Positions 1-64,000 of a stretch of 64,000 nt of DNA are shown piece after piece (within the stretch, counting starts at the first letter, position 1; the number at the start of each line of letters is the position of its first letter). The position numbers and the translations under genes were made by a program. Below the pieces are notes generated by a model. It saw only the letters and a list, made by a program, of their open reading frames with translations. It was not told the origin of the DNA and searched no databases. Source of the stretch: Candidatus Eiseniibacteriota bacterium (lineage in GTDB: Bacteria; Eisenbacteria; RBG-16-71-46; CAZAMP01); the NCBI GenBank assembly GCA_965224245.1, contig OZ245046.1, positions 2,112,001 to 2,176,000 of the forward strand, read 5' to 3'.

Positions 1-184
1 CCCACAGGTCCTTCAGGGTCGCGTCGACGGCGCCGGCCGGGTACAAGATGGACGCACGGATCCCACGCACCAGCGACAGCTGAACGGTGTCGCCGAGAGA
101 GAGGAAGAGAATCGACAAGAACGTCGTCGTGGCGAGAGGGCCCCAGCTCTGCCACCAGTGGGCGGGAATGAACCGCCAGATCAT
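1..184 (-). CDS. mreC: Rod shape-determining protein MreC, N-terminal part (truncated by window edge)
   Basis: Manual translation MIWRFIPAHWWQSWGPLATTTFLSILFLSLGDTVQLSLVRGIRASILYPAGAVDATLKDLW; N-terminal TM helix; directly downstream of mreB on the same strand. Confidence 0.7.
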   Translation of the reverse strand, partial: MIWRFIPAHWWQSWGPLATTTFLSILFLSLGDTVQLSLVRGIRASILYPAGAVDATLKDLW

Positions 185-272
185 CGAATGCGTTCCTCGA
201 CCGAGTGGGACTTCGAGCCGCCCTCGAGCCCGCCCCCGGCGCGACGCGGGGTCGCGGGCCGGGGACGTGCCG

Positions 273-1304
273 TCAGCTCATGCTCCTCATGAGGACTTTC
301 TCGTACTCCTCGAACTTCTCGTGGATTCGACCGGCCCCGAGCACCACGCAGAGCAGGGGATCCTCGGCCACGAGGATGTTGAGGTTGGTGGCTTCCTTGA
401 GGAGCTGGTCGAGGCCGCGCAGGAGCGCGCCGCCGCCGGTGAGCACGATGCCGCGATCGACGATGTCGGCGGCGAGTTCGGGCGGCGTCCGCTCGAGCGT
501 CTGCTTGAGTGCCTCGACGATCGAGTCGATGGGCTCCTTCAGCGCTTCGCGCACCTCGACGCTGGAGATCTTGATGCTCTTGGGGATGCCCGTGATCAGA
601 TCGCGCCCCTTGATCTCCATCTCTTCTTCCGGGTCGATCGGAAACGCCGATCCGATCTTGATCTTGATCTGCTCGGCGGTCTGATCCCCGATCAGGACGT
701 TGTAGGCGCGCTTGACGTACTGGACCACGGCCTCGTCCGCCTTGTCGCCCGCGACGCGAACGCTGGTCGCGTTCACGATGCCGTTGAGCGTCATGACCGC
801 GATCTCGCTGGTGCCGCCCCCGATGTCCAGGATCATGTTGCCGCAGGGCTTGCTGACCGGCAGCCCCACGCCGATGGCCGCCGCGATCGGCTCGGGCACG
901 AGGTACACTTCGCGGGCCCCGGCCTGCTCGGCCGAGTCGCGGACGGCGCGCTTCTCGACCTCGGTGATGCCCGACGGAACCGAGATGATCACGCGCGGCC
1001 GCACCAGGAACCGCGACGTGATGACGCGGGAGATGAAGCGACGCAGGAGCTGCTCGGTGCTCTCGAAGTCGGCGATGACGCCGTCCTTCAACGGGCGAAC
1101 CGCCTCGATCGTGCCGGGCACCTTCCCGACCATCGCCTTGGCGTCCTTGCCCACCGCGACGACCTTGCCGGTACTCTTCTCGACCGCCACCACCGAGGGC
1201 TCGTTCAGCACGAGGCCCTGGCCCTTGACGTAGACGAGCGTGTTGGCAGTGCCCAGGTCGATCGCGATGTTGTTGGTAAACATCGTCTTGAGACGATTGA
1301 ACAC
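273..1304 (-). CDS. mreB: Rod shape-determining actin MreB
   Basis: IAIDLGTANT, RPLKDGVIADF, DIGGGTSE, LTGGGALL motifs; GTG start at 1304 with GAAGAGGA RBS. Confidence 0.97.
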   Translation of the reverse strand: MFNRLKTMFTNNIAIDLGTANTLVYVKGQGLVLNEPSVVAVEKSTGKVVAVGKDAKAMVGKVPGTIEAVRPLKDGVIADFESTEQLLRRFISRVITSRFLVRPRVIISVPSGITEVEKRAVRDSAEQAGAREVYLVPEPIAAAIGVGLPVSKPCGNMILDIGGGTSEIAVMTLNGIVNATSVRVAGDKADEAVVQYVKRAYNVLIGDQTAEQIKIKIGSAFPIDPEEEMEIKGRDLITGIPKSIKISSVEVREALKEPIDSIVEALKQTLERTPPELAADIVDRGIVLTGGGALLRGLDQLLKEATNLNILVAEDPLLCVVLGAGRIHEKFEEYEKVLMRSMS

Positions 1305-1459
1305 GCTGGCGTTCCTCTTCATGGTGGTCGTCATCGCGGGGTGGGATCCTTTCGGTAGGAAGCGCGGCGACAATCGCCGCGGAACGTATCAGCCCCTTCC
1401 GTACAGCCGCAATACCTTTTCAATCGGACCACTCGCGTAACATCCTGAATCCGCTGATC

Positions 1460-1488
1460 TTGACCGGCCACACCGTCGGTGCTAGCGT
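1460..1488 (+). promoter_or_regulatory. Putative sigma70 promoter
   Basis: TTGACC-N17-TAGCGT with extended -10 TG, upstream of the 1637 gene. Confidence 0.45.
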
Positions 1489-1636
1489 CCGTCCCCCGAC
1501 GCACCCGACGTCGTGACACGGCGTTCCGGCGATCGCGGCGGGAACCGCCGCGCGAGATCGCGGTTCAGACGGCTATGGACTCCAATCCTCGTCTCAGCGC
1601 CGCGCGGTGCGGCGCGCGAAACGGAAGGGTCGATCG

Positions 1637-2089
1637 ATGAAGCACTTCCTCATCGCCGTGACGGCGATCGCCCTGGCCGTCGGTCTCGCCGCGGGCCCGG
1701 CCTCGGCCCAGGACGAGCTGACCGGCTACACCGGCGTCGTCCGCGTTCAGGGGCAGCTCGACGGCTCACCCGCCGCGACGGTTCGCGCCTACGTCAGCGG
1801 CTTGCTGGTCGCCGAGGCCGAAGCCGGTCCCACGGGGTCGTACACGATCGAGTTCGAGGTCTCGGGCGCGGTCGATCAGACCGTGGTCGTCTGGTTCATC
1901 CCCTCGGACGAGGACAAGGTGCCCGATCTCCTGATCCTGAAGGAGAGCTCGCGGGCCCGACGCAACCAGGTGTGGAACCCGTGTCTGCCGCGCGCCAAGG
2001 CCCAGGACCTCGTGCTGTACGACTGCCAGTTCAAGAGCGAGAAGGACTACTTCGACGCCCTCGAGGGCAACGACTGCTGGAACGAGTAG
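1637..2089 (+). CDS. Secreted hypothetical protein (small beta-rich domain)
   Basis: Sec signal MKHFLIAVTAIALAVGLAAGPASA; GC3-rich codon pattern; GGAAGGG RBS. Confidence 0.8.
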   Translation: MKHFLIAVTAIALAVGLAAGPASAQDELTGYTGVVRVQGQLDGSPAATVRAYVSGLLVAEAEAGPTGSYTIEFEVSGAVDQTVVVWFIPSDEDKVPDLLILKESSRARRNQVWNPCLPRAKAQDLVLYDCQFKSEKDYFDALEGNDCWNE

Positions 2090-2135
2090 TCACGCCCGGG
2101 CCGGCCGCCGCCCGGCCGATCCGACGGGCCGGGAC

Positions 2136-2960
2136 CTACATGGCCCTCGCGCGATAGGCGGCACGGAACCGATCGGCCAGGTCGGCATCGCGCCCCTCGG
2201 CCCACTCCCCGACGCGTACCCACGCTCTCGCGTGAATGAACCGGTCCCGGTCCAGCGCCAGACCGACGTGGCTGGCCCGCTCGCCCTCACCCCAGAAGAT
2301 CACGTCGCCGGGGCGAAGGTCGGCCCGCTGGACGCGATCGCCGCGGGTGCGAAACCACTCCTCCTGCTGCCACGAATCGCGTGGCGCCGGCAGCCCGCCG
2401 GCGACCAGCGCCATCTGGACGAGGCCCGAACAGTCGACGCCGCTCGGCGTGCGCCCGCCCCATCGGTACGGGGTGCCCAGGAGCGCCGAGGCCAGCGCCA
2501 GCGACGTGGTTCCGACGTGAACGTCGTCGGCGTAGAACGGTCGTTCGGCGTCGGCGGGCACCTCGCCCGGCGTGCCGTCCGGGAGCACCACCGCATGTCC
2601 GCGGTGCGAGCGCCCTTCGCGGCGCAGGACGCCCCCGTACACCCAGGTCCGGATGGGGACCCCTTCGCGCGTGCGAACGATCGTCTCGCGCGCGCCGACG
2701 CGCACCGGAGACGGTCCGGGCCAGGTCGTGTCGACCCGGACGGTCTGCTCGGCGGGGACCCAGCCGGAGTATCGGTCGGGCATCGTCACGCGGAGCCACG
2801 TGTCGCCGTCCACGACGCGGACCTCCCCGACGTCGAGGGGCTCGCCGCCGAGCGCTTCCGAGACGCGCTCGGTCGCGCGGCTCGGCTCTCTTCGGAGCGC
2901 GACCAGCCCGACGTTGGGCGCCACGCGGGAGGTGTCGTTCCAATCGGTTGGTGATGTCAT
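2136..2960 (-). CDS. SH3 + NlpC/P60 (C40) peptidoglycan peptidase
   Basis: LGTPYRWGGRTPSGVDCSGL catalytic Cys, HVGL, FIHA; N-terminal SH3-like YSGWV; 4-nt overlap with upstream gene. Confidence 0.9.
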   Translation of the reverse strand: MTSPTDWNDTSRVAPNVGLVALRREPSRATERVSEALGGEPLDVGEVRVVDGDTWLRVTMPDRYSGWVPAEQTVRVDTTWPGPSPVRVGARETIVRTREGVPIRTWVYGGVLRREGRSHRGHAVVLPDGTPGEVPADAERPFYADDVHVGTTSLALASALLGTPYRWGGRTPSGVDCSGLVQMALVAGGLPAPRDSWQQEEWFRTRGDRVQRADLRPGDVIFWGEGERASHVGLALDRDRFIHARAWVRVGEWAEGRDADLADRFRAAYRARAM

Positions 2961-4321
2961 CGGAACACCTGTACCAAGTGATAGTCGCCGAGGCCGATCT
3001 CGTCGACGAACCGGAATTCGCGCCCGAGCGCCGCGTAATACCACACCTCGACCCACGGGCGCCCGCCGCTGGACGGAGTCCGGTCGATTCGATCAGGGTG
3101 TCCGTTCTGAAGCAACACGAAACCGCGATCGGTCTTCCAGCCCGGCTGCGTTCCCGTGCCGAAGTGCTGGTTCGCGAAGCGCAGCCGTCGAAAGAAGTCG
3201 TCGCGGTACTCGTTGGTCGGCGTGCTCGGATCCGGATCCCGCTCGGCCCAGAACGCGGCCCAGGCCTCGGCGCGATCCTCGGGGGCGACGTTGCGCAGTT
3301 CGTCCAGCTCGTCGTCGCTCGCGATCGCGTCGATGATCTCCAGCGTCTCGCTGAAGCCGGTACGCAGCGAGAGCAGCGACTCGTCGGCGCTGAACCAGAT
3401 CTCGCGGTAGATCTCGTGGCTCTCTCGCGGGATCTTGACGCTCACCTCGACCCGGTAGTCGCCGAAGCCGAGGCTTCCCGTGTCGAGGGGCAGCATCACC
3501 AGCGTGCGGAACCCCTCGCAGGGCAGCTCCTCGGTCCGCGCCTGGAGCGTGCGCTCGTAGTCGTCCACGAGCCGATAGCTCACCCGGTAGCGCTCGCGGC
3601 AGCCGTGGGGCGCGTAGAGCTCCCCGACCAGGGTCAGCGACGTGGCGTCCCGGCCCACCACGCGGCTCACGATCGGGAACCCGAGATCGCCGGCCGGTCG
3701 GGCCACGATGCGACTCGCCGGCTCGGCCGATAGATACATCGTGCTCAGGGTGAACGGGGACTCCGAGATCGAGTCGATCCGGAGATCGCGCTTCACGCGC
3801 GAACGCCGTTCGGTTCCGGGTTGTCCGAGCTCCACCTGGAGCTGATACCGGCCCGGGTCGAGCCGGATGGGAATGACCTGCAGCACGTGCCGATCCTCGG
3901 ACACCGGATCGTCCACCGTGACCGACTGGGTCAGGACGTCGCCGTCCACCTGCGTGCCGCCGCGCCGAACCTGCCACGCCACCACGTACTCGGTGGACGT
4001 CTCCCCGGGCTCGAAGAACAGGTGCGTGACCGCCAGGTCGAGTGTGATCCAGACCGTGCCCTGGTCGCTGCCCTCGGTGTGGAAGACGAGAACGTCGGCC
4101 GTGAAGGGGTGGTTGCCGGCCGCCTCGAGAGGCGGCGGCTCCGCCCCCGCGGGACGGGGGCCGCCGATTGCGATCAGGGCCGCCAGAACAGCGACGCCGA
4201 GCGCGTGGTGGCCGCTCCACCGTCGCGCACGCGGCCCGGCGCGGCGCGAGGGGTGGCGACGCCGTCCGCGCCGAATGCCGGGGATCCGGTGCGCCGGCGT
4301 CGAAACGTCCGCTGTCGACAT
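2957..4321 (-). CDS. GWxTD domain-containing secreted protein
   Basis: FWAERDPDPSTPTNEY...RLRFAN...GWKTDRG...GHPD...EVWYY; signal-like hydrophobic segment. Confidence 0.9.
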   Translation of the reverse strand: MSTADVSTPAHRIPGIRRGRRRHPSRRAGPRARRWSGHHALGVAVLAALIAIGGPRPAGAEPPPLEAAGNHPFTADVLVFHTEGSDQGTVWITLDLAVTHLFFEPGETSTEYVVAWQVRRGGTQVDGDVLTQSVTVDDPVSEDRHVLQVIPIRLDPGRYQLQVELGQPGTERRSRVKRDLRIDSISESPFTLSTMYLSAEPASRIVARPAGDLGFPIVSRVVGRDATSLTLVGELYAPHGCRERYRVSYRLVDDYERTLQARTEELPCEGFRTLVMLPLDTGSLGFGDYRVEVSVKIPRESHEIYREIWFSADESLLSLRTGFSETLEIIDAIASDDELDELRNVAPEDRAEAWAAFWAERDPDPSTPTNEYRDDFFRRLRFANQHFGTGTQPGWKTDRGFVLLQNGHPDRIDRTPSSGGRPWVEVWYYAALGREFRFVDEIGLGDYHLVQVFR

Positions 4322-4337
4322 CGAGGTCACTCCGATC

Positions 4338-5219
4338 TCATCCGTATGCGCGCCGGACGGTCTCTGTCAGCAGTCGGCGAAACGAGGCCGAAACCTTACC
4401 CGCGATCTCGGTGACCTCGTCGTGTGTGAGCTTGTGGGGCGAGAGGCCCGTGCCGAGGTTGCTGATGCACGAGATGGCCAGCACCTCCGGACCCGACAGT
4501 CGCGCCGCGATCGCCTCGGGCACGGTGGACATGCAGGCCGCATCGCCCCCCAACCACCGGTACAGCCGGACCTCGGCCGGGGTTTCGTACGAGGGACCGC
4601 GTCCGAACACGAGACACCCTTCGCGAAGCGCGATTCCGGTCGCGGCCGCCGCCTCGTGGGCGGCCGCGCGCAGACGTGGCGAGTAGAGCCAGTCACCGCC
4701 GAGTGCATCCCCACGGGCACCGCCGCGGCCCGCGGGCACGAGCGAGGCGACGTCGCCGCCGGCGATCGTCGGGGTCAGCCCGAGGCTGATGTGGTCGGCC
4801 ACGAGCATCAGGCTTCCGGGCGTCAGATCCGACCGCATCGCGCCGGCCGCGTTGGTCAGCACGACGCCCCGCACCCCGAGGGCGGCCATCACGCGCACCA
4901 TGTGCGTCACGGCCCCTGCGTCGTATCCCTCGTACCGATGTACGCGCCCCTGGAGCACCACGACCGGCACGCCCTCGACCCGACCCGCCACCACCCGACC
5001 CGCGTGACCGGCGACGGTGCTCACCGGCACGTGGGGCAGCGCGTCGGTCGGGACCGCGCGGGCGTCGTCCAGGGCGTCGGCGAACGGGCCCAGGCCCGAG
5101 CCGAGGACGACGCCGGCCCGGGGCTCGGCCTCGTCGGAGAGGCCGAGCGCGTCCCGCACCGCATCGGCGGTCTCACGAACCCGACGAGGCGGGACGACCC
5201 GGTCCAACGCGACCTCCAC
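4338..5219 (-). CDS. punA: Purine-nucleoside phosphorylase (trimeric PunA/XapA type)
   Basis: LGSGLG, GHAG, QGRVHRYEGY, TNAAG, GPSYETPAE, MSTVPE, ISNLG, THDEV. Confidence 0.93.
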   Translation of the reverse strand: MEVALDRVVPPRRVRETADAVRDALGLSDEAEPRAGVVLGSGLGPFADALDDARAVPTDALPHVPVSTVAGHAGRVVAGRVEGVPVVVLQGRVHRYEGYDAGAVTHMVRVMAALGVRGVVLTNAAGAMRSDLTPGSLMLVADHISLGLTPTIAGGDVASLVPAGRGGARGDALGGDWLYSPRLRAAAHEAAAATGIALREGCLVFGRGPSYETPAEVRLYRWLGGDAACMSTVPEAIAARLSGPEVLAISCISNLGTGLSPHKLTHDEVTEIAGKVSASFRRLLTETVRRAYG

Positions 5220-6945
5220 GTGGTCTCTGGATGCCGAACTTCTTCATCTTGTACCGCAGGTTTCGCTCGGAGATCCCCAGCTCGCCGGCGGCGCGCGTCT
5301 GGATCCAGTCGTGCTTCTCGAGGGCCTGAACCAGCGCCGTCTGTTCGAGATCCTCGAGGGTGGCCCCGTCCAGGGAGAGCGAGCGTCCATCCCCGTCTCC
5401 GGCGGCCCGTACCTCGGGAGAGAGCAGATCGACGTCGATCGTCTCGTCCTGACTCAGCACCAGGGCGCGGGAGATCACGTTCTCGAGCTCTCGTACGTTG
5501 CCCGGCCAGTCGTACTTGCAGAGCGCATCCAGCGCGGCCGGCGTCAGCCGGCGCCCGGGGCTCTCGAACTGCTGTCCCAGCGTGGACAGAAAGTGATCGG
5601 CCAGGAGCGGGATGTCCTCGGGACGGTCGCGGAGCGCGGGCAGCGTCAGCTCGATCACCTTGAGCCGGTAGTAGAGGTCCTCGCGGAATCGCTTCTCGGC
5701 GATCGCGTTCTCCAGGTCGATGTTGGTGGCGGCGATGATCCGGACGTCCACGTCGATGGACTTGCGTCCCCCGACGCGCTCGAACTGCTTCTCCTGGACG
5801 ACGCGGAGCACCTTGGCCTGCACGACGAGGCTCATGTCGCCGATCTCGTCCAGGAACAGCGTGCCTCCGTTCGCCTGCTCGAACTTCCCGGCACGCCCCT
5901 CCACACCGGTGGCGGTGCCCTTCTCGATCCCGAAGAGCTCGGACTCGATCAACGTCTCGGGCAACGCCGCGCAGTTCACCGACACGAAGGGACCCGTGCG
6001 CGTGCCCTGGTAGTGGATGACCTTCGCGATCAGCTCCTTGCCGGTGCCGTTCTCTCCCCGGATCAAGACGCTGACCGGTTTTCGTCCCACTCGTTCGGCC
6101 AGGGCGAACACGTCGCGCATGGGTCGCGATCGGCCGATGATCCCGTGGAACGAGAACCGATCGGAGACCTCGGCGCGCAGGCGCGCGTTCTCCTCGGCCA
6201 GGCGAGATTCCTCGTGGCGCACCCGGGCGAACGCGAGGGAGTTGCGGAACGCCACGCCGGCATGGTCGCAGAACATGCGCAGGAAGGTGCGATCGGACTC
6301 GTCGAAGAGACCCTTCACCGAGCGGCTCTCGAGATACACGACGCCGTAGACCTCGCCGTCCAGCAGGATGGGCGCGGCGAGGACCGAGAGGATCTGCAGC
6401 GCGACCACGGACTGCTTCGAGCGCAGCGCGTCGTCGTCGAGCGCGTTTCGCGTGTAGTACGGCTCGCGGGTCTCGCGCACCTTCGCGACCACGGTCTGGC
6501 TGATCTCCCGCTCGGCGCCCTCGATCGTCTGCTGGTCCACGTTGCGGGCGGCCCGGATCACGAGATCGTCGCCGGCGCTCAGGAAGAAGAACCCGCGCTC
6601 GGCGCGCGAGTGCTCGATCACGAGATCCATGACCACGTCGAACAGCTCGTCCTCTTCGAGGACGGCCGACAGCGTCCGTGTCACCTCGAGGATCGTCCGC
6701 GCCATCGTCTCCGCCGCGCCGTCGCCGCCGGGCGCCTCGGTCCGGAGCTCGGGGAGCAGCGTCTCGCGTCCCTCACGCAGCAGCTGGTCCAGCCGACTCA
6801 GGGCCAGCCGGACCGTCTCGATCTCCGACCCGGTGATCGGCGCGTTCGGGTCCACCCCAGAGGCGAACTCGGCGGCCCGTCGCACGAGGCGATGCGCCTG
6901 ATCGATCAGCTGGTCGAGACGCGCGAGCGCATCGGTGGACGACAT
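5173..6945 (-). CDS. GAF + AAA+ (sigma54-interaction type) + Fis-HTH transcriptional regulator
   Basis: GAF domain; GENGTGKE, VNCAAL, TLFLDEIG, IIAATN, FREDLYYRL, WPGNVRELEN; C-terminal HTH; ATG 6945 with AAGGGGAAGG RBS. Confidence 0.92.
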   Translation of the reverse strand: MSSTDALARLDQLIDQAHRLVRRAAEFASGVDPNAPITGSEIETVRLALSRLDQLLREGRETLLPELRTEAPGGDGAAETMARTILEVTRTLSAVLEEDELFDVVMDLVIEHSRAERGFFFLSAGDDLVIRAARNVDQQTIEGAEREISQTVVAKVRETREPYYTRNALDDDALRSKQSVVALQILSVLAAPILLDGEVYGVVYLESRSVKGLFDESDRTFLRMFCDHAGVAFRNSLAFARVRHEESRLAEENARLRAEVSDRFSFHGIIGRSRPMRDVFALAERVGRKPVSVLIRGENGTGKELIAKVIHYQGTRTGPFVSVNCAALPETLIESELFGIEKGTATGVEGRAGKFEQANGGTLFLDEIGDMSLVVQAKVLRVVQEKQFERVGGRKSIDVDVRIIAATNIDLENAIAEKRFREDLYYRLKVIELTLPALRDRPEDIPLLADHFLSTLGQQFESPGRRLTPAALDALCKYDWPGNVRELENVISRALVLSQDETIDVDLLSPEVRAAGDGDGRSLSLDGATLEDLEQTALVQALEKHDWIQTRAAGELGISERNLRYKMKKFGIQRPRGGRVGPGRPASSGS

Positions 6946-7001
6946 GGCGAGACCTTCCCCTTTCCGATGACGCGCCCGGTCAGTGAGCGGCCGGGGCGCG
7001 C

Positions 7002-8186
7002 TCAGGTGACGCGGAGCCGCTCCCAGACCCGTCGTGGCCAGTCTCGCACGCCACGCACGCGTGCGCGCACGCTTCCCGACGCCGGCACGCCCGCCGCCGC
7101 GCAGTCGAGCAGTCCCAGGAGGCCGACCAGCGTCGAGTCGTCGTGCGCCGCGGGGGCGAACGCGTCGGGCACCCGGGCGCGACGGACCGACGTCCGCGCG
7201 ACGCGCTCGGCGCGCTCGGTGGCGCCGGGGGCCTCGGCCGGCACACCGGCGATGACCCAGCCGCCGATCGTCGGCGGATGCTCGAGCCCCGCCCAGGTGT
7301 TGTCGAGGGCGCGACGAGCGGCCTGAAGCGTATCGTCGATGAAGTCGGCCACGATCCGCGAGAGCGGATCGCCGGCCGGCGAGACCGGCATCGTGGGCAC
7401 CCGCCGACGCGCCTCGTCGGGCGTCATGGGAACCTCCAGCGCCAGCGCACTGGCCAGGGCCGAGAATCCCGGCTCGATGCTGCGATGGTAATAGAGACGG
7501 CGATCGCTGAAGACCGACAGCCGTGACGCGTCCCAGGCGATCTCGAGGTGTGCGGTCCCCTGGCGTCGCTCGTAGTCGGTCAGCGCGAACGGTGCCGCCG
7601 CCACGGACCCGAGCACGAGCTCGGCGCCGGTCAGCCCCAGCTCGTCGAACACGTCCTGGTAGTCGGCGTACGGGGCGGACTGCGCGTAGATCCCCAGCGC
7701 CTCGATGCCGAGCACGTCGCCCCGGAGCCCGACCGGGTTGTCGGTCTCGCGGTACTCGTCCAAAACGAAACGCCACGGCAGCACCTGCAGGAGCGCCCGA
7801 TCGTCGGCGGCCCGTCTCGCGGTGTCGTGGACGAGGCGTGCGACGTCGTCGTCGGTCAGAGGACCGCCGGGCGGCAGCTCGCAGGATCGGGTCAGAAACT
7901 GGATCTCGATGAACGATCCGTGCACCCCGCACACGATCCGGTCGAGGGGCTGCGTCGCCGAGACGCGCTCGAGGCTCGTGACCAGGCGATCGAGGGCGTC
8001 GGCGAAGGCGGCGGCGTCGGCCACCGTCCCACCCCTGAGGCCCGCGCTCTCGGTCTGCTCGACGAAGTCGAGGGTTGCCAGGCGTCCCTCGCGTGCGCGA
8101 CCGACTGCCAGCGTGAGCTTGTCCTCGTCGAAGGTCAGGGCCGCGATCTTCCGCGAGCGCTCCGGATCACGTGAGGACAACGGCAT
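7002..8186 (-). CDS. Divergent FtsA-like (actin-fold) protein
   Basis: SAGLRGGTVADAAA, LQVLPWRFVLDEYRETDNPVGLRGDVL (FtsA 1C subdomain), ALTDYERRQG; ATP-binding loops degenerate. Confidence 0.75.
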   Translation of the reverse strand: MPLSSRDPERSRKIAALTFDEDKLTLAVGRAREGRLATLDFVEQTESAGLRGGTVADAAAFADALDRLVTSLERVSATQPLDRIVCGVHGSFIEIQFLTRSCELPPGGPLTDDDVARLVHDTARRAADDRALLQVLPWRFVLDEYRETDNPVGLRGDVLGIEALGIYAQSAPYADYQDVFDELGLTGAELVLGSVAAAPFALTDYERRQGTAHLEIAWDASRLSVFSDRRLYYHRSIEPGFSALASALALEVPMTPDEARRRVPTMPVSPAGDPLSRIVADFIDDTLQAARRALDNTWAGLEHPPTIGGWVIAGVPAEAPGATERAERVARTSVRRARVPDAFAPAAHDDSTLVGLLGLLDCAAAGVPASGSVRARVRGVRDWPRRVWERLRVT

Positions 8187-8276
8187 CTCGCCCCTGTGTT
8201 TCGCGCGTACGTGCGCGTTTTCGCCGGCCGCCGCCGTCACCGGTCCCGGCGCGGCCCGGGCGGCGCGCACCAGCCG

Positions 8277-8307
8277 TTGACCCGCAAACCCGTGGGACTG
8301 CTAGAAT
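8277..8307 (+). promoter_or_regulatory. Putative extended -10 sigma70 promoter
   Basis: TTGACC at 8277 and TGcTAGAAT at 8299-8307 upstream of the DUF362 gene. Confidence 0.5.
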
Positions 8308-8370
8308 GACCGGCTTCGAAGGACACGTCAGCCGCAATTTAGCCTATTCGGCGATGAGGAGTACAGCCCC

Positions 8371-9486
8371 ATGGCGAAGTCCAAGGTCGTGGTGATCAAG
8401 ACGACACCCGAAACCGTCGTGGACGACTACGTGCGCGGCATGAAGCTCGCGGGCGTGGACACGGCGATCGACAGGTCGGCCACGACCATTCTGAAGGACA
8501 ACATCTCCTGGCACTTCCCGTTCCCGGGCGCGAACACGACGCCCTGGCAGCTGGAAGCGGCCATCGTGGGGTTGAGATCGTTCGGGAACGCCGACCTCGT
8601 GTGCGTGCAGAACAAGACCGTCGTCACCGACGCCCACAAGGGCGAGCGACTCAATCACTACGACTCGGTCTTCGAGGCCTACGACCTGCCCGTCCTCTAC
8701 AACTTCAAGAAGTCCGACATGACCTGGTCGACGTACCAGCCCAAGGCTCGGATGCGGATCCTCCCTCACATCTATCCCGAGGGGATCCTGATTCCCGACT
8801 ACTTCTTCGGAAAGAACATCGTCCACCTCCCCACCGTGAAGACGCACATCTACACGACCACCACCGGCGCCATGAAGAACGCGTTCGGGGGTCTCTTGAA
8901 CACGCGGCGGCACTACACGCACAGCGTCATCCACGACACGCTGGTGGATCTGCTCGCGATCCAGAAGGAGATCCACCCCGCGGTGGTGGCGATGATGGAC
9001 GGAACCACCGCGGGATCGGGACCGGGGCCGCGCACGATGACGCCGCACGAGAAGGACGTGATTCTCGTCTCCACCGACTCGGTGGCCATCGACGCCATCG
9101 CGGCCAAGATGATGGGCATCGATCCGATGAGCCTGAAGTACATCGCGCACGCGCACGAGGACGGGCTCGGCTGCGGCGACGTCCGCGACGTCGAGGTGAT
9201 CGGCGAGGACATCTCGAACGTGAACTGGAAGTTCAGCGTGGGCAACAACGGAGCCAGCCGCGTGGGCAACGTGATGTGGTTCGGGCCGCTCAAGTCGATC
9301 CAGAAGGTGTTCTTCCACACGCCGCTGGTGAACGTGTTCGTGATGGGGTCGTTCCTGTACCACGACTACGTCTGGTGGCCGACGTACGGCACGCGCATCT
9401 TCTCGGAGTGGCGAAAGACCAAGTGGGGCCGCCTGTTCGATCAGTACCAGTCGTCGGTGCCCTCCCGCCCGACAGCCGCCTCGTAG
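8371..9486 (+). CDS. DUF362 family protein
   Basis: ILKDNISW, HLPTVKTH..TTTTGAMKNAFG, DGT.AG.GPGP, DSVAIDA; GAGGAG RBS. Confidence 0.85.
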   Translation: MAKSKVVVIKTTPETVVDDYVRGMKLAGVDTAIDRSATTILKDNISWHFPFPGANTTPWQLEAAIVGLRSFGNADLVCVQNKTVVTDAHKGERLNHYDSVFEAYDLPVLYNFKKSDMTWSTYQPKARMRILPHIYPEGILIPDYFFGKNIVHLPTVKTHIYTTTTGAMKNAFGGLLNTRRHYTHSVIHDTLVDLLAIQKEIHPAVVAMMDGTTAGSGPGPRTMTPHEKDVILVSTDSVAIDAIAAKMMGIDPMSLKYIAHAHEDGLGCGDVRDVEVIGEDISNVNWKFSVGNNGASRVGNVMWFGPLKSIQKVFFHTPLVNVFVMGSFLYHDYVWWPTYGTRIFSEWRKTKWGRLFDQYQSSVPSRPTAAS

Positions 9487-9494
9487 GCGTCGAC

Positions 9495-10652
9495 GTGTCT
9501 CCTCGGAATCCGGATGGTGGCGTGCTCCGGTGCGCTCGGCGCCGCCGGTGGGGCCCTCGCGGCGCCCCTCTCCGGGCGACTGCGCCCCTCCTCGCGCTGG
9601 CGGCGACGCTCGCCGGGATCCCGCGCGAGGCGAGCGCCGGCGCGGCCGACGAGGCCGTCATCGCGCCGCTCCGGACCCGCGTCGACAACGAGCTCTATCC
9701 CCTGGCCGGCACGCGCTGGGGCGGGATCGACCTGAACCGGCGCTCCGGCTTCATCGAGTGGCAGCGCCGCAGCGCGCCTCCCGAGCTCTGGCGGGAGATC
9801 GCGCACACGTGCTCGACGCTCGTGGCGATCATGCCCACGGCCGCCGCGCGCCAGGAGCTCGTGGGGCTTCACCTGGCGGCCGCCGCGTACCCGTGGCTCC
9901 TCGATCCCGGGTTCGGCGACGACGCCTGGGCCGACATGATGGCCGCCCAGTCCCGCCTCTTCGAGGCCTGGCTGGACGTGTACCCCGACGTCCTGGATCC
10001 CGAAGGTCCCCAGCGGAGCGGCGCCCCCGGCGGCATCCGGCAGATGACGATGGCGATGTCGGCCCTCCGCTCGACGACCCCCCCGCCTCCCTCGGAGGAC
10101 GACCCCAACCCGCGCGAGCGCGTGTACTGCATCGAGTTCGCCGAGGGGGTGTCGGTCCTGGACCCGACCCTCTTCGCATGGCTCACCGTGCAGGTCATGC
10201 ACACCTTCGTGGACCGCGCCACCGGGTTCGACTGTCCGTGCGTGTACGACAACGCGATGTGCTTCTGGGTGGATCTCTTCGACGCACGTCACGACGAGCA
10301 GCCCTGGTCACCGTACGTGGAGACGGTTCGTGAGCGCGTGGCGCGGTCGTGGAGGCTCGATCGCGCTCGCATCCTGCGCTGCATCCGGCGCGGCTACGAG
10401 CAGATCGGCTCGGAGATGGACCTGGCCGGGATCGATCGCGGCGACGTGCTCGCGCTCGCGCTGGCCGGATCCGCCGAGCGCAACCGGTACCTTCGCTGGT
10501 GCGGCCTGCCCTCGAGATCGGGGACGTTCCCGGCGAATCCGGACGCGTTCTATCTGCCGTCGCCCGATGAGATCCGGGCCATCCTGGCCGGCGCCGATGC
10601 GGAGACGGTGACGTTCCCGACCCTCGACGCGTGGTGTCCGGGCGCCGAGTGA
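9495..10652 (+). CDS. Hypothetical, probably secreted protein
   Basis: C-terminal part of ORF 8601..10652 has protein-like composition; signal-like LLALAATLAGIPREASA; start uncertain. Confidence 0.6.
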   Translation: MSPRNPDGGVLRCARRRRWGPRGAPLRATAPLLALAATLAGIPREASAGAADEAVIAPLRTRVDNELYPLAGTRWGGIDLNRRSGFIEWQRRSAPPELWREIAHTCSTLVAIMPTAAARQELVGLHLAAAAYPWLLDPGFGDDAWADMMAAQSRLFEAWLDVYPDVLDPEGPQRSGAPGGIRQMTMAMSALRSTTPPPPSEDDPNPRERVYCIEFAEGVSVLDPTLFAWLTVQVMHTFVDRATGFDCPCVYDNAMCFWVDLFDARHDEQPWSPYVETVRERVARSWRLDRARILRCIRRGYEQIGSEMDLAGIDRGDVLALALAGSAERNRYLRWCGLPSRSGTFPANPDAFYLPSPDEIRAILAGADAETVTFPTLDAWCPGAE

Positions 10653-10680
10653 GCGCCGGCGACGGGGAGCGTGCCGGCGG

Positions 10681-11538
10681 TCACGTCGAGGCCGGCTTGC
10701 GGGCCACGACGGCGAACTCGGACGCCGCGGGATCGAACTCGCCTCCGGCCACGTCCCCGAGAACCTCCTCGACGACGAGACCGCTCCCCTCGACCTCACG
10801 CGTGAGCGCACCCGGATCGTAGTGCTGGAGCCAGTTGTAGACGACCCGTACCCGCGCCGGCTCCACGATCGTGTACCGGTCGAGCACCACTTTCTCCGCG
10901 TCGTACTTGAAGGTGCGGAGGAAACCGAAGTACGGCTCGGGCGACCAGAACCCCCCGAGGAGATCGCGGCCGACCTCGAGGCGCTCCTCCCGGCGCTCGA
11001 ATGCGCCGAGCGACACGACGTCGAGGAGGAGCGCTCCGCCCGGCTCCAGGATCGCCTGGAACACGTCCAGCAGGCGGCGTCGCTGAACGGGACCGAGCGC
11101 GCAGAAGTCGCACATGATCATCGTGACGAGGTCGAACCGTTCACTCCATCGGTGCTCGAGGTAGTCGGCGTGAACGTGATCGACCGAGACCCCCCGGCGC
11201 CGGGACAGCTCGCGCGCGTATCGGATCGAGCGCTCGGAGAAGTCGATTCCGTGCACGCGAGCGCCGGCGGCCGCGAGCCGCGTGGTATAGAGCCCCGGCC
11301 CGCAGCCGAAGTCGGCCACGCGGGCGCCGCCCCCGAGTGCGAACCGATCGGCGATCCAGGCCGCGGACCGATCGATGAACGCCCCCGATCGCGACGCCAG
11401 GTCGCTCGTTCCGTCCAGGTGACACTCCAGCATCCGGGCCGACGTGTGTGGATCGGTCCAGAGCTCGGCGACCGTGTGAACCTCGAACGGTGCCGGTCGC
11501 GCGTCGATGCTCTCGAGCGCGCCGTAGAGGTCGTTCAT
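10681..11538 (-). CDS. Class I SAM-dependent methyltransferase
   Basis: VADFGCGPGLY, GIDFS..SIRYA, FDLVTMI; ATGA overlap with upstream permease. Confidence 0.9.
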   Translation of the reverse strand: MNDLYGALESIDARPAPFEVHTVAELWTDPHTSARMLECHLDGTSDLASRSGAFIDRSAAWIADRFALGGGARVADFGCGPGLYTTRLAAAGARVHGIDFSERSIRYARELSRRRGVSVDHVHADYLEHRWSERFDLVTMIMCDFCALGPVQRRRLLDVFQAILEPGGALLLDVVSLGAFERREERLEVGRDLLGGFWSPEPYFGFLRTFKYDAEKVVLDRYTIVEPARVRVVYNWLQHYDPGALTREVEGSGLVVEEVLGDVAGGEFDPAASEFAVVARKPAST

Positions 11539-12449
11539 GCGCGGCTCTCCTCGTCGTACGGAACGCCCACGTTCCCCGGCGGTGTCGATCGTCCGATGAA
11601 GCCGCACAGGACGACGAGCGTCAACACGTACGGAATCATCTGCACGACGTGTGAGGGCACGTCCACGCCGAGCGAGGTCTGGAGCCTGATCTGGAGCGCC
11701 TCGGCGAACCCGAACACCAGGCTGGCCAGGACGGCCCCCCCGGGGCGCCACTTGCCCACGATCATCGCCGCCAGCGCGATGTATCCGCGTCCAGCGGTCA
11801 TTCCGGACGTGAACGACGCCTGCTCGCTGGCCAGATACGCCCCCGCGAGCCCGGCCAGGAGGCCCGAGGCGAGAACGCCCGCCGTCCTCACCCGGCGCAC
11901 GCGGATGCCGAGGCTCGCCGCCGCCACGGCGTGCTCGCCCACCGCGCGCAGCCGGAGCCCGAAGCGGGTCCGGTAGAGCACGACGTGCGAGGCCACCGCG
12001 ATCAGGAGCGTGGCCAGGACGAGCGGATGCGAGAGGGTCGGGCCGACCACCGGAATCGCCGACAGCCCCGACACCGCCCCCGGATCGAACCCGACGATGC
12101 GCGGCGAGTTCGAACTCGAGCCGAACACGAGCTTCAAGGTGAAGTCGGTGGCTCCGAGCATCGTCAGGTTGATCGCGATGCCCGAGACGATCTGCTCGCC
12201 GCGAAAGCGGATGGTCACGATCGCGTGCACGCCCGCCACGGCGAGACCGACCAGGAGTGCCGCGAGCACGCCGAGCTCCGGAGCCTGACCGAAGTACGCA
12301 CCGATCGCGAAGCCGAACGCGCCGGCGAGCATGATGCCCTCGAGCGCGATGTTCACCACCCCCCCGCGCTCGGAGAACATCCCCCCCAGCGACGCCAGCA
12401 CGTACGGGATCGAGATGCGGAGTCCCTGGGCCACGAAGGCGATCTCCAT
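11535..12449 (-). CDS. Nucleoside ABC transporter permease 2 (NupC/YufQ type)
   Basis: SERGGVVNIALEG, RFGLRLRAVGEH, GRGYIALAAMIVGKW. Confidence 0.93.
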   Translation of the reverse strand: MEIAFVAQGLRISIPYVLASLGGMFSERGGVVNIALEGIMLAGAFGFAIGAYFGQAPELGVLAALLVGLAVAGVHAIVTIRFRGEQIVSGIAINLTMLGATDFTLKLVFGSSSNSPRIVGFDPGAVSGLSAIPVVGPTLSHPLVLATLLIAVASHVVLYRTRFGLRLRAVGEHAVAAASLGIRVRRVRTAGVLASGLLAGLAGAYLASEQASFTSGMTAGRGYIALAAMIVGKWRPGGAVLASLVFGFAEALQIRLQTSLGVDVPSHVVQMIPYVLTLVVLCGFIGRSTPPGNVGVPYDEESRA

Positions 12450-12450
12450 G

Positions 12451-13515
12451 TCAGGACCTCCCGGCCAGTGCGGCCTTCGCGCGCTCGACCCGGAGCCGCT
12501 CGGCGACCGAGCGGCTCACCAGGATCATCAGGATCACGACACCCTGGAGGATCGAGACGATCTCCTTCGGCACGAGGTCGCTGACGGTCAGCCCGCCGTG
12601 CTGCATCGCCCCGAACAGGAGCGCGGCCAGCACGACGCCGATGGGCCGGCTCTGCCCCAGCATCGCCACCGCGATGCCCATGAAGCCGACGCCGTCGGAG
12701 AAGTTCGCTCCGAAGTAGTGCCGGTAGCCGAGCACCTCGTGCACCCCGACCAGCCCCGCCATCGCACCGCCCAGCACGAAGGCCGTCCGCTGGCGGGCCC
12801 CGACGGCGATGCCCGCCGCGCCGGCCGCGCGCGGGTTCAGCCCCACCGCGCGGAGCTCGAATCCGAGCGGGGTCCTCCACAGGAATACGTGGACGAGCGC
12901 GGCGACGACCAGCGCGACCGCGAGGGCGACGCTCACCGATGCGCCCCGGAAGGCCGGGATGATCGTCGAGAGCCGGGGCAGCCAGATCGACGACGGCACG
13001 TGCTCGGTATGGATGGTCTCGGGCACCGCCATGTGGTACGTCACGACGTATCCGGTCAGCGCGATCGCGACGAAGTTCAGCATGATCGTGCTGATCACCT
13101 CGTGCGCGCCGAAGCGGCTCTTCAAGGCGCCGGCGATCCCGCCCCAGAGCGCGCCCCCGAGCGCCGCGGCGATCATCACGCCCGCGCACAGCATCGGTCC
13201 GGGCACGCCCGGCAACGCCAGCGCCAGCGCCGCGGCGGCGAACGCGCCGACGTAGAGCTGACCCTCGGCGCCGATGTTGAACAGCCCCGCGCGAAACGGA
13301 AGCGCCACCGCGAGCCCCGTGAAGATCAGCGGCGTGGCGTTGAACAGCGACTGCCCCAGGCCGTAGGGGGACAGGAGCGTCTCGGAGACGAGCCGCGCCA
13401 GCACCACCATCGGAGACGCACCGGCCACGGCGACCAGGATCGCGCCGATGCCGAGCGTCAACGCAGCGGCGGCGACGGCGGTGACGAGATCGATCCGTCT
13501 CGCGTCGGTGCTCAT
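12451..13515 (-). CDS. Nucleoside ABC transporter permease 1 (NupB/YufP type)
   Basis: TPLIFTGLAV, GLFNIGAEGQ, HEVISTIMLNF, GFELRAVGLN. Confidence 0.93.
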   Translation of the reverse strand: MSTDARRIDLVTAVAAAALTLGIGAILVAVAGASPMVVLARLVSETLLSPYGLGQSLFNATPLIFTGLAVALPFRAGLFNIGAEGQLYVGAFAAAALALALPGVPGPMLCAGVMIAAALGGALWGGIAGALKSRFGAHEVISTIMLNFVAIALTGYVVTYHMAVPETIHTEHVPSSIWLPRLSTIIPAFRGASVSVALAVALVVAALVHVFLWRTPLGFELRAVGLNPRAAGAAGIAVGARQRTAFVLGGAMAGLVGVHEVLGYRHYFGANFSDGVGFMGIAVAMLGQSRPIGVVLAALLFGAMQHGGLTVSDLVPKEIVSILQGVVILMILVSRSVAERLRVERAKAALAGRS

Positions 13516-15059
13516 CGGACGCTCGCTCGACCGCCGAGCATCCACTCACCCAGCACCTCGGGCGTGGCCTCCTCACCCGGAAGCTCGGCCACGATCGCAC
13601 CGCGCACCATCACCAGGATGCGATGCGACAGCGTCGTCAGCTCGTCCAGCTCGGCGCTCACGAGCAGCACCCCCAGCCCGTCCGAGGCCGCCTCGGCCAG
13701 CATGCGGTGGAGCGACGCCACCGCGCCCACGTCCACGCCGCGCGTGGGCCCGGCCGCCACCAGGAGGACCGGATCTCCGGCCAGCGCGCGGGCCAGGACC
13801 ACCTTCTGCTGATTGCCGCCCGAGAGTTCCTCCACCGGTGCCCCGGCGTCGGGCGGTCGCACGTCGTAGCGCCCGACGAGCGCCTCCGCCTCGCGGGTGA
13901 CGGCCGCGCGATCGCGGAGGAGCGCGTTCGCGAACGGGCGGCGGCGATGTCGGCCCAGGACGAGATTGTCCGCGACCGAGAACGTCGAGACGAGCCCCTC
14001 GTCCAGCCGGTCCTCGGGGACCAGTCCGATGCCGGCGTCGGCGAAGGCACCGCGGTCCCGCCCGCGGAGCTCGGTCGCGCCCAGCGTGATCCGCCCCGAG
14101 TCCGGCGCCCGCAGTCCGGACACGACCTCCACGAGCTCGGTCTGTCCGTTTCCGGCCACACCGGCCACGCCCACCACCTCGCCCGCGCGCACGCCGAGGG
14201 ACACGTCGTCGAGAAGCGTGTGGCCGTGGGAGTCCGTCAGCGAGACCCGATCCAGCGACAGGAGCATCTCGCGCGAGCGCGGCGCCGTCCGCCGCGGCGG
14301 CACCGGCAGCGAGCGTCCGACCATCGCGTGCGCGAGAGACTCGATGGTCACGTCCGACACGGCGGACGTGGAGATGGTGCGACCGCGCCGCATGACGGTG
14401 GCGCGATCGGCCACCCGCACCACCTCGGACAGGCGGTGCGTGATCAGGATGATCGTGCGTCCCGACGCTGACAGCCCGGTCAGCGCACGGAACAGTCCGT
14501 CGGTCTCCTGGGGGGTCAGCACCGCGGTGGGCTCGTCGAGCACCAGCACGCGGGCGCCCCGGTGCAGGAGCTTCAGGATCTCGACCTGCTGCTTTGCACC
14601 CACGCCGAGCGTGTCCACGCGAGCGCACGGATCGACCGGCATGCCGTGCTCGGCGCCCAGCTCCGCCACGCGCGTGTCCGCCCGGCCGCGGAGGTGGAAG
14701 CCGGCGCGTACCGGCTCGTGACCGAGGACGACGTTGTCGGCCACCGTGAGGGGTGCGACCAGCGTGAAGTGCTGGTGGACCATGCCGATGCCGGCCGCGA
14801 TGGCGTCGCGCGGAGACCGGAGCTCGATCTCGCGTCCGTCGACGCGGATCTGGCCCGCGTCGGGACGCGTCTCGCCGTAGAGGATGCGCATCAGCGTGGA
14901 TTTGCCGGCGCCGTTCTCGCCCACGATCGCGTGGATCTCGCCCCGGTTCGCCGAGAACGACACGCCGTCGTTGGCGATCACACGCGCGAACCGCTTGACG
15001 ATGCCGGTCAGCTCGACCGCGGGCGTCGTGCCGTTGTCCGCCCTCGCCCCGGGGGTCAT
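13512..15059 (-). CDS. Nucleoside ABC transporter ATP-binding protein, two ABC domains (NupA/YufO type)
   Basis: GENGAGKST, GMVHQHF, LDEPTAVLTPQE, GVAGNGQ, LSGGNQQK, PTRGVDVGA. Confidence 0.93.
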   Translation of the reverse strand: MTPGARADNGTTPAVELTGIVKRFARVIANDGVSFSANRGEIHAIVGENGAGKSTLMRILYGETRPDAGQIRVDGREIELRSPRDAIAAGIGMVHQHFTLVAPLTVADNVVLGHEPVRAGFHLRGRADTRVAELGAEHGMPVDPCARVDTLGVGAKQQVEILKLLHRGARVLVLDEPTAVLTPQETDGLFRALTGLSASGRTIILITHRLSEVVRVADRATVMRRGRTISTSAVSDVTIESLAHAMVGRSLPVPPRRTAPRSREMLLSLDRVSLTDSHGHTLLDDVSLGVRAGEVVGVAGVAGNGQTELVEVVSGLRAPDSGRITLGATELRGRDRGAFADAGIGLVPEDRLDEGLVSTFSVADNLVLGRHRRRPFANALLRDRAAVTREAEALVGRYDVRPPDAGAPVEELSGGNQQKVVLARALAGDPVLLVAAGPTRGVDVGAVASLHRMLAEAASDGLGVLLVSAELDELTTLSHRILVMVRGAIVAELPGEEATPEVLGEWMLGGRASVR

Positions 15060-16123
15060 CGCGTGCGCGGCACCGTCACGCGCCCGGAGACGATGTCGTC
15101 CCGGTAGGCCTCGACCTGCGCGTGCACGTCGTCGTCGATCAGCTCCCGGTTGTGATCGTCGTAGACGTAGTCGACGCCCCGCTCGGCCAGTCCCAGCTCG
15201 CGCACGCCTCCCGAGAAGCGACCGGCCAGCTCGGCCTTGATCGTCTCGAAGACCGCGACGTCCACGCGCTTGACCATGCTGGACAGGATGCGCCCTGGCG
15301 CCTCCTCGTATTGATCGGAATCGACGCCGATCGCGAAGCGCCGCGTCTGGCGCGCCGCCTCGAACACGCCGAGACCGGTGGCGCCGGCCGCGTGGAAGAT
15401 CACGTCCGCCCCGGACTCGTACTGCGCGAGGGCCAGCTCCTTGCCCTTCGACGGGTTCGCGAACGCCTCGCCGGTGACCCCGGCGTAGCTGACGAAGACG
15501 GTCACGTCCTCGCGCGCGTGCTCGGCGCCGGCCTCGTACCCCGCCTGGAAGCGATGGATCAGCGGGATGTCCATGCCGCCCACGAACCCGATCTTGCCCG
15601 TCTTCGACGTCAGCGCGGCCAGCGCGCCGACCAGGAACGAGCCCTCTTCCTCCCGGAACCGGAGCGCCGTCAGGTTCGGCGGCAGCGTCTCGCCGTCCTT
15701 CAGCGAGTAGTCCACGCAGGCGAAGTGCCGATCGGGGAACTCCTCGGCGATGTGCCGGATGTCGTCGGAGAACAGAAACCCGACCCCGAACACGAGCTTC
15801 AGGTCGGACGCCGCCATCTTCCTGAGCGACGGCTCGCGATCCGCGCCCGATGGTGGCTCCAGGATCTCGAAGTCGATCCCGAGCGAGTCGCGGGCCCGCA
15901 GGAGTCCCCGGTATGCGGCGTCGTTGAACGACTTGTCCCCGAGACCGCCCACGTCGAACACGAGCCCGACCACGGGACGGGACTGGCTGGACGACTGGTC
16001 CGCGCGGCATCCCCAGAGCACGACCGCCCCCAGCGAGAGGCCCACGAGCGCGGCCGACACCCCGCGGGCGAGGCGGCGCCGGGGCGGGTCCGGAACGCGC
16101 GTGCCACAGCGGTCGGCCATCAT
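15056..16123 (-). CDS. BMP-family (PnrA/TmpC) nucleoside-binding lipoprotein
   Basis: Lipobox [43 protein letters not shown]. Confidence 0.93.
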
Positions 16124-16692
16124 CCCTCCCTCGGCGGCTGGAAGCAGTGGCGGCATCGCGCCTCGTAGACGTCGGCGGCCCCGACCACGATGCGCTCGCC
16201 CGACGGTGTCTTGCGCTGGCTCCGATTGCCCGGCCCCCCGCACACCACGCAGATGGCCAGCGTCTTGGTGATGTACTCGGCGATGGCCAGGAGCTCGGGG
16301 ATCGGCTCGAACGGGCGACCGCGGTAGTCGGTGTCGAGCCCGGCGACGATCACCCTCCGGCCGCCCGCCGCGAGATCCTGACACACACCGACCACGCGCG
16401 GACCGAAGAACTGCACCTCGTCGATGCCCACGACCTGGGCGTCGCCGGCCAGCTCGGCGATCTCGGCCGACGTGGACACGGCCTGCGACGGCAGGCTGAT
16501 CTGACTGTGCGACACGATGTGATCGGCGCGGTAGCGGTCGTCGAGCTTGGGCTTGAAGATCGCCACCCGCTGCTTGGCGATCTCGGCGCGGCGCAGACGG
16601 CGAATGAGCTCCTCGGACTTTCCGCTGAACATGCTGCCGCAGATGACTTCGACCCAGCCCGGCCGTCCGGCCGGATGCGGCGGTGGATTCAT
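16120..16692 (-). CDS. tdk: Thymidine kinase
   Basis: [32 protein letters not shown], Zn-binding CVVC...CRHC. Confidence 0.97.
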
Positions 16693-16745
16693 GCGAGGAC
16701 TCCCGACGACCGCCGGCGCCGTGGATCGCGCCGGGTCGTCCGCGT

Positions 16746-17384
16746 TCAGTTCATGCCCGCGAGCTGCGAGCGGATCTTGGTCTTCAACAGATCGACGGCC
16801 ACGTGATTGTAGCCGCCCTCGGGAATGATGACGTCGGCGTAGCGCTTGGTGGGCTCGATGAACTGCTGGTGCATCGGCCGGACGTACGCCTCGTACTGCG
16901 CGATGATCGACTCGACCGAGCGCCCGCGCTCGAACACGTCCCGCTTGAGGCGGCGGATGAACCGCACGTCGGGATCGGTGTCGATGTACACCTTGATCCG
17001 CATCTTCTCGCGCAGTCGCCGGTCGTAGAACACGAGAATACCCTCCAGGATCACGATCCGCGAGCCGCCGGCGCGCGTGGTCTCCCGGGTGCGAACGTGG
17101 TTGACGTAGTCGTACACGGGGACGTCCACGTGCGTGCCGGACAGCAGCGTGTCGACGTGAGCCCGCAGGAGGTCGGTGTCGAACGCGTCTGGATGGTCGA
17201 AGTTGAACGCGGCGCGCTCGGGCTCGGGCATGTGGCCGAGGTCACGGTAGTAGTTGTCCTGCCGGAGGATGACGACCTTGTCGGGCCCCAGGTCGTCGTA
17301 GATGGACCGGGCCACCGACGTCTTGCCGGAGCCGCTGCCACCGGCGATGCCGATCAGGATCCCCTCCTGCTCGCGCAGGATCAT
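16746..17384 (-). CDS. udk: Uridine kinase
   Basis: [54 protein letters not shown]. Confidence 0.96.
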
Positions 17385-17686
17385 GCCCCACCTCCCCCGG
17401 AGTCCCGGCCGGACGACGGCGAGCGCGATACGTCGTCCACCACCCCGACGATCATCGTGCGTACGGGACCACGGCCGGTCTCCATGACCACCGCGGCGCC
17501 GCCGCCTTCGTCGTTGACGAGGACCCGATCGCCCACACCCGCGTCCACGCTGTCCAGCGCGATCACGTCGTCGGGCTCGAGCTCGCCGCGATCGTTCTCG
17601 TACGCGATCACGAGCAGCTTCCATCCCACGAGCGCGGGATGCTTGACGGTGGACACCACCTCGCCGGTCACCCGCGCGACACGCAC
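17381..17686 (-). CDS. EutN/CcmL family bacterial microcompartment vertex (BMC-P) protein
   Basis: MRVARVTGEVVSTVKHPALVGWKLLVI...IALDSVDAGVGDRVLV..EGGGA...IVGVVD; GTG start with GGAGGA RBS. Confidence 0.92.
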   Translation of the reverse strand: MRVARVTGEVVSTVKHPALVGWKLLVIAYENDRGELEPDDVIALDSVDAGVGDRVLVNDEGGGAAVVMETGRGPVRTMIVGVVDDVSRSPSSGRDSGGGGA

Positions 17687-17687
17687 G

Positions 17688-18341
17688 TCAGTCCTCCGGT
17701 CCCGCGTCCAGCGCACCCAGGCGACGCGCGCGGGCCCGTACGTCTCGGTAGATCCGCTCGAGGCCGTCGTCGAGAAAGTCGGGCGCCTCGGTGTCGACCT
17801 CGAGCACCTCGAAGCGATCGCGCGCCTCGGCCATCCAGGCCGCATACGCGTTCTCCAGCCGCTGCAGGTACTCGCGCGAGATCCCCTGCTCGCACTCGCG
17901 GCCCCGGCTCTGGATCCGCTCCACGTGGGTGTCGATCGACGCCTTGAGGTACAGGATGAGATCTGGCGGGCGAAGCCCGTCGACCATCTCCCAGAACAGC
18001 GATCGGTAGGTGTCGTAGTCGATGCGCGACATGTCCCCTTGCCGGAGCAATGTCGTCGCGAAGACCTCGGCGTCCTCGTAGATCGTGCGATCCTGGATGA
18101 ACGAGCGTTTCTCCATCACGAAGCGCTTCTGGGCCTTGTAACGCTCGGAGAGAAAGTACATCTGCAGGTGGAACGACCACCGCGCCATGTCGGCGTAGAA
18201 GTCCTCGAGATACGGGTTCTCGATGACGGGCTCGTAGTACACCGGCCAGCCCAGTCGCTGGCTGAGCGTGCTCGAGACGTGCGTCTTGCCCACGCCGATG
18301 TTGCCGGCGACCGCCAGGAAGAAGCCGCGCCCGGCGCTCAC
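17688..18341 (-). CDS. Deoxynucleoside kinase (dCK/dGK family)
   Basis: AGNIGVGKT, YEP..ENPYL.DFY, QMYFL..R, QDRTIYED, PDLILYL, RIQSRGR..E. Confidence 0.94.
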   Translation of the reverse strand: MSAGRGFFLAVAGNIGVGKTHVSSTLSQRLGWPVYYEPVIENPYLEDFYADMARWSFHLQMYFLSERYKAQKRFVMEKRSFIQDRTIYEDAEVFATTLLRQGDMSRIDYDTYRSLFWEMVDGLRPPDLILYLKASIDTHVERIQSRGRECEQGISREYLQRLENAYAAWMAEARDRFEVLEVDTEAPDFLDDGLERIYRDVRARARRLGALDAGPED

Positions 18342-18865
18342 ACGCCCGCCTCGGCCGGATCGAGAACGCCGATGTAGGGCAGCTCGCGGTGCCGCTCGGC
18401 GTAGTCCATGCCGTACCCGACCACGAACTTGTCGGGGATCGCGAAGCCCACGTAGTCCACCTTCACGTCCACCTCGCGCCGATCCACCTTGTCCAGGAGC
18501 GCGCAGGTCCTGAAGGACCGGGGGCGCCGGATCTGGAGGCTATCGCGCATGTAGGCCAGCGAGCGACCCGAGTCCACGATGTCCTCGACGAGCAAGAGAT
18601 CGCGGCCGGAGACGTCGGTGTCCAGGTCCTTCAGCAGGCGCACGACGCCGCTGGAGGACGTGCCGTCCCCGTACGAGGACACGGACATGAAGTCGACCTC
18701 GTGCGGGATCGGCAGCCTGCGCATGAGGTCCGACATGAACATGAACGAGCCCTTGAGGACGCCGACCAGGATCAGGTCGGCGTCGGGACCGTAATCGCGC
18801 GTGATCTCCCCGGCGAGCTCGTCGACCCGCCGGTCGATCGCCTCGCGCGTGATGAGTATCTCCAC
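18338..18865 (-). CDS. hpt: Hypoxanthine phosphoribosyltransferase
   Basis: VLKGSFMFMSDL, VSSYG, LLVEDIVDSGRSL, LLDK, FVVGYGMDY; start approximate. Confidence 0.96.
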   Translation of the reverse strand: MEILITREAIDRRVDELAGEITRDYGPDADLILVGVLKGSFMFMSDLMRRLPIPHEVDFMSVSSYGDGTSSSGVVRLLKDLDTDVSGRDLLLVEDIVDSGRSLAYMRDSLQIRRPRSFRTCALLDKVDRREVDVKVDYVGFAIPDKFVVGYGMDYAERHRELPYIGVLDPAEAGV

Positions 18866-18998
18866 GGCTGAGCTCCCCCCTGCGCGCGCTTGCGGAATTG
18901 AGTCGGCGAGGGTAGCGTCCCGCTCGAGAGGGGTCAATCGGTCTCCCCGGCACACGCCGCAACGCGGTACGGCTCCGAACGCTCGCCCCGAGGTCGCC

Positions 18999-20096
18999 AT
19001 GGCAGACGACGCCACCACCCATCCTCCGATCACCCGCGAGCTGATCCTCGCGCTTCCCAAGACCGACCTCCACGTACACCTGGACGGATCCCTCCGGCCG
19101 GAGACCGTGCTGGAGCTGGTCGGGCAGTACGGGATCGAGCACCCGGCGAGGACTCCCGCCGAGATGCAGCGCGCGCTCAGCGTGGACGGGTCCCGATCCC
19201 TCGAGGAGTACCTCGAGGTCTTCGAGTTCACGCTGCGCCTGCTCCAGGAGCGCTCGTCCATCGAGCGAGTGGCCTACGAGCTGGCCGTCGACGCGGCCGC
19301 CGAGAACGTCCGGCACCTGGAGGTGCGATTCGCCCCGATTCTCCATCAGAGTCAGGGCCTCTCGCTGGACGAGATCCTGGACGCGGCCCTCGCCGGGCTC
19401 TCGCGGGCGAACTCCGAGACCGGCATCCGGACCGGCGTCATCGTGTGCGGCATCCGGCACATCCGCCCCGAGCGCTCGCTCGATCTGGCCGACCTGGCCG
19501 TGCGCTACAAGCACCGGGGCGTGGTCGCGTTCGATCTGGCCGGCGCCGAGCGGGACAACCCCGCCAAGCATCACCTGGAGGCGTTCTACCGGGTCCTCAA
19601 TGCGAACCTCAGCTGCACCGTGCACGCCGGTGAGGCGTTCGGCCCGGCCTCCATCCACCAGGCCATTCACTACTGCGGCGCGCACCGGATCGGGCACGGC
19701 ACACGGCTTCGGGAGGACCCCGAGCTCCTGGCCTACGTCAACGATCACCGGATCCCGATCGAGATGTGCCTCACGTCCAACCTGCACACCGGCGCGATCT
19801 CGCGCCTCGAGGACCATCCGTTCCGCGACTACTTCGACCTGGGGCTCCGGGTCACGCTGAACACCGACAACCGGCTCATCTCGAACACGACGGTCACCGA
19901 CGAGCTGGTCCTGGCCTGCGAGATGTTCCGGCTCACGCCCGGCGAGCTACGCTACGTGATCCTGAACGGATTCAAGAGCGCCTTCCTGCCCTTCGCCGAG
20001 AAGGTCGAGATGATGGCCCGCGTCGTGGAGGAGCTGGATTCGGTGCTCCAGGCGCATCATCCCGACAGCTCCCACCACGGCCGGTCGATCCTCTGA
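18999..20096 (+). CDS. add: Adenosine deaminase
   Basis: LPKTDLHVHLDGS, EVRFAP, FDLAGAE, TVHAGE, RIGHG, EMCLTSN, NTDN. Confidence 0.94.
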   Translation: MADDATTHPPITRELILALPKTDLHVHLDGSLRPETVLELVGQYGIEHPARTPAEMQRALSVDGSRSLEEYLEVFEFTLRLLQERSSIERVAYELAVDAAAENVRHLEVRFAPILHQSQGLSLDEILDAALAGLSRANSETGIRTGVIVCGIRHIRPERSLDLADLAVRYKHRGVVAFDLAGAERDNPAKHHLEAFYRVLNANLSCTVHAGEAFGPASIHQAIHYCGAHRIGHGTRLREDPELLAYVNDHRIPIEMCLTSNLHTGAISRLEDHPFRDYFDLGLRVTLNTDNRLISNTTVTDELVLACEMFRLTPGELRYVILNGFKSAFLPFAEKVEMMARVVEELDSVLQAHHPDSSHHGRSIL

Positions 20097-20205
20097 ACAT
20101 CCCCGTCCACGCGGTCCTCACCTCGTGGCGGGAACACGCTATAATGGACGGGTCGCGCATGCGCGGCGCGAACCGTCGACGCACATCCCCGGAGCTCCAT
20201 TCGGC

Positions 20206-20664
20206 ATGCCTCAGCTCGAGCAAACGAAGGTCCGTGTCTCCCGCCAAACCGTTCGAATCCTCTGGTGGGCCTACGCCGGCGCCGTGGCGCTCTCCACCGT
20301 CCTGACCCTGGTCGGAACGGGCACGCGTGGAGAGACCGGGACGACCTGGTCGATTCCGGTGGCCGTGTGCCTGGGGGCCGCGCTGGTGGCCGCCATCTTC
20401 TCCTACCAGGTCATGATGTCGCTGCCCGGAGCCGGACATCAGATCTTCGACACCGTCGGCGATCACTTCGAGCTGGCGATTCGCAACCTCTTCTTGCGAT
20501 TCGTTCTCGCCGGCGGCGCGGCGACCGGCACCGGGCTCGTGGGGGCCGTCACGTTCGCGCTCGGTGCGAACGGCGTGCTCAGCCTGGCCGTGATCGGCCT
20601 GGCGTTCGGGCTCCTGTTGCTCCTCCGCCAGCGCGTCGCACCGCTGGTTCACTACCTGGCCTAG
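20206..20664 (+). CDS. Hypothetical 4-TM membrane protein
   Basis: Four hydrophobic segments; TATAAT at 20140-20145 upstream. Confidence 0.65.
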   Translation: MPQLEQTKVRVSRQTVRILWWAYAGAVALSTVLTLVGTGTRGETGTTWSIPVAVCLGAALVAAIFSYQVMMSLPGAGHQIFDTVGDHFELAIRNLFLRFVLAGGAATGTGLVGAVTFALGANGVLSLAVIGLAFGLLLLLRQRVAPLVHYLA

Positions 20665-20740
20665 CTCACCGGACCCGTCGCGCGCGGGCACGGGAGCGGG
20701 CGCGCTGCACCGCGATCCCCCGGACGGGCACCGAGGTCGC

Positions 20741-20769
20741 TTGAACCGAACGCCTTACGCGGCTATGCT
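20741..20769 (+). promoter_or_regulatory. Putative sigma70 promoter
   Basis: TTGAAC-N17-TATGCT upstream of the 20862 gene. Confidence 0.5.
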
Positions 20770-20861
20770 GTGCGGCCTTCGAACGCCCCCGGGGCGAACG
20801 GGCGTCTCCGACGTGCTCCGTCCCGGCTCGATTTCTCCCCCAAACGGAGGGCTTCCCGAAC

Positions 20862-21506
20862 ATGCCCAAAGCGATCTGCGGAGTCGTACTCGCCGCCGGC
20901 TACGGATCGGTCGGTGAGCAGCGGAAGGTCCATCTGACGGTCGACCGGAAGACGCTGGTGCGTCGAGCCGTGGATCGCTTCGACGAGACCGGCGTCTCCA
21001 GCGTGCTGGCCGTCATCGACCCCCGGGACGAGACCACGCGCCGGTCCCTGGAAGGCAGCCGGGCCACGATCGTCGAGGCGGCCACCGCACAGGTGAGCGC
21101 CGGCGTCGCCGCGGCGCTGGAGGGCGCGACGCCCGACGCCGACGCCTACGCGTTCGTGCCGGCCACGCTGGCGCTGATCACGCCCGAGCTCCTGGCTCAG
21201 TCCCTGTCGGCCTTCGAAGAGACCGCCGACGGGATCCTGGCCACGGTCTACCAGGCGGTCCCGGGCTATCCGATGATCGTCGAGCGCCGGTTCCGGGATC
21301 CGCTCCTGGCCGCGGTGAAGGAGCAGTCGGACCCCCTGGGGCTTCTCCTGCTCGACCACCCTCGGGACGTGTTCGATCTCCACGTGATCACCGACGCGCC
21401 GATCTTCGACGTCGACGACGAGAGCGACTACGAGGAGCTGCACCGGCGGCTGGGGCTGAGCGTGCCCGAGTCGAGCCCCTCGTCCTCCGAGGGAGCCGGC
21501 GTCTGA
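20862..21506 (+). CDS. MocA/MobA-like nucleotidyltransferase-fold protein (degenerate)
   Basis: GVVLAAG, GYPMIV (GHP-like), DVDDESDY; GGAGGG RBS. Confidence 0.75.
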   Translation: MPKAICGVVLAAGYGSVGEQRKVHLTVDRKTLVRRAVDRFDETGVSSVLAVIDPRDETTRRSLEGSRATIVEAATAQVSAGVAAALEGATPDADAYAFVPATLALITPELLAQSLSAFEETADGILATVYQAVPGYPMIVERRFRDPLLAAVKEQSDPLGLLLLDHPRDVFDLHVITDAPIFDVDDESDYEELHRRLGLSVPESSPSSSEGAGV

Positions 21507-21555
21507 CGACGCGCACCCTGCGCCTCATCCAGCGCCGGCGTCCCGCCGGACACGA

Positions 21556-21593
21556 GAAACGCCTCCCCGGGCCGGTGCCCGGGGAGGCGTTTC
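21556..21593. terminator. Probable bidirectional intrinsic terminator
   Basis: Perfect 17-bp inverted repeat GAAACGCCTCCCCGGGC-cggt-GCCCGGGGAGGCGTTTC between convergent genes. Confidence 0.8.
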
Positions 21594-21657
21594 GTCGTGT
21601 CGTCCGAGACCGTTGCCGGCCGAGGCGGCCCGTGGCCGCCCCGGGTCGACATCCGGT

Positions 21658-23436
21658 CTAGCGATACTGGCTCTTGATCTGGCCCCAGCTCTTGCGGTGG
21701 ATCGGGGTCGGGCAGCTGACGCCGTCCTCGATGTCCGTCCGCCGCCGCGGCAGGACCTGGTAGCCCTCGTCGTACGGCGAGGAGCTGTCGAACTGGCCCG
21801 CGATCCCGGTGATCGTGAACGGCATGACCGGAATGGCCGAGCCGTCGATGTCGGTGTCGCTGTCCACGCGCATCTCCGAGGGACCGGTACCGTCGTCGAT
21901 CACGAGGTTGACGCTCACGCCGTCGGCCGGCCACTCGCCCGAGATGATCTCGACGCCGCAGATCTTGATCAGGCAGTCGTCGTAGGCCTCGCCGTTGGAG
22001 GCGTACTCGCCGGTCGTGATCTCGATGGGCTCCGGCAGCGGCGCGGTGCCGGAGATCACGAGGCTCGTGATGCTGGTGATCTCGGTCTTGCCGTTGAAGA
22101 AGTCCAGCGTCCCGACGACCTCGGTGATGAAGTCACCCTCGGCGATCGGGTTGGCGAAGGTGTCGTAGCTGAAGTCGAAGAGCGTGATGCAGCAGCCGGT
22201 CGACGGCTGGTAGACCTGGATCTCCAGGCCGCCCACCCGGAACACGTCGGTGGCCACGGTGGCCACGACGTCCGTGATGCGCACGAGCTCGCCGAAGTGA
22301 ACCGGGAAGCCGTTCGCGTCGTTCTCGTCCAGCTGACAGACGGTGTAGTCGGTCGGATCGGTGACCGGATCGCAGTCCGGATCGTTGAACGCGCCCGGCG
22401 TGGGCGTGATGTCGGCCACGAAGTCCTCGGCGTTGTCGTCGGTGTCCACGCCGTCGGGGCAACGCGCGATCGACGTGCCACCCGGGACGTCCGGCGCCGC
22501 GGTCCCGCCCTCGCAGACCAGGTCCGGATCCTCGCCGTAGCACACGCTGTCGATGTTCTCGGCGGGGTCGGTGATGTCGTATGTGCCGTCGCCGTTGGCG
22601 TCGAAGGCCAGGACGACCTGGTCCGGTCCGTTCTGCCAGTCGGCGGTCGCGTCGATGAAGTCGGCCTCGGCCACCGTCGCGTCCTGGGCCACCACGAAGT
22701 AGCCGTCGCCCGGGATCGCGTTGCCGTCGAGCACGAGCGTCGCGTACACGACGCCGCCGTTGCCGTTCACGCCGATGAGCGCGTGACCGTCGAGGCTCTG
22801 GCCCGCGTTGCCGTAGAGCTCGGTGAACATACCCACGTCGGTGCCCGAGCCGTCGTAGAGCACCTCGTTGATCACGAGCGCGACGCCCGTGCCGCAGACG
22901 AGATCGTTCTCGGCGCCCGGCGTCGGCGTGTCGTCGGCCAGGAAGTCGACCTCGTTGTCGTCGGTGTCGGAGCCGTCCGGACAGCGGGCGAGCGAGACGC
23001 CGCCGAAGACGTCCTCGGCGAAGGTGCCGCCCTCGCAGACGAGGTCGGGATCGGAGCCGTAGCACACGCTGTCGATGATGTTCACTCCCTGCACCAGGCG
23101 GACCTGATCGGGGCCGTTCTGCCAGTCCGCGGTGCCGTCGACGAGGTCGGCCTCGGTCACGGTCGCGTCCTGACCGACGACGAAGTAGCCGTCGGCGGGA
23201 ATCACGGATCCGGTCAGATCGATCGTCGCGTACACGACGCCGCCGTTGCCGTTGACGCCCTCGAGCGCGTACCCGTCGAGGCTCGTGCCGGGCTCGCCCT
23301 TGAGCTCGGTGAACATGCCCGCATCGGTGCCCGGGCCGTCGTACAGCAGCTCGTTGATGACGATCTGCGCTCCTGCCGTCCCGGCGAACCCGGTCAGCGC
23401 GAGAACGGACGCGATCGTCACTTGCAACCGCTTCAT
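21658..23436 (-). CDS. Secreted protein: 2 lamin-tail domains + OB-fold pair + C-terminal SWGxIKxxY motif
   Basis: Signal peptide; two INE..YD...FTEL...TPGA.N repeats; OB-like GDFITEVVGTL.FFNG.TEI...YQVLPR...DI; ends SWGQIKSQYR. Confidence 0.85.
   Translation of the reverse strand: MKRLQVTIASVLALTGFAGTAGAQIVINELLYDGPGTDAGMFTELKGEPGTSLDGYALEGVNGNGGVVYATIDLTGSVIPADGYFVVGQDATVTEADLVDGTADWQNGPDQVRLVQGVNIIDSVCYGSDPDLVCEGGTFAEDVFGGVSLARCPDGSDTDDNEVDFLADDTPTPGAENDLVCGTGVALVINEVLYDGSGTDVGMFTELYGNAGQSLDGHALIGVNGNGGVVYATLVLDGNAIPGDGYFVVAQDATVAEADFIDATADWQNGPDQVVLAFDANGDGTYDITDPAENIDSVCYGEDPDLVCEGGTAAPDVPGGTSIARCPDGVDTDDNAEDFVADITPTPGAFNDPDCDPVTDPTDYTVCQLDENDANGFPVHFGELVRITDVVATVATDVFRVGGLEIQVYQPSTGCCITLFDFSYDTFANPIAEGDFITEVVGTLDFFNGKTEITSITSLVISGTAPLPEPIEITTGEYASNGEAYDDCLIKICGVEIISGEWPADGVSVNLVIDDGTGPSEMRVDSDTDIDGSAIPVMPFTITGIAGQFDSSSPYDEGYQVLPRRRTDIEDGVSCPTPIHRKSWGQIKSQYR
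22385..23362 (-). repeat. Intragenic tandem duplication of a lamin-tail domain (about 150-165 aa each)
   Basis: Near-identical blocks GVNGNGGVVYAT, DGYFVV.QDATV.EAD, ADWQNGPDQV, DSVCYG.DPDLVCEGGT, ARCPDG.DTDDN. Confidence 0.9.
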
Positions 23437-23641
23437 GCGATGCACTCCTTTTGCGTTGCTGGCACTGGACCGCCGGAGCCTCACCCGGCCGGGTCCCGCG
23501 CGCAGGCGGGCACCCTCCCGGCCGGCCGACACCCGAACGGTCGGTCGCTGGATCTCCCATGGTCGCGTCATTTGCGTCAAGTCTATCACCGGCCTCGGTT
23601 TGGTACCACATGCGCGGCCCCCATCGGGCCCCATCACGAAG

Positions 23642-23670
23642 TTCTCATCCACCGGCGCGCTTGCTAGACT
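23642..23670 (+). promoter_or_regulatory. Putative extended -10 promoter of the cdd-like/rpiB/deoC operon (possibly leaderless)
   Basis: TTCTCA-N17-TAGACT with TG extension; ATG follows 7 nt after the -10 box with no SD. Confidence 0.5.
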
Positions 23671-23677
23671 GCCGCGC

Positions 23678-24121
23678 ATGAGCGCTCACCCCAAGCGACC
23701 GGACGGCCCTGCGCGCCCCGATCCGGGCACACGGGCCGCCCTCGAGGGCCTCGTCTCCCGGTGCGGGCCGTCGCCCGGTGACCAGTGCCCCGCTCTCGCG
23801 GCCTGCGGCGACACCGCGGGCCCGATCGGGGTCGCGGTCACGGTCCGGAGCCAGACGCCCGGCCTCGGCGCCTGCGCGACCCGGCTCGTCCTGGCCCGCG
23901 CCGTGGCCGAGGGACGGGCCGCCACACACCTGGTCGTGGACGGCGACTGGCAACGGCTGTGCGGGCTCTGCCTGCAGACCCTGCTCGAGCTGGCGCCCGA
24001 AGCCCCGGTCTTTCCGCTCGGCCCCAACCCCTCGGCCCCGGTGCCCTGGCGATCGTTGATCCCGGATCCGTTCGTCTCGTTCATCCCCGAGCCGGCCCCC
24101 GGAGGCCCCCGTGTCGACTGA
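23678..24121 (+). CDS. Cytidine deaminase-like protein lacking the catalytic Glu
   Basis: LGACATRLVLARAVAEG (CAERxA), LCGLCLQTLLEL (PCGxCRQxxxE), LIPDPF (LLPxxF); precedes rpiB-deoC. Confidence 0.72.
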   Translation: MSAHPKRPDGPARPDPGTRAALEGLVSRCGPSPGDQCPALAACGDTAGPIGVAVTVRSQTPGLGACATRLVLARAVAEGRAATHLVVDGDWQRLCGLCLQTLLELAPEAPVFPLGPNPSAPVPWRSLIPDPFVSFIPEPAPGGPRVD

Positions 24122-24578
24122 CCGGCCGAGGCGGGTCGCCATCGGAGCCGACCATGCCGCCTATCGTTACAAGGTCTCGCTCATGGAGTGGATGAGAGAG
24201 GAGCTGGCGGGCGTGTCGGTCCTGGACTGCGGCACCCACTCCGAGGCCCCGGTCGACTACCCCGACATCGCGGCCGCGGTCGCGAACGCGGTCCGGACCG
24301 GCGAGGTGGACCGCGGCATCGTCATCGATCACGCCGGGATCGGATCCACGATGGCCGCGAACAAGATCCGCGGGGTCCGGTGCGCGCTGTGCCACGACGA
24401 GGCGACCGTCCTCAACAGCCGCCGCCACAACGACGCGAACGTCCTGGCGCTGGGAAGCGCGGTCGTGAACGTCGGCTACGCGCGCACGCTCGTCCGCGTG
24501 TGGCTCGCCGCGCCGTTCGAGGGCGGACGGCACGCGCGGCGCGTGGACAAGATCATGGCGCTCGAGGGCTCGTCGTGA
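24111..24578 (+). CDS. rpiB: Ribose-5-phosphate isomerase B family
   Basis: IGADHA, VDYPD, AANKIRGVR, SRRHNDANVLALG, FEGGRHARRVDKI. Confidence 0.93.
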   Translation: MSTDRPRRVAIGADHAAYRYKVSLMEWMREELAGVSVLDCGTHSEAPVDYPDIAAAVANAVRTGEVDRGIVIDHAGIGSTMAANKIRGVRCALCHDEATVLNSRRHNDANVLALGSAVVNVGYARTLVRVWLAAPFEGGRHARRVDKIMALEGSS

Positions 24579-25381
24579 TCGTCCCCGGCGGCAACGCCGT
24601 CCCGCCCGCGCTCCGCCGGGCCATCGAGGAGCGCGGCCCGAGCGCGAGTCCGGCGGCCGGGGGCCGTGCCCCGATCGCCTCGATCGCGTCGGTCGTCGAC
24701 CACACGCTGCTCCGGGCCGACGCCTCGCAGACCCAGATCGAGACGCTCTGTGCCGAGGCGATCGAGTACGGCTTCGCGTCGGTGTGCGTGAATGCGATCT
24801 GGGTGCCGGTGGCCGCGCGCGCGCTCACCGGGTCGGACGTGAGCGTGTGCACGGTGGTCGGCTTTCCGCTGGGTGCCATGCGCTCGCCGATCAAGGCGCT
24901 CGAGGCCGAGACCGCCCGGGCACGCGGCGCGCGGGAGATCGACATGGTGGTGAACGTGGGCGAGCTGATCGGCGGCGGCGCCGACCGGGTCCGCGAGGAC
25001 ATCGCAACCGTCCGCCGCGTGCTGTCACCCGACGCCACGCTGAAAGTGATCCTGGAGACGGCGTTCCTCTCCGACGACCAGAAGCGACTGGGCGCCCGCG
25101 TGGCCGTCGAGGCCGGCGCGGACTTCGTGAAGACGTCCACCGGCTTCGGCCCCGGCGGAGCGACGGTGCCCGACGTGCGGCTGCTCGCCGAGACCGTGGG
25201 CGAGCGGTGCCGGGTCAAGGCCTCGGGCGGCATCCGGACGCTCGCCGCGGCGCGGGCCCTCGTCGAGGCGGGCGCGGCGCGCATCGGGGCCAGCGCCGGC
25301 GTGGCGATGGCGCGTGAGGAGCGCGGGCTCTCGACGACGACGACGATCCCATCGGCCCCACCGCCTCACGGCGGCTACTGA
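24575..25381 (+). CDS. deoC: Deoxyribose-phosphate aldolase
   Basis: DHTLL, SVCVN, TVVGFPLG, EIDMV, KVILET, DFVKTSTGF, KASGGIR, RIGAS, C-terminal Tyr; GTGA overlap with rpiB. Confidence 0.96.
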   Translation: MIVPGGNAVPPALRRAIEERGPSASPAAGGRAPIASIASVVDHTLLRADASQTQIETLCAEAIEYGFASVCVNAIWVPVAARALTGSDVSVCTVVGFPLGAMRSPIKALEAETARARGAREIDMVVNVGELIGGGADRVREDIATVRRVLSPDATLKVILETAFLSDDQKRLGARVAVEAGADFVKTSTGFGPGGATVPDVRLLAETVGERCRVKASGGIRTLAAARALVEAGAARIGASAGVAMAREERGLSTTTTIPSAPPPHGGY

Positions 25382-25512
25382 GCCGGATCCGGCCTCGCTC
25401 CCGGCGGTCGCCGCGCCCGGGCCCACCCGGAAAAGGGTGGCGAACGCCCGAAGCGGAACACTAGACTCGCCCGCACGTGAACACCCGTCGACGACCCCAA
25501 CGCTCCCGTGGG

Positions 25513-28416
25513 ATGCGCATGACGTTGCCGCTTCATCAGCGCCGCCGAGCCCTCCCGGGCCTCGTCGCGATCGTCCTGGTCACGCTGGCGACGCTCGTCG
25601 CGTCGACGACGACCGCCGGCCTCGCGCGCGCGGCGGACGCCCCCGCCGGTCAGACCGGCATCGTCCGGGGCACGGTCGTGGACGGCGACTCCCAGGAGCC
25701 CCTCCCCTTCGCCAGCATCATCGTCAAGGGGACCACGCGCGGCGCTCCGTCGCGCGACGACGGCTCGTTCGGCATTCGCGGCGTCGCCACCGGCAGCCAG
25801 GCGCTGCTGGTGACCTACGTCGGCTACTCGCCGATGGAGTTCCCCGTCCTCATCCATGCCGGCGAGGTGACCACGGTGCGCATCGAGCTGTCGCGGTCGG
25901 TCGGCTCGGTCGAGGAGGTCAAGGTCTTCGGAGACCGTCCCCTCGTGGACGTGCGCGAGACGTCCTCGTTGAAGACGCTCTCCACGCAGGACATCGACGA
26001 CCTGACGATCGAGCCCACGCTGGAGTCGCTGCTGGGTCAGCAGGCCGGCGTGTCGGTCCAGGACGGTGAGATCCACATCCGGGGCGGACGATCCGACGAG
26101 ACCGCGCTGATCGTGGACGGCGTGTCGCTGAAGGACGCCGTCTCGGGCGCGGCGGTGGCGGGCGCGCTCAGCGCCGGATCGGCGGCCGAGGTGTCGGTGG
26201 CCAAGGGCGGCTGGAGCTCCAAGCACGGTGACGCGATCAGCGGCGTCGTCGACGTGCGGGTGCGCGAGGGCACCGAGCAGTGGAAGGGCTCGGTCAGCTA
26301 CACCACCGATGCGATGGTGGGCACGCAGTCGCTGCACTACGCCAATCTCCAGCTGAGCGGACCCAACGTGCTGTTGAAGCCGTTCTCGGCGCTGTTCGGC
26401 ATCGACCGCTCGCAGCCGGCCACGTTCCACCTCGACCTGTCGACCGAGCTGTCGGACACGTACCTGCCCTCGGTCCGGGATCTCGGCCCGGGACGCCGGC
26501 GACTGAAGTCGTCGTACGTCAACACGCTCCTCGGGAAAGACCTCGACTTCGGAGACTTCTTCACCCCGCGCGGCAGCAACGACTGGCGCTTGACCGCGAA
26601 GACGGGCTGGACGGTTCATCCCGCGCACAAGCTCACCGCCACGTACATCAAGTCGCTCGGCTTCTCGAGCCAGTTCCAGGCGGTGGACATCGGGGAGGTG
26701 AACCAGAACATCACGCAGTACCCGTGGGCCTGGAGCCACCGCCTCGACGACCACTACACGATCTCGACCGACTTCTACGCGCTGTCGCTGCAGTGGAAGC
26801 ACTCGCTGGGCGACACGAAGTACCATCAGCTGCGCACCAAGTATCGCTTCTCGGCCACGCACCAGGACGTCCGCGGCCTGAACTGGGCCGACTACGAGGA
26901 GCCGTCGGACGAGATTCTCGACGACGATCACCCGTACTTCGTCGACTCCGGCACCGCGCCCCAGTACCACGACCGCTACTCCGAGCTGGCCGGCATCGAC
27001 TGGGACTTCGTGTCCAACGGCGAGCACCACGACGTCGAGTTCGGGGTCAGTGCCGGCTACGAGGACGTGCAGTACTTCAGCCTCGACGCCTACAGCGTGA
27101 CCCAGGACGCGCCCCTCGGTGACGAGTACGACCTCTTCCGCGTCTTCCCGGCCAAGGGCAGCTTCTACGTCGACGACAAGATCGAGTATCCCGGCATCGT
27201 CATGCGCGTGGGTGTGCGCGGCGACGTCTTCTTCCCGGGCGAACGCGTGGAGCGCCTGTTCGACGCGGCCGATCGACCGGGCTTCAACGAGGCCACGCGG
27301 GCGGAGTGGTACGACGCCACGAACGAGATCTTCGGGCGGCGCTACAAGATCCGCTTCAGTCCGAGCCTGGGGATCAGCCATCCGATCACCGATCGCAGCA
27401 ACTTCTTCTTCAACTACGGTCGGTTCACGAAGTGGCCCACGTACTTCTACATGTACGCGGCCACGGGCGGCATCTCGTCGCCGGAGTTCGCCAACATCGG
27501 CAACCCCAACCTCGACCCACAGATCTCCGCGCAGTACGAGTTCGGTGTGGGGCACCGGCTCTCGGATCGGCTCTCGCTTCGCGCACAGGTCTTCTTCAAG
27601 GACATCTACGACTACCCGACGTCGGTGCCCGTGGAGCTCGGCACCCGCGAGACCCGGCGCCAGACGTTCTTCGTCTACCGCAACGCCGACTACGGGCGAT
27701 CGCGTGGAATCGAGATCGAGGTGCAGCGCCGGCGCGAGCGCTACGCCTGGTACTCGGCCAGCTACTCGTTCTCGGTGGCCTCCGGCAAGTCGTCCGATCC
27801 TAATGCGCTCAACGTCGTGCAGTCGCTCGGTGGCGACGCGCGAGAGACCGATCTCGAGGAGCAGTTCCTGTGGTGGCATCGCCCACACAAGCTGACGCTG
27901 TCGGGCGGCTATCAGGTCGACGCCGATCAGCGCGCCCCGAAGCTCTTCGGGTGGAGGCTTCCCAGGGAGTGGAAGCTGAGCTTCTTCTGGCTTCTCCAGT
28001 CCGGCGAGGCCTACACGCCGACCACCCCGCTGGGTACGCGCATCGACAAGAGCTACTCGCGCAACGGCCCCATCGACAGCGTGTTCGATCTGAACGTGGT
28101 CAAGACGTTCCGGGTGGGCGATCGGCCCTTCCAGCTCACGTTCTCGGCCCGCAACCTTTTCAACCACCGGACGGTGCTCGAGATCGACTCGGCCACCGGA
28201 GACTCGCCGCGATCGGGGCTGGGCTCGAACTGGCGACCCGCCGAGAGCCCGCAGGAGCTCGTCGCCGTGGGCTACACGGTGCGTGAGACCGACACGCTGT
28301 ACGAGGAGCTGGCCGGCTTGAACGACGCCATCGTGCGTTCGATGACCGGGCTGTTGAACCCCGCGTACATCGCCGCGCCGCGCAGCCTCCGGGTGGGCAT
28401 CGGCTATGAGTGGTAG
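25513..28416 (+). CDS. TonB-dependent outer-membrane receptor with carboxypeptidase-regulatory-like N-terminal domain
   Basis: GIVRGTVVD..SQEPLPFASI...TYVGY, IHIRGGRSDE plug, FSPSLGISHPI, IGNPNLDP, C-terminal PRSLRVGIGYEW. Confidence 0.92.
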   Translation: MRMTLPLHQRRRALPGLVAIVLVTLATLVASTTTAGLARAADAPAGQTGIVRGTVVDGDSQEPLPFASIIVKGTTRGAPSRDDGSFGIRGVATGSQALLVTYVGYSPMEFPVLIHAGEVTTVRIELSRSVGSVEEVKVFGDRPLVDVRETSSLKTLSTQDIDDLTIEPTLESLLGQQAGVSVQDGEIHIRGGRSDETALIVDGVSLKDAVSGAAVAGALSAGSAAEVSVAKGGWSSKHGDAISGVVDVRVREGTEQWKGSVSYTTDAMVGTQSLHYANLQLSGPNVLLKPFSALFGIDRSQPATFHLDLSTELSDTYLPSVRDLGPGRRRLKSSYVNTLLGKDLDFGDFFTPRGSNDWRLTAKTGWTVHPAHKLTATYIKSLGFSSQFQAVDIGEVNQNITQYPWAWSHRLDDHYTISTDFYALSLQWKHSLGDTKYHQLRTKYRFSATHQDVRGLNWADYEEPSDEILDDDHPYFVDSGTAPQYHDRYSELAGIDWDFVSNGEHHDVEFGVSAGYEDVQYFSLDAYSVTQDAPLGDEYDLFRVFPAKGSFYVDDKIEYPGIVMRVGVRGDVFFPGERVERLFDAADRPGFNEATRAEWYDATNEIFGRRYKIRFSPSLGISHPITDRSNFFFNYGRFTKWPTYFYMYAATGGISSPEFANIGNPNLDPQISAQYEFGVGHRLSDRLSLRAQVFFKDIYDYPTSVPVELGTRETRRQTFFVYRNADYGRSRGIEIEVQRRRERYAWYSASYSFSVASGKSSDPNALNVVQSLGGDARETDLEEQFLWWHRPHKLTLSGGYQVDADQRAPKLFGWRLPREWKLSFFWLLQSGEAYTPTTPLGTRIDKSYSRNGPIDSVFDLNVVKTFRVGDRPFQLTFSARNLFNHRTVLEIDSATGDSPRSGLGSNWRPAESPQELVAVGYTVRETDTLYEELAGLNDAIVRSMTGLLNPAYIAAPRSLRVGIGYEW

Positions 28417-29431
28417 CGCGCACGCAGCCGCGGCGATCGGCGCTGCCCGCGCGGCCGCCGCCGCTCTCGCGGCGATGGCGGTCCTCTCGTGCCTGGCGGG
28501 CCCCGTCTCGGCCATCGGCGACCAGCGCTCGGGCACCAGCTCGGGCACGTTCCTCAAGATCGCCGCCGATCCCCGGGGCGCCGCGATGGGCAACGCCGTG
28601 GTGGCCGACGCGCCCGGGATCACCGCGCTCGTCTGGAACCCGGCATCGCTGACCACGCTGGGCACGATGCAGCTCATGGCGTCGTACACGCGCTGGCCGG
28701 GCGAGATCGACTACTCGTACGCGGCGCTGGCCAGCTACGTCGGGCGCTTCTCCGGCACCGTGGGGCTCCAGATCGGCCACCTCGGCGTCGTCATGGAGGA
28801 GACGACCGAGGCCAATCCGACCGGGACCGGCGAGAACTTCGGCGTCCGGGACTGGTTTCTGGCGGGAACCTACGCGCGCCGGTTCACCGACCGGCTCTCG
28901 TTCGGCCTCACCGCCCGGTTGGTGCGCGAGGAGCTCGGCACCGAGATCGGCGGTCCGTCCTCCACGAACGTGCTGTTCGACTTCGGGACGCTCTACTACA
29001 TGGACTTCCTCGATCTGAAGCTGGCGTTCGCGCTCCAGCACTTCGGTCCCGAGTTTCAGCCCAGCGGTGAGTACGTCTCGGCCGCGACCGGCGCGGAGAC
29101 GAGCTACGAGCCCTTCGCCCCTCCCACGACGTTCCGCCTCGGCGTTTCGGGTCCCATCCATCGCACCGAGCACACGCTGATCCGGGGCAACGTCGAGATG
29201 AACCACTTCTCGGACGCCGACGAGACGCTCCGCGTGGGCACCGAGTTCGGCTTCGACGACATGTTCTTCGTGCGCGCCGGATACGACATCGCCGCGGACG
29301 CGATGAAGTTCTCGGCTGGAGCGGGCTTCCACACGCGTTTCGGATTCAGCACCGGAGACGCGGACTACGCGTTCACCGATGCCGGCCCACTGGGAGTGGT
29401 ACACCGCGTTGCGATTCGCATCGATCTGTAG
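28406..29431 (+). CDS. PorV/PorQ family outer-membrane beta-barrel
   Basis: GTSSGTFLKI...RGAAMGNA..A, WNPA, PTTFRLG, DYAF...GPLG.VHR. Confidence 0.88.
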   Translation: MSGSAHAAAAIGAARAAAAALAAMAVLSCLAGPVSAIGDQRSGTSSGTFLKIAADPRGAAMGNAVVADAPGITALVWNPASLTTLGTMQLMASYTRWPGEIDYSYAALASYVGRFSGTVGLQIGHLGVVMEETTEANPTGTGENFGVRDWFLAGTYARRFTDRLSFGLTARLVREELGTEIGGPSSTNVLFDFGTLYYMDFLDLKLAFALQHFGPEFQPSGEYVSAATGAETSYEPFAPPTTFRLGVSGPIHRTEHTLIRGNVEMNHFSDADETLRVGTEFGFDDMFFVRAGYDIAADAMKFSAGAGFHTRFGFSTGDADYAFTDAGPLGVVHRVAIRIDL

Positions 29432-29459
29432 ACCGGCGCACCCCGGCGCCCCTGGGCGC

Positions 29460-31421
29460 GTGGGCCGCGCCCGGAGGATCCTGGCGCTCTGGGGGACGGG
29501 TACGATCGTGATCGGTTGTGCCGAGAAGTTCGACCTGCCGCCGGTGCCCGAGCCGTTCATCCCGGTACCCGGTGCGTACAACTTCGACCACGAGTGGCGC
29601 GGCATGGGACGCGTCGTGGACATGGCGATGACGGGCGTGCAGCTGTACGTGCTGACCGAGCGCGACGGCAGCCGCACCGTGGAGGGCTACCTGGCCACCG
29701 CGGCCGAGCCGGTCGAGCTCCCGGACTTCCTGATCGGCGACTACGCCGGCGCCCGGCGCCCGGTCGCGATTGCGCAGCAGGGCGATCACCTGTACGTGGC
29801 CGATGCACGCGGCCCCGACGCCTTGACCCTCGAACGCGAGTGCGGCGGCGACGACTGCGCGCTTCGGCTGACCGCGGGCGCCGGCGGCTCGATCCAGCAC
29901 CTGGCCGGCCGCGACCTCGTCGAGCGCGTCCGACAGGACTTCCGGCTCGACATGCGCTTCCGCCTCGACGCGTTCCCCGACGGGTCGCGCGCGTGGATCA
30001 CGCTGGGGACGGCACCCGGGCGGCCGGCGATCTGGCTCGAGGTGGGGCGCGATCGGTTCATCCGGCCCGTGCGCTCGGACGGCGCGTTCCCGGTGGACTC
30101 GCTGGCCTTCGGGCTCGGCGAATGGCACGACATCTCGATTCGTCACGATTGGGCCGGAAGCACGTACGCGGTCACGATGGACGGCACGCGCTTCACGACC
30201 AACGTCCCCGTCTACTATCCGCTGGAGGACGACGCCATCGGCGCGCTGTCGATCCGGCTGACCGGCGACGGTGTCTCGGGCGCCGTGGACGACGTCGTGC
30301 TGTCGATCGACCAGAGGGCGCCGGGCGCGATCACCGATCTGACCGTCGAGCCGGTCAGCGCGGCGGCGGTGCGTCTGCGCTGGACGGCACCCGGCGACGA
30401 CGGCGACACCGGCACCGTGGAGCGATACGAGATCCTGTGGGCTCGCCGCGAGGCGCTGCTCGAGGACGGCACTCCGGTACCGGGGCCCACCCCGCTGCCG
30501 GCGGGGAGCCTCCAGACGTTCGATCTCCTGGGCCTGGGAGGCGCCGATTCGGTCTACGTGTACGTGACCGCATACGACGAGAGCGACAACGCGGGTCCCC
30601 CGTCGAACCTGGCGGTCACCGCCGTGACGTCGCCGCATCGCGTCCCGCGGGCTGCGCGAGCGGGACGGCCGGCCCGCACGCTTCCGGACACGCTCCTCGT
30701 CATCGACTTCGAGGACGTGTCGGAGCTGGACGCGTGGACTCTCGGTCCGTTCTTCACCAACGACCCGGCCCCGGCCGTCCTGCGCTACGATCTCCGCGAG
30801 GGCGGCGACCCGGAGCTCGCGATGACGAACCCCGACTGGTATCACGTGCACGGGATCGCGGTCTCCCCCACGCGCATCGTGTACGTGTCGGTGGAGACGC
30901 GCGACCCGGCCGATCCGTCCGGGGTGCTCCGGCTGGGCGAGATCCAGCGCTTCGACGCCGCGGGGCGCCCGCTCGAGCCCCTGGCCGAGAGCGGGAGCGG
31001 CGCCGGCTTCGTCTCCTCGCCGCGTGGCATCTACTTCGACAGCGAGAACGTGCTCGTGGCCGACGCCGAGCTGAACCGCGTGCAGAAGCTGGACGCGTCC
31101 ACCACCAACGAGGGTCTCGTGCAGATCCCTCCGCTCGACGTCAGCGAGGCCTGGTTCAGCGCGCCCACCGAGGTGGTCAGCGACGAGCGGCTGTTCATCT
31201 ACGTCGCGGACACCGGCTCGGATCGCATCCTCCGCTTCGACCGCGAGGGTGCGTTCGCGGACACCGTGTACGCCCCGATGTACGAGCCGACCATCGGCGC
31301 CGGCGTCCTCGCGCGCCCCAGCGCGATCGAGGCCGACTCCGCCAGCGTGTGGGTGGCCGACCCGGCAAACGAGCGCATCGTCGTCCTGACGCGGGCGGGC
31401 ACGATCTCGGGAGGTGGATGA
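29460..31421 (+). CDS. Lipoprotein with NHL/beta-propeller repeats and an internal FN3 domain
   Basis: Lipobox IVIGC; RPVAIA..YVAD, PRGI..VAD..NRVQK, IYVADTGSDRI; FN3 PGAITDL..LRWTAPGDDG; start GTG 29460 inferred. Confidence 0.78.
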   Translation: MGRARRILALWGTGTIVIGCAEKFDLPPVPEPFIPVPGAYNFDHEWRGMGRVVDMAMTGVQLYVLTERDGSRTVEGYLATAAEPVELPDFLIGDYAGARRPVAIAQQGDHLYVADARGPDALTLERECGGDDCALRLTAGAGGSIQHLAGRDLVERVRQDFRLDMRFRLDAFPDGSRAWITLGTAPGRPAIWLEVGRDRFIRPVRSDGAFPVDSLAFGLGEWHDISIRHDWAGSTYAVTMDGTRFTTNVPVYYPLEDDAIGALSIRLTGDGVSGAVDDVVLSIDQRAPGAITDLTVEPVSAAAVRLRWTAPGDDGDTGTVERYEILWARREALLEDGTPVPGPTPLPAGSLQTFDLLGLGGADSVYVYVTAYDESDNAGPPSNLAVTAVTSPHRVPRAARAGRPARTLPDTLLVIDFEDVSELDAWTLGPFFTNDPAPAVLRYDLREGGDPELAMTNPDWYHVHGIAVSPTRIVYVSVETRDPADPSGVLRLGEIQRFDAAGRPLEPLAESGSGAGFVSSPRGIYFDSENVLVADAELNRVQKLDASTTNEGLVQIPPLDVSEAWFSAPTEVVSDERLFIYVADTGSDRILRFDREGAFADTVYAPMYEPTIGAGVLARPSAIEADSASVWVADPANERIVVLTRAGTISGGG

Positions 31422-33454
31422 TGCGGCGGTGGTTCGAACGAGGGGTGTGTGCTCTCGGACGCGTGGCGATCGCCGCCGGGATGGGTGCGCTCGTCGCGGG
31501 CCCGCTCACCGAGGCGGCGGCCCAGATCACCGCGTTCGACGAACGCGTCACCACCGCCGGCAACATCGGCCTCACGGTCTCCAACTACGCCAGACAGGGG
31601 AACGACTTCCGCAACCGATCCTCGTCGTTCGAGTTTCCCGCCCGGAGCGGCGAGGAGCACATGACGCGGGGCGGAATCTGGATCGGCGGCATCGTCCTGA
31701 ACGCCGCCGACGCGTCGCTGGACACCCTCGTGACCACGTCGGTCAGCGACGACTACGGCGGTGCCGAGCTGGGCTCGAGCGCCGAGTTCACGCCGGTGCG
31801 CGGCGCGGGCTGGCCTCCGGGCACGTCGATGCTCGAGCGATCCGCCCAGCCCTCGAGCGCGTTCTTCTCGCCGCAGGCCATCGCCGATCAGGAGTTCGTG
31901 GCCATCTGCGTGGACACCGTGCGCGTGGGGACCGGCGTGGATCGACATCGCCCCCTGAACGTCAAGCTGCGCCAGGAGGCACTGGTCTGGGGCTTCAACC
32001 CGTACGACGGGATCGTGTTCATCAACTTCGAGCTGACGAACCTGAGCCGCACCCGCAACGTCTTCGACGTCTACGTGGGTCTCTACACCGAGCTGACCAG
32101 CGGCAACAAGGACGCCGCCGATCGGTGGCCGCCGCCGGGCGCGTGGTACGGCACGAAGAACATCGCGTGGGTCGACTCGCTGCGCTATCTGGCCGAGCAG
32201 CGCGCGCCGGGGCTGTCGGGCGACCCGTACGAGGTGTCCTCCTGGTGCGGCGCTCAGATGCTGGGCATCTCCACGTCGATCCCGGGGGACGACTCCACGA
32301 TCGACGACAAGACGACCACGTTCGTGTGGTGGGAGTGGCAGGACGAGACCCCGGAGACCGATCGGGAGCGATACGAGGTCATGTCCTCGGGCGAGACCAC
32401 GCCGACGCAGTTCGACGAGTTCAGCGATCTCGGCGCCGATCCGGTCTCCCTGACCTCGATCGGGCCGTTCTCCACGCTGTCCGCCAACGAGGCCGACACG
32501 GTGCGCTTCTCGATCGCGTACATCGGCGGGCTGGACGCCGAGGACCTCAACGACCGAGCGAAGATCGCGCTCGACGCGTACCGCCAGGGCTTCCGCATCC
32601 CGAAGCCGCCACCGGCCCCGGACTACCTCGTGGAGCCCGGACCGAACGAGATCACGATCCGCTGGGACGACACGGCCGAGCGCACGCCCGACCCGCAGAC
32701 GGGCCTGATCGACTTCGAGGGCTACCGGCTCTATCTGGGCCGATCGTCCGAGTCGACCGCGCTGGATCTCCTGAAGGAGGTCGACGTCGTGGACGACTAC
32801 ACGTACTCGCCCGACGCCACGCAGGAGGACATCCGCTTCAACACGGGGCTGGAGTCGGTCCTGTCCGACGATCCGATCATCGTCGTGGACGGCGAGGACA
32901 CGCTGCGCTACGTGTACGAGTACGTGATCCGCGACCTCCGTGACGGGTTCAAGTACTGGACGTCGCTGACCGCGTTCGACAAGGGCACGCAGGAGATCGG
33001 TCCCCTGGAGAGCGGCCTGGCGCTGACCCAGCGCCTGTCGATACCGGGATCGAGCCCGGTGCCGGTCGACGACGGGTCGGGGCGCGTGTCGGTGTTTCCG
33101 AACCCGTACCGGGGATCGGCGGCCTGGGACGGCGAGCAGCTCCGCGATCGCTATCTCTGGTTCCGCAATCTGCCCCAGCGGGCGCGCATCCGGATCTACA
33201 CGCTGGGCGGGGATCTCGTGGATTCGTTCGACTTCGACGGCGACACCTACGACGCGCGGGACGTGCGCGGCATCTACGATCCGACCGACCCGCGGAACCC
33301 GGAGATCGATCTCCCCGTCATGTCCGGCGGCATGGCGGCCTGGGACCTGATCACGCGAGACGACCAGGCGATCGCCACCGGACTCTATCTGTTCAGCGTC
33401 GAGGACCTGGCGACCGGCCGCCGGGACCTCGGGAAGTTCCTGGTTCTGAAGTAG
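31418..33454 (+). CDS. Secreted protein with FN3-like domain and T9SS-CTD-like C-terminus
   Basis: Signal peptide; GNIGLTVSNY..EFP..SG; PPPAP...ITIRWD...DFEGYRLY; VFPNPY...FRNLP...IRIYTLGGDLV...ATGLYLFSVE...GKFLVLK. Confidence 0.82.
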   Translation: MMRRWFERGVCALGRVAIAAGMGALVAGPLTEAAAQITAFDERVTTAGNIGLTVSNYARQGNDFRNRSSSFEFPARSGEEHMTRGGIWIGGIVLNAADASLDTLVTTSVSDDYGGAELGSSAEFTPVRGAGWPPGTSMLERSAQPSSAFFSPQAIADQEFVAICVDTVRVGTGVDRHRPLNVKLRQEALVWGFNPYDGIVFINFELTNLSRTRNVFDVYVGLYTELTSGNKDAADRWPPPGAWYGTKNIAWVDSLRYLAEQRAPGLSGDPYEVSSWCGAQMLGISTSIPGDDSTIDDKTTTFVWWEWQDETPETDRERYEVMSSGETTPTQFDEFSDLGADPVSLTSIGPFSTLSANEADTVRFSIAYIGGLDAEDLNDRAKIALDAYRQGFRIPKPPPAPDYLVEPGPNEITIRWDDTAERTPDPQTGLIDFEGYRLYLGRSSESTALDLLKEVDVVDDYTYSPDATQEDIRFNTGLESVLSDDPIIVVDGEDTLRYVYEYVIRDLRDGFKYWTSLTAFDKGTQEIGPLESGLALTQRLSIPGSSPVPVDDGSGRVSVFPNPYRGSAAWDGEQLRDRYLWFRNLPQRARIRIYTLGGDLVDSFDFDGDTYDARDVRGIYDPTDPRNPEIDLPVMSGGMAAWDLITRDDQAIATGLYLFSVEDLATGRRDLGKFLVLK

Positions 33455-33465
33455 GGGTATCGCCG

Positions 33466-34986
33466 ATGGAGTCGAGTCGATCGATTGGAGCCATCGGGGC
33501 GCGCGCGGCTCTCGCGGCGGCCTCGGTGGTGCTGGTCGTGGCCGGCTGCGAGGCCCCCACCGGCTCCCGGGTCGGCAACCTGCCGCCCGAGACGTACCTG
33601 TTCATCAGTGACGCCGAGACCGACACCACGAGCTACGTCGTGGACCTCCACTGGTGGGGATCGGACCCCGACGGCGACGTGGTCGAGTATCAGTTCCGGA
33701 TCGACAGCCTGTGGACTCCCGATCCGACCGATACGTTGACCGCCGACGACCCGCCGTGGGTCCGCACGGTCCGCACCGAGCGGACGTTCACGCTGCCGGT
33801 CGAGGGCACCGGCCGGTCGGCGGTGGTGACGTTCCGCGCCGTCGACGACGCGGGCGCGATCGACCCGATGCCGGTCACCCAGACCTTCCACCTCCGGAAC
33901 CGAAAGCCGACGCTGGAGTTCGGCACAGACCTGGCTCGGCCCACCCGCTCGCTGCCCGCGGTCACGTTCTCGGTGGTCGCCGAGGACCCCGAGGGCGACG
34001 AGACGATCGTCGGCTACCGCGTGTGGTTCGACGGCGAGGACCGGGAGACGGACGCGCGCACGATCCCCGGGCCCGCGGTGGCCCAGATCGCGCTCGGTCC
34101 CGACGACTTCCCGAGCGCCGGCGCGCTGACGATCAACATCGTGGCCGTCGACGACTCGAACACCGAGAGTGACCGGGTGCTCCGGCACACGTGGGACGTC
34201 ATCGACACCGAGGCCAAGCGGGTCCTCATCGTCGATCAGTATCCCGCCGGTGGGCTGTTCGACGCGGACATCGCCGCGTTCTGGCGGAACGTCACCGAGG
34301 CGCGCCTGTCACCGGACGAGATCATCACGTTCGACTACACGGCCGACGGCGGCTTTCGCACGACGGCCGAGGTGGAGCTGAGCTTCTCGGCATTCGAGGC
34401 GGTCATCTGGTACTCGGGGCTCCAGCCGAACAACCTGACCCAGACGCTCCGGCGCATCCAGGAGCTCAGGCGGGCCAGCCAGGCGATGGAGCGATACACC
34501 GCCGGCGGCGGGAACGTGCTCCTGTCGAGCACGTTCGCGTTCGGAAATGCAGTGAACCCGACCGAGGGTGCGGCGTCGGCCGCCTGGGATTCCGCCGCCA
34601 CGTATCGCCTCTTGCGGATCACGCGCGAGTTCACGAACCCTCAGGGCAACACGAACTTCCTGTTGTTCCCGACGATCACGTTCGGCTTTCCGGCCGAGTG
34701 GGCACTCCCGACCACGCATCCGCAGGGACTGCTGAACTACGTGGACTTCCTGGCCGTCCCGACCCGCATGACCCGGCTCATGTGGGTGCCTCCGGGGTCT
34801 CTCAACGTGGGCTTCGACGATGACGGCAACTTCGTCCAGAACGAGGTCGACTACGACTGCGCGTTCCGGATCGACACCGAGGGCGGCGGCGCGTTCGTCA
34901 TCGCCACGCTGCCGCTGTCGCGGCTGAACCCGATCACCTCGGGCGAGACGTTCGTGAACCGGGCGTTCGATGCGTTCGGGCTCTGA
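33466..34986 (+). CDS. Lipoprotein with Ig-like repeats and C-terminal alpha/beta domain
   Basis: Lipobox VVAGC; NLPPET..LHWWGSDPDGDV..Y, FRAVDDAGAIDP; VLIVD, AVIWYSG, GGNVLLS. Confidence 0.78.
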   Translation: MESSRSIGAIGARAALAAASVVLVVAGCEAPTGSRVGNLPPETYLFISDAETDTTSYVVDLHWWGSDPDGDVVEYQFRIDSLWTPDPTDTLTADDPPWVRTVRTERTFTLPVEGTGRSAVVTFRAVDDAGAIDPMPVTQTFHLRNRKPTLEFGTDLARPTRSLPAVTFSVVAEDPEGDETIVGYRVWFDGEDRETDARTIPGPAVAQIALGPDDFPSAGALTINIVAVDDSNTESDRVLRHTWDVIDTEAKRVLIVDQYPAGGLFDADIAAFWRNVTEARLSPDEIITFDYTADGGFRTTAEVELSFSAFEAVIWYSGLQPNNLTQTLRRIQELRRASQAMERYTAGGGNVLLSSTFAFGNAVNPTEGAASAAWDSAATYRLLRITREFTNPQGNTNFLLFPTITFGFPAEWALPTTHPQGLLNYVDFLAVPTRMTRLMWVPPGSLNVGFDDDGNFVQNEVDYDCAFRIDTEGGGAFVIATLPLSRLNPITSGETFVNRAFDAFGL

Positions 34987-35065
34987 GGTCCGAGGCCGCC
35001 CCGCGGCCCGGCCGGGATCCCGGTCGCGCTGACCGGACGGACACCCGCGTCGAGCCCCGCATCTG

Positions 35066-35095
35066 TTGTCGGCTCCGAGGGCCATGTGATAGACT
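35066..35095 (+). promoter_or_regulatory. Putative extended -10 promoter
   Basis: TTGTCG-N18-TAGACT with TG extension upstream of the 35254 gene. Confidence 0.45.
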
Positions 35096-35253
35096 CTGCG
35101 CGCTCGAAACAGACGAGACGCGCGCCGCACCGACAACGCAACTTCGCCATTTACAGCCACTTGCGGCCGTCATCCAGAAACGGAAACAAGGGCGACGGAC
35201 GCCGCAGATCGCGTCGGCGGCCCCGGCACCGCATCCGATCGAAGGAGCCTCTC

Positions 35254-37185
35254 ATGCAGCGAGCCATCGGCTCTCTCGTGTGCGCCGGCGTGGCGTTGAC
35301 CGCGATGGTCGCCCCCGCCGTCGCCGACCTGACCATCTACGACATCCAGGGATACGGAGCTGTGACGCCGGGCAATCCCGTGGACGTCGACGGCGTCGTC
35401 GTCACGGGCATCTACGCGTTCGGGTTCATGGCGCAGGAGCCCGACGAGGATGCCGGGTCGTCGATGTTCGGCCGCACGTACGGCGGGATCTGGGTGTACA
35501 CCGGCGGCGCGCCGGACGTCGAGTTCGGCGATCTCGTGGACCTGGAAGGCGAGTACCAGGAGTTCTTCGACGAGTCCGAGATCGACGTGACGGTGGCCGG
35601 CAGCAGCGTGATGATCGTCGGAACCGCCCCGCAGCCGCCGTACCTTCCGGTCGTCATCACCGACATCAACGACGAGCTCGCCGGTGAGCCGTGGGAGGGC
35701 GTCCTGATCGAGACCACGCAGCCGAACATGGTCTCCACCGATACCCTCAACACCGGCTGCGGCAGCGCCTCCCCGACGCGCTGGGGCGTCTACCAGACCA
35801 GCGCGCCGACCGACTCGCTCTTCGTGCGAAACTCGGTCACCACGCACGAGATCCCGATCCCCGGATCGCCGATCTCGTACCTCCGTGGCCCGATGAGCTT
35901 CCACCGGTGCCTCCGGAAGGTCATTCCCCGGGACAACGACGACATCGGCTACATCGCCGCGCCCAACATCGTCTGGGCGTACTCGACCGGCAACACGTCG
36001 TGCGACATCGTGTTCAGCCGCGACGTCACCCAGGCCAGCGCCGAGGATGTGCTCAACTACTTCTTCGCCTCCGGGGTCGCGGTTCTCGCCGCCGAGCGCG
36101 ACGCGAGCGACTTCAGCGTCGTCCACCTGACGACGTCGACACAGTTCTACGGCATCCAGGACGAGCTGTTCGCGTTCGACATCCAGTCCGAGGGCGGGGC
36201 GGTCATGCCCGCCCCGCAGTCGTTCCAGTTCTTCACCGACGTCCTCGCGATCAGCGACGTCCAGTTCGTCGACGATCCGGTGCAGGGAGCCGACCAGTCC
36301 GAGTTCCTGAACGGCGTCGTCACCTGCGTGGGGGTGGCCACCTCGTCGACCATCGCGGCTCCGACCAGCGACTACTTCTTCGCCGACGCGGCCGGCGCCT
36401 GGAGCGGCATCGCGGTCGATCTGATCGGTGAAGAGGTCGAGATCGGCGACATGGTCATGGTCTCCGGCCGCATCACCGAGTCGTTCGGCCGGACGAACTT
36501 CCAGTACACGGGCTTCGGCCGCTCGGTGAACCTCGGCCCCGGCACGCCGATCGCGCCAACCGCTCTGGCCCCGGGCGACGTGCCGTACCAGGGCGTGCCC
36601 GACTCCGAGCCGTACGAGAGCGTGCTCGTGACCGTGCAGAATGCGGTGCTGGACACCGTTCCCGGCGGCTGGCCGTTCGGCGAGTACTTCATGATCGACA
36701 ACTCGCCGGCCCCCGGTGACTCCGCCATGCTCGACGTCTCCGAGTCGACCGTCTGCTCGGATTTCATGTACATGCCCGCCATCGGTGACGAGGGCGACTT
36801 CACCGGCGTCCTGAACTACTCGTTCTCGAACTACCGCCTCACGCCGCGCTGCGACGACGACATCGACGTGACGGCGGCCGCGGTGGGCATCGTGACCACG
36901 CCCACGGCGCTGGGGCTCGGGAACCACCCGAATCCGTTCAACCCCACCACGACGATCGCCTTCCGGCTCACCGACGCCACGCGAGTCGACCTCGAGGTGT
37001 ACGAGCCGTCGGGCCGCGTCGTCCGGACGCTCATGGCCGGCGTGGACCTCGACGCCGGCGAGCACGAGGTGGCCTGGGACGGAATGGACGACACTGGCCT
37101 GCCGGTGGCCAGCGGGACCTACTTCTACCGCGTGATCGCCGACGGCCGACAGGCGGCCACGCGGACGATGACGCTCCTGAAGTAG
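35254..37185 (+). CDS. Secreted protein with two OB-fold pairs (YhcR/ExeM-type) and C-terminal FlgD-Ig/T9SS-like domain
   Basis: Signal peptide; LTIYDIQG..VVVTG..GF.AQE..GIWVY..GDLV..G.Y.EF; second AISDVQ..GD.V.VSG.ITE.FG.T; GNHPNPFNPTT...WDG.DD.G..VASGTYFYR; AAGGAG RBS. Confidence 0.85.
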   Translation: MQRAIGSLVCAGVALTAMVAPAVADLTIYDIQGYGAVTPGNPVDVDGVVVTGIYAFGFMAQEPDEDAGSSMFGRTYGGIWVYTGGAPDVEFGDLVDLEGEYQEFFDESEIDVTVAGSSVMIVGTAPQPPYLPVVITDINDELAGEPWEGVLIETTQPNMVSTDTLNTGCGSASPTRWGVYQTSAPTDSLFVRNSVTTHEIPIPGSPISYLRGPMSFHRCLRKVIPRDNDDIGYIAAPNIVWAYSTGNTSCDIVFSRDVTQASAEDVLNYFFASGVAVLAAERDASDFSVVHLTTSTQFYGIQDELFAFDIQSEGGAVMPAPQSFQFFTDVLAISDVQFVDDPVQGADQSEFLNGVVTCVGVATSSTIAAPTSDYFFADAAGAWSGIAVDLIGEEVEIGDMVMVSGRITESFGRTNFQYTGFGRSVNLGPGTPIAPTALAPGDVPYQGVPDSEPYESVLVTVQNAVLDTVPGGWPFGEYFMIDNSPAPGDSAMLDVSESTVCSDFMYMPAIGDEGDFTGVLNYSFSNYRLTPRCDDDIDVTAAAVGIVTTPTALGLGNHPNPFNPTTTIAFRLTDATRVDLEVYEPSGRVVRTLMAGVDLDAGEHEVAWDGMDDTGLPVASGTYFYRVIADGRQAATRTMTLLK

Positions 37186-37220
37186 GCCCGCGACCGAGCG
37201 GCCCGAGCCGCCGCGATACC

Positions 37221-37255
37221 GAGCGTGTCCCCCGAGCCGGGGGGCACGCTCTTCT
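37221..37255 (+). terminator. Putative intrinsic terminator
   Basis: 14-bp stem GAGCGTGTCCCCCG-agc-CGGGGGGCACGCTC (one G-U pair) followed by TTCT. Confidence 0.55.
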
Positions 37256-37302
37256 CGTGTCCGCCCCCCGGCCGTCTCTGGGGCCCGGCGTCGGCGGAGC
37301 CA

Positions 37303-37332
37303 TTGACGCGCCTCGTTTTCGAAACCTATTCT
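37303..37332 (+). promoter_or_regulatory. Putative sigma70 promoter of the S8 peptidase gene
   Basis: TTGACG-N18-TATTCT in a locally AT-richer gap. Confidence 0.45.
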
Positions 37333-37393
37333 CTTCGTGTTTCGAATCCAAGCTGGGCTCCCACCCCGCCACCTCCCGAGAAGGAAGAACGCC

Positions 37394-40300
37394 ATGCGCG
37401 CGTCCCTGGTCGCGGTCACGGTGCTGATGCTGCTCGGCAGCACGACCGCCACCGCCGACGTCTTCACAGACTATCAGCGCCCCCGCTCCAACGACGTCAT
37501 CACGCCGCGCCTCGCCGAGCGCATCGCGAGCGCCCGTCGGCCCGGCGACGTCGAGCGCGTGTGGGTGTATTTTGTGGACAAGGGCATCGGCTCCGACGCC
37601 GAGCTCCGGGCCGCGCTCCCGGCCATCCGCGAGACGTTCTCCGGGGCTGCGCTGGAGCGAATCGACCGCCGCGGCGTCCCGCTCACGATCACGCACGCGC
37701 CGGTGCGCGAGGACTACGTGGCCGGGGTCGAGGCCACGGGCGCCGACGTCCAGCGCACGCTCACGTGGTTCAACGCGGTGGTCGCCGCGGCCACCGGGGC
37801 CGAGATCGATGCGATCGCGGCCCTGCCCTACGTGGCCGCGATCGACGTCGTCCGGGGCAGGACCGTCGTCCCCGACCCGGTCGATCTCCTGGGTCGGGCA
37901 CCCGGACGAACCGATCGGGTCCCGGAGACCGAGCGCGGGCAGGTGGCCAACTTCTACGGTCTGGCGTTCACGCAGTACGACAAGATCCAGGTGGACGAGG
38001 CGCACGCGGCCGGCTACACGGGCAAGGGCGTCCGGATCCTGATGCTCGACTCGGGCTTCGACAAGCGGCACCCCGTCTTCCACGACACCGAGCTGGTTGG
38101 CGAGCACGACTTCGTCCAGGACGACGACGTCACGTGGTCCGAGCCGGACGGCTCGCCGCCCGATCGCCGCTGCGACGACAGTCACGGCACGTCGACCTGG
38201 TCGCTGACCGGCGGCTACTACCCGGGGACGATGGTCGGCGTGGCCTTCGAGGCCGAGTTCGCCGTGGGCCGCACCGAGTACGCGCCGACCGAGACCCACG
38301 GTGAGGAGGACTTCTGGGCCGAGGCCGTGCAGTGGTCGTTCGACGAGGTGGGTGCGGACATCATCAGCTCGTCGCTCGGCTATCGCTACGACTTCGACAG
38401 CGGCGGGGACTACACCTTCGACGACCTCGACGGCAAGACGACCATCGTCGCCCAGGCCGCGAACGTCGCCACCCAGGGCGGCATCCTCGTGGTCAACTCC
38501 GCCGGCAACGAGGGTCGCCGGGGCGCGGGGTCGATCAACTCTCCCTCCGACTCCGACTCGGTGCTCGCGATCGGGGCCATCGACGCCCGGGCCGAGGAGG
38601 AGACGGAGTTCAGCTCCATCGGGCCCGTGGCGCCCGCGTGCGACGGATGTCCCTCACGCATCAAGCCCAACGTGATGGCGCCGGGCATAGAGGTGTACGG
38701 GGCCAACGCCGAGGACTGTGGCTTCTTCGAGGACGAGATCTACAACGGGTTCCTGGCCGGCACGTCGTTCTCGTGCCCGATCACCGCGGGCGCGGCCGCG
38801 CTGATCCTGGAGGCGCATCCGACCTGGACGCCTCATCAGATCCGGAACGCTTTCCAGGAGACCACCCGCGAGAGCCAGGAGGGCATCAACCCGTCCACGA
38901 CCAAGGGCTGGGGCGCGATCCGCGTACTCGATGCGATCGAGTACGACACGCCGAGCGCGCCGGCGCTCCCGATGCCGTTCGATCTGATCTCCCCCGAGCC
39001 GTTCGTGCTGACGGAGACGCCGGCCGCGGCGTCGACGCCGGCCTTCGAGTGGTACCGCTCGCTTCCGGGGCGCGATCCGCGGCAGTCGCAATACACGGTC
39101 GAGGTGGCCACCGACTTCGAGTTCACCGACGTGATCGCCACGATCGATGCGGACGTCGATACCACCGCCAGCGCGGCGGCGCCGATTCCCGAGGGCTTCT
39201 ACTACTGGCGCGTGAAGTCGGCCCCCTCGGCCGCGAGCAGCTTCGTCAGGGAGTCACGCCAGCGCACGCGGTTCCTGATCGACGTCGCGCCGGAGCCCTT
39301 CGCGCTGCTCACGCCGGCCGAGGGCGACACGGTCCGTACGACGCTCCGCCCCACGCTCACGTGGGAGGCCTCGAAGGATACGAGCCCCGGCGACACGCTT
39401 CGCTACGCGGTGACCTACGACACGTCGCCGACGTTCGACGCCCGTCCGAGGACCTTCGGCGGCATCACGAGCACGAGCTTCACGATCCCGGCCGGATCGG
39501 AGCTGGGTGAGAACCGCAAGCACTACTGGAAGGTGTCGGTGAAGGACCGCTTCGGCGCCGCGGCAGGCTCGTCCGTGCAGTCGTTCTTCGTCGCGCCGTT
39601 CCCGCCCGGCCCGTTCACGCTCACGACCCCGGCGGACGGCGACACGGTGTCGACGCTCCGCCCCACGCTCACGTGGACGGCCAGCGTCGATCCCTCGCCC
39701 ACGGACGTGGTTCGCTACCGCATCCTGATGGGATCCTCCCCGACCTCGATGACCGCGCTGCAGTCCAACACGATCCTCGAGACGTCCATCCGCGTTCCGC
39801 TGGATCGACTCGTGGACGACCGCGCCTACTACTGGACCGTCATCGCGGTGGACAGCTTCGGGAACGAGACGGCCGCCTCGGACACGTTCCTCGTCCGGAC
39901 GCTCCTCGGGCCCCAGCCGTTCGCCCTCACGACCCCCGAGGACGGCGCCATCGTGTACCGGAGTCGTCCCACGTTTCGCTGGGACGAGGCCCATCACGAG
40001 CGCGCCGGCGAGACCGTCACCTATCGACTCGAGGTGTCCGACACACCGACGTTCTCGACGCTTCTGGTCGACGTGCCCGACCTGGACACCCCGGTGACCG
40101 TCCTCCGGGAGGATCTGCCCGACGCCGGCACGTTCTACTGGCGCGTTCAGGCCCGCGACTCCGCCGATCGCGCCACGTGGAGCACCGACGTCTTCTCGTT
40201 CGAGAAGCACCCGGCACCCGACGCGTTCGTGGTCTCGTCCGGCCCGAATCCGTTCATTCCGGAGCGTCGGGCGTTCGCGATCACGTACGACGTGCCGGCC

Positions 40301-40519
40301 GAGCTCGGAGGCGCCGTCGTCGACGCCGCCATTCTCGACGTGTCCGGTCGCGTGATCCGCCGTCTCGACCGGACGAGCGCGGCGATCGGAAGCGACCGCG
40401 AGCTCCTCTGGGACGGTCGCGCCGACAACGGATCGCGCGTGCCCGCCGGCGTGTACTACGTGCGGCTGGCGGTGGGACCCCGGGAGACCATCGAGCGCGT
40501 GGTGCTGCTGGCGCGCTGA
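37394..40519 (+). CDS. Secreted S8 subtilisin-like serine peptidase with about 4 FN3-like repeats and FlgD-Ig C-terminus
   Basis: Triad MLDSGF / SHGT / GTSFSCP, oxyanion NSAGNEG; repeats PF.L..P..G...P...W...YYW.V; GPNPF...WDGR.DNG..VPAGVYY. Confidence 0.92.
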   Translation: MRASLVAVTVLMLLGSTTATADVFTDYQRPRSNDVITPRLAERIASARRPGDVERVWVYFVDKGIGSDAELRAALPAIRETFSGAALERIDRRGVPLTITHAPVREDYVAGVEATGADVQRTLTWFNAVVAAATGAEIDAIAALPYVAAIDVVRGRTVVPDPVDLLGRAPGRTDRVPETERGQVANFYGLAFTQYDKIQVDEAHAAGYTGKGVRILMLDSGFDKRHPVFHDTELVGEHDFVQDDDVTWSEPDGSPPDRRCDDSHGTSTWSLTGGYYPGTMVGVAFEAEFAVGRTEYAPTETHGEEDFWAEAVQWSFDEVGADIISSSLGYRYDFDSGGDYTFDDLDGKTTIVAQAANVATQGGILVVNSAGNEGRRGAGSINSPSDSDSVLAIGAIDARAEEETEFSSIGPVAPACDGCPSRIKPNVMAPGIEVYGANAEDCGFFEDEIYNGFLAGTSFSCPITAGAAALILEAHPTWTPHQIRNAFQETTRESQEGINPSTTKGWGAIRVLDAIEYDTPSAPALPMPFDLISPEPFVLTETPAAASTPAFEWYRSLPGRDPRQSQYTVEVATDFEFTDVIATIDADVDTTASAAAPIPEGFYYWRVKSAPSAASSFVRESRQRTRFLIDVAPEPFALLTPAEGDTVRTTLRPTLTWEASKDTSPGDTLRYAVTYDTSPTFDARPRTFGGITSTSFTIPAGSELGENRKHYWKVSVKDRFGAAAGSSVQSFFVAPFPPGPFTLTTPADGDTVSTLRPTLTWTASVDPSPTDVVRYRILMGSSPTSMTALQSNTILETSIRVPLDRLVDDRAYYWTVIAVDSFGNETAASDTFLVRTLLGPQPFALTTPEDGAIVYRSRPTFRWDEAHHERAGETVTYRLEVSDTPTFSTLLVDVPDLDTPVTVLREDLPDAGTFYWRVQARDSADRATWSTDVFSFEKHPAPDAFVVSSGPNPFIPERRAFAITYDVPAELGGAVVDAAILDVSGRVIRRLDRTSAAIGSDRELLWDGRADNGSRVPAGVYYVRLAVGPRETIERVVLLAR

Positions 40520-40537
40520 CGGATCGCCTCGCGGGCG

Positions 40538-42067
40538 CTACGCGGCGACGCGGGGCGGTGACGTCTCGTCGACGTCGACGTCGGCGGCCGGGTCGGTGTA
40601 GACGTCGAGCATGATGGCGGGGAGCGATACCTTCAGGGCGTCGATGACCCCCCCGTCCCAGGTCGTGCCACGCCCCTCCTCCAGGATCGCGAGCGTCTCC
40701 TCGACGGTACACGCTTCCTTGTAGACGCGGCGTGAGAGGATCGCGTCGAACGCATCCGCCACCGAGATGATGCGCGCCGGCATCGGAAGCCGATCGCCCG
40801 GGATGCCGTACGGGCCCGAGCCGTCGATCTTCTCGTGGTGGTAGGCCGCGATCGTGGGGACGTCCCGGAGGTGGTGCGGGAAGCGGATCTTGGCCAGGAT
40901 GTCCTCGGTCAGCGCCGCGTGCTGCGACACCTCGTCGTACTCCTTCGGTGTCAGACGATCGGGCTTGAACAGGAGCTCGTCCCGGATCCCTTGCTTGCCC
41001 AGATCGTGCACCAGCGCCGCCACGCTGACGCGCTCGAGCGTGTCGGCGTCCATGTCCATCGTGGTTGCGACGTGCGTCGCGACCTTCTGGACGCGCACCG
41101 AGTGCTCGGCGCCGGCCTCGTCCTTGAGCGCCAGCGAGTGCAGCAACGCGTGCAACGTGGATCGGAAGCCCAGGCGTTGCTCCTCGACGAGGAGGCGGTT
41201 CTCCAGAACGACTCCGATGTAGGTCGCGCAGTACGTCAGGAGCTCGAGATCGTCCTTCGTGAACGGCGCCCCGTCCGCGGCCCGCTTGTCCACCTGCACC
41301 ACGCCGAATGCCGAGTCGTGTCCGATCAACGGCGCCGTGACCGCGGTCTGGATCCGTGCCGCCACCACGCTGTCGGCACCCGGAAGCTCGGCTTCGGACT
41401 TGCTGAACAGGAGCGCTGTGACGTCCCGGAGCACGGTCTCCACGATGGTCCGGCTGAGCTGGGTCTCGCGGGTCGCCCCGTCCCGGGCGCGGACGACGAA
41501 CGGCTCGAGACGTCCGGTCTCGTCGCTCCGGATGACGATGCACGCGTGCGTGGCCTCCGGGAAGGCCGCGAACAGAAACGACGTCAGGACGGTCCCGAGC
41601 TGGCCGGGATCCCGTCGCACGCCGGTCTGGCGCATGAGATCGAGAAAGAGCGTGGCCAGGTGGGGATCCCCGCCGAGCCGAGCCGGGACGTCGGCGCCGG
41701 ACCGCTTCACCGGTCGCGACATCAGCACCGTGGTGCCGGCCGCGTCCCGGAGCACCGGCTCGTCGTCGGGGCTCACCGAGAGCGTGTACGTGCCCAGACG
41801 AAGCACGTCGCCCCGCGCCAGCTCCCACTCCGCGTTCTGGACCAGCGAGGACGTGTCGTCACGGACCACGATCGTGCCGTTGGTGCTTCCGAGATCGCAG
41901 AAGACGAGCTTTCCGCCCGTGAGCGTCACGACGCCGTGCGCCTTCGACACCCGTCGATCGCTGAGGCAGATGTCGCTCTCGGGCGAGCGGCCGATCGTGA
42001 CCTCGTCCTGAACGAACGTTTGTACCCGACGATCTTGCCGGGGCCCGGTGATGGTGATGCGTATCAT
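40538..42067 (-). CDS. FHA-GAF-HD-GYP signalling protein
   Basis: FHA IGRS..DI...VSK.H..DLGSTNGT; GAF; HS.RV, HDLGK, HHEKIDGSGPYG, ARIISVADAFDA. Confidence 0.9.
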   Translation of the reverse strand: MIRITITGPRQDRRVQTFVQDEVTIGRSPESDICLSDRRVSKAHGVVTLTGGKLVFCDLGSTNGTIVVRDDTSSLVQNAEWELARGDVLRLGTYTLSVSPDDEPVLRDAAGTTVLMSRPVKRSGADVPARLGGDPHLATLFLDLMRQTGVRRDPGQLGTVLTSFLFAAFPEATHACIVIRSDETGRLEPFVVRARDGATRETQLSRTIVETVLRDVTALLFSKSEAELPGADSVVAARIQTAVTAPLIGHDSAFGVVQVDKRAADGAPFTKDDLELLTYCATYIGVVLENRLLVEEQRLGFRSTLHALLHSLALKDEAGAEHSVRVQKVATHVATTMDMDADTLERVSVAALVHDLGKQGIRDELLFKPDRLTPKEYDEVSQHAALTEDILAKIRFPHHLRDVPTIAAYHHEKIDGSGPYGIPGDRLPMPARIISVADAFDAILSRRVYKEACTVEETLAILEEGRGTTWDGGVIDALKVSLPAIMLDVYTDPAADVDVDETSPPRVAA

Positions 42068-42143
42068 CCTTCTGAATGTCGGATCCGTCGGGGAATCGCC
42101 GCAATCCGGGGATCGCGGCCGGGCGGATTTGAACCGGCTTCGG

Positions 42144-42290
42144 TCAGCGCCGGAAGTCGGGGCGACCGTCGTCGGACCAGCGCGGCTTGAGCCGCCGGCG
42201 CCGGATCTTGCGGGCGGGGCGGGACATGGATCGGATGACGGCCAGCACCACGATCGCGCTCACGAGCAGGATCAGGAACGTCGTCTTCAC
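42144..42290 (-). CDS. Small single-TM protein (48 aa), not in ORF track
   Basis: MKTTFLILLVSAIVVLAVIRSMSRPARKIRRRRLKPRWSDDGRPDFRR; GTG start with GGGGGA RBS; fills the rhomboid to HD-GYP gap. Confidence 0.55.
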   Translation of the reverse strand: MKTTFLILLVSAIVVLAVIRSMSRPARKIRRRRLKPRWSDDGRPDFRR

Positions 42291-42359
42291 GGCGTGTCCC
42301 CCCATCCGGCCGGAGCGATCGAGCCGTCGGTCGGGAGGGCGGCGGACCCGATCACGCGG

Positions 42360-43115
42360 TCAGGCCCGCGTCCCGCGTCCGGTGGAGTCCCCGGGCTCGT
42401 CGTCGTCGAACTTCATCAGCTCGCGATAGTCGATGACCTGGAGCTTTCGTCGCATGCGCCAGCGCCGGTAGCGCTGGAGGAAAGGCGGCATCCGGATTCC
42501 GCGGCGCAGGAGCACGAACCCGATGGCGGCCCCGGCCAGGTGGATCGCGTGAGCGATGCCGTCGGACGAGTCGGGGTTGCCGATCATGTACAGCACCTCG
42601 ACGCCGATCAGCATCGCCACCACGATCGCGGCCCGCATCGGAATGATGAAGAAGAGGAGCACCGTGGCGTTGGCGAACAGGACACCGAACGCCAGGAGAA
42701 GCCCGTAGATCGCGCCCGAGGCACCGACCGTGGGCGTCGCGTCCATCCAGCGGGCGAACGTCCAGACGACCGCGGCCCCCACTCCGGTGATGAAGTAGTA
42801 CTGCAGGAATCGCGCACGCCCCAGCGCCCGCTCCACCGAGCTGCCGAACATGTACAGGTAGAACATGTTGAACAGCAGGTGGACGAAGTCGCCGTGCAGG
42901 AACAGGTATGTACCGAGCTGCCAGATGCGCCCGTGCAGCACGCCCCAGGAGCTCAGCCCGAAGACGTCGACCCAGGCGACCCAGTAGCGGCCGAGAAGGA
43001 TCTTGGTGGCCAGGAACGTCAGGATGTTCGCGAACAGCAGCATCCTGACGCCCGGCGGAACCGGAGTCCCGAAGCCGCCCATTGGTGTTCCCGAGGAGTA
43101 TCGGTAACTGCTCAC
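42360..43115 (-). CDS. Rhomboid intramembrane serine protease
   Basis: WQLGTYLFLH..HLLFNM, VGASGAIYG, AHAIHLAGA. Confidence 0.93.
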   Translation of the reverse strand: MSSYRYSSGTPMGGFGTPVPPGVRMLLFANILTFLATKILLGRYWVAWVDVFGLSSWGVLHGRIWQLGTYLFLHGDFVHLLFNMFYLYMFGSSVERALGRARFLQYYFITGVGAAVVWTFARWMDATPTVGASGAIYGLLLAFGVLFANATVLLFFIIPMRAAIVVAMLIGVEVLYMIGNPDSSDGIAHAIHLAGAAIGFVLLRRGIRMPPFLQRYRRWRMRRKLQVIDYRELMKFDDDEPGDSTGRGTRA

Positions 43116-43156
43116 GCTGCCTGACCTCTGGGCTCGTTAGGACGTCCGGGCGTCGA

Positions 43157-43588
43157 TCACTTCGTCTCGGCGAGCTTGATCTTCGGAGCCATCGGCTCCT
43201 CGATCTTCGTCGCGACCTCCTTGGCCCCGCCCATCACGCAGTTGCCCTGGAAGAAGGCGCCGTCCTCGATCTTGAACGTGGCCGACTGGACGTCGCCCTC
43301 GAGACGAGAACCCCCGAGGAGCACCACGCGTTCCTTCGACTTGATCTTTCCGACCACGCGGCCGGCGATCTCGGCGCCTCCAGAGTCGATGTCGGCCTTC
43401 ACCACGCCCGTCTTGCCCACCACGAGCGCGTTCGAGACCGAGATCTGGCCCTCCACCTCGCCGTCGATCCGGAGATCGCCGTCGACGCAGAGCTCGCCGG
43501 AAAACCGAGTACCGTCACCGATCACAGTCTCGAGACGCTGCTGGGGGACGTGGCCGCCTTCGTACGACGGGGAATCCTTGCGGAACAT
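43157..43588 (-). CDS. Bactofilin (polymer-forming cytoskeletal protein)
   Basis: TVIGDGT.FSG....GDLRIDG.VEG.I, G.V.G.I, IEDGAFFQG.C.M; GGAGG RBS. Confidence 0.92.
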   Translation of the reverse strand: MFRKDSPSYEGGHVPQQRLETVIGDGTRFSGELCVDGDLRIDGEVEGQISVSNALVVGKTGVVKADIDSGGAEIAGRVVGKIKSKERVVLLGGSRLEGDVQSATFKIEDGAFFQGNCVMGGAKEVATKIEEPMAPKIKLAETK

Positions 43589-43785
43589 TCAGGCCTCCAT
43601 TCCTGTGTGAGACATCCGTCCCAAGGGGACATACTCGGTGTTCGACCATTCACGCCACTTCTTGAGGCGCGGGCTGGGAACGGACTGGGGGCCCCGAGAC
43701 GCTGCGTCGCGGGCCTCGGCCGGCGGTCGATCGCGGAACTCGGAGGGCCGGAATCTAGCACGCCGGCCACGGCACCGCCAGCGGT

Positions 43786-45594
43786 CTAGGTCGACTCGGG
43801 AACGCGCAGCACGAGGATGGTCTGGTCGTCCTCGGGGGTCTCGCGCGGGCTGAACGCCTGGACCGCCCGGATCACGGCCTCTCCGATCGCGCGTGCGCTC
43901 ACCGGGCTTCCGGGGTCGTCTCCGGACGGTGCCGACACGGCCCCGCGCACGGCGGCCAGGAGCCGGGGCTCGTCGAACACCTCCTCCTCGTCGTCCGGGG
44001 CGGTCGCCTCGGTGAAGCCGTCGGTGTACATGACCAGCGCGTCCCCGGGATGGAGATCCCGCACCGCGGGCAGATACGTCGCGTCGGGGAACGCCCCCAG
44101 GATCGTGCCCCCGGTGGAGAGCCACTCCACCTCCCCCGACCGGCGAAGCAAGAGCGGCGGGTTGTGCCCGGCGTTCACGAACGTCAATCGCCGGTCGGCG
44201 GTGTTCAGCACCCCGTAGAACGCCGTGACGAAGGCCATGTCGTCCGTGCTGTCGTAGAGCAGGTGATTGAGCTCGCCCATGATCTCGGAGATCCCGTACG
44301 TGTTGCGAACCTCGCTCAGGAGCCCCGCGCGGACCGACGCCATGATCAGCGCGGCCGGCACCCCCTTGCCACTCACGTCGGCCACGACGAGCCCCACGTC
44401 GTTCGGCGAGACCCGGATCACGTCGTGGTAGTCGCCGCTCATCTCGAACGACGTGCGCTGTTCGCCCCACAGCTCGATCCCCGTGACCAGCGGCATGCGG
44501 CGGGGTTGAAACAGACGCTGGATGCGCCGCGCCAGCGCCAGCTCGCCGTCGATGCGCCGCTTCGCCTCGCGGAGCCGTCGCGTTCGTTCGCGGGCGACGG
44601 CCACCGACGCGATCGCCGCGAAGGCCTCGAGACGGTGCAGATCCCGGCGGCCGAACGCGGCGGGCCGGTCGCTCTCGATGTTGAATGCGCCGACCACCGC
44701 GTCGTGGCCCGGCTCGGCCCCGCGAAACGGGACGACCAGCTCCGACCGGGTCTCCGGTCGCGCCGTGACGTAGCTCGGATGCGTGAGCACGTCGTCGACG
44801 AGGACCGGCTTGCCCTCCGCGGCGGCCAGACCGACGAGCCCGCGCCCCAGCTTCAGCGCCAGGCGATGCTGCGCACCGGGCGGGTAGCCCCGGTGCTCGA
44901 GCCACTCGAGGGCGTCCCCCCGCGGGTCCACGAGGTAGATGCCGGCCGCGTCGTAGCGCACGAGCCGCTGGAGCTGATCGAGCAGCCGCTCGAGGAGGGT
45001 CTCGACGTCCATCGCCCGTCCCAGGTCCAGGCTGATCTCGTACAGGAGCTCATTCTCGGCGATCAGGTCGCGGCGTTCGTGATGCAGGAAGGCGTTGGAG
45101 AGCGACATGACGATGTCCTCGCCGACCGCTTCCAGGAACGCGATCGCGTCGGCGTCGAAGGGCTCCCTCCCGGATCGGCGGGAGACCTCGAGGACGCCGC
45201 GCAGGACGCCGGCGTGCACCATCGGGACGACCACCATCGGACCCACCGGGTAGCCGCACTCCGCCGAGTACCGCGGCACGTACGACGGGTCGGTCGAGAG
45301 GTCGCCCAGCACCCGGGGCGCGCGATCGGCGATCACGTCGGCCACGAAGCGGCGCGTGGGGGCGTCCACGACGACGGGATGATCCCAGCGGATCTCGTCG
45401 TAGAGCATGAGGTACGAGCCGGTGCGTCCGTCCTCGGAGAGCCACAGCAGGCTGACCGCGTCGGCATCCACGGTCCGGGTCACGCGCTCGCGGATCGTCC
45501 CCAGGAGATCGGGCAGGTGAGCCACGTCGTTGAAGGCGCGGGCGGCGGCGACCAGGTGAGGGTACAGACCGGGCGAGGGGTCGAAGCCGCTCAT
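43786..45594 (-). CDS. 2xGAF + PP2C/SpoIIE (RsbU-like) phosphatase
   Basis: ELALARRIQ, SGDYHD, VADVSGKGVPAAL, NAGHNPP, YTDG.TEA, DDQT. Confidence 0.93.
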   Translation of the reverse strand: MSGFDPSPGLYPHLVAAARAFNDVAHLPDLLGTIRERVTRTVDADAVSLLWLSEDGRTGSYLMLYDEIRWDHPVVVDAPTRRFVADVIADRAPRVLGDLSTDPSYVPRYSAECGYPVGPMVVVPMVHAGVLRGVLEVSRRSGREPFDADAIAFLEAVGEDIVMSLSNAFLHHERRDLIAENELLYEISLDLGRAMDVETLLERLLDQLQRLVRYDAAGIYLVDPRGDALEWLEHRGYPPGAQHRLALKLGRGLVGLAAAEGKPVLVDDVLTHPSYVTARPETRSELVVPFRGAEPGHDAVVGAFNIESDRPAAFGRRDLHRLEAFAAIASVAVARERTRRLREAKRRIDGELALARRIQRLFQPRRMPLVTGIELWGEQRTSFEMSGDYHDVIRVSPNDVGLVVADVSGKGVPAALIMASVRAGLLSEVRNTYGISEIMGELNHLLYDSTDDMAFVTAFYGVLNTADRRLTFVNAGHNPPLLLRRSGEVEWLSTGGTILGAFPDATYLPAVRDLHPGDALVMYTDGFTEATAPDDEEEVFDEPRLLAAVRGAVSAPSGDDPGSPVSARAIGEAVIRAVQAFSPRETPEDDQTILVLRVPEST

Positions 45595-47165
45595 GACGCG
45601 TCCCCGATCGTCCCGTGCACGACCACCCCACCGCGCAGCGTGGCGCGAAGCGGGGCGGCGAGGATGGCCGCCGGCTCGTCCGATCGCGTGTCCACGACCA
45701 CGAGGTCCGCGGGGAGCCCGTCGTCGATGCGACCGCCGTGGCGACCGGTCACCGCGCGACCGGCCGCCGTGTAGGCCCGGACCGCATCGGCCAGCGTCAG
45801 GCGTTCGGCCGGGTTGGGATGCGCGATCGCGCCGGTCAGCCCGAACGCGGGTCCCATCGGCATCGAGTCCGACCCGAACGCCAGGGGGACCCCCGCCCGC
45901 ACCATCGATGCGAACGCGTTCGTGGCGGCCGCTCGCGCGGGCCCGAGCCGGATCTCGTAGAGACCTCCCGGCCCGGCCCAGCGGGCGACGAAGTTGGGCT
46001 GCATCGACGCGAGCACGCCCAGAGCGGCCATACGCTCACGTTGCGCGGGATGGGTCAGCTCGACGTGCTCGAGCCGATCGCCGGGACGGACGCCCGCGTC
46101 CTCGAGGGCATCCAGGGCCCGCGTGACCGCCGCGTCGCCGATCACGTGCGTGGCGCATGGCAGCCCCGCGGCGTGGACCGTCCGATAGGCCCGGGCCAGA
46201 TCCTCGCGCGACCACAGGAGCTGACCGCACCGGGGCTCTCGGGGCGACGACGGCGCGGTGCCGGACGACGCGCCGTCCAGGTACGGGCGCTCGAGCGCGG
46301 CCGTGCGCGCCCCGATCGAGCCGTCCAGGAAGAACTTCACCCCCGCCACGCGCACCGACCCGTCTGCGCTGGGCTCGAGGTCGGCCGCCGTCGCGGAGCG
46401 GAAGTGCGCGTACCGGAGGTAGGCATCGACGTCCAGTGCGGCGGGTCGGCGCGCTCGGGCGCGCGTGTCGGCCCAGGCGCGAAGCGCCCGCAGCTCTGGC
46501 AGGCGCACGAAGTCGTGCACACAGCTGACGCCGCTGCGTTCGGCATGCGCGAGCGCCGCATCCAGCGCCCGCGGTGCCTCGGCGTCCAGACCCGGCAGCC
46601 GGGTCGTGACGCCCATCGCCGCCTCCTCCACCAGACGTCCCGTCGGCGGATCGACGTCCGAACCCGCCGGCAGCAGCGCGAGCGCGGCCGAGTTCACGAC
46701 CGCCGTGTGGGTGCACGCCCGCCGGGCCACGATCGGACGGTCCGTCGACAGCCGATCCAGATCCTCGCGCTCGAGCGGCCGGGGATCGTCCACCCAGTCG
46801 GACTCGTCCCATCCCTCGGCCACGAGGGTCTCGGGAAGATCGGCCTCCGCCAGCGCGGCATCGAGACGCGCCAGGGTCTCGCGCCGCGACCGGGCCCCGC
46901 CCAGGTCGGGCCGGACGGCCAGCTCCCCGATCCACTGGAAGTGCGCGTGAGCGTCGCAGAACGCCGGCAGCACCAGGCGATGGGCCAGCGGGCGTCGGGG
47001 CACGTCGGTCGGGACGTGGCCGCCGTCCGGCGGCCCCACGGCCCGGATCACGCCTCCGTCGATCCAGAGGCTCCGCTCGAGGATGCGCCCGGAGTCCTGG
47101 AGCACGCGCGCACCGGTGAGCACGGTGCAGAGGACGGCGGTCACGGAGTGGTGCGCGTCCGGCAT
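45591..47165 (-). CDS. Amidohydrolase 3 family (YtcJ-like)
   Basis: PAFCDAHAH, H.AVVNS.AL, KFFLDGSIGARTAAL, HVIGD, RLEH, SMQP, FGSD. Confidence 0.9.
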   Translation of the reverse strand: MPDAHHSVTAVLCTVLTGARVLQDSGRILERSLWIDGGVIRAVGPPDGGHVPTDVPRRPLAHRLVLPAFCDAHAHFQWIGELAVRPDLGGARSRRETLARLDAALAEADLPETLVAEGWDESDWVDDPRPLEREDLDRLSTDRPIVARRACTHTAVVNSAALALLPAGSDVDPPTGRLVEEAAMGVTTRLPGLDAEAPRALDAALAHAERSGVSCVHDFVRLPELRALRAWADTRARARRPAALDVDAYLRYAHFRSATAADLEPSADGSVRVAGVKFFLDGSIGARTAALERPYLDGASSGTAPSSPREPRCGQLLWSREDLARAYRTVHAAGLPCATHVIGDAAVTRALDALEDAGVRPGDRLEHVELTHPAQRERMAALGVLASMQPNFVARWAGPGGLYEIRLGPARAAATNAFASMVRAGVPLAFGSDSMPMGPAFGLTGAIAHPNPAERLTLADAVRAYTAAGRAVTGRHGGRIDDGLPADLVVVDTRSDEPAAILAAPLRATLRGGVVVHGTIGDAS

Positions 47166-47214
47166 GCGGCCGGTGCGGACGGCACGGACCCCACGACCCG
47201 CTGGGGGCCGGAGG

Positions 47215-47556
47215 TCAGACCCAGTACAGGATGCGTCCGCAGTTCTCGCACAGGAGGAGGCTCTCGGTGTTCTCGTCCGTGCGGACGGCGGACGTGGGGA
47301 GACCCATGAAGCAGCCCAGGCAGCTCTTGCCCTGCACGGGAACCACGGCCGACACGTAGTCGTACCGCTTGGCGACCCGCTCGTAGATGCCCAGGTCGCC
47401 CTCGTCGATCTCCGCCGCGAGCTTGTTCCGACTCTCGATGAGCTGGTCCAGCTTGTCGATCCGGAAGCCCAGCTTCTCCTCGTGACCCAGACGGACCTCG
47501 CGGATCATGATGTCGAGGTTCTGCAGGCTGACGAGCATCTCGTGGCGTCGATTCAT
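47215..47556 (-). CDS. Short C4-type zinc-ribbon protein (HP0958/CT398-like C-terminus)
   Basis: LVSLQNLD N-terminus; YER, AVVPV, CLGCFMGLP, CENCGRILY. Confidence 0.8.
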   Translation of the reverse strand: MNRRHEMLVSLQNLDIMIREVRLGHEEKLGFRIDKLDQLIESRNKLAAEIDEGDLGIYERVAKRYDYVSAVVPVQGKSCLGCFMGLPTSAVRTDENTESLLLCENCGRILYWV

Positions 47557-48023
47557 GCCTGTCCTCGGAGCACCCCGATCACGTCGTCGAACGTCTCGGC
47601 CTTCAGGAGCGCCGTCCGGTTCTCGTCGTTCTTCAGGATCTCCACCAGCTTCCCCAGGAACGGCAGGTATCGGTTTGCACGATCGTTGGGCGGCGCCAGG
47701 ATCAGAAAGAACAGCGTGACCGGCTCACCGTCCACGGCATCGAAGCCGACGCCCCTGGCCGACCGCGCGAACAGCACGCTCATGTCCGACACGGCGAGCG
47801 AGCGACCATGCGGGATGGCGACGCCGCTGCCGATACCGGTGGATCCGAGCGCTTCCCGCTGCCGGAGCATCTCGAGCACGAGATCGCCGTCCCGGGTCCC
47901 GCCGGCCTTGACCAGTGCAGCGGTCAGCTCCTTCAGGACGCCGTCCTTGGATCGGGCTTTGAGCTTGGGGATGAAGTAATCGGGGCGAAAGAACTCGGTC
48001 ACGTCGAGCGCCGTCTTCGGCAT
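47553..48023 (-). CDS. PTS EIIA (Ntr/fructose-type) protein
   Basis: QREALGSTGIGSGVAIPHGR (phospho-His), GVGFDAVDGEPV.LFFL. Confidence 0.92.
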   Translation of the reverse strand: MPKTALDVTEFFRPDYFIPKLKARSKDGVLKELTAALVKAGGTRDGDLVLEMLRQREALGSTGIGSGVAIPHGRSLAVSDMSVLFARSARGVGFDAVDGEPVTLFFLILAPPNDRANRYLPFLGKLVEILKNDENRTALLKAETFDDVIGVLRGQA

Positions 48024-48117
48024 CCGGAGCTACTCCTGGCACGAGAGAGGGCGAGAATACCAACCGGATCGACTTCGGACAACCACCCGGCGACCGACCG
48101 GGCGGGCGGTGCCCCGC

Positions 48118-48894
48118 TCAGAGCTCGGCGACCGCGTCGGCCGGCACCCAGCCCTTGAGATCGGACCCGAGCGCGATCTCCCGCCAGCGTCCGAGCTCGC
48201 GCGCGACCCGCACCTCGGTGCCGGCGTGCAGCGTGAACACGGTTCGGCTGTCGTCGCCCGGCTCGTTGGTGACGTCCAGCTCGGGGACCAGCACCACGGC
48301 GGACGGTCCACCCCCGGCGTCGATCGCGCGCCGGAGCCCGAGCGACCCCACGAGCACGACACAGGCCACGCCGAGGGTCCAGAAGAGCGCGCCGCGTCCG
48401 CGGCGCCATCCGGGCAGGAGCAGTGCCACGACCGCCGCGATGCCCAGTGCCCAGTACGCGCCCAGCGCGAGTGTCCAGACCGCCGGCTCGGGCAGGATCG
48501 AGACCGCCGAGACCACCGCGCCGAGCATCCGCGATCCCTCGCGCTCGGGGGCGGCATCGGCGGTGAGGCCGCGTGCGAACTCGAGGTTCGCGCGGATGTC
48601 CGCATCCCAGGGATCCAGCTGCTCGGCCTTCGCGTAGGCCCAGACCGCTCGCCCCACATCGTCGCGCCGGAGGGCCGCGTTGCCGAGGTTGAAGTAGACC
48701 TCCGGGGCCACGGCGCCGAGGTCCAGGATCGCCTCGTATGCCTGTGCCGCGCCCGCGTAGTCCTCTGCCTGATAGAGCCGGTTGCCCTGCTCGAAGAGCG
48801 CCAGCGCGTCGGGCGGTGACCCGGTGGCGTCGGCGTACCCGGCCGACGCGAGGATCGCGAGCATCAGCCGGGCGCGGGTCCACCGTCGGGTCAT
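48118..48894 (-). CDS. batE: BatE-like TPR + SH3 protein
   Basis: FEQGN..Y...DY..A..AY, YFNLGNA, DIRANL; TMs; LHAGTEV..W..I..GWV. Confidence 0.85.
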   Translation of the reverse strand: MTRRWTRARLMLAILASAGYADATGSPPDALALFEQGNRLYQAEDYAGAAQAYEAILDLGAVAPEVYFNLGNAALRRDDVGRAVWAYAKAEQLDPWDADIRANLEFARGLTADAAPEREGSRMLGAVVSAVSILPEPAVWTLALGAYWALGIAAVVALLLPGWRRGRGALFWTLGVACVVLVGSLGLRRAIDAGGGPSAVVLVPELDVTNEPGDDSRTVFTLHAGTEVRVARELGRWREIALGSDLKGWVPADAVAEL

Positions 48895-50660
48895 GCCGGC
48901 GCCCCCGCGCTCCGAGAGCGAGCCAGCGCCTCGACCAGCTCCCGTGCCTCGCGGGCCAGGGGATCGAGCCCGCCACTCGCCGCCATCGGCGCAAATCGTT
49001 TCATGTCACATTGATCCCCGAATGATCTCACCCGTTTCACGAGGTCGGGGTCCACCCCCTCGGCCTCGAGCGCCGCGACGGCCTCCCGCGCGGTCAGCGT
49101 GCTCGACGGCGAATCCAGCCGATCGGCCAGGAAGCCGCCGACGGCGTTCCAGAGCGCCGACGCATCGTCCTCGGTGAGCGCCCGATCGATGGATGCCTGG
49201 GCCCGCACGAGCGCGCCGCGCCGCCGCCGGCCCGTGACGTCGCCCTCGAGTCGCTCGCGCCGGCGCCGCCACACGAACGCACCGGCCACGCCCAGAGCCG
49301 GAAGGAGGTGGATCCAGGCGGTCGCGCGGAGCCCGCTGCCGGCGTCGCCGGCGGTACGGAACCGCGGCGCGTCGGTCCGGATGAAGCGCAGGTCATCGTG
49401 CAGGAGCTCCACGGTTCCCTTCCCGATCGCGCCGAAGCGATCCCCGCCGCCGGTCCCCGGACGCACCGTCACCGGGAACGGCCCCGCGGTGAGCGTGCGG
49501 TAGGCGGCGCGATCGGCGTCGAAGTAGGTGAAGCGAACCTCGGGGATCTCCAGCTCGCCGGCCACCAGTGGCACGAAGGCGCGCTCGATCACACGCGTCC
49601 CGCCGAGCCGCCCCCGCATCAGCTGGGGCTCGGTCACGCTCGAGGCATCGAACACGCGAAACCGCGACGTCTCCGGCACCGCGACCGCCTCCCCGCTGCC
49701 GAGGTTGCCCTGGCCGGCGATGCGGATGGTCAACGTGACCGGGTCGTTCTGATCGACGGTGTCGGTGTCGAGGGTCGCCGACATGTCGAACGATCCCACG
49801 GCGCCGGCGAACGACGGGTCGTCGGTCGGGGGCAGCGGCCGAACCGTGATCTCGAGCGGCTCGCTCGTGACCACGACGCTCCGACGCTCGCGAAATCCCC
49901 CGAAGAACGAGAACCGGTCGCGCCGGCGGCCGGAGGGCACCGACGCCTCGAGCCGCGCGGAGCCGATCGCCTTTCGACCCTCCCCCAGGGGAAACAACGC
50001 GTACCGGAAGCGCTGCACGTTGTACCGCACGCCCTCGAAGACCTCGGTGTCGGGCTCGCGATCGGGCAGCCGCTCGGTGATGAACCCGGTCGTCGGTGGG
50101 GGCTGGTAGTCGCTGTCGAAGATCGTGCCCCGGTAGTAGCACGACACGGTCAGGAGAACCTGCTCACCCTCGTACACGTCGTCGCTGTCGACGGTGGCCA
50201 CGAGGAACAACGTGTCGGGGGCGTCGTCGTCGCGAGCCGTGGGCGAGGACCGTCCCGCGCGTCGCTCCTCGACGGTGATCGTGAAGGGCTCGGTCCGGTA
50301 CACGGTGCCGTCGACGGTCACCGCGATCGACGGCACCGTCAGCTCACCTGCCGCGCGCGGCACCAGCGTGTACCGGTACTGGAACGACGCGTCCATCTGC
50401 CCGTTGACGATCCGCGTCTGCTGGGACGTGCCGCTGGAGAAGACGTCGCACGCCTGGTGCAGCGCGTCGGGCAGCTCGGGGGTCCGCTGGCGATTCGGCG
50501 TGCCCTCGATGTCGATCGTCAGCACGAACCCCTCCCCCACGGTCGCCGTGCGACGATCGGCGGAGGCGGAGACGTCGATCGCCGCCCGCGAGACCGACGC
50601 GACCAGCGCCAGGGATGCGATCGCGACCCGGGTCGCGACCGAGACGTGTCGAGAGCTCAC
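48891..50660 (-). CDS. batD: BatD family protein
   Basis: IVNG..Y.Y.L.P..AG.L.VP, VYEGEQV, GAVG.F, G.GNL, F.YFD. Confidence 0.88.
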   Translation of the reverse strand: MSSRHVSVATRVAIASLALVASVSRAAIDVSASADRRTATVGEGFVLTIDIEGTPNRQRTPELPDALHQACDVFSSGTSQQTRIVNGQMDASFQYRYTLVPRAAGELTVPSIAVTVDGTVYRTEPFTITVEERRAGRSSPTARDDDAPDTLFLVATVDSDDVYEGEQVLLTVSCYYRGTIFDSDYQPPPTTGFITERLPDREPDTEVFEGVRYNVQRFRYALFPLGEGRKAIGSARLEASVPSGRRRDRFSFFGGFRERRSVVVTSEPLEITVRPLPPTDDPSFAGAVGSFDMSATLDTDTVDQNDPVTLTIRIAGQGNLGSGEAVAVPETSRFRVFDASSVTEPQLMRGRLGGTRVIERAFVPLVAGELEIPEVRFTYFDADRAAYRTLTAGPFPVTVRPGTGGGDRFGAIGKGTVELLHDDLRFIRTDAPRFRTAGDAGSGLRATAWIHLLPALGVAGAFVWRRRRERLEGDVTGRRRRGALVRAQASIDRALTEDDASALWNAVGGFLADRLDSPSSTLTAREAVAALEAEGVDPDLVKRVRSFGDQCDMKRFAPMAASGGLDPLAREARELVEALARSRSAGAPA

Positions 50661-50662
50661 CG

Positions 50663-52582
50663 CTACCAGTCCTTTTCCACCGGAACCCGGCTGCGTCGCG
50701 CCTCCAGCAGCTGGCGCAGGTGTTCCCGCTCGGCTTCCTCGAGCTTGTCGAGCTCCCGGCGGGCTTCCTCGGGCGAGATACGCGCCTCTTCGGGCTGCGG
50801 TTCCTCGCCCTGGGAGGCGTCACCCCCCTGCGGCGTCTGCTGCTCGTCCGGGCTCGCGTCCGGAGGCGTCGACCCGTCGTCGGGCGGCTCCTGCCCGGAG
50901 TCCTGGGAGTCGTCGGGGTCGTCGGAATCGGGCGGAGGCTGATCCGGCGACGGTCCCTCGTCGGGCGGCTGCTGACCCTCCTGGCCTCGATCCTGGTCCT
51001 GATCCTGCTGCTGATCCTGCGGCTGCTGCTCGGGAGACGACGAGGAGTCGGGCTCCTGCGACTCGAGCATCCGCTGGACCAGCTCGAGGTTGTAGCGTGC
51101 CTCGGCATTGCCGGGGTCGCCGCGCAGCACGTCCTTGAAGATGCGCTCAGCCTCGGCGAGGTTGTCGAGCTCCGCCTGCGCGTTGCCGGCGTTGTAGAGC
51201 GCCGAGGACGTCAGGGCGGCGTCGCCCGCCCGGGCCGCGCGCTGCCAGTCGCCGATCGCCTCGGCGAGCGCGGCCGAGTCCGGTGCGCCGGCGCGAAACC
51301 GGGCGTTGGCCAGGTTGTAGGAAAGCTCGGGGCGCGCATCCCCGGACACGATGGCCTCGCGATAGCCGCTGGCGGCGGCGGCGTAGTCGCCGGCCTCGTA
51401 CGCCCGGGCGGCCTCGATCGCCTCGCGCGACCACCGCTCGGCCGCAGCCGCCCCGGTCCCGAGCACCGTCGTGCACAGCACCAGCAGGCCGACGGCGGTG
51501 GTCGCGACGGCGCGTCCGTCCGGGCCGCTCCCGCGCGGGGGCGCCGGGCCGCCGCGCGTCGCCCGGGACCCCGCGGATCGACGGCGGCGCGCCGCGTCCC
51601 CGATCAGCAGCTCGAGCGCGAGCAGGAGCACCGCCGGTGCCAGGAAGACGACGTACCGATCGTCGTACAGCTTGAACATGCCGGCCTCGAACGCCTTCTC
51701 CTCCAGGTCGGCCAGGAGGTCGGCCACGTAGTCGACCCCCTCGGCGCCGCGTCCCACGGGGATGTACGCGCCGCCGGTCTCGACGGCGATTCGCTCCAGC
51801 AGCGCCTCGTCGAGTCGTGACATGACGACGCGCCCCTCCCGATCGGACTTGTACGAGCGCCCGCCACGCTCGTCCACGATCGGGATGGGCTCGCCCTCGA
51901 CGCGGCCCATGCCCAGCGCGTAGACGCGGACACCGGCACGCGACGTCTCCTCGATGGCGGCGTCGACGTCTCCCTCGTGGCTCTCGCCGTCGGTGATCAG
52001 GAGGATCGCCCTGGCGTCGGAGCGGTCGTCGTCGTCGAAGCACTCGCGCGCGCGTGTCAGCGCGTCGGCGAGGGCCGTCCCCGGCCGAGCGAGCATACCG
52101 GGCTCGACCACGTCGAGCATCAACCGGATGGCCGAATAGTCGACCGTGAGCGGTGATTGCACGACGGCCTCGCCGGCGAACACGACCAGCCCGACCCGAT
52201 CCCCCTCGAGGCGCTGGAGGAGATCCTTCACGTCCTGACGCGCCCGGGCCAGGCGGCTGGGCTTGATGTCCTCGGCGGTCATGCTCAGTGACACATCGAG
52301 CGCCACGACGATGTCGACGCCCTTCTGTGAGACGTTGACCCAGTCCAGAGCCGACTGCGGTCTCGCCGCGGCCAGGGTCAGCAGCGCAACCGCTCCCAGG
52401 AGGGCCGTGCGCCGGAGCGCCGGCCACGCTCCCGTCGAGCGCGGACCGAGGCGGCCCAGGACGCCCGCGTCGCCCAGCTCGGCCAGCAGGGTCCGGCGTC
52501 GCGCCCGCGCCCACAGGAACACCGCGACCAGGAGCGGCACCGCCAGGAGAAGCCATCTCACTTCGGGATAGGCGAATCGCAC
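50663..52582 (-). CDS. BatB-BatC fusion (VWA + TPR + Q/P/D-rich tail)
   Basis: DVSLSM MIDAS, PSRL, DRVGLVVFAG, PLT.D, ITDGESH; TPR YNLAN/YNAGN/ARYNLE; ends VEKDW. Confidence 0.88.
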   Translation of the reverse strand: MRFAYPEVRWLLLAVPLLVAVFLWARARRRTLLAELGDAGVLGRLGPRSTGAWPALRRTALLGAVALLTLAAARPQSALDWVNVSQKGVDIVVALDVSLSMTAEDIKPSRLARARQDVKDLLQRLEGDRVGLVVFAGEAVVQSPLTVDYSAIRLMLDVVEPGMLARPGTALADALTRARECFDDDDRSDARAILLITDGESHEGDVDAAIEETSRAGVRVYALGMGRVEGEPIPIVDERGGRSYKSDREGRVVMSRLDEALLERIAVETGGAYIPVGRGAEGVDYVADLLADLEEKAFEAGMFKLYDDRYVVFLAPAVLLLALELLIGDAARRRRSAGSRATRGGPAPPRGSGPDGRAVATTAVGLLVLCTTVLGTGAAAAERWSREAIEAARAYEAGDYAAAASGYREAIVSGDARPELSYNLANARFRAGAPDSAALAEAIGDWQRAARAGDAALTSSALYNAGNAQAELDNLAEAERIFKDVLRGDPGNAEARYNLELVQRMLESQEPDSSSSPEQQPQDQQQDQDQDRGQEGQQPPDEGPSPDQPPPDSDDPDDSQDSGQEPPDDGSTPPDASPDEQQTPQGGDASQGEEPQPEEARISPEEARRELDKLEEAEREHLRQLLEARRSRVPVEKDW

Positions 52583-52585
52583 GGC

Positions 52586-53587
52586 TCACTCCCAGGTTCG
52601 GAGGCAGACGGTCTGCCCCGCGATCAGCTCCACGAGAAGCACGAGCAACGCCAGGAGCGCGAGGGTCGGGCCGACCTCCGAGTAGCGGACGTAGACCTCG
52701 GTCTCGATCTCGGTCTTCTCCATCTCGCTGATCCGATCGTAGATCCGCCCCAGCGCCTCGGGATCGGTGGCCCGGAAGTACAGACCGCCGGACGTCGTGG
52801 CCACGTCGGTGAGCGTCTCCTCGTCGAGCTTGCTCTCGTAGTAGACGTATCGCTTGCGACCGAACGCGTCGATCTCGGGGAACGGGACCTTCTCCTTCTC
52901 GGATCCTACACCGATCGTGTAGACGCGGATCCCGAGCGACTTGCAGAGCTCGGCGGCGGTCGCCGGATCCACCGCACCGGCGTTGTTGATCCCGTCGGTC
53001 AACAGGATCACGACCTTGCTCTCGGCCTCGGAGTCCTTCAGGCGATTGGCGGCGGTGGCGATGGCCATCCCGATCGCGGTGGCGTTCGGGTCGCCGACGT
53101 CCTCGAACCGGACGTTCCGCACCAGCCCGGCCAGGACACCGTAGTCGCGGGTCAGGGGACACTTCGTGAACGCGTCCCCCGCGAAGATGACGAGCCCGAT
53201 GCGGTCGCCGGTCCGGCCCATGACGAAGTCGGCGGCTCGCTCCTTGGCCACGTGGAGGCGATTCTCGGGCTGAAAGTCCTCGGCCCGCATCGAGCCCGAG
53301 ACGTCCAGCGCCAGGACGATGTCGATGGCGTCGCCCACGAGCTGCTCCTCGCGCTCACCGAACTGCGGTCGCGCGAGCGCGATGATCCCCAGCCCGATCG
53401 CCGTCGCGCGGAGCCAGGGAAGCGCGCGGTGGAGGCGCACCCGCACGCTGATGCCCACGCGCGCCAGATCGGAGACGCCGGGGTAGGTGATGCGGCTCCG
53501 ATGACGCTCACGTGCCGGGCGCGTCGCGGCGTAGAGGAGCAAGAGGACCGGCAGCGCCAGGAGCACGAGCGGATACGCGAACCTCAC
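52586..53587 (-). CDS. batA: BatA VWA domain protein
   Basis: ALARPQ, DVSGSM.AEDF.P.NRL, DRIGLVIFAG, TAIG.AIA.A..RL, ILLTDG.NNAG, GG.YFRA. Confidence 0.9.
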   Translation of the reverse strand: MRFAYPLVLLALPVLLLLYAATRPARERHRSRITYPGVSDLARVGISVRVRLHRALPWLRATAIGLGIIALARPQFGEREEQLVGDAIDIVLALDVSGSMRAEDFQPENRLHVAKERAADFVMGRTGDRIGLVIFAGDAFTKCPLTRDYGVLAGLVRNVRFEDVGDPNATAIGMAIATAANRLKDSEAESKVVILLTDGINNAGAVDPATAAELCKSLGIRVYTIGVGSEKEKVPFPEIDAFGRKRYVYYESKLDEETLTDVATTSGGLYFRATDPEALGRIYDRISEMEKTEIETEVYVRYSEVGPTLALLALLVLLVELIAGQTVCLRTWE

Positions 53588-54609
53588 GGGCGCCTCCCCT
53601 GTTCGGCCCATGGCCGTGGCGCGTGACCGTCCGCGCTCGGCCCCGCCGGCGGCGACGACCGCACCGACGTCACGGTCGCCGTGGTGAGCGTCACGAACGC
53701 CCTGGCCGCCGCGAGGTCGCGAGAGGGCACGTCGGTGGCGGGAACGGCCTTCGCGAACTTCACCGCGTCTCCCTCGTGGAGCACGCCCCGGAGCGACAGG
53801 ACGGCCTGATCGGGTGCCTGGGCCTGGCGCAGTGCGGCCAGCGTCTCGCTCGTGGTCAGGTCCGGGGCGTCGACGCCGTAGCGCTCGGCCACGTAGTGAC
53901 GCAGGATGTCGGTGAGCTCGGTGTAGAACGCCTTCCACGGTCCCATCCGGGCCAGGTCGGAAGCCGCCAGACGCGACAGCGCGGCCAGCGCCCGCTCGTG
54001 CGCCGGGGCCGGCGGAGTCGCCGGCAGGATCGGCGCCCGACCCCGACGACGCCACCACGCGGTGATGAGCGCGGCCAGCGCCAGCGCGGCCGCCGCCGCC
54101 ACGATCCACGGCCAGCGACGTGCGGGCGGTCGGATGGGCACGGCCTCCCGGATCGGCAGGAGTGACTCGGCATCGGCGGGGACCGTGGAGAGGACGGTCA
54201 CGGTCAGGCTCTCGCTCACCGCCACGCACAGGTCGCCCGCCGCCCTGGCCGCGAAGCGCAATGGGGCGACGCGATGCCGCCCCACGGCGAACGCCGCGGC
54301 ATCGATCACGACGTGCGCGGTGTCCCCCCGGTCGAGCGCGCGCTCGATGCCCGTGACCTCGATCGGGCCGAGCTCGGCGAGCGGCGTGATCATCTCGATG
54401 GCCTCCAGCCCGGGATGAACCAGCTCCGCGTCGACCCGGAACGGCTGTCCCATCAGGAGCGAATCGGCGTGCACGCGGACGACGACCGGAACCACGACCG
54501 TGTCCGGGACCGACTCCGCCGCCTCCTGGGCTCCCGTCGCCGAGCCGGCGTGGAGGACCGCGAGGATCACCGCCGCCCGGGCCGCGTCACGAGCGCTCCC
54601 GATCGCCAT
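53584..54609 (-). CDS. Bat-operon membrane protein (signal, Ig-like domain, TM, C-terminal helical domain)
   Basis: FYTELTDILRHYV..RYG..A..LTTSE, D.VKFAK; typical position between DUF58 and batA. Confidence 0.8.
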   Translation of the reverse strand: MAIGSARDAARAAVILAVLHAGSATGAQEAAESVPDTVVVPVVVRVHADSLLMGQPFRVDAELVHPGLEAIEMITPLAELGPIEVTGIERALDRGDTAHVVIDAAAFAVGRHRVAPLRFAARAAGDLCVAVSESLTVTVLSTVPADAESLLPIREAVPIRPPARRWPWIVAAAAALALAALITAWWRRRGRAPILPATPPAPAHERALAALSRLAASDLARMGPWKAFYTELTDILRHYVAERYGVDAPDLTTSETLAALRQAQAPDQAVLSLRGVLHEGDAVKFAKAVPATDVPSRDLAAARAFVTLTTATVTSVRSSPPAGPSADGHAPRPWAEQGRRP

Positions 54610-55531
54610 CAGCGTCGCCGCCTCTGATCCCTGGCGCGGAAGAAGTCGTGCATCGGACGAACGTAGTCACCGGTGGTGTCGATGCGGATGTGATCCACTC
54701 CCGCCGAGCGAAGCGTCTCGGTGAGCCGCGCCCGGCGCTCGGCCCGGAGCGCCTGGTACGCCGCGCGCACGGCGGGGTCGCCGAGGTCGAGGGTCGCGCG
54801 CTCGCCCGACTCGGGGTCGACGCCCTCGACGAGCCCATCTCCGCGGAGCGCGAGCTCGAACGGGTCAAGCACCTCGATCGCGATCACGTCGTGACGCCGG
54901 GCCAGCACCGACAGCGGCTGGCGAAACCCGGTGTCCTGAAAGTCCGAGATCACGAAGATGACGGCCCCTCGCTTGTGAACGCGCGCGGCGAACTCCAGGG
55001 CGGCGCCGATGTCGGTCCCCCTGCCCTCCGGCTCGAAGAACAGGATGTCGCGGACCAGGCGGAGCACGTGGGAGCGTCCCTTGCGCGCCGGGATGTAGCT
55101 CTCGACGCGATCGGTGAACGGGATCAGCCCCACCTTGTCCTTGTTCCGCACCGCGCTCATGGCCAGCACGGCGGTGATCTCGGCCGAGGTCTGTCCCTTG
55201 GTGCGCGCCGCCAGCCCGAAATCGGTGGAGCCGGAGAGATCCACGACGAACGTCACCGTGAGCTCGCGCTCCTCGACGTATCCCTTCACGTACGGCTCGC
55301 CCTGCCGGGCGGTGACGTTCCAGTCGATGGAGCGAACGTCGTCTCCGGGGACGTACTGCCGCACCTCGTCGAACTCCATGCCGCGTCCCTTGAACGCGGA
55401 GTGGTACTCGCCCTGGAAGAGGTTCTGCACCATCCGTCGCGTGCGGATCTCGATCCGCCGGACCTGGGCGACGACGTCGCGGGGAAGCGGCAATCGCTCG
55501 CGGCCGGCCCCCGTTCGCGCGCCGGGAGACA

Positions 55532-55532
<1 letters not shown>
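54609..55532 (-). CDS. DUF58 (VWA-like) protein
   Basis: GEYHSAFKGRGMEFDEVRQY.PGDDVRSIDWNVTAR, EERE, VDLSGS, ISDF. Confidence 0.93.
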
Positions 55533-56518
<986 letters not shown>

Positions 56519-56705
56519 GAGCCCTCCTTGCCTCCCGGTTCCATGCGCCGAGACGGGGCTCGGCCCTCGCCACGGCGTCACCGCCGGGCGCTCAACGACC
56601 GTAGCTGAGATCTTCGGAAATGACGGCCTGCCGGGCTGAACCGGCGCCCCCTCGGGGACGTCCCGCGCATCGCGCGACCTCGGCGGCCCAAACTCGGGAC
56701 ACGAG

Positions 56706-56734
56706 ACCATACCGACACGCCGGTGACGAGACAA
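56706..56734 (-). promoter_or_regulatory. Putative sigma70 promoter of the moxR-bat operon
   Basis: TTGTCT-N17-TATGGT on the minus strand. Confidence 0.45.
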
Positions 56735-56967
56735 GCGCCAAGCCGGCGCGCGACGGGTCGGCCCTGTTCGTGTACACGCGAGACCCCGGTCCAGATCCAC
56801 CGGAGCCTCGGTTCGTCCGAGCCACCGCCGTGCGATCGGCCGGAGCGGACCGCAGCCGACCGCACGCCCATCCGACGAACATAGATGATCCGGAGGTCCC
56901 GGATGCCCGATCCGGCTGGCCAGCGCGTCGCGTCCACGAACACCATCAGCGGGAGTCCGAGCGCGAG

Positions 56968-58671
56968 ATGTTCTCACGCACCCACGTTCCGACCGCCATC
57001 GCCGGCACCGCCGCGCTCGTCTCGGGCCTGGGCGCCTGGCTGGTGACCGAGCTGGGGACCGTGCCCGCCGGGGCCGTCACCGAGCTGATCGGCGCCGCCG
57101 CCACGACCGCCAGCCTCGACTCCCCCGACTTCGCCGACGCCCTGTACGGCGTCGTCCGGCGCTCCGACGCGCGCGCCGCGGCGGTCATCGACGCCGAGGG
57201 ACGGATCACCCACCACACCGACTCGAAGCGGATCGGGCACTGGGTGCCTCCGAGCACCGCCCGCGTCGGCGATGCGATCGCCCAGACCGTGTTCGGCGAG
57301 CGGGGACCGACCACGATCGTCCGGATCGGGGTCGACCAGCGCGAGCTGGTGGTCCTGGGTGCGGCTCCCCACTCGCTCGCCCGCATCCTGCCGTTCCTGC
57401 TCCTGGCCGTGGCCACGGGCGCGATCGCGTGGGGGGTCGGCGCGCGGACCAATCGGGCGCTCGAGGGGACCGAGAGCGAGCTCGATCCGATCCGCCGGGC
57501 CCTGGTCGCCGACGGCACGTTCCCTGAGCGGGGGGATCTGGACGGCGACCAGATCGCCGATCTCGTGGTCGAGGCGCTCGAGTCGTCCGAGTCGCTGCAT
57601 CTGGAGTGCCGGACGCTGGAGTTCGAACGCAACCGGCGCCAGCAGGTTCTGGACAGCCTGCCCGACGGCGTCGTCATGACCGACAACATCGGCGACGTGA
57701 CGTACGTCAATCGCGCGGGTGCGGCGCTGATGAGCGTCCGGGCCGAGGACGCGATCGGACAGCCGTTCGGGGCGCTGAACGCCGCGCTGGCGTCGGCGGC
57801 GGCCAGCGCCCAGCGGACGGGGCGGGCCGTGCTCTCGACCGGAGAGGAGCCCGCGCGGCGCCATCTCCTCCTGAGACGCGTGCACCTCGTCGCGGACGGA
57901 AGCCCGACCGGAACGCTCTACTCCGTCCGCGACGTCACGCAGCAGCACGCGGCCGAGCGCGCCCAGGCCGAGTTCGTCTCCCAGCTCTCTCACGAGCTGA
58001 AGGCGCCGCTGAACACGATCGTGACCTACGTGGACGCGCTCGCCGACAGCGAGCTCCTGGACGAGAACGAACGCGGCCAGTACTTCAACACGCTCTCCAG
58101 CGAAGCTCAGCGCATGGGACGGCTGATCTCGAACCTGCTGCAGATCTCCCGCATCGAGCTGGGCAACCTCTCGGCGAAGTTCGCGTTCGTCAAGTCGTCC
58201 ACGCTGATCCGCAATCTCGCCGAGTCGTTCACGTCCCAGGCCGAGGGACTCGGGCACACGCTGCGCGTCAACGTGCCGAGTAACCTCCCTCCGCTCTACG
58301 GAGACAAGGACCTCCTGAGCGTCGCGATCTCGAACCTCGTGTCGAATGCGATCAAGTACACACCGCCCGGGGGTGACATCGAGGTCACCGCCGCGGTCGA
58401 CGTGGAGGGCCTCGTCATTCGCGTTCGCGACTCGGGGATCGGCATCCCCGACGACGAGCTGGATCGGGTCTTCGAGCGATTCCATCGCTCCGAGCAGCCC
58501 GAGGTCCGCGAGGTCGGTGGCACCGGGCTGGGCCTGTCCCTGGTGCGGGAGATCGTCCAGCTGCACGAGGGACGCGTCCGCGTCGAGAGCACGATCGGTC
58601 AGGGCAGCGAGTTCATCATCGAGCTGCCCATCCGCGAGGTGGGGGAACGTCTGGACCTGGCGGCCGCGTAG
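56968..58671 (+). CDS. Membrane PAS-domain sensor histidine kinase
   Basis: Two TMs, PAS (SLPDGVV...VNRA), SHELKAPL, NLVSNAIKY, DSGIGI, FERF, GGTGLGL. Confidence 0.94.
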   Translation: MFSRTHVPTAIAGTAALVSGLGAWLVTELGTVPAGAVTELIGAAATTASLDSPDFADALYGVVRRSDARAAAVIDAEGRITHHTDSKRIGHWVPPSTARVGDAIAQTVFGERGPTTIVRIGVDQRELVVLGAAPHSLARILPFLLLAVATGAIAWGVGARTNRALEGTESELDPIRRALVADGTFPERGDLDGDQIADLVVEALESSESLHLECRTLEFERNRRQQVLDSLPDGVVMTDNIGDVTYVNRAGAALMSVRAEDAIGQPFGALNAALASAAASAQRTGRAVLSTGEEPARRHLLLRRVHLVADGSPTGTLYSVRDVTQQHAAERAQAEFVSQLSHELKAPLNTIVTYVDALADSELLDENERGQYFNTLSSEAQRMGRLISNLLQISRIELGNLSAKFAFVKSSTLIRNLAESFTSQAEGLGHTLRVNVPSNLPPLYGDKDLLSVAISNLVSNAIKYTPPGGDIEVTAAVDVEGLVIRVRDSGIGIPDDELDRVFERFHRSEQPEVREVGGTGLGLSLVREIVQLHEGRVRVESTIGQGSEFIIELPIREVGERLDLAAA

Positions 58672-58692
58672 CCGTCGCCCGGGGAGGAACCG

Positions 58693-59085
58693 GTGTCACA
58701 CATCTTGATCGTCGACGACGATCCCGCCGTCGCACGCGTGCTGGCGATGATGTTCGAGAGATCCGGATACCGGGTCGACGTGGCCAACGACGGCCAGGAG
58801 GCGCTCGAACGCCTCGGTCGGATCCGCGCGGACGCGATGATCTGCGACATCAACATGCCGCGCCTCAGCGGGCGTGAGCTCTGCATCACGCTGTGGCGAG
58901 ACGGCCCCTACCTCCCGCGATGCGTCTGCATCGTGACGTCCTCGACGAACCTCGAGGAGCGAGACTGGCTGGATGAGATGCCGGGAGTCGAGCTGGTCGA
59001 GAAGCCGGTCAGCCCCCGTGCGCTTCTCGGACGCGTGGGCGAACGACTGGCCAGCCTCGAAGGGGAGAAGGAATCGGCGGCATGA
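58693..59085 (+). CDS. Single-domain response regulator
   Basis: ILIVDDD, CDINMP..SG, EKP; GGGGAGG RBS. Confidence 0.92.
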   Translation: MSHILIVDDDPAVARVLAMMFERSGYRVDVANDGQEALERLGRIRADAMICDINMPRLSGRELCITLWRDGPYLPRCVCIVTSSTNLEERDWLDEMPGVELVEKPVSPRALLGRVGERLASLEGEKESAA

Positions 59086-60485
59086 ACGCCTCGCAGGCCA
59101 GGTTCGCGGAGTGGGCCCGAACGTCGGCGCTTCCGTTGTTCGACGAGATCGCGAGATCGGTGCCGTCGCTGGCGCTCCGGGCGTCCGACGGCACCCTCGT
59201 TCGCGGACGCGACGGCGTTCAGCCGGAAGCATCGGCGATCCGGATCGCCATCGAGACTCGGGGCAACGTGCTCGGAACGCTCGCATCCGAGGAGACCGTC
59301 CACGCGTCGCTGGTCGAGGTCCTCGCGTCCGAGCTCACGCGCCGTTTCACCACCGAGACCGATCTCGAGGACGTCCTGGAGACGCTGGCCCAGTGCTACG
59401 AGGAGCTCAACCTCCTCTACCGGCTGGCCAGCTCGGTCCAGACCGAGGACGACTTCGCGTCGGACTGCCGGATCCTCCTCGGCGAGACCGTGGACACACT
59501 CGACGAGCGCAGTGTCGTCCTCATGCTACGGGACGGCGGGCACGACTTCGTCGAGACGGCCGCGTCCGGCGGCCGCGAGGTGTCGGACGCGGTCCGCGCG
59601 GTGGGCCGCAACCGCGAGCTGCTCGATCAGGTGCGATCCGCACCGGCCCCCGAGGAGAAGGGCTCCCGGTCGGTGCGCATCGCGGGCGCGAGCCCGTTCG
59701 GACGGACGATCCTGCCCTACCTGGCGGTACCGGTGTACGACCGCGACGGGATCGGCGGTGCCGTCGTGGCCGTTCACGGCCTCGACGAGCCCCCGATCGA
59801 GTCGGGCGAGATGAAGCTCCTGGAGTGTCTGGCCGCGAAGCTGTCCAGCACGCTGATCCACCGCCAGCTCCAGAACGAGCTCAAGGACATGCTGTTCAAC
59901 ACCGTCCGCTGCCTCGTGGCCGCCATCGAGGCCAAGGACGCGTACACGCGCGGGCACTCCGAACGCGTGTACGAGCTCTCGATCGAGCTGGGTCGTCGGC
60001 TCGGCCTCTCGCCGGCCGATCTTCAGACGTTGACCTGGTCGTCGCTCCTGCACGACATCGGAAAGATCGCGATCCCCGGGGAGATCCTCGCGAAACCCGG
60101 CCGGCTGACCGACGAAGAGTTCGAGATCATCAAGACCCATCCCGAGCGCGGGTGCGTCGTGCTGGAGCCGATTCCTCAGCTGCGCGCGGTGCTGCCGGGG
60201 ATCCGGCACCACCACGAGCGCGTCGACGGCCGCGGATACCCCGACGGGCTGGCCGGAGCGGAGATCCCGCTTCTGGCCCGGATCATCGCCGTCGCCGACA
60301 CCTACGATGCGATGGTCTCGACGCGGGCGTACCGGAAGCCCCGGAGCTTCGAGTTCGCGGTCGACGAGGTCCGCCGCTCGGCCGGCACGCAGCTCGATCC
60401 GACGATCGTGGACGCGTTCCTGGAGCTGATCGACGCAGGGCGTGTCGGTCCCGGGGTCGAGCCGGTGGCCCGGGACGCGGCATAG
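59082..60485 (+). CDS. GAF-like + HD-GYP cyclic-dinucleotide phosphodiesterase
   Basis: KDAYTRGHSERV, LLHDIGK, HHERVDGRGYPDGL, ARIIAVADTYDAM. Confidence 0.93.
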   Translation: MNASQARFAEWARTSALPLFDEIARSVPSLALRASDGTLVRGRDGVQPEASAIRIAIETRGNVLGTLASEETVHASLVEVLASELTRRFTTETDLEDVLETLAQCYEELNLLYRLASSVQTEDDFASDCRILLGETVDTLDERSVVLMLRDGGHDFVETAASGGREVSDAVRAVGRNRELLDQVRSAPAPEEKGSRSVRIAGASPFGRTILPYLAVPVYDRDGIGGAVVAVHGLDEPPIESGEMKLLECLAAKLSSTLIHRQLQNELKDMLFNTVRCLVAAIEAKDAYTRGHSERVYELSIELGRRLGLSPADLQTLTWSSLLHDIGKIAIPGEILAKPGRLTDEEFEIIKTHPERGCVVLEPIPQLRAVLPGIRHHHERVDGRGYPDGLAGAEIPLLARIIAVADTYDAMVSTRAYRKPRSFEFAVDEVRRSAGTQLDPTIVDAFLELIDAGRVGPGVEPVARDAA

Positions 60486-60518
60486 GCACGGCTCGGACAC
60501 CGGAGTCAGGGGGCGCAG

Positions 60519-60857
60519 GTGCTGAACGTCAAGATCACGCGGCTGGGCGTCGCGACCTATCTCGCGCCCGACTTCCCGCTGATCGACGAGCGCCTCTCGT
60601 CGCTCCGCGAGGCGGCCGCGACGGTTCGGGAGTCCGGGGCCTCCGACCTCGTCGTGAACCTCGAGCACGTCTCGGTCCTGGACAGCGCGTCGCTGGAGTT
60701 TCTGATCGACCTGCACACGGAGCTCCGTCAGGCCGGGGGCACGCTCAAGCTCGCGGCCGCCGACGAGCTGTGTCAGGACATCCTGGCCGCCACCCGTGTG
60801 GACAAGACGATCCCCGTCTTCGACGACCTCGAGGCCGTGGGGCGGAGCTACCTGTGA
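60519..60857 (+). CDS. STAS domain protein (anti-sigma antagonist-like)
   Basis: LVVNLEHVSVLDSASL, GG.LKLA, 112 aa. Confidence 0.85.
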   Translation: MLNVKITRLGVATYLAPDFPLIDERLSSLREAAATVRESGASDLVVNLEHVSVLDSASLEFLIDLHTELRQAGGTLKLAAADELCQDILAATRVDKTIPVFDDLEAVGRSYL

Positions 60858-62560
60858 GCACGATCCGTACGCGCCGCCTGCCGCTCGGCGATCAGCTGGT
60901 GGCGCGCGCCGTCATCACGCCCGAGCAGCGCGACGAGGCGCTCGCACTCCACGCGTCCAGCGGTCGCCGGCTGGGCGAGATCGTCACCGAGAAAGGGTGG
61001 GCGACCGAGGCCGACGTCGTGCGCTGCCTGGCCGAGCTTCGCGACCTGCCGTTCGTCCGTCTCCGCCAGGGGCTCGTGGATCGCCGGATCGTCGAGATCC
61101 TGCCCCGGGAGAAGGCCGAGACCCACGACGTGCTGCCGCTCTTCCGGATCCACAACCGACTGTTCCTCGCCACCGCCGACCCGCAGAAGGTCTTCGTCAC
61201 CGACCTCGTCGAGAAGCTGACCGGCTGCCACGTCGAGCTGGTGGTCACGCTCCGCGAGGACATCCGGACCATGCTCGCCGACGCCTACGGCCAGACGGAC
61301 GCGCCCCTCGACGACTTCGTTCCCGGACTCGACGAGGCCGACGTCCAGCTGGTCATGCCCGAGCTCGAGGGCGGCATCGACGACATCGCCGAGCTCGCGG
61401 GCGAGAGCCCCACCATCAACCTCGTGAACCTGATCATCTTCAAGGCGATCAAGGAGCGGGCCAGCGACATCCACATCGAGCCCGAGCGCTTGTTCTTCCG
61501 GGTTCGCTACCGCATCGACGGCATGCTGTACGAGGTGATGAAGCACCGGATCGAGCTGCACTCGGCCGTGGTGTCCCGGCTCAAGATCATGGCCAACCTG
61601 GACATCGCCGAGCGTCGCCTGCCGCAGGACGGGCGCATCCAGGTGCTCGCCCAGGGCCGCTCGGTCGATCTGCGGTTCTCGTCTCTCCCCAGCGTCAGCG
61701 GCGAGAAGATCGTGCTGCGGGTGCTGGACAAGGAATCGGTAAGCCTGGACCTGGCAGAGCTCGGGTTCTCGGGCCAGACGCTGAGTACGTTCCGGGCGCT
61801 TCTTCACAAGCCGCACGGGCTGGTCCTGGTGACCGGGCCCACCGGAAGCGGCAAGACGACGACGCTGTACGCCGGGCTCCGCCATCTGAACTCGCTCGAG
61901 ACGAACATCGTGACGATCGAGGACCCCGTCGAGTACCAGTTCGAGATCATCAACCAGAACCAGGTCCGCGAGGACATCGGACTCACCTACGCGCGAATCC
62001 TCAAGCACGTGCTCCGTCAGGACCCGGACGTCGTCATGGTCGGCGAGATCCGGGACGCCGAGACCGCGCAGATCGCGGTTCAGGCCGCCCTCACCGGGCA
62101 CCTGGTGCTCTCGACGCTGCACACCAACGACGCGGCGAGCGCGATGTCGCGCCTGCTCGACATGGGGGTCGAGTCGTATCTCCTCGCGTCCTCGCTCGTG
62201 GGCGTGCTCGCCCAGCGGCTGGTCCGGACGCTGTGTCCGGCCTGCTCGCTTCCCTACTACCCGTCCCCGGCGGAGCTGACGCTGCTCGGCACCACGAGCG
62301 ATCAGTCGCCGCAGCTCCGGCGCGGAAAGGGATGCTCGGAGTGCTACGACTCGGGCTACCGGGGACGCGCGGGCATCTACGAGCTCTTGACCGTGGACCG
62401 GGCGCTCCAGGACCTGCTCCTGGCCAGCCCCACGCTGGACGACATCCGGACCTATCAGCATGACCAGGACCTCGGGACGCTCCGCGCCGAGGGGATCCGG
62501 AAGATCCTCGAGGGACGGACGACGATCGAGGAGGTCACGCGCGCGGTCCTGATCGACTGA
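60854..62560 (+). CDS. PilB/GspE secretion-pilus ATPase with MshEN-like N-terminus
   Basis: ASDIHIEP, RYRIDG, DIAERRLPQDG, GPTGSGKTT, TIEDPVE, LRQDPD, GHLVLSTLHTN, CPAC..CSEC. Confidence 0.95.
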   Translation: MSTIRTRRLPLGDQLVARAVITPEQRDEALALHASSGRRLGEIVTEKGWATEADVVRCLAELRDLPFVRLRQGLVDRRIVEILPREKAETHDVLPLFRIHNRLFLATADPQKVFVTDLVEKLTGCHVELVVTLREDIRTMLADAYGQTDAPLDDFVPGLDEADVQLVMPELEGGIDDIAELAGESPTINLVNLIIFKAIKERASDIHIEPERLFFRVRYRIDGMLYEVMKHRIELHSAVVSRLKIMANLDIAERRLPQDGRIQVLAQGRSVDLRFSSLPSVSGEKIVLRVLDKESVSLDLAELGFSGQTLSTFRALLHKPHGLVLVTGPTGSGKTTTLYAGLRHLNSLETNIVTIEDPVEYQFEIINQNQVREDIGLTYARILKHVLRQDPDVVMVGEIRDAETAQIAVQAALTGHLVLSTLHTNDAASAMSRLLDMGVESYLLASSLVGVLAQRLVRTLCPACSLPYYPSPAELTLLGTTSDQSPQLRRGKGCSECYDSGYRGRAGIYELLTVDRALQDLLLASPTLDDIRTYQHDQDLGTLRAEGIRKILEGRTTIEEVTRAVLID

Positions 62561-62570
62561 GAGGATTCCG

Positions 62571-63707
62571 ATGGCCGTCGACGTCGCCAAGCTCCAGCTC
62601 GTCGAGCCCGACCCGAACGAGCCCGATCCCGCGCCGAGCCGCTCCCGCTCGATCACCTTGCCGTGGCTGAAACCGACCGTCTCCTCGGACGAGCTGGGCA
62701 TCTTCTGCCGGCAGCTCGCGCTGCTGCTGGAGACCGGAAACGCACTGGTACCGTCGATCGCCGCTCTGGGCGGGAAGCTCGACGGACTCCTGGGGACCAT
62801 CCTGCGTGACGTCCACGCGCGTCTGGAGGAGGGACACAGCTTCTCGGAGTGTCTCTCGAAGCATCCGGGGACGTTCGATCCCCTGTTCGTCAACATCGTG
62901 CGCGCCGGCGAGGCCACCGGAGAGCTCCGGCAGAGCCTCGAGCGCCTGGCGTCGGTCCTCGAGACGCGGACCCAGCTTCACCGAAGGCTCCGCGAGGCCA
63001 TGACCTACCCGATCGTCCTCCTGGTGGTCATGGTGCTCGTGCTGACCTTCATGTCGATCTTCGTCCTGCCCCGTTTCGATCGCATGTTCGCGGACATGGG
63101 CGCCGAGCTCCCGCTGGTGACGAGGCTCCTTCTCGGGTTCGACCGCTTTATCGGCTCAAGCTGGCCAATTCTCGGTCCGATATCACTAGTGGCCGCGTTT
63201 CCGGTTCGGAAGCTGTGGCGGTCGAAGCGGATGTGCAGCTGGCGCGACGACATGAAGCTGCGACTCCCGATCGTGGGGAAGCTGTACACCGAGTCGTACC
63301 TGTTCCAGATGTTCATGAGCCTCGGTCTCCTGATCGGGACCCGTGTCCCGCTCTTGGACGCGATCCGGATCACCCGGGGATCGGTGGCGAACGTGCATTT
63401 CGAGCAGTTCTTCGATCGTCTCGCGGAGAGCGCGGAGGATGGTCTGGGTCTGGCGAACGCGTTCGCCGAGTCGAGCATCCTCCCCGATGCGGTGAAGCTG
63501 ATGATCGCGACCGGGGAGTCGTCCGGATCGCTGCACGTCGTGATGACACGACTCAGTCAGCGATACCGGGACGAGCTGGAGAGCGACATCCGCCGTCTCA
63601 GCTCCGCGATCGAGCCGGTGATGCTGGTCGTGATGGGGATCTTGGTGGGAGTCGTCGCGATCGCGCTGGTTGTGCCGCTGTTCAGGCTGTCACAAGCCGT
63701 GCACTAG
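62571..63707 (+). CDS. PilC/GspF inner-membrane platform protein
   Basis: FCRQLA.LL..G, G.SFS..L..HP..F, AGEATG.L, AMTYP, LP.VG, GESSGSL, IEP. Confidence 0.93.
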   Translation: MAVDVAKLQLVEPDPNEPDPAPSRSRSITLPWLKPTVSSDELGIFCRQLALLLETGNALVPSIAALGGKLDGLLGTILRDVHARLEEGHSFSECLSKHPGTFDPLFVNIVRAGEATGELRQSLERLASVLETRTQLHRRLREAMTYPIVLLVVMVLVLTFMSIFVLPRFDRMFADMGAELPLVTRLLLGFDRFIGSSWPILGPISLVAAFPVRKLWRSKRMCSWRDDMKLRLPIVGKLYTESYLFQMFMSLGLLIGTRVPLLDAIRITRGSVANVHFEQFFDRLAESAEDGLGLANAFAESSILPDAVKLMIATGESSGSLHVVMTRLSQRYRDELESDIRRLSSAIEPVMLVVMGILVGVVAIALVVPLFRLSQAVH

Positions 63708-63737
63708 TCGACGGCGAACTGAGTCGACGGCGAACTG
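63706..63737 (+). repeat. Perfect 16-bp tandem direct repeat (x2)
   Basis: AGTCGACGGCGAACTG at 63706-63721 and 63722-63737. Confidence 0.85.
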
Positions 63738-63779
63738 CGAATGCGTCGACATGACGTCCTACGTAAGGAGTGGGTCGAG

Positions 63780-64000
63780 ATGCGGAACTTGCTAGGCAAT
63801 CGCTCGGGCTTCACGCTCGTCGAGCTTCTGATCGTCGTGATCATCCTGGGGGTGCTGGCCGCGGTCGCGATCCCCCAGTTCACGACGAGCACCGAGGACG
63901 CGCGGGTGGCGTCGCTCGACACCAACCTGAGCCAGGTGCGTAACGCCATCGAGCTCTACTACCACCAGCACAACAATGCGTACCCCGGCGCCATCAAGAC
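63780..64000 (+). CDS. Type IV pilin / GspG-like prepilin (truncated by window edge)
   Basis: MRNLLGNRSG|FTLVELLIVVIILGVLAAVAIPQF...AIELYY; TAAGGAG RBS; not in ORF track. Confidence 0.92.
   Translation, partial: MRNLLGNRSGFTLVELLIVVIILGVLAAVAIPQFTTSTEDARVASLDTNLSQVRNAIELYYHQHNNAYPGAIK

Follow-up and report, generated by a model that had tools for sequence, protein, structure and literature searches.

What does a bacterium gain from a block of nucleoside genes that stands beside an outer-membrane uptake machine with nuclease-like DNA-binding parts? Such a combination suggests that the cell feeds on environmental DNA or RNA in a manner not described before. The host belongs to Candidatus Eisenbacteria, a little known bacterium of soil and water. 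We analysed a stretch of 64,000 nucleotides of its genome (the window), centred on the span between positions 10681 and 40519. Gene calling relied on a codon-usage model because of the window's G+C content of about 70%, and the resulting genes were scanned against Pfam and NCBIfam. All genes named in the original prediction were found at the positions given there or a few codons off, and its starts at 31418 and 23436 were preferred over those of the codon model. Orthologues were counted phylum-wide in 153 genomes (18 families), neighbourhoods were surveyed in 20 genomes and 78 related loci were compared; a locus was considered informative when at least 3 kb were readable upstream of the receptor (n = 53).

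Taken as a whole, the explanation that we favour has about an even chance of being correct: the span would comprise two functionally connected units, of which unit 2 (25513-37185 plus 21658-23436) would be a PUL-like outer-membrane uptake system without SusD, its receptor, PorV/PorQ paralogue, NHL lipoprotein, supersandwich protein and Ig plus GATase1-like lipoprotein being co-transcribed.

Nucleoside import, salvage and catabolism genes

Unit 1 (10681-25381) is an ordinary set for nucleoside import, salvage and catabolism. Finding at least nine nucleoside genes in about 15 kb greatly exceeds what chance would give, and relatives share the arrangement. On the reverse strand, the Bmp-type ABC importer consists of two inner-membrane permeases (11535-13515, as 11535-12449 and 12451-13515; BPD_transp_2, E 6e-42 and 1e-44), a duplicated ABC ATPase (13512-15059; ABC_tran in two stretches, E 2.4e-49) and a Bmp/PnrA-like substrate-binding protein (15056-16156; PF02608, E 7.5e-62), which probably binds nucleosides and whose orthologues (64-67% identity) lie beside tdk/udk in three relatives (G018, G011 and G023). 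The last gene of this operon and first ORF of the span (10681-11538), overlapping the permease gene by 4 nt, was rejected as an importer part, given that it encodes a SAM-dependent methyltransferase (Methyltransf_25, E 4.5e-18).

The same strand carries genes for thymidine kinase (tdk; 16120-16692 as an ATG ORF; PF00265, E 8e-48 on 16120-16632), uridine kinase (udk; 16746-17384; PF00485, E 3.3e-46), a small EutN/CcmL-family protein inside the salvage operon (17381-17686; PF03319, E 3e-21) that occupies the identical position in G018 and G011, a deoxynucleoside kinase (dNK; 17688-18341; PF01712, E 8e-53) and a hypoxanthine/guanine phosphoribosyltransferase-type enzyme (hpt; 18338-18865; PF00156, E 5e-26). 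The forward strand encodes adenosine deaminase (add; 18999-20096; PF00962, E 7e-96), ribose-5-phosphate isomerase B (rpiB; 24111-24578; PF02502, E 1e-50) and deoxyribose-phosphate aldolase (deoC; 24575-25381; PF01791; TIGR00126, 248 bits). This deoC is the second of two genomic copies, the other lying beside deoB (C1:790751-793337). A purine nucleoside phosphorylase gene (PNP; 4338-5219, reverse strand; PF01048, E 1.4e-40) is outside the span in a separate conserved operon; in family f11 of the neighbourhood survey it directly adjoins the Bmp-ABC operon. The Pfam and NCBIfam matches thus bear out the identities originally assigned to the importer, tdk, udk, dNK, hpt, add, rpiB, deoC and PNP.

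The cdd-like gene of the original prediction was also located (23678-24121, forward strand), but its match to TIGR01354 is weak (E 2e-4) and the catalytic CAE is replaced by CAT. The window's copy reads CAT and LCGLC against CAE in eight relatives (one SAE) and mostly PCGxC, and one relative (L090:4121-4618) matches PF00383 (E 3e-8). Judged by these motifs, the gene is decayed and probably inactive here. It must be noted that rpiA was sought in the genome and none was found, so that rpiB, the only ribose-5-phosphate isomerase found, may adjoin the receptor cluster incidentally.

The receptor cluster and its predicted surface proteins

Downstream of deoC and on the same strand, gene 25513-28416 encodes a TonB-dependent outer-membrane receptor with a CarboxypepD_reg N-terminal domain (CarbopepD_reg_2, Plug and TonB_dep_Rec_b-barrel). 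The SusC/RagA model matched only its N-terminus (67.5 bits, against a cut-off of 368) and no SusD is present, as had been proposed. It is followed by an outer-membrane barrel of the PorV/PorQ family (28406-29431, forward; NF033709, 167 bits, cut-off 90), which falls under the equivalog cut-offs of both PorV (61.6 of 250 bits) and PorQ (71.3 of 220 bits) and is a paralogue dedicated to the receptor cluster. The next forward-strand gene (29460-31421) encodes a lipoprotein with a lipobox and a six-bladed NHL beta-propeller; the profile of its orthologues matches NHL propellers in the PDB (E 2.7e-55), and this genome's copy contains an insertion, its relatives having about 320-400 aa. The Plug and barrel domains, NF033709 and the lipoboxes therefore confirm the TonB receptor-PorV-lipoprotein locus predicted after deoC.

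The start of the following gene (31418-33454, forward) overlaps the upstream stop by 4 nt. Its product is a secreted protein of no known family with orthologues in 108 of the 153 phylum genomes. The AlphaFold2 model (pLDDT 79.7) contains a galactose-mutarotase-like beta-supersandwich, an Fn3 domain and an extended T9SS-like C-terminal domain. VIA-align superimposed it on 9ju0 with a Z of 19.6 (rmsd 3.3 A, 263 residues aligned) and on the N-domains of GH94 and GH15 enzymes with Z 18-19, while the supersandwich domain by itself resembled the N-domains of GH15, GH94, GH116 and GH65 as well as aldose epimerases (Z 12-20). The last member of the cluster (33466-34986, forward; lipobox) was modelled by AlphaFold2 (pLDDT 87.7) as a lipoprotein with two Ig/Fn3-like domains and a GATase1/ThuA-like domain, matching 5xb7 (Z 14.7), 2gk3 (Z 14.2) and 1t0b (Z 13.1); its last domain resembles GH42 and ThuA-like domains (Z 13-15). 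The lipobox Cys28 is its only invariant cysteine, and the GATase1/ThuA-like domain is without a catalytic one. A nuclease or phosphatase role, raised earlier for both proteins, found no counterpart in the models or the structural search, which yielded neither fold: the best matches were non-catalytic accessory domains of glycoside hydrolases/phosphorylases and GATase1/ThuA-like domains. As modelled, the two folds are typical accessory domains of carbohydrate-active enzymes.

A complex between the PorV paralogue and the C-terminal domain of 31418-33454 was predicted with a score of 0.91 (best control, 0.00), a value attained by 58 of 80 solved complexes and by 2 of 110 mismatched pairs. Predicted contacts agreed by at least 81% and the partner's pLDDT was at least 66. 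The C-terminal domain would thus be the point at which the paralogue holds the supersandwich protein, a prediction that is new here; nevertheless, since a PorV-CTD complex has already been solved (PMC10994853), the score may mirror mere likeness. The T9SS translocon protein SprA is present in the genome. In the T9SS, PorV serves type A cargo and alternative carriers anchor type B cargo (PMC10994853). The predicted grip of a barrel on a beta-sandwich C-terminal domain through loops resembles these carriers; the paralogue differs from them in its place inside a receptor operon, in its scores and in the permanent tethering beside a transporter that we propose. The same genome contains a paralogous receptor/supersandwich/PorV module, newly recognised here, beside pgk and tpiA, so a neighbourhood with central metabolism can be accidental.

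OB-module proteins and the conserved neighbourhood

Two secreted proteins, said in the original prediction to be OB-fold proteins bracketing the core, both carry the OB module of ExeM/NucH. The first (21658-23436, reverse strand) has a signal peptide, two lamin-tail domains (LTD, E 2.6e-12) and one such module, and is without a C-terminal sorting domain; its residues 395-617 match module 1 of the tandem-OB family (hhalign probability 91.9%, E 6.9e-7), and its relatives adjoin the receptor cluster in 9 of the 78 loci. The second, the tandem-OB protein (35254-37185, forward), is a T9SS-tailed surface protein (TIGR04183) with two modules (residues about 25-235 and 329-543) joined by an Ig-like linker and with no nuclease domain. 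It matches positions 3-116 of NF033681 (E 2e-14), the N-terminal part of the ExeM/NucH model, and residues 7-232 of the solved EEP proteins 9sf8/9sf9 (E 6.5e-11). It also resembles the repeated modules of an EEP nuclease (33% identity over 218 aa), to which both of its own modules can be aligned. Pfam OB models did not match either window protein alone, nor did the DUF5689 model match the tandem-OB protein. Among 37 members of its family, 12 match the tRNA_anti-codon OB model and 7 match DUF5689; another 43 relatives of the module included 11 with LTD, 9 with DUF5689 (best E 1.9e-13), 5 with the OB model, 3 with EEP and 1 with PLD. At the level of sequence homology, therefore, the OB nature of both proteins is confirmed and the family overlaps DUF5689. 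Wherever the module was fused to an enzyme in the relatives examined, that enzyme was a nuclease.

According to the available text of the respective reports, deletion of the OB region abolishes the nuclease activity of ExeM (PMC6085458), the DUF5689 protein DdbD is the DNA-binding partner of the DdbC receptor in DNA utilisation by Bacteroidales (PMC12478041), and DUF5689 proteins partner CarboxypepD_reg receptors in transformation (PMC8459023). No nuclease gene is encoded in the 64-kb window, in agreement with the caveat attached to the original prediction. Genome-wide searches for ExeM/NucH beyond the OB module, Endonuclease_NS and SNase gave no match, nor did tblastn with P0015 in its endonuclease I domain; two secreted EEP+CTD enzymes are encoded elsewhere in the genome.

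The receptor cluster is conserved throughout Candidatus Eisenbacteria. The order receptor-PorV-(NHL)-supersandwich-lipoprotein is kept in 59 of the 78 related loci, and of the 53 with room for a tandem-OB gene, 49 have it as the next gene after the 33466-34986 orthologue. In the window, four genes stand between it and the receptor and it has its own intergenic region; in f11 it is relocated next to PNP. Upstream, deoC, rpiB or add occurs within 3.5 kb of the receptor in 32 of the 53 informative loci, a cdd-like gene 139-253 nt upstream in four more and an exported 5'-nucleotidase gene in a further two, giving 38 loci with a nucleic-acid catabolic gene and 15 without a nucleoside gene. By genome, the cluster is linked to nucleoside/nucleotide genes in 13 of 20, or 16 of 20 when the 5'-nucleotidase is included, and the linkage is thus mostly kept in relatives, so that the original prediction withstands this comparison. 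In f9, the cluster is immediately preceded by add, and in f11 (G018 and G011) rpiB and the receptor directly adjoin the complete PNP/Bmp-ABC/tdk/udk/EutN/dNK/hpt block; the 5'-nucleotidase gene stands at the locus in two other families and elsewhere in this genome. The linked gene changes with the lineage, which points to repeated recruitment. On the other hand, a tRNA-dihydrouridine synthase (Dus) gene upstream and rhomboid, bactofilin and SpoIIE phosphatase genes downstream are also conserved in several families, so part of the linkage may be inherited synteny. In addition, the phyletic profiles of deoC and the cluster do not track, because deoC is found in 125 of 153 genomes, including those of families without the cluster (f7, 7 of 7).

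An S8 subtilase with a T9SS tail (37394-40519, forward; Peptidase_S8, E 3.6e-38) had been proposed to free nucleic acid from protein. Among the 20 genomes it lies downstream of the cluster only in one relative of the same family (G001); it is therefore a neighbour peculiar to that lineage and does not belong to the system.

Substrate of the cluster and related systems

The locus is best read as a TonB-dependent utilisation locus for DNA or another polymer, and the chances that nucleic acid is the substrate of the receptor cluster are roughly balanced. The PUL-like scavenging of DNA or RNA first envisaged stands as regards synteny, OB homology and the missing SusD, but not as regards the cargo folds and the protease. 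In the mechanism that we infer, from substrate and tethering to every transport step, the supersandwich protein would leave the cell through the T9SS and remain fastened to the PorV paralogue through a C-terminal domain that is not cleaved off, forming with the two lipoproteins the receptor's extracellular capture apparatus. At the surface, the tandem-OB and LTD-OB proteins would bind DNA, RNA or oligonucleotides from outside the cell, and nucleases encoded elsewhere, such as the two EEP+CTD enzymes, would cut the substrate. The receptor would then import fragments or nucleotides, the periplasmic 5'-nucleotidase would yield nucleosides, and unit 1 would take these up for salvage or catabolism.

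It is possible, though doubtful, that the cluster imports a glycan or other non-nucleic-acid polymer, the nucleoside neighbours being synteny inherited around a housekeeping rpiB, without functional coupling. The carbohydrate-related folds of both cargo proteins agree with this, as do an rpiB that would be essential anyway where rpiA is not found, the conserved Dus, rhomboid, bactofilin and SpoIIE neighbours, the paralogous module at pgk and tpiA, and the 15 loci without an upstream nucleoside gene. However, no glycoside hydrolase, lyase or esterase family was matched by the window genes scanned; every gene inserted in the interval from rpiB (or Dus) to the receptor encodes a nucleic-acid enzyme (deoC, add, cdd or 5'-nucleotidase, by lineage); and the OB proteins conserved in the cluster have a module whose enzyme fusions are nucleases.

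Two readings without nutrition have to be weighed as well. A cell-envelope or T9SS-associated assembly, for a surface layer or attachment, with the OB proteins as neighbouring T9SS cargo, is unlikely: at least 355 tblastn segments match the C-terminal sorting domain in the genome, which makes such tails commonplace, PorV/PorQ proteins are T9SS parts (PMC10994853) and the cluster is near-universal inside the families that have it, yet the receptor's Plug and TonB-dependent barrel are the signature of active import, the module resembles PULs in its multiple copies and its variability, and 4 of 18 families lack the cluster (among them f8, 0 of 30 genomes), unlike core envelope machinery. We regard as very improbable that intact DNA is taken up for natural transformation, as with RA0C_RS04915/RA0C_RS04920 of Riemerella anatipestifer, whose outline of a CarboxypepD_reg outer-membrane barrel and a DUF5689-type surface protein that putatively binds DNA is similar in the available text (PMC8459023). 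The genome encodes ComEC and DprA, but the same searches also found them in non-competent control genomes, which leaves them little weight. Furthermore, the Riemerella pair lies near competence functions according to that text, whereas the present locus has many more parts and its linked genes are catabolic (deoC, add, 5'-nucleotidase), not competence genes. In the Bacteroidales, the systems related to the Riemerella pair are used to degrade DNA (PMC12478041).

Utilisation of nucleic acid, the favoured reading, has a likely parallel in ddbABCDEF of gut Bacteroidales, which, in the available text (PMC12478041), combines a CarboxypepD_reg TonB receptor with surface proteins bearing DUF5689-related OB-type modules, a PUL-like layout without SusD and downstream nucleoside deamination and catabolism. 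That text gives ddb three nucleases, whereas this locus has no nuclease gene. In contrast to DdbD, the tandem-OB protein is T9SS-tailed, is no lipoprotein and is not adjacent to the receptor. The locus, from a different phylum, further differs from ddb in its physical linkage to nucleoside catabolic genes and in its extra conserved parts, namely the PorV/PorQ paralogue, the NHL lipoprotein, the supersandwich protein and the GATase1-like lipoprotein. The ExeM/NucH nucleases (Shewanella ExeM, PMC6085458, in its available text; 9sf8/9sf9) share the homologous LTD and OB modules, but both window proteins are without the catalytic EEP domain and would at most bind, not cleave.

A receptor-centred cluster with surface lipoproteins, multi-copy in the genome, is common to the SusC/SusD PULs of Bacteroidota, which, unlike this locus, have a SusD-like protein and glycoside hydrolases; here the PorV paralogue and a predicted tethered T9SS-type protein take the receptor-adjacent place. 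In the ribose-utilisation locus of B. thetaiotaomicron, cited in PMC12478041, a receptor-centred cluster reportedly also adjoins catabolic genes for the sugar moiety that is imported. The CytR/DeoR nucleoside regulon of E. coli follows the same logic, combining an entry route, the outer-membrane channel Tsx, with deoC, add, cdd and PNP. Whereas Tsx is small and passive, an energised receptor with a large surface apparatus is proposed here.

Nucleoside genes of the window

The G+C content of the window is about 70%, and unfiltered ORF lists were full of shadow ORFs. Gene calling relied on log-likelihoods of codon usage, under a model trained on the window itself, and the gene products were then scanned against Pfam and NCBIfam. 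All the genes named in the original prediction, which had proposed a nucleic-acid and nucleoside scavenging super-locus at 10681-40519, proved to be real. A compact operon on the (-) strand, with genes overlapping by 4 nt, codes for a Bmp binding protein, a duplicated ABC ATPase, two BPD_transp_2 permeases and, in last place, a SAM methyltransferase. The presence of the first four products in a single operon identifies an importer of the Bmp/PnrA type, probably specific for nucleosides to judge by its family and the adjacent kinase genes. The ORF at 10681, which had been counted as part of the importer, is instead the SAM methyltransferase at the operon end. Located 5' of this operon, also on the (-) strand, are tdk, udk, a EutN/CcmL-family gene, a deoxynucleoside kinase gene and hpt. 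The EutN/CcmL (microcompartment vertex) gene (17381-17686), between udk and the deoxynucleoside kinase gene, is found at the same place in G018 and G011, both from another family (47-50% identity), and no shell genes are close by.

The (+) strand carries, in this order, add and genes for a small membrane protein and a MobA-like nucleotidyltransferase, followed by a degenerate cdd-like gene, rpiB and deoC, the last three with overlapping stops and starts. The genes deoC, PNP and add lie within the window and deoB elsewhere in the genome, which together correspond to deo-type nucleoside catabolism. A first deoC copy accompanies deoB at G000:C1:790751-793337 of the source genome, far from the window; the window deoC is thus a second copy, which fits a recruited catabolic copy. 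A DprA homologue was found about 4 kb upstream of that deoB/deoC pair (G000:C1:785985-786545). The predicted cdd-like gene is present (23678-24121, (+)) but lacks the catalytic Glu, with CAT replacing the CAE of its relatives and LCGLC standing where most have PCGxC; from its sequence it looks like an inactivated copy kept in the operon. Since rpiA was not found in the source genome (97% complete), rpiB is regarded as a housekeeping gene.

A 9-mer comparison of 12 intergenic regions revealed no shared regulatory motif, only short G+C-rich coincidences and -10-like TAGACT/TAGAAT elements, and the single 10-mer common to the upstream regions of both OB genes was not beyond chance. The consensus promoter scan (1 promoter-like site vs. 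0.7 expected) and the terminator scan (5 terminator-like sites vs. 3.4 expected) were uninformative at 70% G+C.

Receptor cluster and its surface proteins

The receptor cluster (25513-37185, (+)) begins 131 nt behind deoC with a TonB-dependent receptor bearing an N-terminal CarboxypepD_reg domain, whose gene overlaps by 11 nt that of a PorV/PorQ-family barrel. These are followed by the gene of an NHL-propeller lipoprotein (29460-31421), that of a 678-aa supersandwich protein (31418-33454; 4-nt ATGA overlap) and, after an 11-nt gap, that of a 506-aa lipoprotein (33466-34986). An intergenic region of 267 nt precedes the tandem-OB gene (35254-37185; 643 aa, T9SS tail), and another of 208 nt precedes an S8 protease gene, also with a T9SS tail. 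Convergent to the latter is a gene for an FHA-GAF-HD (HD_5) signalling protein (40538-42067, (-)), found at that position in none of 20 relatives.

The locus fails the defining tests of a SusC/SusD polysaccharide utilization locus. The receptor does not reach the SusC/RagA model TIGR04056, which matches its N-terminal residues 51-216 alone (67.5 bits vs. a cut-off of 368), and the gene beside it encodes the PorV/PorQ-family barrel instead of a SusD-like lipoprotein. As had been predicted, none of the five proteins downstream of the receptor matched a SusD family in Pfam or NCBIfam. Carbohydrate-active enzymes are likewise missing, no glycoside hydrolase or lyase family having been found among the scanned window genes, and two of the protein folds resemble just accessory domains of such enzymes.

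These two folds were obtained from AlphaFold2 models built with 27 orthologues of the supersandwich protein and 39 of the lipoprotein 33466-34986 from related genomes (pLDDT 79.7 and 87.7, respectively). In the former, residues ~37-390 form a galactose-mutarotase-like beta-supersandwich, behind which come an Fn3 domain and a C-terminal domain that forms an extended beta-sandwich and contains a PNPY motif. VIA-align related the supersandwich to dextran dextrinase 9ju0 (Z 19.6, rmsd 3.3 A, 263 residues aligned), to the N-domains of GH94, GH15 and GH116 enzymes (Z 17-19) and to aldose epimerases (Z 12-14); a Foldseek search of the PDB with this model gave low-TM matches only (TMq <=0.28), to Fn3 arrays and GH116/GH94 enzymes. 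The lipoprotein consists of two Ig/Fn3-like domains and a GATase1/ThuA-like domain, with VIA-align Z-scores of 14.7 to GH42 5xb7, 14.2 to 2gk3 and 13.1 to ThuA-like 1t0b. An amidotransferase triad is unlikely in it, because its sole invariant cysteine is that of the lipobox. The original prediction had suggested that these two proteins be inspected for nuclease or phosphatase folds; neither appeared in the VIA lists of either model, each of which is dominated by one domain with the others barely covered. PDB profile searches found no match of note, with best E-values of 0.83 (31418-33454) and 0.15 (33466-34986). An assignment of the two proteins as glycoside hydrolases was discarded, the catalytic domains of the matched enzymes being absent.

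In fold, the NHL lipoprotein is a simple propeller with six blades. With 653 aa it is about twice as long as most of its relatives (~320-400 aa), and it resembles them in two separate parts, residues 1-280 and 400-650, implying an insertion.

The two proteins described as secreted OB-fold proteins, the tandem-OB protein and the LTD-OB protein (21658-23436, (-)), do carry OB modules of the type joined to extracellular nucleases, and the description holds since module homology was found for both. The ExeM/NucH model NF033681 matches the tandem-OB protein at model positions 3-116 only (E 2.1e-14; 53.3 bits vs. a cut-off of 300), and no Exo_endo_phos match was found in either protein. Neither is therefore an ExeM/NucH nuclease: the OB-type module is shared and the EEP catalytic domain is absent. 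Pairwise comparison with P0016, a metagenomic EEP nuclease, resolved the tandem-OB protein into two copies of one module (residues ~25-235 and 329-543), each aligning to the repeated module of P0016. In addition, a profile from 37 orthologues matched residues 7-232 of the solved EEP-domain proteins 9sf8 and 9sf9 (E 6.5e-11); 12 of these orthologues reached the tRNA_anti-codon OB model and seven reached DUF5689 (best E 3.2e-4), for which no match at E<=1 was obtained in the source genome. The LTD-OB protein contains two LTDs, and module 1 of the tandem-OB family aligns to its residues 395-617 (hhalign 91.9%, E 6.9e-7); a PDB search with its single sequence found no match of note (best E 0.091).

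The profile of module 2 matched 12,176 representative proteins at E<=0.001. The domain scan took 43 of the best 73 of these relatives, the other 30 being 15 very long proteins and 15, for the most part orthologues, of less than 700 aa; it found LTD in 11, DUF5689 in nine (best E 1.9e-13), the OB model in five, EEP in three and a PLD domain in one. A further relative, P0015, combines LTD, FlgD_ig and endonuclease I domains and holds an OB-module-like stretch. In ExeM, removal of the OB region abolishes activity, and its authors see two OB folds for substrate contact, according to PMC6085458.

Linkage to nucleoside genes and interpretation

For 20 genomes of the same class, the comparison took in the supersandwich orthologue with 20 kb on its upstream and 12 kb on its downstream side. 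The order from receptor and PorV paralogue to lipoprotein is kept in 18 of them, and rpiB, deoC or add lies directly upstream in 13. In G018 and G011 the full block of PNP, Bmp-ABC, tdk, udk, EutN, deoxynucleoside kinase and hpt genes adjoins rpiB and the receptor, with the tandem-OB gene beside PNP, and in G023 Bmp, tdk and udk are upstream of rpiB-add. A second set comprised 78 loci from a species-representative genome collection, with the core order in 59 and a receptor in 61; the tandem-OB gene is downstream in 49 of the 53 loci with room for it. All of the best 80 matches in the scan behind this set were to Eisenbacteria-like loci. Among 53 loci having at least 3 kb upstream, deoC, rpiB or add is found within 3.5 kb of the receptor in 32, the commonest arrangement being Dus-cdd-(rpiB)-deoC-receptor. 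In four of the other 21, a gene resembling cytidine deaminase lies 139-253 nt upstream; PF00383 was matched by the one representative tested (E 3e-8), and aligned relatives have CAE or SAE and mostly PCGxC. In another two (f12 and f5, three genomes) the upstream gene encodes an exported 5'-nucleotidase, and a HAD hydrolase or a small LTD protein comes next. Most loci thus showed the synteny expected from the original prediction, with a nucleic-acid catabolic gene upstream in 38 of the 53 informative loci. In the remaining 15, the upstream region holds Dus alone, FG-GAP, MscS or sulfatase genes, a TPR/GDSL protein or a further protein with a tail. The single closed genome of family f11 (2.69 Mb) has the PorV, NHL, supersandwich and lipoprotein genes (L132; G037:C1 ~1157700-1161460); no receptor was detected upstream of them, and the tandem-OB protein matched there just remotely, by its tail and on the opposite strand.

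Given these results, it is about an even chance, in our estimation, that the locus is a SusD-less, T9SS-assisted receptor system which captures and imports extracellular nucleic-acid material and feeds the adjacent nucleoside pathway. This is the most likely reading, and its main rival is that the cluster takes up another polymer and owes its position beside the nucleoside genes to inherited synteny. The lineage does keep gene order beyond operons, since the downstream rhomboid, bactofilin and GAF-SpoIIE phosphatase genes, conserved in four families, have no evident link to nucleic acids. Of 153 genomes of the phylum at least 85% complete (one of them, G072, flagged as unpublished), 108 have the supersandwich orthologue, which is spread over 14 of 18 families and absent from f2, f7, f14 and f8 (0/30); deoC is present in 125, and the two profiles do not correlate because deoC also fills families without the cluster (f7, 7/7). 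It must also be noted that the genomes of the linkage counts are kin and not independent samples. The linkage argument draws its strength from how varied the nucleic-acid genes at this one border are, and we consider uptake of another polymer the less likely reading. As a whole, the super-locus interpretation was partly supported: the gene observation, the OB proteins and the linkage in relatives stood, and the two proteins of the cluster inspected by structure provided no nuclease or phosphatase.

The lack of a visible nuclease in the window, conceded in the original prediction, was confirmed by the Pfam and NCBIfam scans. Genome-wide family searches found nothing matching ExeM/NucH beyond the OB module and no Endonuclease_NS or SNase, and in tblastn the matches of P0015 and P0016 in the genome were confined to sorting domains, the OB modules and a single N-terminal segment. 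The genome does encode four EEP proteins, two of them with T9SS tails (G000:C1 ~2369650-2371600 and 6088350-6090350; L155 and L156), the first also with a clear signal peptide. These two, unlinked to the locus, are candidate extracellular nucleases or phosphatases. A 5'-nucleotidase homologue is located at G000:C1:3749838-3751277, and the needed nuclease and nucleotidase enzymes could be supplied in trans.

The closest known systems are of a different build. In the ddbABCDEF loci of gut Bacteroidales, the predicted partner of the DdbC receptor is DdbD, a DUF5689 protein, and three nucleases flank the two, as described in PMC12478041; according to PMC8459023, a homologous pair of Riemerella is essential for natural transformation. 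The window locus resembles both in its receptor, which has the CarboxypepD_reg and Plug domains of DdbC, and in an OB-module surface protein some of whose relatives reach DUF5689. In contrast, secreted or periplasmic nucleases are encoded in the ddb locus and none in the window locus, and the OB protein is lipid-anchored there, whereas the tandem-OB protein of the window has a T9SS tail. Four extra conserved proteins and the junction with nucleoside catabolism further distinguish the window locus. In the literature searched, no paper on such a locus in Eisenbacteria was found.

Soils and sediments contain a large pool of C, N and P in the form of extracellular DNA and RNA. To our knowledge, receptor-based utilization of DNA has so far been demonstrated only in Bacteroidota, in 2025. 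If the nucleic-acid reading is true, a conserved system of another build in an uncultivated phylum would add to the organisms known to feed on nucleic acids, and the widespread tandem OB module would gain a testable role as a surface nucleic-acid binder. Moreover, a PorV paralogue anchoring the surface subunit of a transporter would be a new use of T9SS parts, and marker genes for necromass turnover in metagenomes would become available.

The PorV paralogue and a recurring module

The window barrel belongs to the PorV/PorQ family (NF033709, 167 bits vs. a cut-off of 90) and falls below both equivalogs, with 61.6 of 250 bits for PorV and 71.3 of 220 bits for PorQ. The source genome has two further Pfam-PorV matches and three further tblastn matches to this paralogue, as well as the T9SS translocon SprA (540 bits). 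The tandem-OB protein has a T9SS sorting domain (TIGR04183, 25.5 bits with a cut-off of 23; FlgD_ig, E 2.9e-11) and is, with SprA in the genome, a type A cargo. At least 355 tblastn segments in the genome match the FlgD_ig/T9SS-type C-terminal domain, and therefore the secretome relying on that tail is very large for a 6.9-Mb genome.

No sorting-domain model matches the C-terminus of the supersandwich protein, which is T9SS-like by fold, PNPY motif and complex prediction only. When its last 134 residues were modelled with the PorV paralogue, a score of 0.91 was obtained in three runs, with contacts agreeing in at least 81% and a partner pLDDT of at least 66; the best of three controls scored 0.00. 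That mark is reached by 58 of 80 solved complexes and by two of 110 mismatched pairs. Because the structure of a PorV-bound sorting domain has already been solved, according to PMC10994853, the score indicates likeness to the known PorV mode and not binding of this pair.

A paralogous module lies about 62 kb upstream of the window receptor (G000:C1:2067436-2078987; L162:7436-18987), coding for a 907-aa receptor, an 898-aa supersandwich-family protein, a 312-aa PorV-like barrel and another protein of 528 aa. The 898-aa protein has the same unusual C-terminal domain as that of the window. The module adjoins pgk, tpiA and secG, and genes for an outer-membrane barrel and an EB_dh-like protein lie ahead of it. 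A third supersandwich paralogue (C1:2735166-2737886) is located 7 kb from a receptor gene, and no PorV-like gene could be detected in its vicinity. Supersandwich paralogues are multi-copy in 34 of 41 relatives, even in families without the orthologue. In view of this recurrence, the trio of receptor, PorV paralogue and supersandwich protein seems to be a module that can be reused, in a role comparable to that of SusC/SusD pairs.

On this basis we tentatively propose, as a possibility rather than a probability, that receptor loci of Eisenbacteria are built on a principle other than SusC/SusD. A dedicated PorV/PorQ paralogue would permanently tether the T9SS-exported supersandwich protein, holding it by a C-terminal domain that is unusual and stays uncleaved. 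In this position the supersandwich protein would act as the extracellular capture or lid subunit of the TonB-dependent receptor. The module would be multi-copy and diversified in a PUL-like manner, and the window copy would have been specialised for extracellular nucleic acids through recruited DUF5689/ExeM-type OB proteins and wired to nucleoside catabolism. Other FCB phyla may use the same tethered-supersandwich principle, as hinted by language-model look-alikes in the ESM Atlas; these leads are unnamed clusters, most commonly from Bacteroidota, Ignavibacteriota, Rhodothermota and Eiseniibacteriota. Finally, in several loci of family f9 (L096, L099, L101, L106, L108 and others) a second supersandwich gene is situated between add and the receptor gene, which is thus flanked by two paralogues.
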